A stretch of DNA of 64,000 nt from Phoronis australis (taxonomy: Eukaryota; Animalia; Phoronida): assembly GCA_002633005.1 (NCBI GenBank), contig NMRA01000361.1:396302-460301 (forward strand), in the 5' to 3' direction. Position 1 is the first letter of the stretch, and every line of letters begins with the position of its first letter. The position numbers and the translations under genes were made by a program. Below are positions 1-64,000 of the stretch, one piece after another. The notes beneath the pieces are model-generated. The model made no database searches. It had not been told where the DNA came from and was given only the letters and a program-made list of their open reading frames with translations.

Positions 1-923
1 TTAACAGATTAGTGCATTTCTTGATTGTACAATAAGAAAGTTCGAGAACATCAAAACAAAAATTATAAGAAAAACACATGTACTTTCCGTCGAAGGATAA
101 CCTTTACCGACTTCGTTTTTGTTCAATATCGGCATTCGTAATTAAAAAACAAAAGTTAATAGCAGTTCGTGGGATTCACAAGCCTTAAAAATTGATAATG
201 TTTTCCTATATCGAATGTCAAGTGCTCAAAAATGACCCAGCTGTTCTTAGGTGATCTCAGTGTGTAAGGTTATAGGAAGATGCAATACGTTTGAACAACT
301 TTTGTCTTTCATTGAAAAAATAAACAAACAAAAAACTCACTGGAATTTCATTTATGAATAATTAAAGTCTCCTGCAGCACACATTTCTACCTTTTTAAAA
401 TGATTGTTTTTATAGCCCACTGTTCCCGTCTGTGAGTGATGACGTCAATGCTCGACACAGGTGAAAATGTCCTCTCGAAAAGAAGCATGCTTGTAAACGT
501 ATTTTCCGATTTGGGATCTTAAAAAGTGACGACCAAAAAACCCCCATAATTCCGTTCGGCGCCCATACAAGTGAGGCCAATTTTCTTTTCGTATCTTACA
601 TTTCCACTCGTATTTTCGAGCGTTTACTCGCTTACGTTGAACGTTACAAAATAAAACATTCTTACTAAGAATAACCATGACATTTTCTGCTCAATTTTGT
701 ACCTTTATGTGTTATTGGCGTGTTAATAAGTCCAGTATGTACTCAAAATTTTGCACAGTTGCTGGCAAACGGATATACGCAGTCCCAAAATTGTTTTGTT
801 TCAGTGTGAATTCGAACCTCAAGGATGGCGCTGCTTAGGGCTTTAAAAATGGCTTCAAGACCACTAAGTGACACTCGGGTTATGTGTTCAGAGTTCTTGC
901 ACCATTGTTTTGTTCTGTCGCAG

Positions 924-3900
924 GTATTGGGTTCGCCATCTGCGTCATTGCCTCCTACGTAGCCTTCTACTACAACACGATCATCGCCTGGTCATTGTAC
1001 TATCTCGTACACTCCTTCCGCAGAGAAGTCCCGTGGAAGACGTGTAACAACACGTGGAATACTGACAATTGCACACTGTTTGACGACTTCGTACAGAACA
1101 CATCACTGTCTAATAACAGCTACAGAACAACCGCAACACAGGAATTTTTCAAGTAAGGTTAATTTCCTTAAGTCAAATATGTGTTTGATAAACATTCTAT
1201 ACATATTTAATGGAGTGAAATAGACAGTTCTTCTTTTACATACGATTTGGATGATGGATGCAGTCAAACATTGTTAAAGTGCGCATCCTTAATATAACCA
1301 CAAAAAAATCAGACTCTCTTGAAAAAAAGCACGTTCTTAGAAAACATTATATCTTTCACAATTTCTTGCCGAATTACGAGATTTACTTGCAATATTTGTA
1401 ACGCGCGCAGTGTGTGTGCGCCATCAACAAGAATTAATTGAGTGGTCGTGGTTCAGAACCAGAAGCATTTGTACATTTTGTCAACTCCAACACGCGGTTA
1501 TCGTCTTCTTGCATGCGTAATTTCGTCATTTGTTATTAATCATTTAAAACCTGCTGAAACAAAGATGTTTTATAATTTTCAGCCGCGCAGTTCTAGAGGT
1601 ACAGAAGTCTCACGGAATAGAAAACGTTGGTCCCATCAAATGGTCGATCGCACTCTGTCTTTTGGCTGTCTTTGTTATTGTTTACTTTTCGATTTGGAAG
1701 GGAGTGAAATCTTCAGGAAAGGTACACTGTATATGACCTCTGTGACACATTGACTCTAAATTGTTGGAAACGTGTCTCTTTTAACTATACATAAAATACC
1801 AACATTCACAAACGCTGGACGCCAGCTGTGAAAATCTCCATTTCATAGGTGGCGCAGTAAGTTTATGATTTGAAAGAGGATGTTATAATTTTTAGAACAG
1901 ACTACATCTCAAAACCATTAAAAAACGTGCACTATCAGATGTTTATGTGTTTTGTCGAACTGAGAAAGTTTTCAGTGACCCTAAATTACCTTATAACTAT
2001 GTGTCTTCATTTTCTACAATCGTTTTACCCTCAGATATCCTACGCCACTAATTGTGGGTCTTTATGTTATAAATATTGGGTCACACAATATTGATTTTAG
2101 ATTTGATCTCATTTAAACGAAGCAAGCATTAACTATCATGGTATTAACAAGACGAATGTAGTTACCATTTTATTTCGTTTGGTCACGTCACTGTTCATAT
2201 AGAGGCTCTACAGAAAGATATTTTGCATTTGGTGATATTTGGACAAAAGCATTATTAATGATGGCAACCTCTCTGAATTGTTTTCCTTTTATGTTCTGTG
2301 TATTCTTCAATAAATATACATCACTTGAAAACAAACTCTTATGGCTATAAAATTGGTCTCAACTTGTTCCTTACTAAGATGAGAAACGACATCTGCCTGA
2401 GATGATGCTCAACACATGACACTCTGCGACAAGTTGACTTGTACATCCAGGTCAGCTCTTACATAGCCCGGAAATCGTCTCCGTCTAATTTGAGTAACAA
2501 CATTTTCTAGACCAATGTCATAAGAATACGTGATCTAAGCCAGATCTGGTTTATGTGACGGAAGGCGTCTCATAGTCTTTTTAACCGATTTCTGTTAATA
2601 TGAACGTGGTTTGGTTTGTTTACAGGCTGTGTGGGTGACAGCTACACTGCCCTACGCCATCCTCTTGATACTGCTTATACGCGGTGTCACCCTCACCGGG
2701 GCTATGGAGGGCATCAAGTACTATCTGTCGCCACAATGGGACCGTCTTCTCGACACGTCGGTGAGCTCTGTTGGCAACTTATCAGTGACCTAAATTGGCA
2801 AATCTAAATGGTGAATCTAGACCATCATTATATTTTTGAAGCTAAGTAAGCACTGTAATCAGGATAACAGAGTCCCTGTGTTTTCAAAAAAATACTAACT
2901 TTTGACATCGCACACTTGGCGTTATAAAACGTGTTCCTCGTTCTGACAGGAAAAAAATTCTGGGTACAGCAACACTTCGCCAGAGATGTTGTCATGTACT
3001 TAAAACGAGAACACGTGGTTTCGGCTAGATTTTAGCGAGGTCCTAGCGTAGGTCCTAGTGTTACTGAACTCTATCCTGGGCTTGAAAAACTGCGAATTGC
3101 TTGAGACCAAGCTCAATAAGGCCAGTCACCGAGTAGGATCTGAAGCAATAATTAACTGTCGTTTTCACCCACGTCTAAAATTCCTTCGGACCTCAAGCAA
3201 CAAGTTGTGGCCATTTTTAATTTGTAAGATGACCTTAAACAAAAGCTACTAGTTTCTTGTACAGAATGTTGTCCATTCGAATTATTCCAATGTGTTATAC
3301 AAGCACAACTTAACGCTTAACAGTAGCTAAGCTGCTTCACAGGTATTCAAAGAATGTCTCAATGTTGTCCACAGGTGTGGATCGCAGCAGCTCAGCAGGT
3401 CTTCTTCTCTCTTGGTCCTGGATTTGGTGTCCTGTTGGCGCTCTCAAGTTACAACACGTTTAACAACAACTGTTATAGGTACTTGTATTTCAACTTATTT
3501 CACTTTCCTGTAACCCTAACCGGTGGTTGTATCAATGGCAGAAAAAAATAATTTGAAATCAAACGGTGTTTACAACAGGTATACTTGACACAATGAATAA
3601 ATTCAATGACGGGTAGCCACAATTGCCACTCTTGGGTTGCCTGTTTCCACAGAGAATCTAGAAAATTTATTGCCTGAAGGCTTCTGTTGTTTCAGTCACC
3701 AAACTATTCTGCTACGAAAACTTCTTTGAATATATATAAAACAAATCTTTCATGATTTGCAGCGACGCCTTACTTACGGCGGCTATAAACAGCATGACAA
3801 GTTTTCTCGCGGGATTTGTCGTCTTCTCAGTGCTGGGCTATATGTCTGTGATGCAGAAGAAGCCAATAGAAACTGTGGCTACAGAAGGTAACGATCACGT

Positions 3901-6900
3901 GATACTTTAATGGCTATTGAATTTCTTGCAATTAATAATTCTGCAACAGTTCCTAAATTCGCTCCATTTCTTCCCCAAAATCGCTATTCCGTTAGTCTAC
4001 AATTCTGCTACAAAATATTGCACGAACTGCGATTCACGTGTTGATAACTTTGCTTTTGAGGACAACCATAAGCATTTCATTGTGACCTTGTGTCGCGGGA
4101 TTTCACGATGCTACTAAAAGTATACATTTTCTGAAAGAATAAGATTATGGATTATAAAAACATATTTTATATTCATGGCTTCATTATTATTAGTACATTA
4201 ACTCCACCTTCTTTAAGTCAAAATTTCATTTTCAAAACTTCATAGCAAAACAACTCCCCGTTCGATTTTACTGAAACCTTTTTTAAAAGAAAACTTCACC
4301 GGTTCCCTCAGAACGCTGTTAAGAATTTTCGACTAGTCTCTTAGATTGGTTTCTATGACAAATCAACTCGCAAAACGTAAGGTATTTTTGTAAAAGAATA
4401 GCAGTCGTATTTGTCTTTGTTATACGCAAAAACTAGGCCTTTAAATCGAAAATCCTAACTGCATTTTGAGATTGATGAATAAATATTAAGTTTGGAAGGT
4501 TTCAGTGAAATCCAGCTAGCCGTTTTCGAGAACGTGATCCTTTGCCGAAGCTGAGAAAAAGCCGATTAAGCTGGGACAACTGAAAATCTCAAGGTCTTCA
4601 GTTAGTTATTCAGTGAAAACTTGTTTTCAGTCATTATAACCTTAACATCCCTTAGCCATGTTCGCCGGCTGTTTCAACATTCACTCGCAGTGTCAACTGA
4701 ATTTGTAGCGCGTAATTAATTCAATTATCTCTAAAACGTTAATTTTGTTACCGTGTCCAGTTCGAGAAGCGTGATTAACGACCTACTTAAAAGTAGGTCA
4801 ACAGTTCATTGTTATACACAGCACGCGCAGGGAGACTGATACGGAACCGAGTAAGAAATGGAGAACAGAAATCGAGTTGGTGATTAAAGCACGTCGTGAG
4901 CATGAGATAGAAACAGCGAAGTGTCAACTTACCTATCAAATTAAGGAATTTGAGTGAGGACATGTCTCTTCTTGTTGTGTTCGTGACAAAAAGTCACAGA
5001 AGCGTGAGACGACTACGAGCATTCGTTCTCAACGGTCGTATGCATGCAGACGCGCAACTCCCTCAGGAACAAAGTTACGTTTTGTCTTTGTTTTTCCCGG
5101 TGTCTTTCTATCATGTGTACACCTCGTTGACTCATTATTATGGTGACTCGGTAAATGAAAGGACTGAGGGTACATACTAAGATGTTCTGTGCCTGGTGGG
5201 AGATTCTATTTGAGTGACAGGCCTGTAACCTTTGACCTCGGATATATAGTACACAAATTTTTCCCGCGGTTGTGCGGTTCCAAGGTGGTTCTGTTAAATA
5301 TTTTTTTCTCGCAACACAGTACATATTTTACATTTTAATTTCCCCGAGAATGAATATAAGGTATTTTGTTAGACATATGTGAAAAATTGTAAAAATGGCC
5401 AATTTTGTGTGAATAAGGTTTGAGATGTCCTTAAGAGACCCATACACACTAAGATGTTAATAGTCACAGGCGCACTATGAAGGTTAGCGGACACAGACAC
5501 CATTTAGGATATTGACGGACACAGACAAACCACGAGGGGTTATAGTGGAAACTGGTACGCCATCAGTGGGTTAATGGACATATCCATACCATCAGGGGTT
5601 AATGGGCACATGCACCGCACCATGAGGGGTTAATGGACACGAACACACCAAGAGGTTAATGGACACGGACACACCAAGAGGTTAATAAACACAGGCACGT
5701 CATGTGGGGTTAATGAACACAGACACACCATGTGGGGTTAATGGACACAGGGACACCGTGTGGGGTTAATGGACACAGACACACCATGTGGGGTTAATCG
5801 GGACACAGGCACACCATGTGGGGTTAATGGACACGGACACACCAAGAGGTTAATGGACAAGGACACACCAAGAGGTTAATGAACACAGACACACCATGAG
5901 GAATTAATGGACACACGCACATCACGAGGCGTCAATGGACATAGACACACCATGAGGGGTTATCCTACACAGACGCGCCACGAGGAGGTTAATGGACACA
6001 GGCTCATTATGATTCCTCTCCTACTGAAAATTCATAAGTAGTCGCAATCCTTCTGGATACACGCCTGTAACTCACCATAGGCACATTTCTAGTATTGTTT
6101 TGTTCTACACATAAGCGACGAAAAACTACCACCAGTAAAGGCAACTCGGGAGAATGTCTTGAAGTATGTGTATTTTTGTTTAATAGATAAAGTTGCATTA
6201 TACAATATGTATATGCAACGCCACGCCCATTTGATCAGCTGAATGGTGTTTTCAGCAATGATGATTTTTCCCACTCCTTTATGTGTAAAACTGAATTTAA
6301 TGAGCCACTTTTCCTTCTATACATTACAGGCCCCGGTCTGGTGTTTGTTGTCTACCCAGAAGCCATTGCACAATTGCCCGGATCAGTGTTTTGGGCAATC
6401 ATATTTTTTCTCATGTTGATCACACTTGGATTAGACAGCACGGTAAGTTCACACTCATAGGGCTAAAAACTGTTCGCACCTGTACAGCTCTCAAAAATTT
6501 AGAAAAATGGTTTGGACTAGGTTTGATGGCAATTATGGACTAAATGAGGAGTTATCGTATTTTGAAATTGTTTTGAGAAAAAATCCACGCACCTGACTTC
6601 TGCTCTGTTTTACTAGGATCTGTAAGTCAAGCCATGATTTTGAAAGCACTTGCACTTTGCTTAAAAGTTGAAATATTTGCGTGAAATACAGGTAAGATTC
6701 CAAGAAATGAAATTGGAAAATCTGGTTGGTAATCGTACAAATGTGGAATTTCTAGAATTTAGAGGCTAAGAGCATTTTGTCTCCACATTGAGACCGGGGT
6801 AGTCGTGAATTTGTCATTTTGGTGAGAGAAATCCATGCCAAATTCATTTTTTGTCATTGATGGCTTCTCGATTTTTTCCGGCGGACACGTACCGAAGCAA

Positions 6901-9900
6901 AAAGCCATGGCTGCGTTGAATTTCCTCATCCATGAGAAACTGTATTAGTCGTACTTTCTGTAAGTAACTCATTTTGTCACGTATCCTGGGACACAGTGGT
7001 AGCTAGTCCAACTGTGGTGTTAATCCATACAACAGCGGCAATAGATAAAACACATGTTCCTGAAGATGACACTAGTTTTACGCTTGGTACTTGCTGGTTC
7101 CCTGCGTGCCGCTAGGTGGTCAGTAGCCAGTAAGCAGGAATCACTTAATTTTCCTCGGGAATTTTTTACACCGGCGTTTCTGATTGGCTGGTCGAATTCT
7201 CAACAGGCTGCGCTTTACCCAAACAAACTAGCATGACTGATGGAGCAAGTGTAAATGTGGTCTGTTGTACAGTTAAATCGGTGCTTAAAATTTATGTTCA
7301 GAAAATGTGAATACCAGAAATTGTGGTTGCGCCTTTTCGCAGTGCATCTTTCTACTGCATGACTTTTGTTTACGATACTGTCCTATATTCATACAGTATG
7401 ANNNNNNNNNNNNNNNNNNNNNGCGCAGCGGAATCGTGTTCCCGTTTTTTTCTTAGTCCTCCGATAGAATTTGGCAACACCAGGTCCACATCGCCAGCCC
7501 CGCAACTTTCGGGCCGCCTGTGCATACCATCGCGCTTTGCCCAAATCTCCGAGGCAACATCTTGGCCACAGTGTAACACGCCGGTTAAATAGGCCAGATA
7601 TGTGTTTATTGTACATGTATGTGCTTCAAGAACGCGGCTATTCAACATTACTGCACAAACCAAATAGTTGCTTCTACGCCACTAGCATGACAAAGCTAAA
7701 GATCATTCATAGTCCGCCATTTTTCACGCTGTTGTAAAGCTAACCAATGACTGCCCAGGTTACATCAACCCGGCAAGGCTACAGTGCCTGCTCCAGTGTG
7801 TGCCTGCGTGCTGGCTAGGCACGTTGGGAACCAGCAAGCGCTTGGTAGTGTAGTGTGCCTACAGTACGTATAAATTTAAATCGCCAGTCTGAAAGAATAA
7901 GCCAACGGCATAATGCCAGGACGTGTCAAGAGTACTCTTGCATTCTTCTCAGATAAAAATATTAAATATGTTCCTGAATCTTTTGCTGCGAGCGAAAATG
8001 GTTTAGTAAAATAGGCGTGATCATGAGATGGAGGCAGTTGAAATACTACAGTACGGAGGAGGCAGTGTGGACTAGTGCTATAGGTGGCCGCTTTCTTTAC
8101 GCGAGGTCGGGGGTTCAACTTCCACTGGGCCACACTGTTAGACCCTTGAGTCAGGTTTCTAGCTTCTCAGCACGGTTTTAGCTATATATTAATAAACCAT
8201 AAAAATAGTTCCAAGTGATCAGTGCAATGGGCCCACAAGCGCGGCCTGCGCAGGTCTGGTACAACGTGTACCAGCAGACCGCCTGTTATTATTTTTCATA
8301 TATTCTTACAGTACGGAGGACTCGAGTCGGTCATCACCGGGATATGTGACGAGTGGCCAAATATGATAGGCAAGCGTAGAGAAATGTTTGTGGCCGGACT
8401 TATCGTGTACTGTTTCTTGGGAGGACTGTGCACGACTACTTATGTAAGTACGACGTACGGTATTCACTATGGCAATACTCAATGATCTTATGTGTTATGG
8501 ACGTTGTCAGTTGGTAATGGTCCGATGATGAGATGCGCGTGCAAAGCCGTCTCACTATACCTGAGACTAATTGATGCTGACTAAAGCAGATGTAGATAGA
8601 TTTCTAACGTTCTCGTCCAAGTTTCGCACAACCTGCTCCAAATTCCTCATCCTTAACAGCGGTATTTGACGACTTCATCGTCTGAGGAAGGTAGACTTGA
8701 AATGAGGGAGGTGGACCCGAAGGTTCAACAGTAACTGAAAGCTATAACTAAGAAGCGTGTCATATAATCAGGTTTGTTGACAAGAGCAAGTTTGTTTTGC
8801 TGTGAATAAGGCGCTAAATGCAGTTTCAAACAAGGACAAGGAACAAGTATTTCAGCGGACCACATACATACTTCATGACCTCGAAATTCTTTTGTTCGAT
8901 CTCGAAAGTTCCCCTCTACTTAAAAAGAATGGTTACTTTCTTATGTTGAACTTTTTACCTGTATGTTGAATTCGATCAAGTATGGGTATACCCGCAAAAT
9001 TTATTTGATGCTGCATTTCAGGGAGGGTCCTACATTGTCACTCTGCTGGACTCACACGGGCCACCGTACGCCTTGCTCTTCATTTGTTTCCTGGAAGCCA
9101 TAGCTGTTTCCTGGTTCTACGGATTCAACCGGTTTTGTACAGACATTGAGAGCATGCTGGGATTTCAGCCAGGAATGTTCTGGAAAGTCTGCTGGGTTGG
9201 AATCAGTCCTGTGTTTCTGTTGGTCAGTACCAAGTACTCCACCTAACCTTTATAATACCTTTAATGTTAGCGGCCGCACCGGTCTTCTTTCCCAAATGAC
9301 TTCCTTTTAAGAATGTTTTGCTACAAATTATACTTTATTAAAATAAATTATAATTTTGCTGCAAAACGGCAACTCGGCTCATTTTAAAGTGAAACAGTAC
9401 CTTAATAGACAGGTCAGCGACAACGATTTGAATTTAGATAGTTTACTGTTTGTACTTGAATCTTGTTTTTGTCGGTAAAAGTTTCCGTTTGCTTTCACAG
9501 TTTCTCTTCGTTATGTCCATTTACGAATATAAACCGCTTGAACAAGACGGTTATGAATACCCCGACTGGATTACGCCTGTTGGCTGGTGCATCATCATGT
9601 CGTCAATAGTCTGTGTACCCATCTTTATGGTCTACAAGTTCTTCACAACCAAGGGAACCGTCTTAGAGGTATGTTCCAAGTCTGTTTAGACCTGCCAATC
9701 TGTGGAAATGTGTCACTGTCTTACTAATCCAAAAGCAGTGCTCTTCAATGACTGTGGCCACCAGGCGATTATCTTTTACAATCGCGCCTACCAGAAAGTT
9801 CTGCTTAACCAGCAGTGCGTTCCGTAGTTTCTTGCGAGTTTTTCGAGATTCCGTCAGTAAAAAGCTAATGTTTTAGAGCAAGCTCGGAACCTCGGAAATT

Positions 9901-10799
9901 TGTGTTTTGATTTTGCAGCCTATGCTTCATATTAAAGCTCACAAGCCGACTAGCAAATTAAATGGCTACCACTGGCTGGAAGGTTGAACAAAGGGAGAAA
10001 ACTCTATTTCCGTTCCACAGATCAAAATTTCTCGCCGCAAGTATCCCGCAAGACTGACAGACTAGCTTTGCGGAACGCGCCTTAAATCATTCTCTAACAA
10101 GCACGCTCTGACCAACCATCGTCTTATGACTGACATAGGGCGAGTTACACTCTTTCCCAGGCAACGGGAGTTCTTGTGTGGCTATGCAACAGAGAGTAGT
10201 GCGAGTATTCGTACACCAGATCTGCCTGTTTAAGACGGAGATCTTGTAAATCTCCCAGCTTCGTTGATAGACCTTACACTGCTGTTACCTCCATAACAGT
10301 GTCTGACCTTTAATTTACAAGAGGAGGCATTGTGGCCTGACTAGGGTGATAGGTGTCCGCTTTCTTTACTAGAGGTCGTGAGTTCGAGTCCCACTGGGTC
10401 ACACTGCTAAACCCTTAAGTCAGGTTTCTAGCTCCTCAGCTCCGTTTTAACTATAATTCTATTAATAAAGCCATAAAAATGATTCCAGGACTTCCAGGTG
10501 ATCAGTGCAGCGGGGACCACATGCGCGGCCTGCGCACGTCTGGTACAACGTGTATCAGACCGCCTGCAATCATTTTTTTATTTTAATTTCCAAATCGAGT
10601 GCAGGCACGCGCACCAAAATAGGAACACTTCTAATTGAATCACCGTACAACCAAACGCTGAAATCAGGCAAATTACTATCCATCATACGTAGTACCACTG
10701 TTTTAAATTTTTCAGCGAATTCGAACCATGTTTACCCCGGAGGAGATCCCACCGAACCCAGAAACGGCGGAAATTGCAGTTAATCCAACGTTCGTGTAA
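924..10799 (+). CDS. SLC6A4: SLC6 Na+/Cl- dependent monoamine transporter, serotonin transporter (SERT)-like; 5'-partial, 10 exons: 924-1152, 1583-1721, 2626-2760, 3375-3478, 3763-3887, 6330-6442, 8312-8443, 9022-9222, 9501-9668, 10716-10799
   Basis: All introns are GT-AG and the phases join into one frame. Motifs: [23 protein letters not shown] (TM3), [13 protein letters not shown]|[30 protein letters not shown] (TM6, SERT-type GPGFG), [50 protein letters not shown]|YGGLE, AVSWFYG, C-terminus ...NPTFV*. Exon sizes 139/135/104/113/132/168 match my recollection of vertebrate SLC6A4. SLC6 family is certain; SERT orthology is likely. Confidence 0.9.
5457..6003. repeat. Intronic minisatellite, ~28-31 bp unit (consensus ~GGGGTTAATGGACACAGACACACCATG), roughly 18 degenerate copies
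   Basis: The GGTTAATGGACAC core recurs about every 30 bp across 5460-6000. Confidence 0.9.
7090..7838. mobile_element. Non-autonomous DNA transposon (MITE) with 13-bp TIRs and 9-bp TSD
   Basis: CTTGCTGGTTCCC (7090) and GGGAACCAGCAAG (7826-7838), flanked by direct repeat CGCTTGGTA (7081-7089 and 7839-7847). A second partial copy lies at ~60976-61310. A 9-bp TSD fits MULE or AcademH-type elements. Confidence 0.85.
8054..8290 (+). mobile_element. tRNA-derived SINE (copy 1)
   Basis: A-box-like TGGACTAGTGC and B-box-like GGTTCAACTTCC, 3' hairpin GGTCTGGTAC...GTACCAG. Clearly homologous along its length to 10321-10580. Confidence 0.75.
10321..10580 (+). mobile_element. tRNA-derived SINE (copy 2)
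   Basis: B box GAGTTCGAGTCCC, same body and 3' hairpin as the 8054-8290 copy, T-rich tail. Confidence 0.78.
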
Positions 10800-12871
10800 C
10801 CAGAAAGAATTAAAGAAGTTCCACCAAAATATAGACCATACGAAGGATCGAGATTACCTTCGTAAAGGAACTGGATAATATGTATTTCTAAAACACTGCA
10901 AAGGATATTTGGTTTTTGGTGGTCTAGGTTGTTCAGAAACGTTGCCAGAGTATAAGCATGCGTTTGACTTCCTGTTGCAGTGCTTCATTTAAAGCTGTGA
11001 TGAACGCGTCTCCAACCAAATATAATGAACTCTTCGTGTTAACCACTAACCAAAATGAAACTTATCAACTTATTTAGTAAGCGATTTTTGGGCGCCGGGA
11101 GAAATGACAATTCGTTATCGCTCGAAACCATCCTTGGCGCAAAAATACCTCCCGAGTCTTGCCAAGGTAATGCGCGGTCATGATCTCTAGCAATAAGCAA
11201 GCGCCATCTCTTTTCAAGTCCAGAACTAACTTCTAATGGGAGTAAGGAACAATTTGAGAACAGACTTATAGCGTCTAACTGCAAGATATTGATACGAGTT
11301 GGGCTTATTTTAGCTTGTCACAAAAGGGACTCATTTGAACATTTGCATGCTGTAAATACATAAGGTGACTGCCAAAAAGTATATTAAACATAAATTAGTT
11401 GGCAATTATTTATTACTGGTAACTTGTCGTGTCCTAGTGAAGCTGTGGAGTTTATTATAGAATTACAAAGACTTACTGTTTTAATGTTGTTTCTTTTCAT
11501 TAGAACTAGTAAAGAAACCTCTATGTACCTGTATAGTGAAATGGTGTTCATGTGCGCTGTTTCGTTACCTAAAATACCTTCATATACTATGTTATTCAAT
11601 TTTTTTAAGTTTGAAAATTTTATATGCGAGATGCCAGTTGACTAGTGCGTAACATTCTAAATCACGTTTTTGGTATTATGAGCTTACATAACTTATATAA
11701 ACATTAATTAGCCGTAACTTATATCTAAAAATACATTGAATGTTTCTAGCTGTATATGTATGTGATTGTAGAGGTTCTGACAAGTTCCTCATGTATTATG
11801 TGTATATGTTCTGTGCAAATAAATCTTGTGGTTACCACTAAAAACACCATCACAAGATGAACTGGGAACACCACCAGTAGTTAGGATGACAATACCACAG
11901 CAAAGAAATGTTAGTGCGGGTACAAAACGTGGAATGCCACAGCTATTTGTCAAAGGACTGTAAGCGTATGCGCCCATTTATCAAAAGAAGGAGGGAGATA
12001 GAAACTCTGTGGTGACTAGTTTTTCCTCCACAGGTATTTCTAAAATCGTGAATACTGTGATTTTTTCTGGAAATTTCATCACCAGGGAAAACGAATTCCT
12101 CCGTACTAGACATTGCAACATGATACTTTCACCAGGAATTGTTTAAGAGATATTTTTGATGAGGTTTCGTACAAAATGGATTTAATAACCTACGAGGCCA
12201 GTTTACCTATAGGTTGATGGCCCATCCATTGCATGCGCTGTACATCTATGCAACCATAAAACACGTGGTATGTGTTCAATACGTTGCGTGTTCGAGATAA
12301 ATGACATTTACTCTTACTACACATTCTACAAGATTTATTATTTTCAAGTCTATGACGAACACGTCAGATTAACTCAAAAGCCTCCAATCTTTCATCTCAA
12401 AAATCAGTGACATCAGTCGTAGTGCACAATAATTGAGAATTTATCAGAATAACGGCAAGAGATCCATAAAACACTTGAAAATGTTTTATAATCACTGAAG
12501 TGAAATGTCCAGTTTTACAATGGATTTCTTCGTTATTGTTGTTTTAATTTTCAATATCACAAGTCCTATTTTAAATGCTTTGTTTAGTGTATCTGCCACC
12601 AACCTAATGTATCGATGTTGTACTGATGATGACTGGAACATACAGCACACAGAACACATGCATTAAGAATTTACCATGGTAGCGCACTTCAATAAATAAT
12701 ACATCGATAGCCTGACTTGTAATGTGCTCACAAATGCACATAACACGACGGGCATAGTAACAGCACACACACAACTCGACACTTCTGTCCATGAATGGTC
12801 TCCACAACAAGATTGCGTTATCCAATAAGTCACGTCCCACAATGGAAACTGTCTCTACTACATCAACACCA

Positions 12872-15670
12872 TTAATGATGGTGATCTTCCTTATAAAAGC
12901 GTAGACCACAATATCCACATGTATGGGAGCCTGGCTGGTCCTGAAACAAGTCACATGGCGTGAGTATGCTCGACATTGATTCTTCCACACCTTTCTCGTT
13001 AAGAGCGAGAAAAGTGACTTCCTGAGATTAGCCAGCATGGAATCAAGCCTGCAGTAAACGCGGTCGCAGTGCAACACTCAGCTGGCGGAGTGAAATACCA
13101 TTCAATAAGTTGCGGAACACTTTAAACATATTTCAGAGAATGTCTAGCAGACTACGGCAAGAATTGAAAATTGTAAATAAAATCACAAAAACACCACAAA
13201 ATTTGTTGTTTCATAGCTCTGGTCAAAGCCAACAACAAGAAGGGTACCTCACCGAACAATAAAGGATCCCAAAATGAGGTTTTCAACCATAAAACCGATG
13301 TACTTCTAACATGATTCTGATTTATAGCGAATTTTTTCAATAAAGTCAACCTTGCTGTACTTGAGCCTCACACCATCACTGTCCAGTAACTGATGTATAC
13401 ACATGTGCAAGACAATCTTAATAAAAAGGTTCTAAAATACACAAACCAGCTGCAAAACACTGCAATAAGTTGATACAGAAGCTGTAGCTAAATGTCAATA
13501 AGCTCTAAATATGCACACTAAGATATCAGTGAATAAAAAAATGAAGTGAATGAATTATTTTAAGTGTACTCAAAGCCTAACTTCAATGAAATTTTGTTAT
13601 TTAAGACGTATCAGGCTAACCAGACAGTCCGAGCAAAGACTTAGCAAAATAAGAAAACGCGACTTTAATCACTCAGATGTAGGCCCATCAAATGATAGTT
13701 GAAGTTGCCTTTTCGTGCCATATTGCGTCACCGCGAGGTACCACCACAAACATAAAAAAGGCCGATAACAGCTGTAATTAATATGGGCCTGGATAGTACA
13801 CCATTGCGATTGGGTGTTTTTCAGAGCTGTTTCAATTAAAACGTGATTCTAGTGCTGGCATAGACAAAAACAAGCCAGTAATTACAATTGTACGGCAATG
13901 GTGGGCTCAGGGCCATGCTCTTAACATACTGTAGGAACCAAATTTACACATTACCGGTCAAGACAGGCTAGAAACTTCTGTGGACTAGATGAATCCTACA
14001 GTGAGTGGACTGAAATACTAATTCATACAAAGAAAATACTTCCTGGTAAGTAAACATAAAGCATGCCATTCATAAAAGAGTACACAAAGATTTCAAAGAC
14101 CATAACACATCAACGCCATCTTTTGCAACATTAATGACACTATTTTTGATTTTTACTCACTAAGTTTATGTAGACTTTAGGATGTCCCAGGGGCCCTCCA
14201 CCCCCATCACAGGAGACTACCCTCTCTTCTGATGCCATGGGAGCCACCTCGGCTATTAGGTCAATAGCTCTCTTCTCAGAAATCTGTGCAATAAATAAAC
14301 ACAAATATAAACCCATTTTCTCCTCTGAAAAACCATATAATCAATGAGACAGGTGGTATGGTAAAAAAACAAAACAAAACCAAATCAGTTTTTGACATTT
14401 ACTAGTTAAAGATATTCACTTAACAACTTTGTTGGTGGGATTTTCCATTTTGGACAATGACCTAAGGTAAAATTTTATCCCCAGGATTTAAAGCCTGGAA
14501 GTGTAATTATGAAGACAATGATGCAAGTCGAGTTTTCATACCTGTTTTGGAGTATAGGTAAATCTGGCTAATCTGTAGTCATCTGCCTCCCACTTCTGAA
14601 AACAATAGTCAGAATTACCAATCAGAGCCATTGTTCACAGCTAACCAGCTTCAAACAGATGCTTGAAAATTGTTAAGACATCTAACAGCACAAGACTTAA
14701 TATATGGGATTGGGTTGGGTCTTGGGTGGCTCAATAACAGAAGATGGCACACGTAAAGCAGTGTTGCCCGTAGGCCCTGAAAAACAGTTTGCTTTATATT
14801 TCAATAGTAAGGGAAGAAAACTGTTCAAAATAAATCATGACTCACAGCCAGAGTACTTTTATGAGTTAGAAGGATTTAATTAAGTAAACAACGTCCTCCA
14901 GACAAACACAAAGCCGTCCCTGTATGCATGAAAGGTACTTAAAACGACATGACAATGACACCCAGACCAGAGTGAATGATAATACGCAGAGAAGTACTAG
15001 TACACGGTTATAGTGGGATATACAAGTGATACCGCTTGGCAATACATAGGAGAAGAGGCATGGCCTAGGACTAGAAAGATTCAAAATCTCAAGCACTATT
15101 ACATATCCCAACACTCCGGAAACTTTCCGGCAAATTACTCAAACCTGTTGAAGCGACAGGTTAAAACTGGTCGCGGAGAAGACTGATATACATGTCGATT
15201 AGAGATTGCATAATTGCATAGCCTATTAAGACAACATCTGAAGTGATCGTTAAACAAGCATGGATCTCATCACGCCTTGTTTATAAATAAGCAAGTTGCA
15301 CAAACAAGTCTTGTTCTCCAAGCCTTGGTCTGATCACTGACACACTAGTAGAATATAGTGGCCCTTATTTAGAGAACCAGGCAATCATGGAAAAACAGAC
15401 CGCTATGTCCCAGTAATCCGACTAGTGCCAAGGACTAAAACTCAGTTCAGAAGGAGCTTCCTTTGGCTTGCTTGTCGATTTTACCACGTAAGTTAGCACA
15501 GAGTGCTTTGAAATGTGTAGAGTCATCACCTGTCCCGTATGTGTTTCTAAGTCCTCTGATGATGGCTGCGAACTCCTGAGAACAGCATTTCCAGAAATTC
15601 TTCGAATAACCGTGTGAAATTTAAAAATATTTGTAGGTAAGCATACAGTTCGTAGAAGTGGAGTCGCCAT
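12872..15670 (-). CDS. NDUFS6: NADH dehydrogenase [ubiquinone] iron-sulfur protein 6 (complex I 13 kDa zinc-binding subunit), 128 aa; exons 15530-15670, 14542-14595, 14161-14283, 12872-12940
   Basis: Spliced translation: Arg/Ser/Thr-rich mitochondrial presequence...ETHTGQ|[18 protein letters not shown]|[41 protein letters not shown]|[22 protein letters not shown]. The THTGQ, [18 protein letters not shown] and CGYCGLRF motifs are diagnostic (zf-CHCC). All introns are phase-0 GT-AG. Confidence 0.97.
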
Positions 15671-18034
15671 TTTGAAAATGAAAATAATGGACATGATTCA
15701 AGGAAACGATTGAACAACTTGGGGCGACATCTTTTGTCAAACGAAATAACAATGCTGATCAAGTGTCCTAGAAATTCGCTGAGTAGCTTGTTGGCGAACA
15801 TGTAAGTTACGTAGAAATTTACAAGTTTCTCGGATGATTTTTGAACAAAAATTTACCCTTGAATAGGTCAATTTTTTAAATGGCGAATAAATGAGATATC
15901 GCAAACACCTGGGGCTGCACCTAAGTTAAGCCGGACCTCAGACGTAAAAATGGTCTTTGCTACCTCAGAAATTGCCGATAGGGTTCAGATACTCTGCTTT
16001 ATCCGCTGCTCTCCAAAAATGTATTAGGAATTGTTTTTAAAATGTACTTTTGCACGAAAGGCTATCAAAAATAGGAGCTTGATGAAAAATAAAACTCACA
16101 TAATATGAAAACGTAGAGATAATTTTAAAAAATGTAAACTTTTTTAAGATTGCATTTCAAAAATTTGTATCAAACGGGATTTGGACATGCAATTGATGTT
16201 GTTGTTTTGCTATGAATGAATCTTTCATTTTTGTAAAATTTCACTAAAGACACACGGCCCGTGACCCATGTGGTTGTAGTCAAAAATCGAATTCTACAGG
16301 CTTTCTATTTTCAGAGAATACATACTTTCGCAGAGTTAGTTCTGTAGATACTTGGGTAAGTGCACATACTTGTCAATAAGTCCTACATAACATTAAAATA
16401 CTACGTCCTACAACATTCTATCATCACTCTATGGTGCACTCATCCTGTCTCATTTTCACCGTGACGTCATGAAATGAGTTATTTGTAACGTACTTAGACC
16501 ACTACAAAAAGAAAGTTATTTGGGCATGTCAACAAAGTTTTACTATTCCACTTTTTAAAGGATTAAACATGTCTGATCTTCATGACATTATTCAACAGTT
16601 GTTGTTTGAATTTCTTTTACAATTGTTGTAACTAGTTATAGGCTAGCTTCATTTGTAACTTTCCTACTCTGACCAATAATCAAACAATTAAAAGATCACG
16701 AAGAAAACGATCACGAAGAATACCTGCAATACACAGGCATTCCACACACATCACGCACGCGCACAAGCACACAAAAACACGCGCGCGCGCTCGCGAGCAC
16801 ACACATTATCCTTTCATTGAATTTAGTATTGTTTGAAAATCTCAGTCGGCTCGCGTTTCATCCTAATTAACCGAAATATTCAGGTTTTGGTATTTGAATT
16901 TGTTAAACCATGGTTAGTGACAAATAGAAAACGTAAAATAACAAAACAGTTCAATCGAATACATTTATTGTCACATCACTAAAATCGGCAGCTTTGCATT
17001 CTCTAAAATGAATAATTTTGAATTGAAAAAGTGCAGCTGTATGTAAAAGTGTTAGCAAACGCTTTTACGCGATGCACGCTTTGTTTCATAAACCAACTGT
17101 GTTTTAATATATGCTCTTTAGAATGATGGAGACTACCTATTTGTTAAATAATGATATAATTTAGACGGAAGTTAAATCACACAAAAATGAGCAACTTTTG
17201 ACGAGGATTTTTTTATTATTTGAAAGTACACCTATACAATGAAACATGACATGTTGTATTTAAAGAGCTCACAGCTCAGACAGAGCCCACTGCCTAGATT
17301 AAAACAAATTATGTCTTAGGATTAAGACACAATTTACATATGCTTTTTAGTTTTAAGTATTTCAGCTTGGTTCTCTTCCTTCTTCATTTCGTAATGCAAT
17401 ATTTTTGTTTGTCACAAAGATTCTCGGAAAGTAACCTCCAATGACGTCACAATACATGTGATCAGGTCAAACCAATAACACGTTTCACCAACTTTCGAAG
17501 TAGAACATTTTGAATTATGTTACGGTGAACGCTTTGTCAACAAACTTTTGTAGAAACTGGTAAAATTGTAATGCAACATTATTATGATATCACTGTCGCT
17601 ATTTTTTGTTTGATTTAGTTTAATGACAGCTCTAAACTGTTGATAATGACGATGTAATGTTGTTTAGTTATCAATTAAATCAAAAGAAATGGTGGCGATA
17701 TACAACCAATTACCAATTTTACAACGATGGATGTTAGCTAATGAGATTTAATGTTGCCCTTTCTATGACAAGGTTTATTTGTTTGTTTACACGGTGTCTC
17801 GCCAGCAAAATTACAAAAGGGTTTTCAAAAGGACAGACAAGCACGCAGGCAGCGGACAGACAGTCAAACCGACAGCCAGTCAGACAGACTCAAACGCACA
17901 CTACAACCAAGTGGATTGTTGACAAAGGCGTCATGAAAGCACGAGGAAGCCCTTTACAAGAATGAGATGCTACACAGGCAGAACATTGAACTGAGCAAGT
18001 CTAATATTGTTCGACATGAATTATTGCGCCTTAA

Positions 18035-18365
18035 AGGCACATCAATCGATTTTACGACTGAGAAACGCCAGCATCAAAAATTTGGGGATTATTGTAGGAT
18101 TATGTGATACTAGGCTTCTTGAAGTGATTAACTTTGATTAGACCTATAAAAAACAAAATCCACGTTGAGTGTATTTCGTGATTTCACTGCAAATTGCCAG
18201 TATTCGCCATTGTTTATCATTTCAATTCTCTCAACTAAAATACTCTGCTGGTTACTGCGTGGACCTTAGTTTAAAGGCACAATTGCTGCTACTACAGAGA
18301 TGTTACGCCCAATAACGCGCCACTGCTAATTCTGAAAATGTACTATTCGCGCGGAGAATGTCCCT
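18035..18365. mobile_element. Kolobok-like non-autonomous element with TTAA TSD; copies at 37981-38315 and ~49287-49628
   Basis: TTAA|AGG(C/G)ACAT...ATGTCCCT|TTAA termini. It is present upstream of all three peptide genes, so it predates the duplications. Confidence 0.6.
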
Positions 18366-19067
18366 TTAAGAGGCTTCAACGGAGTACTCAAGGGACTAAG
18401 ACACAAATTCCCGCTGTCCTCTTCGATATCAAAGCAAGTTTGCTTTAATTTTTTCTTTATCAAGGTTTTAAGAGGTCCCTGGGCTGTGGAAAAACAAACT
18501 CTGTGGTATTAGTTAAGTTTAACTATCTCGTCCAGAGTGTCGATTTTGGCGCAAAAATTCAAAGTTTTTTTTTGCCAGTAGCCTTGCTGGTAATTTGAAT
18601 CTCTCAAAGTCTGAATACCAGTGTAAATGAGTACTCAGTGTTATGCACCCTTGTATGTATTGGGAGGTCTCTGGCTTATTTATAATTGGCAGTGTTTACT
18701 TGATGTCACTAATTCCATATGCTTTGCGATTTTAAATGTACAGGTTTGGAAAACTTGAATGGAATTAAAAATCTGCCGGTCTCGCGGCGAGAAAAATCTA
18801 ACCAAAATCACGTGCTCTCATTGAAAATACAGGACAGTACCTCACAAAATCTTGCTTTTCTGGCGTGTTACTAGTGTTGTATTGAACTCTACCCGGTTGT
18901 GTACCAATATCGCAATGCAGTTCTGGTGTATTCAGTAACAACGCAGACTTTGAATTCTAGACAGAAATCCGACCAGACTTGCTATACGTACCCAGTGTAT
19001 CGTTTCTTTAATTGTGCAGACCTTGAAATTAGCGTTGTGTGCTTTCTAAACTATTAGTGTGCCTACG

Positions 19068-19189
19068 GTAAACAAATTACACTTCCCTTTCCAGAAAATC
19101 GCATCTGAATGACCGCATTACGTAAATAAATAATGATTATGCTTCCCCGTTCACCACCTGTTGTTTGTGATTTCTGCTCTATATATAAA
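19068..19189 (+). promoter_or_regulatory. Proximal promoter of secreted-peptide gene 1: FOX-type GTAAACAAA, GAS/STAT-like TTCCAGAAA, bZIP palindrome TTACGTAA, TATA box
   Basis: Motifs at 19068-19076, 19089-19097, 19118-19125; TATATAAA at 19182-19189, ~85 bp before the ATG. The same order is found at 39021-39140 and 50178-50297. Confidence 0.55.
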
Positions 19190-19272
19190 CGGGTTCTTAA
19201 GCCAAATTCATCAAGAGTTACATCAAGCTTGGTACCCTACTAACAAGCACTACAAGAAGTTGAAAAATCAAG

Positions 19273-21258
19273 ATGAAAGTTTATATGTGAGCATTACTTT
19301 TTATTTTCAACTGAATATTAGAAAATTGTATTTTCAACTTTTGAAATGAAGGTTGTAAGAGATTTGTAGATGATATTTTCACTTATTATTTATGTTATTT
19401 ATGATTTAAACTGGTTTTGAAGATATGCTTCATAAGCAAAGACTTAAGTTATGGTCACCAAGTAAAACATTTTGAAGAGAATAAGATGTTTCAGAACCGA
19501 TACAGGTGTTGCAATTAGTAATGCGTATATCTCAAAATATCTTTTATTATTGGCACTGATTTAGATTCAAAAAAATTTCCTATCATTTTCTATCATTTAG
19601 TACTGACAACTGATTTAATCAACGAGGGTACTTAAACATGATAAAAAGTATCACTCTAGCGTATATAATCGTACCGCTGTATATCAGCGCGTTGATATCA
19701 CTAGGTATACACGTCATATGTAGTGGTCACATCGCGTGACCTATAGTTAAATGTGAAAGGAAGACAATTCGTACTTAGAGTATAATATTGTATTATAAAT
19801 TTTATTAGGCACTGTGTTTTTATGGCTCTCAAGTCGTTCATTTGACCCTATGATTCAGTTGTCCGAAATGATCTTAAAACAGTCTTAGGAAACTTCTGTA
19901 TCCTCAAACGTAAGTCTGTCTCAGAATATCTCCAGCAAAAGCCAATATGCGCTTATGAAACGCACGTTCTCGTTTCCAACTTTTCAGGAATTCGAAACCC
20001 TTCTGAAACTGTTCGCAGGACAAGATTTCTAGTAAAGACACTCGTTGTATGGAATAAAACCAAATCAATTGCACAGTACATGTACCAACAGTGGTTCATC
20101 GTTTAAGAAACTCGTACGGTTTTAACATTACATTTGCAGGGTTTTGGCTTTGGTAGGTTTGCTGGTGGTGGTCAATGTCTCGTCAGAAGAATCGCATCGT
20201 GAGAAAAGGTAGGTTGACATTTGATATAAAAAAGTTTTAAATTTTCCTATTAACAGAGTCATGCTACACTATGTAAATTTGTGAACAAGTCGCCTCCTCA
20301 CAATTTTGTTGCTACGTATATTAGGATGTTGCTCAGACCGTTGCATGTTTTCGTGAAATAACGTTGTTCAAAAACTTTAAACACACCCTTTAACTTGTTT
20401 CATGAGTTGTGAACATCAATGAAATACAAACATTTCGTCCATGAAAGCGCTATACGTAGTAGTTTATGCTTTAATTTTTAGGAAATAGACTTACGGAAAA
20501 TCATATGAACGTTTTTCTAGTAATGAAAAAGATTACATTCTTTAGATTACAGCCCTGTGCATAGTAGTTTTTGCTTATTGAATACTTTCAGGAAACAGTC
20601 CTACGGAAAATCCTGTAGGCCTTTTTCTAGGAATAAAAACGATTTTAGTTGTCTATTAACTTTCCGAGAAAGCTGTCGAAACATATTAAGATGACAACTG
20701 AGAACTATGTTATCTTTCCTGGCTCTCAAGTTTAATAGCAAATCCGTGCATTGAAGGATTATTTTATTTATTACAGAGTAGCTAGAAAGCTTTCAGCGGA
20801 GTCGAAACTTGTTTTGAAATGCAAAAATGTCTTCTACTATTGTAAAAAGCTAGCTAAATTGAACATCCTCACAACCACAATCTTCGCTAGTTGTTAACCG
20901 CACCAATAATGCTGCTGCCATTGGATGGATTTTCTCAACATCTATTATACTAAGTGTCCTCGCTACTTCATATTTCAGGGGATGGGCAGGAATAACCAAG
21001 TGGGCGTTGAAAAGGCTTGCTCGATCTTTGGGAAATCCTGCCTTCAGATCAAGAGTGGTCAGGCTTTTGAGACAGTACGGTGGCAACGGGGCAGCAAATA
21101 TGGTTGACGATATGGGCAGCTTGCTGTACAATGTGGCCAATAAGTTGGACTACGTAGACAGAGTGACATGTGCCCTATTTCAAAACGCAGCTGTTCAAAT
21201 AGGTCTGCCGAGCTCTTTTGGACACGCTGTTTGTGAAGTCGTGCTGATTTTGGTGTAA
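19273..21258 (+). CDS. Uncharacterised secreted prepro-protein, paralogue 1 (120 aa; candidate antimicrobial/membrane-active); exons 19273-19286, 20140-20208, 20979-21258
   Basis: MKVYM|VLALVGLLVVVNVSSEESHREKR|GWAGITKWALKRLARSLGNPAFRSRVVRLLRQYGGNGAANMVDDMGSLLYNVANKLDYVDRVTCALFQNAAVQIGLPSSFGHAVCEVVLILV*. Two phase-2 GT-AG introns, TATA box upstream, AATAAA at 21295-21300. Exon lengths (14/69/280) are identical in all three copies. Confidence 0.88.
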
Positions 21259-24200
21259 GCTCTCACTGAGCCAATGTAACCTTATTCCTTGAACAATAAA
21301 GAATGCTGCGGAACTTGTTTTGTTTCTTTCCAATGGATACACTCCGGCAAAATGCCATTGCTTTGTTGAAATTTTTTATCCACTATAGAAACTCCATCGA
21401 GGATGATTTCGGCATATTGTGCGTTTTTGCACTAAGGCATTACCAGTAAGGGTCAAGGGGCAAATCGACGATTTTTTCCTATTTTTCGAAAATAATTTAC
21501 GCCATCAGGAAGACCAGACCAGTTTTCCATACAATGTGCTCATTTTTAATCTATGACATATCTTAACGAAGTAGTAGGGATTTGAAAATGTTGATTCCAA
21601 CGCACGCTATCGAAAATTCCCCACACGCGCTCCCGGGTATACTTCTAATGTATAGGTGGCGCTGAAGTCAAATACAGTCTCAGACATGAGCTATGATCGC
21701 CGCCATTTGGATATGCGAAAGGGTTGCTGGGAATTTTTTGTGTTCGGTGGAGATTCCTCAACGACACTCCAATAAGGAACAGCGTGTGGGTGATAATCAG
21801 AGCTACCCGAAAGAAAGGTTTATTCAAATCGGGTTGTAGCTTTTAACTATAACTTGCAGACTTAGTCGCGTTAAAAAAGTATACCAAGGTGATCAAATTT
21901 CATTAAATGATAAGAAAACGCATAACAATTTTTAATCTTATTCGCTTTAGAAAAAATGTACTTCGTCACAATCCAAAAGTCGTTCTTAAATGAGCGTAAT
22001 AAATTCTAGTGAAATGATCTCTGTTTGTTGGATTATTCATATTGCAAACAATATCAGCTGATCTTTTTGTTTCTAAGTTGTTTTAATAAAATTTTTCATT
22101 TAAACCAACACCTGTTTAATTTTCAAAAAATCTGAAGGAAAGACAAGTTCGAATGTTTTTTTTTCTGAAAAACCGCTGATGGAAATAATGGCGTTCATTT
22201 GGAAGCAAGTTTTCTTTGAATGGCATAAATGTATGCAAGACATTGGAACAATGTTTTATTAATGCTTACAACATGTAGTGTCACTCTATCAACACAAAAA
22301 ACAACACTGCATGAACAGTGACATTTTTGAACCAAAAAATCATTTTCAAATGCAGAAGTTACAATTCAGACTAAAAGTTCAAATTATAGAGTAAAAAGCA
22401 CGATTGAGTTTGAAGTCTAGCTTAATGAGCATATTTTTCTTAGCATTCATTAAAACCTTTCTAAAATCCAGTTCATGCAAATGTCTTCCTTTGAACGAGC
22501 GCTTTTTTGGGTAAGCTCTAAAAAGGCGAAGTAAAAATAATGTGTTTGGCACAATGCATGTAAACTGAGTAACAGGTCCTGGTAGCAATAACATTTCCTA
22601 AACCAACTCAGTTGCCAAGCCGACCAATCGGCATCTTCATGAATACTTTCCCCAAAAATGATGTCCCTCTGTTGCCGTTTTCATCGACTTGACAATCCTG
22701 ATTGAATATGTGGGTCTGCATTAGGTCACAGCAAGCTTGTTGCTGAAATTTTTGCTAAAAACGTAATCCTAAAAACGTAGCAATAAACAATGAGATATTC
22801 TTAAACACTTAAAAAAGAAGCCACCAATCTAGTTGTTTTGTTTCTGGAAGAGTTTGGATTGCTTCATTAATTTCTGTAGCAGTAAAAGAGATATTCAGTT
22901 TATGCGCAATATTTCCTTCCACACATTCATCCGATGAATTTCATGAGCTTCTAAGTCTTTCTTAGTTGTTTTATGTCATTACTTAGATGAACTCACAGAT
23001 TCAACAGCATTTTGAAATATTCAAAGGACCTTTGGAATGACATTGAAATTGAAATGCTACTTTTACCCATGTTATGTTTAATAAATTTCCAAACGGTTTT
23101 TGGGTTACACCTGTTCTTAGTAAAGCAATAGTTCCCTACTCATAAAACACGTTTATTCCATATCTAACATTATTTATAAATAGTGCTCGATCCAACTACG
23201 CTTTTGTTCAGGCCTGCAAGAAACGCGTACAAATAATTACCAGGAAATTGTATTGTAATAAATTGCTTCTTACGCCAGACAACTCTACTATCACCCTCCT
23301 TTGTCATATTAGATACGTACCATACCCTACCGCCCTCCTTCCCTTCCTGCCTCCCAACCCCTCTCTCTCCCTCCCGTTCCATTTCCCTCCCTCGCTCTGT
23401 GGCATGTCAATAGCACTAAAGGCTGAACGTATTTGCGTGGTCACGTTTTCATCAAAACGGTATCAAAACACTAATTGTTCTCGTTTGATAAGTATAGTAA
23501 TTAACCAAAACATTAGGTTTTGATATTTGAAGTAGTTAATTAGTGGTTTATGACAAATAGAAAAATAATAATAGGAGTGAAATTATTAAGTCAAAGCTGT
23601 AATTAATTGTCTTTACTGGCACCATTAAAACCGGCAGCTTTACATTCTCTTTAAACGACTTATTTTGAATTGAAAAACTTTAAAAATTTGTTTATGCTAT
23701 CTAGGAGTACAGCTGTGTGGAAAAGGTGTTGTCAAACGCGTGTACTCGTCTGTTTCAGTGACCAATCTTCCTTTAAATGAGCCTTTTAGAATGCCCGAGA
23801 CAACCTAGTGTTTGATTAATAATGGCACAATGAACATGGTAAAATTACAAGAAACTGTACAGCTTTTGTAGCAGATATTTTACGGTTGAAGACACCTATG
23901 AATGGATTGGAGAATGTTGAAATGCAATTAGACCCCGCTGATTATATTAACTCAATTTGTCAGTGTTTCAGGATAAAGACGTCCCACCTGTATACGGTTT
24001 TTAGTTTTAAAAATCTCATTTTGCTTTTATTCCTTCGTAATATATTGCAATTCAGTATCCCTGTTTGTCACAGCGATTATCAAAAAAGGAATTCCAATGG
24101 GGTAATGGGGTCACCAAACAAGTTACCAACTCAAACTAAGGCCTGGTTATCGTCCGCTTAATCAATAATTTGAAAGTAACACGTTTCGCCAACTTTCGAA

Positions 24201-24379
24201 AAAACGTCTGAATAAAGTTAATTCTTTGTTTGAATTAGTTTATTGACACGTCTGGATGATCACGACGATGTAATGTTGTTTAACTACCAATTGAGTGACG
24301 CTTTGGCTCACAGCAAATAGCGCAATCACACGAAATGGTGGTGTTATACTACCAATTTGTTACAACGATGAACGTTAGC

Positions 24380-24880
24380 TGCAATGTTCGCCCTAATAAG
24401 CGCCCAGGGATCTTAGAAAAATTCGCTTCAGGAAGGGGGACGCTTATTATAGCCCAAAGTTGTTGAAACCCGGTCTAGAACTCATTAAAATTACTCTCTG
24501 TGACTCATCTGTAACCTATGACAGAGTTTCTACAAAATGCCAGTACACTGCTATCAAACTTTAAATTACGAGCATTTTCAGCAAATCCCAGTGCGAAAAC
24601 TCGCCAACTGATGCGTCGCTGCCTCGCGATCGTCGATAGGTCATCATGAATTCTTGAGTAAAAATATAGTTTCGACTCAACAAGTTACCTGAAGTCCTCC
24701 TTAAGTTTTCAAAAGAGCGTCCCTACCATTTTTAAGTTCCTGTGGAGTCGGGATTAACAGCACATTAAGTCCAAATCTGCGCTAGAATGTACCCCGCAAC
24801 ACGAGAAAAATCTCTGGACGAACACACGTTGTTGTCACTTTGTTTTGAAGTTAGTCTGCGTGTGTGAGAGAGCGAGCTCT
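24380..24880 (+). mobile_element. Partial TIR-bearing non-autonomous DNA transposon (TTCGCCCTAATAAGCGCCC terminus), same family as 46719-47830 and 45640-45780
   Basis: 24380-24860 aligns with the reverse complement of 47340-47830. It begins where homology to the peptide-gene upstream unit stops. Confidence 0.7.
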
Positions 24881-26069
24881 TGTGTTACACCAGAGTTCAT
24901 TTGCCAGAGTAAACGCGATATAACGATCTCGGTGTGCATTGTAACTAAATAAATTAACACAAGCAGTAAAGCAGAATGTGTTTTGACTTGTAGTTGTTGA
25001 TCTCATCTGCTAAAAAACGTTCGACAATTGTCTCAGTAAGGCCGATATTAAGTCGCCGATAACTGGATGCATGACAATCTAACAGCTATTTTCGGGAGAT
25101 TCGGGGTTGTAAGGGTACGGAAGTGCTCACTATCAGTGGGTCATTTTGATTTTAAAAACACTAATTACGATTAATTTAATAATGCCTCCGAAATTAAGCG
25201 AAAACAGGACGAAGAATCAAGAAAAGATAAAAGATTTGGTCTTCGCAATGTTGAAAACACGTGTCTTGTGAACTCTACACTCCCAGCTATCTTTTCATAT
25301 AATCTCAACTGGCACAAGTGCAATATCAACAAGAAAAACAATATGAAACCATCGTTGTGAACACATATGAAGCAACCAAAAGGCATACATCAACACCGTC
25401 TGAAATTTTGAATAAACTAAGATCACAGAACACCTTACCCTCTGACACAGCGCCACCTATACTGCAAAGTGGCCCTGTGGAAACATGATGAACGACACAC
25501 GGAATTCCGTGTGTGGGCATGAATGCGCATGCCTTGGTTTTACTTCCGATGTAAACAAAATGGTTCACTGTGTGCGTGAAAAGGTACCGGGTATATTGCT
25601 TTGTGTTCTGTTGCACTGGAATAATAATCATTTTGATGGAGTGCATTAGGACTCATCCTGAATCTAATTTACTGATTTTAGACGTTTTATGTTCACGTTA
25701 GTTGTATTAAGTTCGAAATTGTGAACTTTCTAAGTCGTCATAGTTGAGTCTGGGACCGGCGCCAAGCCGGCTAGTAAGTCCAAGCGCGAGCGTGTTGGGT
25801 AGCCCTGTGTTAAAAAAAATACGGTGGTAAGCGCCTGTGGTGCCAAGCTGATTAGCCCTGCCTTTTTATTGTGTTCTGTCTTTACAGCCTTCACTACAAC
25901 TTCGCCAGAGTGTTTTTAGGTTTTTGATGTGATCCATTGTTACTTTGTCTAATATCAGGTCAGATAGTGTTTGTGTGAGCCAGAGGCTGAAGACTGTGCT
26001 TGTGTTTGATAAGTTGTTAAGATACAGTTCAAACTTTTCAGGTGATCAAGGTATGTCAAGTAGGCTAAT

Positions 26070-26900
26070 ACACCTGTGAAGACTCAGAGTCGATCTTGCT
26101 GTGTGTGCAACTGTCCACTCACCAAGGGGTGTTTTTCTCAGTATTATTGAAACGTTTAGCATTGTATGGTGGTGTCAATATTTTTGAGGGGATTATCTGC
26201 ATAAATTGTGAAAGACTCTTACAGACGATTCACACCAAATGACTCATTTCAAATCAAAAATTAAACAAACTCAGAAGTTGTGCAGACCCAAATGTTGTGC
26301 GGTGGAGAGCCCAACTCTACCCTCGGCCAGATCTGAAGTTAGAGGTGACCAGAGAAACCTGTCGCAAACTTATTGAGCTCCAGCCAGCATCAGCTGTTCA
26401 AGAAGTACTGAAACGCGCACCAGCTGATGAGAATATTTGCAGTGATTTAGCACTGAACACTTCTCGAAATCTACAAGTGCATCTTCGTCTGAAAAGAAGG
26501 TTGTTGAAAGAGCTTCTAGTATTTTGAAGTATGAACTCAAATATGCCATTACAGAACAACGTATGAAGGAAAATGATGCTATAGCAGAATCCATAACTGG
26601 CTCAAAGCATGGATGTATTTCTCATTTGCAAGTAAAGAACAAAAACTCTTATGACACGTTATTCCAGTTTGACTGGACCATCATTGTCAATGAGATGAAA
26701 CTTAAATTTCCGGTGTTGTTCTCCCTTATTGTAGGGGTTATGTTAACTCCTGACAATAGGTCAAGCGGAAAGAAGGTAGATAGCATAATACCAAGAATTT
26801 CTGTTATAATGCCCTTTGCATGCAATCTAGAAATCAGCCTCTTTGTCTGGTACAGCGAGTGATATCCTATGTCCTGTCAAGTAGCTTAGTGGAGGTTAAG
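26070..26900 (+). pseudogene. Degenerate transposon-derived ORF (N-terminal CxxC...CxxC zinc domain + 'FDWTIIVNEMKLKFPVLFSL...QSRNQPLCLVQRVISYVL' segment), resembling the N-terminal part of DUF6589/AcademH-type transposases
   Basis: SCCVCNCP...IICINCERLL at ~26095-26220. ORF pieces 26524-26862 and 26820-26900 are joined by a frameshift. Family assignment is from recalled motif similarity only. Confidence 0.45.
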
Positions 26901-28639
26901 GTATGTCACGTTCATCTTGGCTTAAAACAACTTTATTTTAAAGTCAGTGTAAATTGTGGCATTTTAGTACAATTTACAATACATGCCCATAGCCTGAATA
27001 AGAAAATGTAGAAAAATTCAAACAACAAATACTAATTGATGCAAATTTGAATAGTTTTCTTCAACAACTTGTATTTCAGATAAACATACAGTAACATCTC
27101 TTTTGATAAAGTTCTCTCTGTGGTCTATGTTTGTTAAACAGTGAACCAATGCATGAGCAGGTAATACATTAATACAATGCTACATTGAAGGAGAGACATT
27201 TAAAGTTGCTTTTTGTTTTATTTTTTAAATTGTCACTGCTACTTAAGGTGTAACCAGCCAAAATTCTATCACAGTCAAACCTTGTTACACGCCAGGTGGT
27301 AGGAGTGTGCCTTCTACAGCTTAGTTTTCTGTTTCCAGTGTCAAGAGGGATGCTAATAACCCTCCTGGCATATCCTGTAATGACTGTGGCCTTTCGAATT
27401 TTAATTCATAGATGCTTCTGCCTTTCTACTTTGAGAGATGCTTAATGTTCTCTAGCTATTTATCCATCACTGGTGTGTGACTGTGCAAGCATTCTGGGGA
27501 CTAATTATTGGTGAATGTGCATGCTCAAAAACTTTGAAAACCTATAAGAAATGAAAAAGATATTCAATGCATGGTAAAACTTCTGTAGTTTGGGACAATG
27601 AACTTTTAAATTATTTTTGCTCAGTGTCAGAGGTTGTACCGTACAAAATTTTGAAAGTAGGCAATAAAGCGTATACCATTATGTTGTTGAACAGCTGAGT
27701 CTACTTTCACTCTATGTTGACACAAAATGCATTGCGAAATTTATTAATATGATCATCATGGACAACACCAAAATAAATCATTGTCTCTAACCATGAAAAT
27801 TCAACTTTGGCTGGTCGTATTTTAGTGGCTGCCCCAAACTGGAGAATAAATATATAGACTAAAAGTGAATGGACACTCAAGAAGAGGTCTCATTGCCGCA
27901 CTCTCACTGCTTGTGATCATTTTTAGTGCCCGTGCCTGCACACATACACACTGGGATTGGAAATCAGCTTTTCCTATAACATTTTTGTCTACAGCATTCA
28001 CTTTTTTGTTTAAATATCAAAATAACTTTTGTGGAAACTGAGTGTACTTAAGTATGCCTGTTTTGATCATACTGCATTCGGATAAAATTCCGGTTCCATG
28101 ATGAGATGCTGAACAAATAATTGCAGTTGACATGCTTAAAAAAATGACATCTTGCCCTGAGGAATATGCACATTTTTGGAAATTGCCATTTTGTCATGAT
28201 TATTGCCTGTTATAGTTAAATCTGCAGCTGTTGGTACATTATGTAGTCATAAAGAAACTGTTATTATTTAAAAAATGAAACTGTTATTATTTAATCCTGA
28301 TTGAAGTGTGCAAATTTTCCAGGTATTTGACCGTCTTTCTGCTGTTGGTATAATTCTTAATGTATCACTATGCTAATTTGGTGCCAGGCATTTAACAATA
28401 ATAAAGTGTTTCTGTTAAGAATTGTTTCTGCTCTATGTTTCTTATCCTTGTCATCCCTGATTTTGTGGATTTTGTTAAATGGCTTTCAGATTGGTATTGA
28501 AAAAATTGATGATCAATTGTTGGCCGTGTTATAGTTCATGAGGCTTGATTTTAGCAAGTCCGATTGTTATCACCTAGCTCCTGCTTGCCCCCTTGCCAAA
28601 CCAGATCAAGGCTATGATGGCCATTGTGATCGACTAATA

Positions 28640-28922
28640 GCAGGGACGGAGCCAGGATTTTGAGTTAGGCGGGGCCAGGGGATAAACAGAATTTCGGCAG
28701 ATGCCGCGCCCAGCCTAAAATGTGGGGATGCAGGGGTCTCGAATTTTGGGTTTGAGGTCCTGTTGACTAAAAAAAAAGAAAGGGGTATGCATTGCCTAAT
28801 CACACCCGAGCCCCCCTGATTGCGCGCATGTGCAATTCGCATCAGAACTCCCAAATGGTATCTGGTAGAATTTGATAGGGGCCATGACCCCCTTGCACCC
28901 CCCCCCCTTAAATCCGCCACTG
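28640..28922. mobile_element. Short MITE of the CAGTGGCGGA...TCCGCCACTG type; related copy ~62976-63128
   Basis: CAGGGACGGAGCCAGGATTTT ... CCCCCCTTAAATCCGCCACTG imperfect TIRs. Confidence 0.55.
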
Positions 28923-31900
28923 AATAGAGCCAAGTTACGTGACCTCATATGTAATTATGAAAACAAAGTTAGTGTTCACCAGTTCACCTCCTTCACCAAA
29001 AGAAAGAATTAGAGCTTCCCTATATATCTCAGTTGGTCCAGAATGGCATTCAGCGGACTGATTACTAGACACACAGACTTCTCAAATTGTCCCGAGCTAG
29101 GCTGCAAGCAAGTCCGCGTAGATAGGCAGTACTTCCATCATCTCGTCGGCAATATACCGACCACATCGCCACCACTGACACACACCTTTATACATCGGAT
29201 TTGTTTCGGCTTAAGCCACTGTATCGGGGTTTTCTTGTTCTTATTCACTTCCACCACTGTCCGTTTTAATAAAATGCAACTACTAAATCCGTGGTCGCCA
29301 CACTTCGCAATTTGTAAACTGAAAGGGGTTTCCCAACTTTCAACCAATGGGAATGGCTGAATGTTATGACGTCAGTTTCATTACTTTAACCAATGGGAGG
29401 CCATATAAACAGCATTCTACAGTGCTAACTCTCGTTTAGCACTGTGATAGAGTGTAAGAACACCTCTCTTGTCAACGGAAGTCAACAGTATGCCCATGGG
29501 TTTTTACTATGGTTACTGAACCAATAGCACGTAGACACACTTGCTTACAACGCTGATAATGTATCGTCTGAGGTTTCTATTACCTACCAAATGAAATAGG
29601 GACTGCTCGAAGAAAAAGTTTGATAACGGGAGTATTTGTTAGAGTTGGAAGGAATTAAACACATCGACAACCTCCTAAGGTGTTCTTCTATGCGCAAAAG
29701 GTATTTATAACAACGTGACTTTGATGTTTTAGTCGGTGCGAGGCATAATTCGCCGAAAAGCTTCCGGCGTATTGAGCGCCTATAGGAGCTGCATCGCCTC
29801 TGGTCGGGCCAACAGAGGCGATGGTCATTGCATAGGAGCTTCATTTGCTTGTGGATTTTACCACGTAAGTTCAGGGCTCGACATTAACGGTAGTCCGACT
29901 GCCCGGGACAACCAATTTGTTGGTCGAACATTTTGTCCATGTTCTACGTGGTCAAAAACTTATTTTTTTGAACTTTTGATTTGCCTGATGACTTTTTACA
30001 AGGTGTGTTTTTGCATCATTATTTCGGCAGCTGACCGAGTACCCCTATTGCCTAATAGTAGTATCGTCCGATTGTTTTGCACGTGCTTTGAACGCCAGCG
30101 GTGTTGGCTTTGAACTAAAAAAGAAATATACAATGTATATAAAATGTTTCATTGTTCAAAGAATTCAATAAGAAGACGTGTCAATCATTAGAACGTGCTG
30201 GGCTGCCTAACTAAGTTCAAAGTACACAGTACTGAAGAAGCCCTGTCAATCATTAGCACGTGCTTGGTTGCCTAAGTGTCCAGCAAATCTTTACACAATC
30301 AAGTGCTTCCCTTAGAAATACACCGCAAACTAGCGGAGTCTTGCTTTATCTGTCTTTTCTCTCAAGAAACTTGCCCTACTGAACACACGCCTACCTGTAG
30401 GAATACCTTAGTTCTAAGAGATGACCAGCAGCGACCGAGGTACGTAAAATCCCAATCACGCTCAGGATCACGACGCCACTGTATCGTGTGCGCAGGCCGT
30501 TACTTCAATCCACCTACGTACATTTTAACTGATATGCTTGGAGTGTATCTCCGTTCGGGTGAAATTGGTCCTCCGTGCAGTAAGCAACAACTCCTGACTT
30601 TTCCGAAATTTGGATTTTAACCGCCCATGCTCGGCTTACCGCCCACCCCCTGTTTTTTAGATTCTCAGTTTAAGCGCCCACGGCGGTAACGCGGACCAGT
30701 ACGATAGTTAGTTTGCGTATGGTTTCGAGTCAAGGAGTTCTGATCTTGCAACTGGTAACCAAACAGAAAGGCGTGAAATCACCAAGCAACAGTATGAAAC
30801 CAATAAATGAAAACAGGAATTCTTTCCGAAATGAAAGAAAGATTTCGACTGGTTACCGTACGGTTTGTTAGAGACCAGAAGTAAAATGTGTTGTGTCCCG
30901 TGTGAAAAATACGCCGACGCAAACAGTTCATCTGTTGCGTCTGGGTCAGATATGTTCAGGGTTGAATCTTTCAAAAGTCATGAACAGTCGACGGCTCACT
31001 CAGCAGCTTATAAAAATACGTTATATAACTTATTTGAAAAGCCAGGGTAAACTTGTAGCGTGTTCACTGGTGAAATCCAAATACAAATACCCACTTTAAA
31101 GTTAATAAAACTGTGTAATATATGCTCTTACACTTGTTTATTGAGCTTGTACTCAAAGGTATAATGTGCGGCATTCACATATGTTTAAAAGTATAATTTG
31201 AGTTTAATAATCTTTGGACAAGTGTCTTATTAGTCTAGTCGAAAAATGGTCTCCCGTGCACCCCCCGGACTTCTACTTCTAAGATGAATTTTCATGAAGG
31301 AAAATATGTGTGAAAACAGAAAAATGATGTTAACAAGCCGAAAAAATGTCCCACGTATGTTTTTTATGAAAATTGGTGCCACCGATTTGGCGTCATTTCG
31401 CAATATGTCGGTGACTACATGTATTTCATATAACTGAACGAACTAAGTGTCTGGACATATATTTGGTGGGCCAAACATTACATTAAAACTACAAGTAAGT
31501 GCTACAAGCTATGTTTTACATGATACAGGTATAAAATACTCAACACATGAAGCAGAACTGTGTGGGACATGAAAATATTCCATTTGTATCCAAATTCAGG
31601 ACTTTGACGTTGACTCATCCATGAAGACAAACTGTGGCATTGCAGTCCAAAGGTTTAGAAGTAAAACACACCATGAATACAAACTAACATCAAAATACAC
31701 AAAATTTAATGGCCTGTGGACATGTATGTCAATCAGTGCGAATCCAATGCTGGGGACAGGGAAAATTGGACTGCATTCGAAATTAAGACAGCTAGCGACG
31801 CAGAAAACAATGAGGTCGAAGCTTATCTACTGACATCAAAGAAAGAACACTCTCTACCATGAGTATTCTCCATTTAGACTCTATAAGTGAACATGGCAAA

Positions 31901-32357
31901 TTTACAATCTTAAGCAATGTCAGAGGAACAGCAAGCAGCTTCATGAAATTCGGAGCGAACGTCTCCAACAGCCATATGATTCTCCACACTGTATGCAGTC
32001 CGTGTGTGATCAGATTCCTTCTGTTCTTCCAAGTGAATTGGAAGAAAGTGGGTTATCACAGACAAAGCTATTAACATTTCACTGTCAAACTTCACCGCTT
32101 GGCGGACAGTGAAGGTCCAGAGGCAAGAAACTCTCAAGTGCACCATTCGTCCCATAAACTATCAATATCGTGCACCATCATGCTCGTTTTCCCAAATGAG
32201 TGCACTTTCTGCTAATATGAATTAATGTATTAAGTGACGTCTTTTTATTTAAATTTTCATTTCATTTCTCCACAAGCGTGTGAGGTATATCATTTTGTTA
32301 TAGGTTGCCCAGTATCAAGCCGAGAGCTGTCCCAGATTCACGCTCCTTGTTAAATCC

Positions 32358-33365
32358 GGATTATTCTAAGCCCCCTCAACCCGCACCCCACTGACGACCC
32401 CCACGACCTCCTCGACTCACTGCACAAAACCCCCTCGACCCAGTTCAAACATGCTCGATTCCATCTAAACATTGAACAAGCGCTGACTAACAGGACCATC
32501 AAGTCTGGAAGTGAGCTCAGCTGACTTTTTTCTGATTTTTTGCAATTAAGAAAGTCAATTTGGCAAGTTTGAAAGCCAAAAGCAGAAAAAAAACAGCACG
32601 ACCAAATCAAAGACCTACCAAAGTTACTCATGTCGTTCCCCGCTGAGTATAATTGTATCGTCTGCTCATCAATGTATGGCAGATTCAAGTTTTTTGGGAG
32701 AGTGCGAGAAACCCAAATATGTAATTTCTTCAGTAACTACAGTTTAAAAAACAAACTGTTGACTAAAAAGTATCTCAACGTTTCATGTAGTATATTGTAA
32801 ACGAGTATACAACATGACTTTCTAAATCCGCTCTGAGGTGGTGGCGTGTTACAACTATTATGAAAATCTCTTGGTCTATTTACACCGACCTTTTGTCTAT
32901 TTACACTGTCACGAGGTTTCGGTCGGTCTATCCTCCGGCCATCGTCAGCTGTTCAGGATTTGAACCCACGACTGTTGAAACTACAGATAATTTGACTCCA
33001 GCACTTGATCGACCGAAACGTTGTGACAGTGTAAATAGACAAGAGAGGTCGGATGTAAATAGACCAAGAGATTTTAATAATAGTTGAGTATACACCTGTA
33101 CAACAGAAAACAATAAAAATAAGAAATTATGTGCATTCACGTTAACTTATCGTCTCCCTAAGTTTAGTAGAATAAGGCCATTGATAGGTACTCGTGGAAC
33201 TATTTCCATGACAACAATAGCACGCTCACAATCCGCTATATCAAATCATGTTATTACGGCACTAGACTTGAGGTAGATCAGATTCTCGTGCAGGAAAGTC
33301 ACTCCACAGGTCGTGGGTCGTGGGACGTGGGGGTTGTGGGTGTCGAAGAGGTTTTAGAAAAATCC
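32358..33365. mobile_element. MULE-like non-autonomous element with 9-bp TSD GTTAAATCC, nested in the Academ-like element
   Basis: TIRs GGATTATTCTAA...TTAGAAAAATCC with subterminal CCCACGACC repeats. GTTAAATCC occurs at 32349-32357 and 33366-33374. Confidence 0.8.
32852..33086. mobile_element. Palindromic MITE (~75-bp arms) nested within the MULE-like element
   Basis: CAACTATTATGAAAATCTCTTGGTCTATTTACACCGACC...GGTCGGATGTAAATAGACCAAGAGATTTTAATAATAGTTG near-perfect inverted repeat. Confidence 0.8.
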
Positions 33366-35409
33366 GTTAAATCCCAGACACTGGGTGAGCCATTGAACAT
33401 GCCAGTACTGCCTGATACTCGTGCCCCCTAGTCTTGGAACACCAGGCATTTTTCCAAGACCAACAAAGCCTCCATTTCGCATTATCTTCTGAACAACATT
33501 GCGCCAGTAGACATTCATTATACTGAGGATGATCTGTTCATCCAAGATGGTTTTGCACTTCTCCATACGTTAGCTAATCTCCCTTCAACATGTGGTAATA
33601 TCTGTTCACAAGTACTTGATCGAATGGTGTCGAAGAAGCACTTCTTGTTCTCAACTGACAGCTACCACATTGAATCTATCAAAGCCAGGAGCGGTTGTGA
33701 CGTGGTAGTTCAGAGAAAATAGTTTTGGTTGGACCAGCTACACAAAAGCCGTATGACTCCAAAACTTTTCTTGCAAACGATGACAACAAAAAGCAACTCT
33801 GTCATTTGTTACTGCAAATCTGGAGTGGTGAGAAGGCAGTTTCCAGGTAGAAGAAAACTGAGATGGCCATCCTGATTGTAGACGGGCATCCAGTGGCGAT
33901 GAAGTCTATAATCTTTTTTCTGAACAGAACTTTCTGATTATTTCTTACTTAAATAATTTGCGATGTCAAAATGTAATGATAAAAGTAATTTGTTGTTTCC
34001 GGTTCATAGTCAGGAGATAACGCATGTCTACAGTAAACAATAAGAGCCCGACGCTCCAGTACGCTGCCTCACTTGGTGCAGAAACGACGTCGTCAGAATT
34101 CCTGACACTGATGTCTTTGTCATTCTGCTGCAAGCATGCTATGAAGTTGACTTTATATCTAGATACATGGTCTGGAAAACATCCGAGACTACTGAATCTC
34201 TCCGACCTAGCAAAATCCTTGGGAAAAGACTACTGTGAAGCTCTACTTGGATTTTACGTATACAGTAGAGAAGATTGCACCAGTGCGTTTAAACGTAAAG
34301 GAAAGGCTGTCCTCTTAAAAAGCTAGAAAAGAATCCAAAATTTCACCGTGCATTCAGGCAACGTGACGTTGATTGGGATGTAAGTTGGATGAGTTCAACT
34401 GCCTCATGTACGATCAGAGTCGTGAGTCATCGAAAGATGCTACTCGTGCCAACATATTACGTAAAAGTGTTCGTCAACATGAAATCCTCACAAGTCCTAG
34501 ATTGACCTTGCTCGACTTCCCTCGCGCCAGTCTGCATTGAAACTTCACATCCAACTAGTAAACCACCGCATCACCTTGTACAAGCGTGCTTGCGAACCTA
34601 TAAATGAGAAGCCAAAACCTTGTGACGAAGGACAAGGGTGGAGACGGACTGACGAAAGAGTGTTACCACCTGTGTGGTCGTGTTGCGCTATCTTACCAAA
34701 CTCACTGATTAAATTCTTGCTCACCAATGTTTGTGAAGTGGACACAGAAGAGGAAAGTGGAGGGTTGTATGAAAGTTTCACGGAAAGCAATGAAAGTGAC
34801 ATGTAGTGTTAGAACATGTAATCGGTGACATCAACAACTCATGGTTGTCCATTTCCTGCGTTTTTCCCTTGAAATACTTAAAACATTTGTTGTTATTTGA
34901 CTCATTAAAGAGCTGATTATTTTAACACTGAAAGTTGCACATTCAGTGTTTGTATTGGCTTATGTGCACTTCAGAGTAGTATTGATTATAAGTAACCAAA
35001 TAATACAAATTAGATGTAACCGAGTATGAAGAATATTATTCCATCGTAATGCTTGACCCTCAAACAATCGGTTTTGACACTTTATTTGTTCATTTACAAG
35101 AGTAAGAAAGTGAGATATAAAATAACGAAAAATTTGTAATCGCGGAATTAATTTGCATAAAAATGCACGTGGGACACTTTTTCGGCTTGTTAACATATTT
35201 TTTTGGTTTTCACAGATATTTTTCTTTGCAAAAATGCAACTTAAAAGTTGAAGTCCGGGGGGTGCACGGGGGACCATTTTTTGACTCGACTATATTTTTC
35301 AGGACAAGTAAATTTAATTTCTACTTGTCCGACTGGACAAGTTAAATAAAAGTTAATGTCGAGCTCTATAATTTAGCACAGAGTGCTTTGAAATGTGTAG
35401 ACTCATCAC

Positions 35410-35550
35410 CTGTCCCGTATGTGTTTCTAAGTCCTCTGATGATGGCTGTGAACCCCTGCGAACGGCACTTCCAGAAATTTTTCGGATAACCGTGTGAAAT
35501 TTAACAATATTTGTAGGTAAGCATACAGTTTGTAGAAGTGGAGTCGCCAT
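35410..35550 (-). pseudogene. NDUFS6: Duplicated NDUFS6 exon 1 (orphan or alternative first exon), with duplicated promoter
   Basis: [47 protein letters not shown]|gtgatg: open frame, intact ATG and donor, 6 aa differences from 15530-15670. I found no second copy of exons 2-4. Confidence 0.85.
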
Positions 35551-38500
35551 TTTAAAAATGAAAATAATGGACATAATTCAAAGAAACCATGGAACAACTT
35601 GTGGCGACATCTTTTGTCTAACGAAATAACCATGCTGATCAAGTGCGCCAGAGATTCGCTGAGTAGCTTGTTGGCAAACATGTAAGTTACGTAGAAATTT
35701 TCAAGATTTTCGGATGATTTTTGAACAAAAGTTTACCCTTGAATAGGCTAATTTTTGAAATAGCTAATAAATGAGATATCGCAAACACCTGAGACTGCAG
35801 TTAAGACGGACCTCAGACGTAAAAATGGTCTTTGCTACCTCCGAAATTGCCGATAGGGTTCAGATACTTGCTTTATCCGCTGCTCTCCAAAAATCTATTA
35901 GGAATTGTTTTTAAATTGTACTTTTCCACGAAAGGCTATCAAAAATAGGAGTTTGATGAAAAAATAAAACTCGCATAATATGAAAACGAAGAAATGATTT
36001 TAAAAATGTAAACTTTTTAAGATTGCATCTCAAACATTTGTATAAAACGGGATTTGGACATGCAATTGATGTTGTTGTTTTGCTATGAATGAATCTTTCA
36101 TTTTTGCAAAATTTCACTAAAGACACATGGCCCGTGACCCATGTGGATGTAGTTAAAAATCGAATCCTACAGGCTTTCTATTTTCAGAGAATACATACTT
36201 TCGCAGAGTTAGTTCTGTAGATACTTGGGTAAGTGCACATACTTGTCAATAAGTCCTACATAACATTAAAATACTACGTCCTACAACATTCTATCATCAC
36301 TCTATGGTGCACTCATTCTGTCTCATTTTCACCGTGACGTCATGAATCAAGTTATTTGTAACGTACTTAGACCACTACAAAAAGAAAGTTATTCGGGCGT
36401 GTCAACAAAGTTTTATTCCAAAGACTATTCCACTTTTTAAAGGATTAAACATGTCTGATCTTCATGACATTATTCAACAGTTGTTGTTTGAATTTCTTTT
36501 ACAATTGTTGTAACTAGTTATAGGCTAGCTTCATTTGTAACTTTCCTACTCTGACCAATAATCAAACAATTAAAAGATCATGAAGAAAACGATCGTGAAG
36601 CATACCTGCAATACATAGGCATTCCACACACTAACGCACACGCACAAGCACACACAAACACGCACACGCGCGTACGCATGCACGTACACACGCACACACA
36701 CGCGCGCGAGCACACACATTATCCTTACACTGAATTTAGTATTGTTTGGGAAACTCAGTCGGCTCGCGTTTCATAAACATCCTAAGTAACCGAAATATTT
36801 CGGTTTTGATATTTCAATTTGTTAAACCATGGTCAGTGACAAATAGAAAACGTAAAATAAGAAAACAGTTCGATCGAATACATTTATTGTCTTTAATCAC
36901 ATCACTAAAATCGGCAGCTTTGCACTCTCTAAAATGAATAATTTTGAAGTGAAAAAGTGCAGCTGTGTGTAAAAGTGTTAGCAAACGCTTTTACGCGGTG
37001 CACGTTTTTGTTTCATTAACAGACAGTGTAATGCACTTTAGAATGCCTGAGACAACCCATTTGTTCAATAATGACATAATTTACACGGAATTAAAATTAC
37101 ATTCGTAAACATTACAAGAACATAAGCAACTTTTAACGAGGATTTTTTATATTTGAAAGTACACCTATGAATGTGATGGAAAACGTTAATATAAAATGTA
37201 ACATGTATCTAAAGAGCTCACAGCTCAGAAAAAGCCCACTGCCTAGATTAAAACAAATTATGTCTTAGGATTAAGACAAAATTAAAATATGCTTTTTAGT
37301 TTTAAGTACTTCAGGTTGGTTCTCTTCCTTTTTTATTTTGTAATGCAATATTTTTGTTTGTCACAAAGATTCTCGGAAAATAGCCTCCAATGACGTAACA
37401 ATACATGTGATCAGGTCAGATCAATAACACGTTTCACCTACTTTCGAAGTAAAACATTTGAATTATGTTATGGTGAACGTTTTGTCAACAAGCTTGTGTA
37501 GCATATGGTAAAATTATAATACAACATTATTATGATACCACTGTCGCTATTTTTGTTTGATTTAGTTTAATGGCAGCTCCAAACTGATGATAATGAAGAT
37601 GTAATATTGTTTAGTTATCAATTAAATCAAAAGAAATGGTGGCGATATACAACCAATTTCCGATTTTACAACGATGGATGTTAGCTTATGAGATTTAATG
37701 CTGTCCTTTCTATGACAAGATTCATTTGTTTGTTTACACGGTGTCACGCCAGCAAAATTACAAAAGGGTTTTCAAAAGGACAGACAAGCACGCAGGCAGC
37801 GGACAGACAGTCAAACAGACAGACAGTCAGACAGACTCATCGCACACTACAACCAAATGGATTGTTGACAAAGGCGTCATGAAAGCACGAGGAAGCCCTT
37901 TACAAGAATGAGATGCTACACAGGCAGAACATTGAACTGAACAAGTCTAATATTGTTCGACATAAATTATTGCGCCTTAAAGGGACATCAATCGATTTTA
38001 CGACTGAGAAACACCACCATCAAAAATTTGGGGATTATTGTAGGATTATGTGATACTAGACTTCTTGAAATGATTAACTTTGATTAGACCTATAAAAAAA
38101 CAAAATCCACGTTGAGTGTATTTCGTGATTTTACTGCAAATTGCCAATATTCGACACCATTGTTTATCATGTCAACACTCTCAACTAAAATACTCTGCTG
38201 GTTTCCGCGTGGACCTTAGCTCTCAGGCAAAATTGCTGCTACTACAGAGATGTTACGCTCAATGATACGCCACTGCTATTTCTGAAAGTGTACTATTCGC
38301 GTCTAGAATATACCTTTAAGAGGCTGCAACGGAATACTCAAGAGGCTAAGACACATAATTCCCGCTGTCCGCTTCGATATCAAAGCAAATTTGCTTTATT
38401 TTTTTCTTTATCAAGGTTTTAAGAGGTCCCTGGGCTGTGGAAAAACAAACTCTGTGGTATTAGTTAAGTTAAACTATCTCGTCCACAGTGTCGATTTTGG

Positions 38501-39231
38501 CGCAAAAAATCCAACGTTTTTTTGCAGTCAGTAGCCTTGCGGGTAATTTGAATCTCTCAAAGTCTGAATACCATTGTAAACGAGTACTCAGTGTTATGCG
38601 CCCCTGTATGTATTGGGAGGTCTCTGGCTTATTTATAATTGGCAGTGTTTGCTTGATGTCACTAATACCATATGCGTTGCAATTTTAAGTGTACAGGTTT
38701 GGAAAACTTGAATGGAATTAAAAATCTGCCGGTCTCGCGGCGAGAAAAATCTAACAAAAATCACGTGCTCTCATTGAAAATACAGGACAGTACCTCACAA
38801 AATCTTGCTTTTCTGGCGTGTTACTAGTGTTGTATTGAACTCTACCCGGTTGTGTACCAATATCGCAATGCAGTTCTGGTGTATTCAGTAACAACGCACA
38901 CTTTGAATTCTAGACAGAAATCCGACCAGACTTGCTATACGTACCCTGTGTATCGTTTCTTTAATTGTGCAGACCTTGAAATTAGCTTTGTGTGCTTTCT
39001 AAACTATTAGTGTGCCTACGGTAAACAAAATACACTTCCCTTTCCAGAAAATCGCATCTGAATGACCGCATTACGTAAATAGATAATGAATATGCTTCCC
39101 CGTTCACCACCTGTTGTTTGTCATTTCTGCTCTATATATAGACGGGTTCTCAAGCCAAATTCATCAGGAGTTACATGTACATCAAGCTTGGCACCCTACT
39201 AACAAGCACTACAAGAAGTTGAAAAATCAAG

Positions 39232-41249
39232 ATGAAGGTTTATCTGTAAGCATTACTTTTTATTTTCAACTGAATTTTAGAAAATTGTATTTTTAACTTT
39301 TGAAATAAAAGTTGAAAGAGATTTGTAGATGATACTTTCACTTATTATTTATGTTATTTATGATTTAAACTGGTTTTGAAGATATGCTTCATAAGCAAAG
39401 ACTTAAGTTATGGTCACCAAGTAAATATTTCCATTTCATTGAGCGTAGATTGTTGAAGAGAATAATATCTTTCAGAACCTATACAGGTGTTGTAATTAGT
39501 AAAATGCATATATCTCAAAATATCTTTTATTTCTGGCGCTGATTTAGACTCAACAAAATTTCCTTACTACGCTATCTATCATTTAGTACTGTATACCTGT
39601 TCACCGACAACTAATTTAATCAACGAGGGTACTTAAACATGCTAAAAAGTATTACTCTAACGTATATAATCGTACCGTTGTATATCAGCGCGTTGATATC
39701 AGGTATACACGTCATATGTTGGTCACATCGCGTGACCTATAGTTAAATGTGAAAGGAAGACTAACAATTCTTACTTAGAGTATATTATTGCATTACAAAT
39801 ATTCATTGGACGCTGTGTTTTTAATGACTCACAAATTTTTCATGGGACTCGGTGATTCAGTTGTCCAAAATGATCTTAAAACAATCCAGGAAAATTCTGT
39901 ACTCTACTCTATCTTCAAATGTATGTCTGTCTCAGACTATTTCCAGCAAAGGCCAATATGCGCTTATGAAACGGACGTGCTCATGTCCAACTTTTCAGAG
40001 CTTCGAAACCCTTGTGAAACTGTTTGCAGGACAAGATTTCGAGAAAAATAAAACAATCGTTATATGGAATAAAACAAAATCAGTTACATAGTACCAACAG
40101 CGGTTCACCGTTTAGGTCACTCAGTACGTTTTCAACATTACTTTTGCAGGGTTTTGGCTTTGGTTGGTTTGCTGGTGGTAGCCAATGTCTCGTCAGAAGA
40201 ATCGCATCGTGAGAAAAGGTATGTTGGCATTCGATATCATGATAAACTGTTTTTCTGCTTTTATGTTACACCACACAAAATTTGAGAACAATTCACCTAC
40301 TCACAATTTTGTTGCCATGTATACCGCGCAATTGCTTTAGGGCATTGCATTTTTAGTGAAATAGCGTTCTTCAAAATTTTTAACAAAATTAGTTTGTGCG
40401 TGTACATCAATTAAATACGAACATTTCGCACATTAAAGCCCCGTACATACTATTTTATGCTTAGTGACAATTTTTAGGAAATAGCCGTACGGCGTATTGG
40501 CGTTTTTTATAGGAATGAAAACGATTACATTTCATAGATTAATGCCCCGTACATAGTAGTTAATGCTTAGTGAATATTTTTAGGAAACAGTCGTACCGAT
40601 AATCATGTGGGCGTTTTTCTAGGTACAAAATCGATTACAATTGTCTATTAACTTTCCGAGAAAGCTTTCGAAACATATTAAGATGAAAACTGAGAATTGA
40701 GCTATCCTTCCTGGCTCTCAAGTGTAATGGCAAATCCATGCATTGAAGGATTATTTTTCATTTGTTACAAAGCAGGCAGAGTGCTTTCGGCGGAGTTGAC
40801 ACTTGTTTTGAAATGTAAAAATGTCCACTAATATACTGTAAAGCAAGATGAATTGAATATTTCCAGGACGACAATCTGCGCGAGTTATTAAACCTCCCAA
40901 TAGTGCCGCTGCCAGAGGATGGATTTCCTCAACATCATAGGATTGAGTTCTCGCTATTTCATATTTCAGGGGATGGGCAGGAATAACCAAGTCGGCGCTG
41001 AAATGGGTTGCTCGATCTTTGGGAAATCCTGCCTTCAGATCAAGAGTGGTCAAGCTTTTGAGACAGCAAGGCGGCAGTATGGCAGCAAATATGGTTGACG
41101 ACATGGGCAGGTTGCTGTACAATGTGGCTAATAAGTTGGACTACGTAGACACAGTGACGTGCGGCCTATTTCAAAGCGCAGCTGTTCAAATAGGTCTGCC
41201 GAGTTCTTTTGGACACGCCGTTTGTCAAGTCGTGCTGTTGTTGGTGTAA
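39232..41249 (+). CDS. Uncharacterised secreted prepro-protein, paralogue 2 (120 aa); exons 39232-39245, 40150-40218, 40970-41249
   Basis: MKVYL|VLALVGLLVVANVSSEESHREKR|GWAGITKSALKWVARSLGNPAFRSRVVKLLRQQGGSMAANMVDDMGRLLYNVANKLDYVDTVTCGLFQSAAVQIGLPSSFGHAVCQVVLLLV*. GT-AG introns, TATATATA at 39133-39140, AATAAA at 41286-41291. Confidence 0.88.
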
Positions 41250-41477
41250 GGTCTCACTGAGCCAAAGTTACCTTATTGCTTGAATAATAAAGAATGTCCT
41301 GGAGCTTGATTTTTTTCCGATGGATGCACCCCGGCAAAATCCCATTGCTTCAAAATTCTTTTTTCACTATAGAAACCGAAAGTCCATCGAGGAAGATTTC
41401 GCAATATTGTGCATTTTGCACTAAGGCATTACCAGGAAGGATCATGAGGGAAAATTTGACGATGTTTCCTATTTTTC

Positions 41478-42262
41478 TTTCCTTTATTTATTTGTACACA
41501 TAGCCATCGGCTCAAAGTACAACAAACAAACAAACAAACAAACAAACAAGATCATTGGAGTGCTATGCACTCTAGTCAGCAATACACAAGTTGTTCCGTT
41601 TTTTAGATGCGTAGTTCACATATATATTTCACAACTAAGGTCTCGGGAGTACATAACAGTCTATGAGATTTAAACAAAGAGGGAGTTGTCCAGAGGCTCT
41701 CCTTTAGAAACTTAGCTTCGGAAAAAGCGTCGCAAACTAACAAAAAGCGATATTCTTCTTCGATACAATTCCTCGTCTTTATATATCACATTTACGTGAC
41801 GACCAGTTTCTATTCGCAACCTGTGGTTTGCACATTGGAAAAGTGTAAAAATTTGCACTAACACTCTTGCAAGATCATCAATTTTAAATAGTTTTCATGT
41901 TCAAATAGAACCTTAAAGTTTTTGTAATAGTTTAACTTAGAAATGGAATCAACATCGGACTGCCATCTTTGAAAAGCCCAGTCCTTAACACGTTGCGAGA
42001 AAATATTTACAAGCGACTCTTGACACGCGATTCCTTGGTTTACCCAAACATCATAGAGACCATATATTGACAATACTTTGCGGACTGAGCTTACCCAATT
42101 ATACAAATGTCTACCATTTTCATCTAATCTATACGTTATGTTGTAAGCAGCCCTTGGATAATGTTCCTGTAGCACATTCAAAATTTTAAACCAGTATTTA
42201 ATACAGCTAACAAAGTATCTCGTAAACATTCACCCAATACTGCAAAGTTAGAGCAAGAACCG
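41478..42262 (-). mobile_element. 5'-truncated non-LTR retrotransposon (RTE-X/CR1-like ORF2 C-terminus) with 10-bp TSD
   Basis: ORF 41858-42229 (NWVSSVRKVLSIYGLYDVW.NQG...KLNYYKNFK..FEHENYL), then 'NHRLRIETGRH'. (TTTG)n near the 3' end; TSD CCTATTTTTC at 41468-41477 and 42263-42272; empty site in block A at ~21478. Confidence 0.85.
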
Positions 42263-44629
42263 CCTATTTTTCGAAAATATTGATGCCATCATGACGATTA
42301 GATTAGTTTTCCATAAAATGGGCTCATTTTTTTGTATGACATATCTTAACGAAGTAGTTGTGATTAGAATTGAAAATGTTGATTCCAACGTACGCTATCG
42401 AAAATTCCCCACAGGCGCTCCCTGGTATAATGTTATGTATAGGTGGCGCTGAAGTCAAATATAATCTCAGACATGACCTATGATCGCCGCCATTTGGATA
42501 CGCGCAAGGGTTGTTAGGAATTGTTTGTGTTCGGAGGAGATTTCTCAACAACACTCCAGTAAGGGACAGCGTGTGGGTGATAATCAGAGCTACCTGAAAG
42601 AAAGTTTATTCAAATCGGGTTATAGGTTTTAACTATCATTTGCAGACTTAGTCGCGTGAAAAAAGTATACCAAGAAGATCATCCAAACCCATAACATTTT
42701 TTATCTCATTAGAAAGAATCTACTTCGCCACAATCCGAAAGTCGTTTCTTAATGGGTTTAACAAATTTTAGTGAAATGATCTCAGTTGATCTGATTATTC
42801 ATCTTGCAAACAATGTCAGCTCGTCTTTTTGTTTTTAAGTTATTTAGTTTTCCATTTAAACCAACACCTGCTTAATTTCCGAAAAAGGACGACACGTGCG
42901 AGTGTTTTTTTTTCTGAAAAACCGCTGATGGAAATAAGGGCTTTCTTTCGGAAGCAAGTTTCGCTTTGAATGGCATATTAACTGAACACCATAAGCAAGA
43001 CATTGGAACAATGTTGCGTTAACAGTTTAAACATGCAGTGTCACTCTATCAACACACAAAAAACAAAGGCAACGTGAACCGGAGTGGCATTTTTGAGCCA
43101 ACATATCATCCTCAAGCGCAAAAGTTACATTTTAGACTAAAAGTTCGAATTATTGGGTAAAAATGCACGATTCAGTTTGAAGTCTTACATAATGATCAAT
43201 TTTTTCTTAACAGTCACTAAGAACTTTATAAAATCCGTTTCATGCAAGTGTCACAATAAAAATGTTATGACACAATGCATATAAACTGGGTAACTGGTCC
43301 TGGGAACAATAACATTTCCTAAACCAGCTCAGTTGCTAAGTCGACCATTTCAGCATCTTCATGAATAGTTTCCCTTAAACAGGCAACAATGATATTACTC
43401 TGTAGCTGTTTTCGCCGGATTGACAGTCCTGCTTCAGTGAATATGTGGGTCAGCATTGCGTCACAGTATGCTTGTGACTGAAATTTTTGCTAACTAAAAG
43501 TAATTCTAAAATCGTAGCCATAAACAATGAGGTATTCTTAAACATTTAGAAAAGAAACCCACCAATCCAGGTGCTTTGAATCTGGAAGAGCTTGGATTGC
43601 CTCATTAATTTCTGTAGCAGTAAAATAGATATTCAGTTCATGCGCAATATTTCCTTCCACACATTCATCCTATGAGCTACTAAGTCTCTCTCAGTTGTTT
43701 ATGTCATTACCAAAGCTGAAATCTCTCCAATAGTATTTTGAAATATTCAAACCACCTTTCGAATGACATCGGAAGTTGAAATACTATTTTTACCCATAGT
43801 ACTTTTAATAACTTTCCAAAACGTTTTTGGGTTACCCTTGTTCTTAGTAAAGCATCAGTTCCCGGCCAGCTGCTCATAAAAACACAATATATTCCATATG
43901 TAACATAATTTTAAAAATAGTGCTCGATCCAGCAACGCTTTTGCTCAGACCTGCAAGAAACGCGTTTATTTATAAATAATTACCAGGAAATTATACTTTA
44001 ATAAATTGCTTCTCACGCCAGGTACACAATATTGGTAGACCACTCTGTTATCACCCTCCCTTTGTGATGTTAGACAAGTACCATACGCTACTGCTCTCCC
44101 TCCTTCCTCCCAACCCGTCTCTCTCCTTCCTGCCCCCTCCCAACCCGTCTCTCTCCTTCCTGCCCCCTCTTTCCCTTCTGTTCCATTTCCTTTCCTTACC
44201 CTACCCCGAGGCTTTTGCGTGGTCACTTCTTTATAAAAACGGTATCATAACATTGTTCACGTTTCGTAACGAAACTTTAGGTTTTGATATTTGAACTTGT
44301 TAAATTGTGAATTGTGAAAAATAGAAAGTTTATAATAAGAAGACAATAATTAGGCCAAAGTTATAATTAATTGTCTTTTCTGATAGCACTAAAACCGGCA
44401 GCTTTACATCATGTTTAAACGAATTATTTTAAATTTAAAAACCTAGAAAATTTGTTTAGGCTATCTAGGAGTACAGTTTTGCAGAAAAGTGTTCTCAAAC
44501 GCGTGTTTGCTTCAGTGTAACCGTGTTTTAAATGCGCCTTTTAGAATGCCCGAGACAATCTATTATTTGATTAATAATGACACAATGAACATGAACTCTA
44601 CATTTCATTGATAGAATTACAACAAAATT

Positions 44630-45330
44630 AAGTGATTTATTGAAATACACACATATGGCCATGGGCCTTAAGTATAACATATACAAGACAGAACATTGTC
44701 AGGTGCTTTACAAACTGGATAATAAATTGGGACATTTAAGAGCATGATGGATGAATTTTGGAAGAAGGATATCCGGAGTTCTCATGAGAGATTCAAATTT
44801 AGACGTCGTGGGAGAATGACAGAAACGATCATTTAAAGTACTTAACCCGAAGGTCTTGGTACGCACTGCAAACTGACGCGAGATGGTACTCGTCCTCTAC
44901 ACATCCCGAATTACATAACACACACAACCTATTTTTATAGGAAATATTTGTGTGGCGACCTCTTTCCATTAGTAACGAATGATTTGAACATCGCAATCGA
45001 GTCAGAGACTGGATGAAAACACATGGGATACAAACTATTTCTAGATAATTTTCAAGACAATACATTGTTTTATACCTCACATAGTAAGGCAGTTTTGCGT
45101 TACATTTGACATCAGATTGCCGGCCTTGCAAATAACAGTCACTGACACACATTGAGAAAAAACTGTCAAGAAATACGCTTGGTTTACCACACCCTGATTA
45201 ACCCATACACCTGAAAAACCATACACAGACAGAAGTTTCCTTACAAAACGTGCCCAGTTATAAGAAGATCCTCCGATCAATGTACAACTTTCAACGCAGT
45301 GTTTTACAGGCAGTTGAAAACTGCACATCT
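44630..45330 (-). mobile_element. Second 5'-truncated non-LTR retrotransposon fragment, same clade
   Basis: NWARFVRKLLSVYGFSGVWVNQG and LRCSNHSLLMERGRH...RLCVLC...EDEYH...C..Y.DLR zinc-knuckle-like C-terminus, frameshifted. Absent from the paralogous site in block A. Confidence 0.8.
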
Positions 45331-46718
45331 AAATGGAGTGGAAAACGTTAAAATGAAATGAAACTTGTGTTTAAACCGCCCACAGCTCAGACCCCGCTTG
45401 CTATATTATCACAATTTGTGTTTCATGATTAAGACGTCCCAGCCACTTACGCTTTTTAGTTGTAAGAATCTCAAAATTACTTTTCTTCCTTCATAATATA
45501 TTGTAATTCAGTATCCCTGTTTCTCGGAAAAGAAGTTCCAATGGGGTCACCAAACATGTGTTATCAGGTCAGGCCAAGGCCATGTTATGATTTGTTTAAA
45601 CAATGATTTCAAAGTAAATCCTGATGTTTTAAAATTTTTAAAGTTCATGTGGAGTCCAGATTAATTGCGATTAAGTCCAAATGTGCGCTACATCGTACTC
45701 CACAACACGAGAAAAATCTCTGGATGAACACACATGTTGTTATCACGTGACGTTTGTTTTGAAGGTCGTCTGCGTATGAGAGTGTGCGGATCGTCGACGA
45801 TAGACTTTTTTGTTACAAAAGGCGGAGGATTATGCAAGAAAATGGCGTTTACTAGATTGTTTTTCATTTAAACAGTACACACCATGGATTTTTGCACATT
45901 TTGAATTACCGGTGGCCACAGACTAAATGTATGACGTAAAATTTAGCTAAACCCATGTTTATTTTGTGTAATTAGCTCAAAATTTTGATTTTTCTTTCAA
46001 TTTTGCCAATTTTCACATTTCCCGCCATGTGACGTCATGGGTTGAACACAAGAGATCAGTGACTAGCATTGAACAATGGCGGAGACCAGGGAATTTGAAA
46101 GTGACGACGATNGAAAGCGCCATCTTCCCGCGCCATCTTTAAATACTGATCGAAAACGAGGCACAATGATAAACCCTCATGAGTGATCATCAGCTGGCCA
46201 TGGTGTACAGTGCAGTGCCTGAACATACCAATTCCAGTAATACCTCGTCGGTATCCTTCCCAGGGATATACTTAGCCATTCGCCCAATCGCCAATGCGAG
46301 TAAAAATGGTGCTGGGCGAGTAGAAGTTGACTTGCCGGTCGCCCGGTGGCGAGCGAATTTCAGAGCGCAAAAGCACTATATATCGTTTCCCAGATAAATA
46401 TGAATAATTTTCCTCCTCCTTGTGCTGTTTTTATCATGAATTTCAGGTTCAGTTTGGTCATCGTGTCGATGCTCCGGCAGTAAAAAACATCGGCGCAGTG
46501 CGACCCTACCGATTTAGTACATGTCACCCGTTACGCGATTCGTCAAAAAAACAGTGTGTGGTCGTGCACAAAGAATTTGTGGACTAGTCCGACTGAAACG
46601 AAGAAAAGGGGAGAAAGGTGGAAGACCGGTCCATGTGCTCATAGCAAATGAAATACCATTATTTGGAACTGATTTCTTATTGTAATGTACAATGTCATTT
46701 TAGCCAAAATTATTTTTA

Positions 46719-47830
46719 TAACATTCGTCCTAATAAGCGCCCATGCCCATGCCCCTATAAGCGTCCCCACTCGTTTTCAGACTTCGCTAAAATAAGCTCC
46801 CAGTCCATGAATGTGTATATATCAGTGCGAAAAATGTTTTACCTCACAGTTCTAAAATTCTACAGTAAATGTATTCAATTTATCAATAATATCCGACAAT
46901 TCTGAAAAATCATTGTGCGCAGAATTTCTAGTAGACCACGAGCCTCGCCGCTATGTCGGTATTTAGCCGTGGCTGTACACTTCAAACCATTCCGCAGTGC
47001 TTCAAAAAGAACGCAAAAGATTTGCTGATCTTGCGAGGAAAGTGTCACTATATGATCTGGCCCTGATCAGAACAGACGCAGCGTACTCATGTCAACGGGA
47101 TTGGTATTGTATATTTCCCGTCCAGATCTTCTCCCACAACAGGAATCCAGATTGCTTTGTACACGAAAAATTATAAAAACCGCGAATCGAAACTTGGCCA
47201 AGAAGCGCGCGCTAGGGACCACATATAACACGTGGGCCTGCTCAATGCGATAAATATACTACATATACAGCTCATTGGGCCTGCTACTCAGGCAAATGAA
47301 CACTGATGACGCGCACGCGCTCGCTCACTCGGTGCACACCAGCTAACTCACTTCAACACAAACGTCACGTGACAACAACATATGTGTTCGTCCAGAGTTT
47401 TCTCGTTGCGGGGTGCGATCTAGCGCAGATTTTGACTTAATCTGCGGTTAATCCCGACTCCGAGTCCACAGGAACTTAAGAATCTTAGGAAAGGCTATTT
47501 GGGAGGATTTCAGGTAATTTGAGTCGAAACTATTTTTACTCAATAATTCAAGTTGTCCTATCGACGATCGCGAAGCAGCGACGCATCAGTCGGCAAGTTT
47601 TCGCCCTGGGATTTCAGCACATTAATTTTAAAAAGATCGTAATTTAACAAAAGAGTTTGATAGCAATGCACCACAGTTTTGTAGCTAGCCTGTCATAGGT
47701 TACACATACGTCACAGCGCGTAAATTTGATGAATCCTAGCTTCCGATTTCACCCGTTTCGGAGACCAGGTTTTAACTGCCGTAGGCTACAAAAAGAGTCC
47801 CCCTGGGCGCTTATTAGAGCGAATACGGTA
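46719..47830. mobile_element. ~1.1-kb non-autonomous TIR element (TACCGTATTCGC-TAATAAGCGCCC termini; Tc1/mariner-pogo-like, TA target)
   Basis: ATTCGTCCTAATAAGCGCCC at 46723 and GGGCGCTTATTAGAGCGAATACGGTA at 47805-47830. Confidence 0.65.
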
Positions 47831-47904
47831 GCCCTAATAGATGGTGACATCAGTGCACGAAACGATGATTTTTATTTAAATTAGCAGCAAGTTTGTGGTG
47901 ACTG

Positions 47905-48603
47905 NNNNNNNNNNNNNNNNNNNNNNNNNNNNNNNNNNNNNNNNNNNNNNNNNNNNNNNNNNNNNNNNNNNNNNNNNNNNNNNNNNNNNNNNNNNNNNNN
48001 NNNNNNNNNNNNNNNNNNNNNNNNNNNNNNNNNNNNNNNNNNNNNNNNNNNNNNNNNNNNNNNNNNNNNNNNNNNNNNNNNNNNNNNNNNNNNNNNNNNN
48101 NNNNNNNNNNNNNNNNNNNNNNNNNNNNNNNNNNNNNNNNNNNNNNNNNNNNNNNNNNNNNNNNNNNNNNNNNNNNNNNNNNNNNNNNNNNNNNNNNNNN
48201 NNNNNNNNNNNNNNNNNNNNNNNNNNNNNNNNNNNNNNNNNNNNNNNNNNNNNNNNNNNNNNNNNNNNNNNNNNNNNNNNNNNNNNNNNNNNNNNNNNNN
48301 NNNNNNNNNNNNNNNNNNNNNNNNNNNNNNNNNNNNNNNNNNNNNNNNNNNNNNNNNNNNNNNNNNNNNNNNNNNNNNNNNNNNNNNNNNNNNNNNNNNN
48401 NNNNNNNNNNNNNNNNNNNNNNNNNNNNNNNNNNNNNNNNNNNNNNNNNNNNNNNNNNNNNNNNNNNNNNNNNNNNNNNNNNNNNNNNNNNNNNNNNNNN
48501 NNNNNNNNNNNNNNNNNNNNNNNNNNNNNNNNNNNNNNNNNNNNNNNNNNNNNNNNNNNNNNNNNNNNNNNNNNNNNNNNNNNNNNNNNNNNNNNNNNNN
48601 NNN
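47905..48603. other. Assembly gap (N run); a smaller gap at 7402-7422
   Basis: Runs of N. Confidence 1.
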
Positions 48604-50382
48604 AAAGTATTTTGAATATTGCAATGCATGTGTTCCAAAATCTAAATAACTTGGGTCCTATATTTTTGTATTAGTGCGCGCCGAATGAAAGTAATCGTGA
48701 GTGTTGCTGTGTTGCAAAATCTCTTATCCTGGGCCGATTTGAAAAATTCAAAGTTGTACTCATATTTGTTTTCGCTCCTCTACGTAAAACTCTCTCCATA
48801 AAAAGTACAGTCTGCTAGCTAGATTGTAATCAGCTGATCATATCCGCATGAGCGAAGCCAATTATCCTCGCTCGTGACTCGATGACTAGAGCAGCTCGGC
48901 GGCATCCCTTTGATCGTGAGCCGAGCGCGACTCAGCCAAGGTGGATAAATACGGTCTAGTTCAATTTTCCATACCCCACCGTTTACCTTAACCACCGGGG
49001 TTAGAACCAATCTTATTTAGTGGGAATGTTCATAGCATGTTTAGCCAACTTTCGAAATATAACGTTTTAATTCTTTGTTTGAATTAGTTCAATGACAGCT
49101 CTAAACCGATGATAATGACGATGTAATGTTGTTTAGTTACCAATTGAATGACATTTTGGCTCACACATCAAACGAAATCACACGAAATGGTGGAGTTGTA
49201 CAACCAATTTGCTAAAGTGAACCGATTTTACAGCAATGGATGTTACTGAACAAGTCTAACATTGTTTTACATGAGTTGCGAATTAAAGGGAAAACACTCG
49301 ATTTTACGGCTGAAAACCGCATTTTATTATTTGTGTGGGCTGATGTGATACTAGGCTTCTTGAAGTTATTTTAACTTTGACCTGAGTTATACAAACTAAA
49401 TCCGTTGTGTGTGTTTTTATGATTTTGTTGTAAATCACCAATCCTCACCGTTGTCTGCCAAATATTTGCTGAAATCAAGGCCACGCACTCTCTTCACCAT
49501 TCAAATACGCTTAACTGACACACTTTGATATTTCAACCAAAGCTGCTGTCACAACAGAGATATTAGGTTCGATTTCGCGATCCTGCTAGTTCTATGAAAA
49601 TGTACTATTCTAGCCGTGAATGTCCAATTAAGGGGTCTTAATGAAGTACTCAAGAAACTCATTAGCCACAGAAGACAGCTTCGATAACCATATCTCCTCT
49701 TGTTCTTTATCAAAGTTTTAGAGATTTTTGGGCTTTGGAAATGCAGCTCTGAGATATGATATTTCTTAGGTGCCATCTCACCAAGAGTGTTATTTTGATC
49801 ACAAAAATCTAACAGCTGTATTCAGTCAGTCATAGTTTGGATCTCACGAATACTACTGCAGATGCGCACTCATTGTTACGCACCCCTGAATGTATTGGGA
49901 GATGTCTGACTGATAGATACATGAAAAATTCTTTCATGATTGAATAGCATTGCCATACAGTTCCGGATGCATTGCGGCTTAAGTGTATCGACTTTCAGTA
50001 TCAGTTGTGAACTAATTGCTGAGCAGTTCCGGATGTACTGGGGCTTTAACAGCGCAGGCCTTAAACTTTAGACGGATAGCTACTATTTCCTCTACGCCCC
50101 CTGCTAGGTTGTCTCTTTAATTGGATAGACCTTGACATTAAGCGTTGTTTGCATTCCAAACTATTAGTTTGCAAATGGTAAACAAATTGCATTTTCCTTT
50201 CCAGAAAATCGTCGTTGAATTATACATGTACATGTAGCATTACGTAAATAAACAAGATGATTATGCGTCCCCGCATCGGTCTGTTCTAGTATATAAACGG
50301 CCTTTTTCAAGCCAAGTCCTTCAACAGTTTCATCAAGCTGGGTTTCCTGGTTAGAGGCACTTCAAGAACTCACAAAAACAAG

Positions 50383-52178
50383 ATGAAAGTTTATTTGTAC
50401 GTATTATTTGTTTTTCAACCGAATATTAGAAAACTGTATTTTTAACTTCGGAAATGAAAGTTGGAAGAAATTTGAAGATGATCTTTACTCGTATTACTTA
50501 TGTCATTTATGATTTAAACTGGTTTTTGAAGACATGCCATATAAGCAAAAATTATATTATATGTATTTTCATTTCACTGAGTTTGGAATGTTGAAGAAAA
50601 TATACCGATACAGGTGTTGCAGTTAGTGAAATACGTGCATCTCAAACTAACTTTTGTTACTGGCACTGATTTAGACACTACAAAATCTCCTTACCACGCT
50701 ATCTGTCATTCAGTGCTGTAGGCTTGTTCATCGACAACTAATTTAATCCACGAGCGTACTTTAGAATGTTAAAACGTATTACTCTATCGTATATAATGGT
50801 GCTGTTGTAATACCCAAAAATTATTAATCTTCATACACACCATATGTTGGTCACAACGCGTGACCTGAAAGGAAGGCTAACAATTCTTATTTATAGCATA
50901 ATATTGTAACATAAATATTTATTGGACGCTGTGTTTTCAGTGGCTCTCAAATCGTTCATGGGATCCTGAGCATGAGTTGCCCGAAATAATCTAAGTCCAG
51001 AAAATTGTGTACTCAACTTTACCTTCAAACGTAAGTCTGTCTCACCAGCAAAAGCCAATATGCGCTTGGGACAAGGACACTATCACGTCCCACTTTTCAG
51101 AACTTTGAAAACCATGTGAAATTGTCTGCAGGACAAAAGTTCAAGTAAAACCACTCGTTATATAGAATAAAACTTAATCAGTTATGCAGTAGCAACAGCG
51201 GTTCATAGTTTAACGGTTTCAACAATATGTTTCCAGGGTTTTGGCTTTGTTAGGTTTGCTGGTGGTGACCAATGCCTCGTCAGAAAAATCGCATCGTGAG
51301 AAAAGGTAGGTTGGTGTCATGAAAAAAACTTTTTCTGCCACACTACAAATTTGTGCACAGATTGCCTACTCACAAATCCTCTGTGCATTAAGATAGTGTT
51401 TAGGACATTGCATGTTTAAGTGAAATTAAGTTCTTCAAAACTTTAAACAAACCCTTTAACTTGTTTAACGAGTTTTGAACATGAAATAAGAACATGTCGA
51501 ACATTAAATCCCTGTACTTATGTTTAGTGACAACTTTCAGGAAACAGCCGTACGGAAAATCGTTTGGGTGATTTTTCCAGGAATAAAAACGATTACAGAT
51601 GTCTTTTAATTTTCCGAAAAAGCCGTCGAAAGCTGTTAAAATGAAACTGAGAACTATGCTATCATTCCTGGCTGGCTCTCAAGTTTAACGGGAAATCAAG
51701 CAAATCCATGCGTTGAAGGTTTTTATTAAGTACAAAGCAGTCAGGTGTTCGGCCAGATCGACGCTTGTTTTGAAATGCAAAAAGGTCAACTAATATCCTG
51801 TAAAGCAACCTGAACTCCACTCCACAATAATGCTGCTGCCAGTGGATGGATTTCCTCAACATTCGTAATATGAGAGCTCAGGCTATTTCATATTTCAGGG
51901 GATGGGCAAAAATAACAAAGACGGCGTTGAAATGGGTTGCTCGATCTTTGGGAAATCCTGCCTTCAGATCAAGAGTGAAAAGGCTTTTGAGAGAGTACGG
52001 CAGCAGAGCGGCAGCAAATATGGTTGACGACATGGGCGGCTTGCTGTACAATGTGGCTAATAAACTGGACTACGTAGACACATTGGCGTGTAGCCTGTTT
52101 GAAAACGCAGCTGTTCAACTAGGTCTGCCGAGTTCTTTTGGTCACGCAGTTTGTCAAGTCGTGCTGTTGTTGGTGTGA
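50383..52178 (+). CDS. Uncharacterised secreted prepro-protein, paralogue 3 (120 aa); exons 50383-50396, 51237-51305, 51899-52178
   Basis: MKVYL|VLALLGLLVVTNASSEKSHREKR|GWAKITKTALKWVARSLGNPAFRSRVKRLLREYGSRAAANMVDDMGGLLYNVANKLDYVDTLACSLFENAAVQLGLPSSFGHAVCQVVLLLV*. TATATAAA at 50290-50297, AATAAA at 52215-52220. Confidence 0.88.
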
Positions 52179-52243
52179 GGTCTCATTTAGCCAAAGTTGC
52201 CTCGCTGCTTGAATAATAAAGAATGCTGTGGAACTTGTTTTTT

Positions 52244-53328
52244 TAAACAAACTATCCTAGAGTAAATTTTCCATACAATCGAGAGCTACAATCAATGTAG
52301 GTAAGACACTAATTAGGCCTACCATAATGATTACTTGGAGTGATTGAGGTCTAAAGCCAAGATTCGGTTCTACTGTATGTGACTCCCCAAAAATGAAAAA
52401 ATGAGGCAGTCCATATCTAATTTCAATTTTGTAGACGTAATGGGAAGTGATTGCAGCAAAGTAGTTCTTTGAAATCGTTTGGAGTAAACGAGTTCATACA
52501 CGTGGCTTCTCTTGTGTTACCCGGATCTGAAAGTTCCGCCCTTTTGAAAGCGTTACCTTGTTTAGACCGTCTTTATTCTACAAATACAGATACTTTTCAG
52601 GTAACTGGGAATTGGAAAAATTCTGGTATCGGAAGACATTTTTAGCTTAGATTTCTGGAATCTAAAGGTCAAGAGTGTTTGGAATCTTGATCAAATTTGT
52701 TTTAGGCCAAAACATGAGCACAAACTTTAAAATTAGCTCGCAAGTAAGCAGAGACATATTGACCTGACGTTTCAATTTATTCGCTATAAACCATTCTCAA
52801 GGCAAAAGCTTATTTTTCAATCAAGTAACACAGGTGGAGAACAAACTGTACAGGTACATGTCAAAATACATTGTAAGTAGAGATGCCAGAAATCAAAACA
52901 GTTGGACCTCAAATGAACCAATGTTTTCTATTGATATAGCGCTCAGCATGATTCAACCGTATTGCATCGCCTCCGTTAGGAGGAGCCTGAGAGTGGCATT
53001 ATCCTTGTCTAAGATCTGAACACCAGAGCAATCTATAGTGTGACCAGTTGTCAAAGAATGATTGAGAACAGCACTGTGTGTGTCTTTACAGTGTTCTTTG
53101 ACTCTGATGCTAAGAATCCTGTTCGTCATTCCAGTGTAAAACTTTCACATTCATTATAGTTGAGTTGGTAGTCAACCGAAACGTCAGATCAACATGTCTC
53201 TGTTTACTTGTCCGCTAATTTTGAAGTTTGTAAATCTTGTTTCCAATCTGAGGCCTTATCAATGGTGAATTTTTGATTTTGGAAGACAATTCCGAATTCC
53301 CAAACTTTCGGCCACTTTTGGCATCTAG
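52244..53328 (-). mobile_element. Insertion containing a Penelope-like retroelement 3' fragment (GIY-YIG endonuclease remnant)
   Basis: Minus-strand 'VDYQLNYNECESF/YTGMTNRILSIRVKEHCKDTHSAVLNHSLTTGHTIDCSGVQILDKDNATLRLLLTEAM' at ~52965-53176. The flanks rejoin to the uninterrupted site in copy 2 (CTTGATTTTTTTCCGATGGAT, 41305). Confidence 0.75.
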
Positions 53329-56300
53329 GTTTTTTCCGATGGATATACTCCAGCAAAATGCCACTGCTTCGTCTAAATTCTTTATCCACTATAGAAACTC
53401 CATAGAGACTGATTTCGGTAAATTGTGCATTTTTGAACTACATGTAGGTCATTTCCAGGGAAGGTCAAGGGCCAAATCGACGAATTTTTCTTATTTTTCG
53501 GAAGTAATTTCATAAACTGAGAAAATTATTTATGCCATTATGAAGATTAGACCCGTTTTTTCCATAGGATGTGCTCATTTTTATTATATGGCATTCTTAA
53601 GGAAGTAATTGTGATTTGAAAATGTTGGTTTCAACGCACGCTACGGAAAATTGCCCACATGCGCTCTCGGGTATACTGTTAATGTATAGGTGGCGCTTAA
53701 GCTAAATATACTCTCGGAGGTGATCTATGATCACCGCCATATTGATATGTGCAAGGGTTGTTGGCAATTGTTTACGTTCGGAGGAGATTCCTCAACAATA
53801 CCCAAGTAAGGTACTGCTAGTGAGTGATAATTAGAGCTACCCGAAGAAAAGGTTTATTCAAATCGGGTTATAGGTTTTAATTATTATCTGCAGACCTAGT
53901 CGCTTGAAAAAAGTATACCAAGGTGATCAAATTTTATCAATGTGATTAGAAAATGCAATATTTAATTTTATGCGCTTTAGAAAAAAAATGAGCTTCTCCA
54001 CAATCCGAAATCGTTTCTAAAATGGACGTAACAAATTTTTGCGAAATGATCTGATTATTCATCTTGCAAACAATGTCAGCTCATCTTTTTATTTTTAAGT
54101 TATTTAGTTTTCCATTCAAACCTGTCCAACATCTGCTTTAATTTGCGAAATATCTGAAGGAGCCACTTGCGAATGTTTTTTTTTCTGAAAAGTGCTAATG
54201 GAAATAAGAGCGTTCTTTAGAAACAAGTTGCTTTTTGAATGGCATAGGTGCACGCCATATGCAAGATATTAGTGTATTTTCTATTAGCGGTTAAAACATG
54301 TAGTGTTACTCCACCAACACACAAGAACAAAAGCAGCGTGAACAATGACATTTGTGAACCAACATATCATCCTCAAACGCAAAAAGTTCAAATTATTGGG
54401 CAAAATGCACGATTGAAGTCTAACTTCGTGAGCAAACTTTTCTTAAAAGCCACTGAAAGCTTTAAAATCTTGTTCATGCAGTTGTTTTCTTTTGAACGAA
54501 TGCTTTGTTGGGTATGCTCTTTAGGGGTGTAATTTTTGGGAATTCCCAAACGATGTCAGCACATGCCTACAATTGGATGTACAACGACTTGTACATGTAT
54601 AATGCAGTAGGCCTAGGCTTACTGAGAGCGCTTATTGACAAGAACTTTCACTGCATTCAGGGAGCCAAATAGCAATGTGTATTTTTAAAATGATGGGGTG
54701 CGCCAGACCATCAACTTCAAGCATTTCTACGCAACTTTTTCACGTACAAGAGCATGCGCCTAACTCCGAATATAGGTGTAGGCTCGAATGTAGGCGCATG
54801 ATCCTATATACGCCAAAACCAAAGTTTTTTACGTATCCGTCACTGAATTTTGTGAAAAAATGGTGACATTTAAAATTTTAGATGCTATACTTGGGTAATG
54901 CCATTCTAATCGACTTCTGCGGTTCTATGGAAACGACGTAATCTTGATTTCCATACTGATTCAATCACCAACACAGACCACACCTCAAAACGTTTTAAAC
55001 CTGTGCTCTCTGTTGAAAACAAAAAAACTTTTGGTTTAGACTAATAAATTTTATATTTATTATATTTTGTCACAATAAATTACCTTATTTCGCCAACCTT
55101 AGTCTCCTGTTCATCTCTGAAGAGTCGGACAAGTTTGCGACGCACGGAATTTTTCTTGGGACAAATGCCGATTATAAATGGTTTAAATTCATTTTAAATT
55201 TTATTCTGTTCAAAACCGATTTCCAGTGCACGGGAAAAACTTACAGTTCGTTACTTACACGTTGGATTTGTCGAGGAGAATTACTGCAACCGATTCACAT
55301 CTGACGTACGGTGTTTTGGAAGCGGGGAGAAAATTGTTTTCGACACGAGTACATAGTTTGAAATATTTTACTTTATCATTATGAAATAAACAGTTTGATA
55401 AGCTATTAAAATAGCTGTGTTCAAGGCTCTCAATCTTTCAATTCGAAATGGGACTGGGAGCTTCTGAGTGTGAAAATGTTATCAGAATAAGGCTCTCAGG
55501 GAAGCTTTTGCAAAGTCCTGAACGAAGCCAAAAATATCCCAGACAATGTCGTCTCACTAGCCTAGTGAACGCGCCACTCTGTGGAAATTTCAAAAAAGGT
55601 TGACATGGAGCCAGTTTGCTTAGAGCAATTGCAAATTATAAACTTTGAAGAAATAAAAATTTAGTTCTTCCGCAAGAGTGTGTCTGAGTGAGTGTGCTGA
55701 TTTCGTGAGTTCTTGGAGGACGTTCTAACCATAAGGGAAATAATTGATTTGTCAAAAATATTTTCTTGATTTACCTGGAGTAGTAACTGGTTATTTTGGG
55801 TGTAATCATTCATCAAAATCGTCTGCCAGGGTAAGTCGTGCCGACTATGATTTTCTGCGGGGAGCTCTGACGGAAACTCTTATAATATCCATCTTAAGTT
55901 TCGTGTATTTTTATGTGTGGTACTTTTAGACTGGTGGCCGTGCATGTACAAGTGAAATTTCAAAGGGAAGGCAAAATGAGTTTCAATACCATACACCTTC
56001 AAATTTGAGGGACCCGTTTCTTAGTCCACTGTTCATAGTTTTCTCAGCATAGCAGATCAGCTTAAAAAAATGCTTTTCAGGGATGTTTATTTCTCGAATA
56101 TTAAAGTTGAAAATAAGTGGTTATTTTGGACTCTGACCTTTTCTTTTTATTTAGCATTGACCTCAATAATCCCTGAACGCGCTATAAGTGAACGAAACAG
56201 CAAACACTTTCAGCCGTAGCAAGGGCCCCCATCCTCCCAAAGATAGTAGGCCTACTATACTGTATCGTTGGGAATTTGATAGCCACTGATGAGAATTTCG

Positions 56301-59300
56301 CATCGCGACCAGCATTGTGATTCGAAGTATGTCCCAGTTTGAAAGGCACTCACTTAGTCAGTGGCTTAATTAGTACCTGGCACATAAGATTGTCTCCGCT
56401 TACGTCATTGATGACTACCGATCACGAAAGATTCAATTTGTTCCGTTCTCAGACGTCACCATTTCTCTGCCCCTGTTGCACCCTAATTTCCTTCTCCGGT
56501 ACCAACCCTTACCGGTGACCATTGTATTCTGTCCCCAATCGCCGTCCTCTCCCCCAAGACCTGGTTCCTGAGCCCAACTAGTTTGTTCGCTGTAAAACAT
56601 GCCGTGTTCAAAGTACCCTAGCGTCATTAATATGTGATCTTCAAGGACCGAGATGGTATCACTTTGTAGGGAAAGACTTCAGCCAACTTTGAGTGGCCAC
56701 TTTTACTGTTTTTTAATCTGGTTTTGGCGTCCTCTCTTTATCAGCCAAACCACTCTAAGGATGATCATGAAAATTGGCAAGTACACTCCTACTGTGAAGA
56801 AACGGCTGACGATTATTTTCGCCGGGCGGTTCCGCCTACTCCGGCTCCTCCTAGTGGTAGTTTTTTGGCTGCATCTCCTAACCTTCTGCTGGATCTTTGT
56901 TAAATTTTGGCAAGCGTATTTACCGCTGTGCCCCCAGTGGCAATTCGATTTCTCTGATTCTTTAGAGTTGGCCTGGATGGATTTTTATGAATTTTGGCAA
57001 ATAGATTTTTATGAAAGAGGCAATTGCTTGTTGCTGTTTTCAGATGGATTCGAGCAGTGCGCGCCACGTAGTGGCTGTTTGTATTGAGTTTTGGCATTCG
57101 CTTCTCTATCGCCCAAGCTACTCTAAGGATGACTGAAAGCTTGCCTGCTAGGAAGAGAACGGCTGACTTAATGGGACGTCTCCGACAACTGCGGCGCCTC
57201 CTACAAGCAGTTTTGTTTTATTTTTGCCTTCGTCGCTTTTTGTGTTTTCTAAACCATCTGCATGATCTTTTTCAAATCTTTGAAGTGTGTTTGCATGAAG
57301 ATGAGAACGAATGTCGACGACATGACTGACAATCTTGGACCGTTTCGACTACTGTGGTGCCCACTATTGGCAGTTTTTTTCCATCCGAAGCTGTTTCTCA
57401 TTAGCCTCAGCAGGATTTTCTTGAAATTTGCCGAGCGCATTTCTATGAACGTGACTACTTTTGGACGTATCTGATTACTACTGTGACCTGTTGGCAGTTG
57501 TGTTCCTACTGAGGAGAGTATTGCCGACTTGTTATGCACCCCCTAGAGGCTATTTGAGGTTTACTAGCATTGCTCCTTTTAACGCTATACAATGCACCTC
57601 GTGAGCGCGTGTTAATGCTCCACGCTGCTCATGTTTACCCAAAACGTTGAGAGGGGATTTTTAAAAAACTTCCAGATGATGATCAGAATGGAAACTGTGT
57701 TTTGTAGACATATAACTGATAGTGAGCTGTGCCGGATTAAGGTTTCTCGGGATCCTGAGCTATAGGCAGTGTGGGCACAATTTTCAATGATTTGTACGCT
57801 GCCATATGGTATTCGTATTGTGGTACCTCGAATGTCTTAGCTGGCTCAATTTCGAGGGGCCATTTTTGAGTTTCTGGCAGGACCTTTCCAGAATACAATT
57901 TTCTGTCACGGGTCATTTGGTGCTCAGTGTGGCACGATTTTGTTTTTCAGTTTTCGCCGGTATCTCGAATATTTAATTTAGCTCAATTTTGGCCCTCGAA
58001 AGGTCCCCAGTGCAGACCACACCCAGTGTGTAGACACCGGCAGACATCAACTTCTGTGCATTCTAAGTGCTCGTGTGGCCAGATGCTGGTACGTCTCTCT
58101 ATGCTCTCGGCTGCCGGTCTAGTAGTCACTCCTGGATTGGCAGATTAGAAAACAAAGACCTCGCAATTATCTCCTCTTTTCTGGTGTCGCAACAATCAAG
58201 CTCTCACATTACGCGATATGTCACCTTTTATTTACGTAATCATGCTTGGTTTCATTTTGTTGTTTCCATATTCATATTGACGGTGGATATTTTTTAAAAC
58301 GTGAAATTTTCAGGGTTCTGTTTCATGGAACTATTTTTGTCTTAACTTTGACCAAAATAACAACGTTGTAATTTCATCTCGTGTCACAATGCGCTTGTTG
58401 AACAATGCGATTGACGTCATGCCAATCAAACTTGAGACTTTCAAAAAGAGCCCAGATCAAAATCCTGCATTGTTGTCTTTTTCTCTATTTCAAAAGAATG
58501 TCACCATTGCAGTGGTTAATATGAAGGCATGAAGGTCAATATGGAAAGTTATTGGCTCCGAAATATTGCTGCTCAAGTAAAACGAATCGTAGTTTGGTAA
58601 TGTTTTGCCTATACATAGGTCTTGAAACAAATTGGTGATGGCCTTCCCAGCGTTCTATGTTAAACACGCGTACGAGGTGGAGTTATCTTCGATACCGATA
58701 TAAAATTCATACATGTTTGGCTTTGCAAGGACGTGAACATGCAGGAAGCAGAGCCGTGTGGGAACTAACACGCTTGTGATAATCACTTCACGAAAGCATA
58801 AATAACTTTCGTCCAGTCCGCGACTCTGAAAGCTACAAAATGAGGTTGTGGGTGATCGTTTGTTTGATAGTTTCCACTTGATACAGTGTGTTGGCTATTC
58901 CGTTGGATCAAACAGGGGTAAATGGTTGGATGAAAGGTTTTATGTAACCCTTACATAGGCTCAGCCGGTCAGTGCTCGTCGTTTGTCTCGTTTATTGTAT
59001 TCATTTTTAAACGACAAAATAATGCATGGCGAATATAAAATTTGCCTATGCGTTGAATGAATATAATTCAGTTGTTTGCACTAACTATTGTGCGAATAGA
59101 TTTATTACCTTATGTTAATATGATATTTTTATCTTGATTTATGTACGTGTAAATGTATATCTGAAGACAATAAAAGCTGAAAAAATGGCAAGTGAGCTTA
59201 AATATTCACCGTCCAGAGCAAATTGTGGAAAACTGACACTTTCAGTAGACGTTCTAGAAGTTAAGATAGAAAAAGCACCCAGGAACCTTTTTTTGAAAGC

Positions 59301-60975
59301 CTGAATTAGCCCTACTTGGAAATGTATTTTTACCAAAACCATCGAACACATAAATTATCGATTTCGTATTGTTTGACCAAAGTCAGTAAGCCTAGGGGTT
59401 TATTAAATTTGGTAATTTACGGCATTCCTGTGCTCAGAGTGATTTTTAACACATATTGTAGGTACATGTACTAAGCTCACGTGTGTTGCCATTCAAGATA
59501 GGCTATATGTGCATAGAGCACAGTTTGGCGTGTCAACGGGCCAACTTGGAGATATTTACCAAAAATACGTCTAACGTCAATTCAGACCACATGAAGTGTT
59601 AACTTGCGTGATTTTATGACTCGACTTTTGTGGCACGTTGCAAAATTTAGGGTATTATATAACGATGATGTTTCAGGCCGTATGAAGCGGGGGCACATGC
59701 CCCCAAATATTTCGCCGGCCTGAGGGTTAAATAGCGGCGACCGGCATAGGCGAAGGGACAAGTGCAATCGAGAAAAGAAAAACAGCGAAACATGTAAAGA
59801 GTGAAAATCGAACAGCGATTTCGTGAAGTGTTAGTGTTGGGCCTTGGCCAGGACATTTTTGTTGGAGGTACACATTTTTGTTGGAGGTACACTTTGTTGT
59901 TAGAGGTACACTTTTTTGCATCAATGATCTTCTAAACGCGCTTGGAAACGTACTTATAATATTACACGCAAGCGTCGGAAAAGTCCGATCAAATTGATTT
60001 TAGATTTTAAAGTTTCAGGTGGTAATTTTAGAGAATACAAAACTGCATTTAACCAGAGAACCTCTCCGTCGCTCTATTTTTCCGTTTTTGTTATAATTGT
60101 ATTTCACTTGATATAAATTAGGAACCCGGCCAAGAGGGGCGCTGATGACAGCATTCAGCTGTTGCTCATTTCTTATTTTTTGGAACTACATGCATGTCCA
60201 TATATAGGTGCTTCATCCGGGACTTATTGACCCACAGCCACCCTTTTCATGGATTTAAATTATTTCTTTTTTCACTCACGGAGGGAGGCCTTACAACGGA
60301 ATCAACTGACTCCTGTTTTTTGTGAAATCGCACAACTTTTTATCAACTATTCACGAAGTAACGTAGATAAAAGTTTTAATTGGCCCAGAAAAGAACAAAA
60401 CATGCTTAGGTGGCCAACAGCATCAAGACACGTAGCTCAATTGATCAAAAATGTGAAATGGTATCGAAAAAAGCAATAACAATAACGTTCTGAGGATACA
60501 CGTTTGAAGACGAATGTTTATTAATTACACAAAACTTCGGTATTTTTCTTAAAGAATTCCAAGAATAGTATTTCTTTCGAAAATAATTATAAGAAATGCA
60601 TTGTTGATGAAAGAGGTATTGTTCGTACATGCAGGAAGCTAGCACGTGTCAATCAGGTTGTAGGGGATTTCTGATGACCGTGTACTCGCAACCGCAAATA
60701 AAGATTTCTGTGGTCTTTGAAGAGCAAATTGAATTCACAAACTGTAAATAGCTACCACTAGAATTAACCAGAGTTCACGTTGACAAGAATCAATTCTGAA
60801 AATTTGTTGGGGGGCCCCGTCTCCCATGCTGTTCCGCTTGCCCTTCATACTATTTAAAAACCTACTCCAAAGGCGCGCTGAGTGCGCCTCTAATTTTTAT
60901 GCTGTGTTGTCATCTGTGACGCTCAACTTGTTATTACGTGTAGGTCATTTTGTTCCGCCTAGTAACCTGGAAAGG

Positions 60976-61310
60976 CTCGCTGGTTCCCTGCGTGCCGCTA
61001 GGTGGTCGGTAGTCAGCACGCAGGTATCACTTAATTTTCTTCAGGAATTTTTTTTACACCGTCGTTTCTGATTGGCTAGTCGAATTCTCAACCGGCAGCG
61101 CTTTACGCAAACAAACTGGCGTGACTGATGGACTGAAGTGTTAATGTGGTAAAATTTCTGTTCAGGAAATGTGAATCCCAGAAATTGTGGTTGCGCCTTT
61201 TCGGAGTGCATCTTTCCACTGTCGATGACTTTTGTTTACGATAGTGTCCTGTATTCATACAGTATAAATAACACCGCCCCGATTAAATCGGCCAGACAAG
61301 TATTTATTGT
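60976..61310 (+). mobile_element. Partial copy of the 7090-7838 MITE family
   Basis: CTCGCTGGTTCCCTGCGTGCCGCTAGGTGGTC... is colinear with 7090-7400 and 7580-7615. No right TIR seen. Confidence 0.8.
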
Positions 61311-62271
61311 ACGCAACTAATTGATATAAAAATTCAACTCGAAACTGGTGATTAGCCGAGATTTCATGGCAAAATATTGCTCTTCAGACCTTTCAATTTC
61401 ATAGCAAAGAACTCACAAATTCGAACACTGTTTTTAGAAGTGTTACTCAACGCTGTTCTATTTGTACTTTCTAAGCCAACATTATCGCATTATCTTACTT
61501 AAATCTGGTGGGATTATCTACAAATATAGCAAACGAAGTATTAGCGATTTCAGAAGAAAAAGCGTGACATTTTCTCGTAATATTGGGCATGAGACTCATG
61601 CTTAGGAAGCAATAACAAATTGCCATTTCTGCTTTTGATAACTCCTTCTGCTTCCCGTTCTCGTAAGTTGTCCCTTTGTCGAACTATTCTTGAGTGGACT
61701 CGCAAATTGTCGTCGATTTTCAAGACATGTCGTTTGGCAGCTTTAGTGAGCCGACTCATAAGCGAGATGGTCTAACCACCGGGTGACTGAACAATGTCCG
61801 TCATTTCTTTGAAGAATTACAACAACGACACCTGGTGGAATAAGATTGTTGATGAATTTATCGAATTTTCAATGTTTATCGTGGTGTTGAGCCGCAACGA
61901 TTCCAATCTCTGATGCTTGAACTCGCTTTTCAGAGGACAAGGAGCGCCCGTACATCTCGGAAATGTACCGCGAAGGTAAAATCCTCTTTAAGACTGAAAA
62001 ATTCAAGAAAATGATCTGTTAATGGTGAAAATATAACTTAGCGTTTTCGAATTGCGTTTTGCCGACAGTTTAATCTGTGTGTTAATTTTTTAAAAACTTT
62101 CTGTGTAATTCTTGTCAGCACGTTTGTATTTTTGGCATTTGATAAATTTTTCTTCACGTGGTGTGCATCATTGTGATTTCACAATTTTAACGATGGAATA
62201 GCAGTTCAATCGTATATTTACAAATGCACAACTTTGGTGGAGTTCTTACAATGTTAAAAGTAATATATATA

Positions 62272-62430
62272 TAAATATAGATTCTTACATGGCGAAGTCG
62301 TTATCCCTCGTTATCTAGAGCCCGAGTGGATTTTGGAGAATTATCGCCCGAGGGTGATAATTCTCCAAAATCCACGAGGGCTCTAGATAACGGGGGATAA
62401 CGACTGAGAACATGTAATAATCTATTTATA
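62272..62430. repeat. Near-perfect ~160-bp palindrome (hairpin MITE, possibly Crypton-derived)
   Basis: TAGATTCTTACATG..GTCGTTATCCCTCGTTATCTAGAGCCCGAGTGGATTTTGGAGAATTATCGCCC-GA-GGGTGATAATTCTCCAAAATCCACGAGGGCTCTAGATAACGGGGGATAACGAC..CATGTAATAATCTA. Confidence 0.85.
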
Positions 62431-64000
62431 CCACATACTAAACGAGAAACATTGCAATGAATCGATTTACCTTTTCTGACTCTCCACGGCTTTGTAACTA
62501 CTTTCTATGTCAGAGGCCCGGGGTCGGAGGTCGTGACCTTTTAAGAAAAGCCGGGCTATTTTTGTCAAATAATGCTTTTACTCAAAACCAAATGAAAACT
62601 TAAATATTATAGAAATAAGTTGAATTTACAAATTAAGGTTTACCAACTATTATAGCTTAAAACACGTTTTTTTCACGCTAAGCTTCGACCGGAAAATTAT
62701 CGTCTGCTAAAGTAGATACCACTGGTAACTGAATCCTATCACCATCTCAGCACATGTTGTCCGTAGTCAGGAGAATAACTAAAAATTGTGACGATAGGAG
62801 GGCTCAGCACTCACGTGACATATCCCATTGGTTTATACCTGTTTAGCACTCCTCCCATGTACCCACATGGGAGGGGGTCAACACTAGGCGCCCATTTGGC
62901 GCCCACCTGGTTTACACTCCACCCTTTTACCCCTTTCATTGCTAGCGCCTGCATGGGGGCAAAATTACCCTGAACCAGTGGCGGGTTTAGAAGAGGGTCA
63001 AGGGTGCCATTCTCCCCACCCGATATTCTCCTAGACTCCATTTGGCAGTTCGGGAGTGCAAATGTCTGAATGGCAAAATTCTGGCTGATAGCTGCCCTAC
63101 CCCCCAAACACAAAATCCTGGATCCACTGTGTGAACCCCCAGGAGCTATCCCCAAAATTTTGTAGTCCATGGAGGTATGAGATGTTATAAGGAACGGTAA
63201 TTGTCTTATTAAGAACTCAAACATTGCTTTTGAAGGGAGCTTCAAGAGAATGAAAGCAAATTCACTTTAACATTAATTAAAACACACATTTTCATTCTGA
63301 TTCGATTATAATTAGATGTTAGTTTACGTATTCCAATCCTTATCAATCGGATAGTGGTTTTATTGCACGTCGAACATCATTAAAGTATGAATTTATCAGT
63401 GTTTAAAAAGTTCGGACTGCGCCGCTAAATTACTGTTGCTTATTCGCCGCTTGGGGGGCTAGTTTTCGACCGGTAACCATTGCGGTGAATGGCAAGATGG
63501 TGAAGTGAACACTCCTATTCTATGTTCACTCCTTGGTTCAACTTCAGAGTTAAAGTACAGCGAAATTATCGCAAGGTGGTGCTAAATATGACCTTTGGTC
63601 AAGATATGGCTTTACTGTTTATTTTTGACAACGATTGCCATTGAATATGGCAATTAAGGACCTCCCCCAGACGGAAACTAAAACTTCAACTTCACAAGAC
63701 AGTCAAGGTTTGCCTCGTTGGGACGATAACAATTTACTAGAAAATGACATATTAGAAAAATTGACTCATGCACAGGCTAAACAAAGGCGGTATGGCGTAG
63801 CTGCAGGGGAACTCATTTTGCGTACACTGCACGTTCAACGATTTTTTAATGCAAAGAATCCAGAAAATATGTGGATAAACTGACATAGAATACTTTTAGC
63901 CACAAAATAATATTAAATATTAGAACAAAACAGTGACCAGTCACCTCCCGCAATTGGCAAACGCAGGAAGTGAACCCTGCCGATAACTCCGACGATGACA

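Follow-up and report, generated by a model that had tools for sequence, protein, structure and literature searches.

The window analysed here, a stretch of 64,000 nucleotides of the Phoronis australis genome with a G+C content of about 39%, contains three intact genes on the + strand that encode small precursors forming one family with proteins of mussels and of the brachiopod Lingula. This is a real animal protein family that has apparently gone undescribed so far and whose function we infer. The proteins of mussels, Lingula and the window, predicted to be secreted and to fold as five helices and likely cleaved at a KR site, rather probably serve, by analogy with other cationic helix bundles, in host defence by permeabilising microbial membranes.

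Structure of the Genes and Precursors

Each of the three genes has coding exons of 14, 69 and 280 nt, all six introns are GT..AG and in phase 2, and every spliced reading frame comprises 363 nt encoding 120 residues, without stops and without exon indels. For copy 1, RNA-seq placed exon 1 at 19221–19286 (5′ UTR and 14 coding nt, with the ATG at 19273), exon 2 at 20140–20208 (the remaining predicted signal peptide, the pro-piece and most of REKR) and exon 3 at 20979–21312, with the mature domain at 20980–21255 and the stop codon at 21256–21258. Its transcripts start at 19221, downstream of a TATA motif (19180–19188), and end at a poly(A) site near 21312, just behind an AATAAA at 21295. Copy 2 has its exon 1 at 39180–39245 (ATG at 39232, read starts at 39176–39181), exon 2 at 40150–40218 and the coding part of exon 3 at 40970–41249 (mature domain 40971–41246, AATAAA at 41286). 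Finally, the exons of copy 3 are found at 50334–50396 (ATG at 50383, TATA at 50290), 51237–51305 and 51899–52233 (mature domain 51900–52175, stop to 52178, AATAAA at 52215 and poly(A) at 52233).

Copy 1 belongs to a 6-kb duplication unit (15489–21487, + strand) with 87.5% identity to the region 35369–41477, which contains copy 2; a tblastn search found no fourth copy within the window. A preliminary description, made from the letters of the sequence alone, had already proposed three paralogues with exons of 14/69/280 nt, phase-2 GT–AG introns, TATA box and AATAAA, and all of these features were found as it gave them. Its indel-rich introns were likewise recovered, with 12 to 23 gaps per pairwise intron alignment and none in exons 2 and 3.

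The spliced frames also show the secretory prepro layout that had been proposed: a hydrophobic leader of 20 residues, by inspection a predicted signal peptide, a neutral pro-piece of 8 residues ending in REKR, and a chain of 92 residues encoded wholly by exon 3. The N-terminal third of this chain is cationic, again as described, residues 1–31 of copy 1 including eight K/R and no D/E.

Transcription and Divergence of the Copies

Transcription was analysed in RNA-seq runs carrying the same species label, three of them (X2, X3 and X4) being stranded raw-read runs from one study and the fourth (X1) a contig run from another; reads were placed at 88% likeness on copy 1 and at 95% for the copy-specific joints. 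At 88%, copy 1 recruited 2840, 5036 and 4150 reads in the three raw-read runs, out of totals of 12.75, 11.31 and 11.05 million, respectively. This corresponds to about 220–450 reads per million in all three, the value for X4 including reads of the other copies. The joint 19286/20140 was crossed by 1143, 2034 and 914 reads in X2, X3 and X4, and the joint 20208/20979 by 1427, 2400 and 1669, respectively, so that both junctions singled out for checking by the preliminary description are carried by 900–2400 reads per run. A copy-1-like transcript was abundant in every raw-read run, and also in the contig run of the second study.

All three copies were expressed in X4, where, at 95% likeness, the copy-2 joint 39245/40150 was covered by 248 reads and the two copy-3 joints by 428 and 544, and the contigs of X1 spanned the first joint in all three copies. 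In X2 and X3, only 2 and 1 reads were found at the copy-2 joints and none at those of copy 3. Such differences in copy use would be expected if the genes varied in presence and absence, as has been reported for antimicrobial peptide genes of mussels (PMC7653742); the differences between runs may also be due to tissue rather than to gene absence. In addition, 24 reads of X4 joined exon 1 of copy 2 (39245) to exon 2 of copy 3 (51237), and 12 reads joined 39245 to an AG (50290) just before the TATA box of copy 3, GT..AG in both cases. These splices are likely the consequence of read-through transcription across 12 kb, by which the copy-2 promoter would make the copy-3 product, although a further paralogue could be an alternative source of the 39245/51237 joint.

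The mature chains of copies 2 and 3 show 86% and 80% identity to copy 1, and dN/dS between copies was 0.78–1.64 at mature residues 1–47, in contrast to 0.32–0.40 at residues 48–92. Runs X2 and X3 express a divergent copy-1-like form, with at least 14 fixed differences in exon 3 among the differences listed. The 14 listed ones sit in 10 codons and change the residue in all 10, five of them to a residue present in copy 2 or 3. This form hints at diversifying selection, gene conversion or a further paralogue; the replacement excess is not significant (P = 0.10), nor are the selection signals as a whole, the changes being few.

Relatives in Mussels and Lingula

A word-index search with copy 1 alone detected no relative, but a full HMMER scan of 1.84 billion representative sequences with a profile of the three copies did, giving four matches at E ≤ 0.001, three of them over the full domain. 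Iteration extended this to 16 outside proteins: members from Mytilus edulis (2), M. californianus, M. trossulus, M. coruscus, M. galloprovincialis and Lingula anatina (2), and eight others from ENA/Logan, five of mussel type and three in a separate cysteine-free group. The named records are all annotated as “uncharacterized”, “unnamed” or “hypothetical”. P0007, an algal kinase with ARM repeats, matched over 26 residues and was discarded as a chance hit. The analyses on 17 sequences described below included the three window copies and 14 outside members; P0018 and P0019, near-identical cluster mates of P0012, were omitted from them.

Identity of the window copies to the other groups is 24–36%. 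In a reciprocal test, a profile built without the window proteins gave them 50–57 bits, compared with at most 9.0 bits for shuffled sequences (900 made, 845 reported) and 0.8 for reversed chains. Homology of the window proteins to the outside members is therefore solid at the level of sequence, and by these bit scores the window, mussel and Lingula proteins constitute one family. With members in mussels and a brachiopod, the family extends beyond a single lineage, contrary to the lineage-expanded family proposed at first. The two-cysteine members may form a clade (support 79/80), an alternative tree not being rejected (p-AU 0.199). The Lingula genes LOC106155512 and LOC106155516, whose contigs are of equal length, are probably tandem copies.

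Seven full-length outside members (P0005, P0006, P0008, P0009, P0014, P0015 and P0020) have a predicted signal peptide, a pro-piece and a KR directly before the domain, the net charge of the pro-piece ranging from 0 to −26: it is long and acidic in mussels (−11 to −26), and reaches −3 and −6 in Lingula. In the mussel proteins P0008, P0009 and P0015, it is built of acidic repeats, two or three in number and with KR at the end of each, so that cleavage after every unit would yield several acidic peptides from one precursor. Several ENA/Logan ORFs begin with F/I/L-rich text and have an R adjoining the mature chain, a pattern also seen in the unspliced exon-3 frame of the window, which suggests that these relatives have the same intron at the cleavage site.

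Mature length is constant (86–93 aa) and the hydrophobic end is kept. The mature chain has a net charge of +5 to +15 in 16 of the 17 members (the truncated P0013 has +2), and its first 33 residues carry +6 to +10 in all 17, so that charge polarity is kept although identity drops to 24–36%. Only five columns are invariant among 13 sequences. Some features that the preliminary description had pointed out held inside the window only. The R-X-K-R furin motif of the window copies is a plain KR site in the relatives. Cysteines C64 and C85, invariant in the window, belong to a pair missing in 5 of the 14 relatives examined (two Cys in 12 of the 17 members, none in five). An aromatic residue is found within the first three positions in 12 of 16 intact starts. 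The GW start, which had suggested cecropin, pleurocidin or scorpine, occurs among these 16 in the three window copies alone and is incidental.

Predicted Structure and Searches against Known Families

The mature chain is predicted to fold as a compact five-helix bundle, with helices at residues 7–16, 20–34, 42–56, 64–73 and 78–91. The five main helices appeared in both of two models, with pLDDT of 82.9 and 84.6 and pTM of 0.75 and 0.78. The free cationic helix with an acidic tail imagined previously is replaced in these models by one compact globule. The C-terminal helix is hydrophobic (mean 0.56–0.59 in the window copies). Amphipathicity is not exceptional, and any helical bundle could show such values: the numbers of members, out of 17, in which a helix exceeded its own shuffles at p < 0.05 were 3, 8, 12, 0 and 4 for helices 1 to 5, respectively. 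Structure searches of the two models against the PDB and viral models gave no clear fold match. They listed no saposin (among the best 50 rows), bacteriocin or lysin, which does not by itself speak against such folds.

Sequence searches of Pfam, NCBIfam and the PDB yielded sub-threshold noise alone, in agreement with the earlier statement that no named family could be matched. The saposin profile was unlisted for all 13 members scanned by HMMER against Pfam, a scan whose filters drop matches above about E 0.1. Because none of the known antimicrobial families gave a sequence match, homology offers no basis for assigning a function. No RNA families were found in the window. Copy 1 led, in the ESM Atlas, to small hypothetical proteins of Bacillota at 0.91, with recognition under the 2300 mark, and P0010 led to nothing; this result was too weak to be relied on. 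A bacterial origin was rejected: the best plasmid match had an E of 0.3 and ran against the annotated frame, pattern scans of GTDB and metagenomes found no relative, and 401 genomes of one bacterial phylum gave a single match (E 0.009) containing a stop.

Circular and leaderless bacteriocins (AS-48 and circularin A, the Pfam family Bacteriocin_IId; aureocin A53 and lacticin Q, Bacteriocin_IIi) share with the modelled proteins a helical bundle that combines a basic face with two paired hydrophobic helices, but they are encoded by bacterial genes and are leaderless or cyclised head to tail, in contrast to spliced animal genes with a signal peptide and KR site. They were compared by HHalign using five Bacteriocin_IId loci and one leaderless locus from bacterial genomes. 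Residues 71–89 aligned to the start of the Bacteriocin_IId members over 19 columns, with a probability of 8.7%, above 60 of 60 shuffles; this alignment had been picked by eye, would not reach significance in a library-wide search and was lost with the cysteine-free members alone. The likeness does not continue over the ring closure, a ring test gave no gain, and the one leaderless member tested showed no likeness (0.4%). A suspected resemblance to lacticin Q and AS-48 received no support from HHalign, and that to Bacteriocin_IId is treated as convergence or chance.

Linear helical peptides starting with GW include cecropin, pleurocidin and the N-terminus of scorpine, and a basic amphipathic N-terminal helix following a pro-piece is common to GW helical peptides, to centrocins and to the family described here. 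However, with respect to the linear peptides, the mature chain is three times longer and is modelled as one globule, and the GW is not conserved in the family. Centrocins join a cationic heavy chain of 30 residues and a light chain of 12 by one disulfide (PMC11767717), whereas both window cysteines (64 and 85) lie in the C-terminal third and none in the cationic part.

Saposin-like proteins (NK-lysin, granulysin, amoebapore, caenopore) are small, secreted and cationic, with four to five helices, as modelled here, but usually have six conserved cysteines in three disulfides, compared with two or none. Big defensins also have a signal peptide, a prodomain and a dibasic cleavage site (PMC7203481), but end in a six-cysteine beta-defensin domain, in contrast to zero to two cysteines and a helical C-terminus in an all-helical model; moreover, the order of the N-terminal cationic and C-terminal hydrophobic parts is the reverse of theirs. 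Myticalins are cationic peptides of Mytilus that also combine a KR site with an anionic part (PMC5577615); they are short and Pro/Arg-rich and carry KR and anionic extension after the mature peptide, whereas here both precede a folded domain of 86–93 aa. Finally, abalone sperm lysin and sp18 are, as the proteins studied here, basic, helical, secreted and fast-evolving, but of 16 kDa instead of 10 kDa, without a sequence match and lacking the convertase-type pro-piece. Judged by the features tested, the family falls outside the saposin-like proteins, big defensins, myticalins, centrocins and lysins.

Proposed Function

In the proposed mechanism, cleavage after KR would free the mature protein from an acidic pro-piece, extended in mussels, that would have shielded its basic face up to this point, much as the acidic pro-region of nematode cecropins and alpha-defensins may inhibit the basic mature peptide (PMC6780910). 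The neutral pro-piece of only 8 residues in the window speaks against such shielding. The strongly basic helices 1–2 would dock on anionic bacterial or fungal surfaces, and the docked bundle would open, letting the hydrophobic hairpin of helices 4–5 sink into the bilayer and cause leakage, a step that is described for saposin-type proteins and AS-48-type bacteriocins. C64–C85 would staple this hairpin in Phoronis and mussels; since five of the 14 outside members lack the two cysteines, such a staple would be dispensable.

Cationic bundles of four to five helices are a recurring membrane-disrupting design (PMC6072434), and bivalve big defensins show tandem duplication and presence/absence variation (PMC7203481). 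The defence reading is drawn, indirectly, from likeness to such known bundles, from the prepro layout shared with big defensins, from the conserved charge polarity and the opposite charges of pro-piece and mature chain in mussels and Lingula, as well as from the high expression, the tandem copies, the faster evolution of the basic half and the differences between runs. Against it speak the unexceptional amphipathicity, the non-significant selection signals, the failure to find homology to a tested protein and the example of abalone lysin, which shows that a basic, fast-evolving secreted protein of molluscs may serve outside immunity (PMC2120550). Of the earlier interpretation, the spliced genes, the prepro layout, the cationic third and the lack of a named family were retained, whereas the single lineage, the GW, the cysteines and the free helix were not. 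More tentatively, and with less confidence than in the defence role itself, the proteins could be an old and overlooked family of immune effectors that form pores and occur in molluscs, brachiopods and two or more other animal lineages, with a five-helix fold unrepresented among solved structures, the design of NK-lysin and circular bacteriocins being reached independently and the copies varying between individuals in presence and sequence.

Peptide hormones, too, have a signal peptide followed by a KR site, and a secreted signalling protein, a helical bundle of cytokine, hormone or pheromone type that a prohormone convertase sets free to act on a receptor, would agree with the compact fold of the models and with the constant mature length. 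We consider it unlikely, given the very high transcript level, the conservation of charge instead of a surface motif, the fast divergence of the N-terminal half between copies and the variation of copy use by run. The prepro layout suits toxins too, and the hydrophobic C-terminal helix of the window copies would be in keeping with the toxin option of the preliminary description, a broad cytolysin or deterrent of mucus or body fluid that lyses eukaryotic cells of predators, foulers or parasites through the same membrane mechanism. However, strong positive charge favours anionic microbial membranes, and the named relatives come from mussels and Lingula, to our knowledge filter feeders without venom organs, which makes a venom role less likely and leaves a cytolysin quite unlikely.

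A convertase-cleaved acidic pro-piece is, as far as we know, not a lysin feature, and no match to the egg-lysin family was obtained by Pfam or PDB sequence searches. The abundance of copy-1-like transcript in both studies also argues against a gamete protein like abalone lysin or sp18, basic and helical, that loosens the egg coat or fuses membranes, which we regard as very unlikely even if the on/off expression between runs could reflect sex or gonad content. Lysin is, indeed, a basic, fast-evolving secreted mollusc protein with a hydrophobic patch and a non-immune role (PMC2120550), and rapid evolution is reported for such proteins (PMC6952181). Just as improbable is a role as a structural, adhesive or biomineral-matrix component of a shell, tube, byssus or cuticle: the product is abundant and secreted and its named relatives are from shelled animals, but the mature sequence has no low complexity, repeats or richness in Gly, Tyr or His, the model is globular, and the acidic portion is the pro-piece, which is removed.

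Six accessions and six motifs of the relatives were absent from the literature searched, which covered few subscription papers and barely any supplements. Topic searches for such a family returned nothing describing it, going by the listings, and supplements of mussel or Lingula proteomes or pan-genomes could list the genes. Mussel antimicrobial peptides are heavily studied, yet the sections on annelids, chordates, cnidarians, echinoderms and molluscs in a 2025 review (PMC11767717) do not name the family. The myticalin screen in mussels kept ORFs of 50–120 codons only (PMC5577615), a filter by which the mussel precursors (140–195 aa) would have been lost. If active, the proteins would represent a new class of immune effectors for farmed bivalves and other marine invertebrates, with a new small helical fold and possibly a salt-tolerant antimicrobial scaffold. 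Activity would be cheap to test, as the mature chain is one exon of 92 residues.

Upstream Palindrome and Genomic Neighbourhood

A palindrome, TTACGTAA, presumably a bZIP-type site, was found at 19118–19125 (+ strand), about 100 nt upstream of the copy-1 start, and also at 39071 and 50240, at a similar distance ahead of the starts of copies 2 and 3. It occurs five times in the window against 1.38 expected, three of these being duplication copies and not independent. A scan for NF-kB sites was blank, its crude pattern carrying no evidential weight.

An SLC6 sodium:neurotransmitter symporter (Pfam SNF), by its motifs most like a serotonin transporter, is represented by at least eight exons at 872–9686 (+ strand), one of its introns holding a minisatellite of 28-base units in 17 copies (5517–6003). 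The closest conventional gene upstream of copy 1 is represented by a zf-CHCC exon at 14143–14340 (− strand), likely that of the complex I subunit NDUFS6. A repeat region at 45200–49400, located between copies 2 and 3, showed reads on both strands and many loose ends; it represents a transcribed element of multiple copies and surrounds an assembly gap of 699 bases (47905–48603). MITE-like elements with long terminal or hairpin inverted repeats were found at 32852–33086, 52720–53231 and 62270–62430, in addition to a transposon remnant with a zf-C17orf113 zinc finger at 30835–31047 (+ strand). Finally, the ORFs at 41858–42229 and 44829–45197, both on the − strand, are transposon remnants that presumably resemble the ends of LINE reverse-transcriptase proteins.
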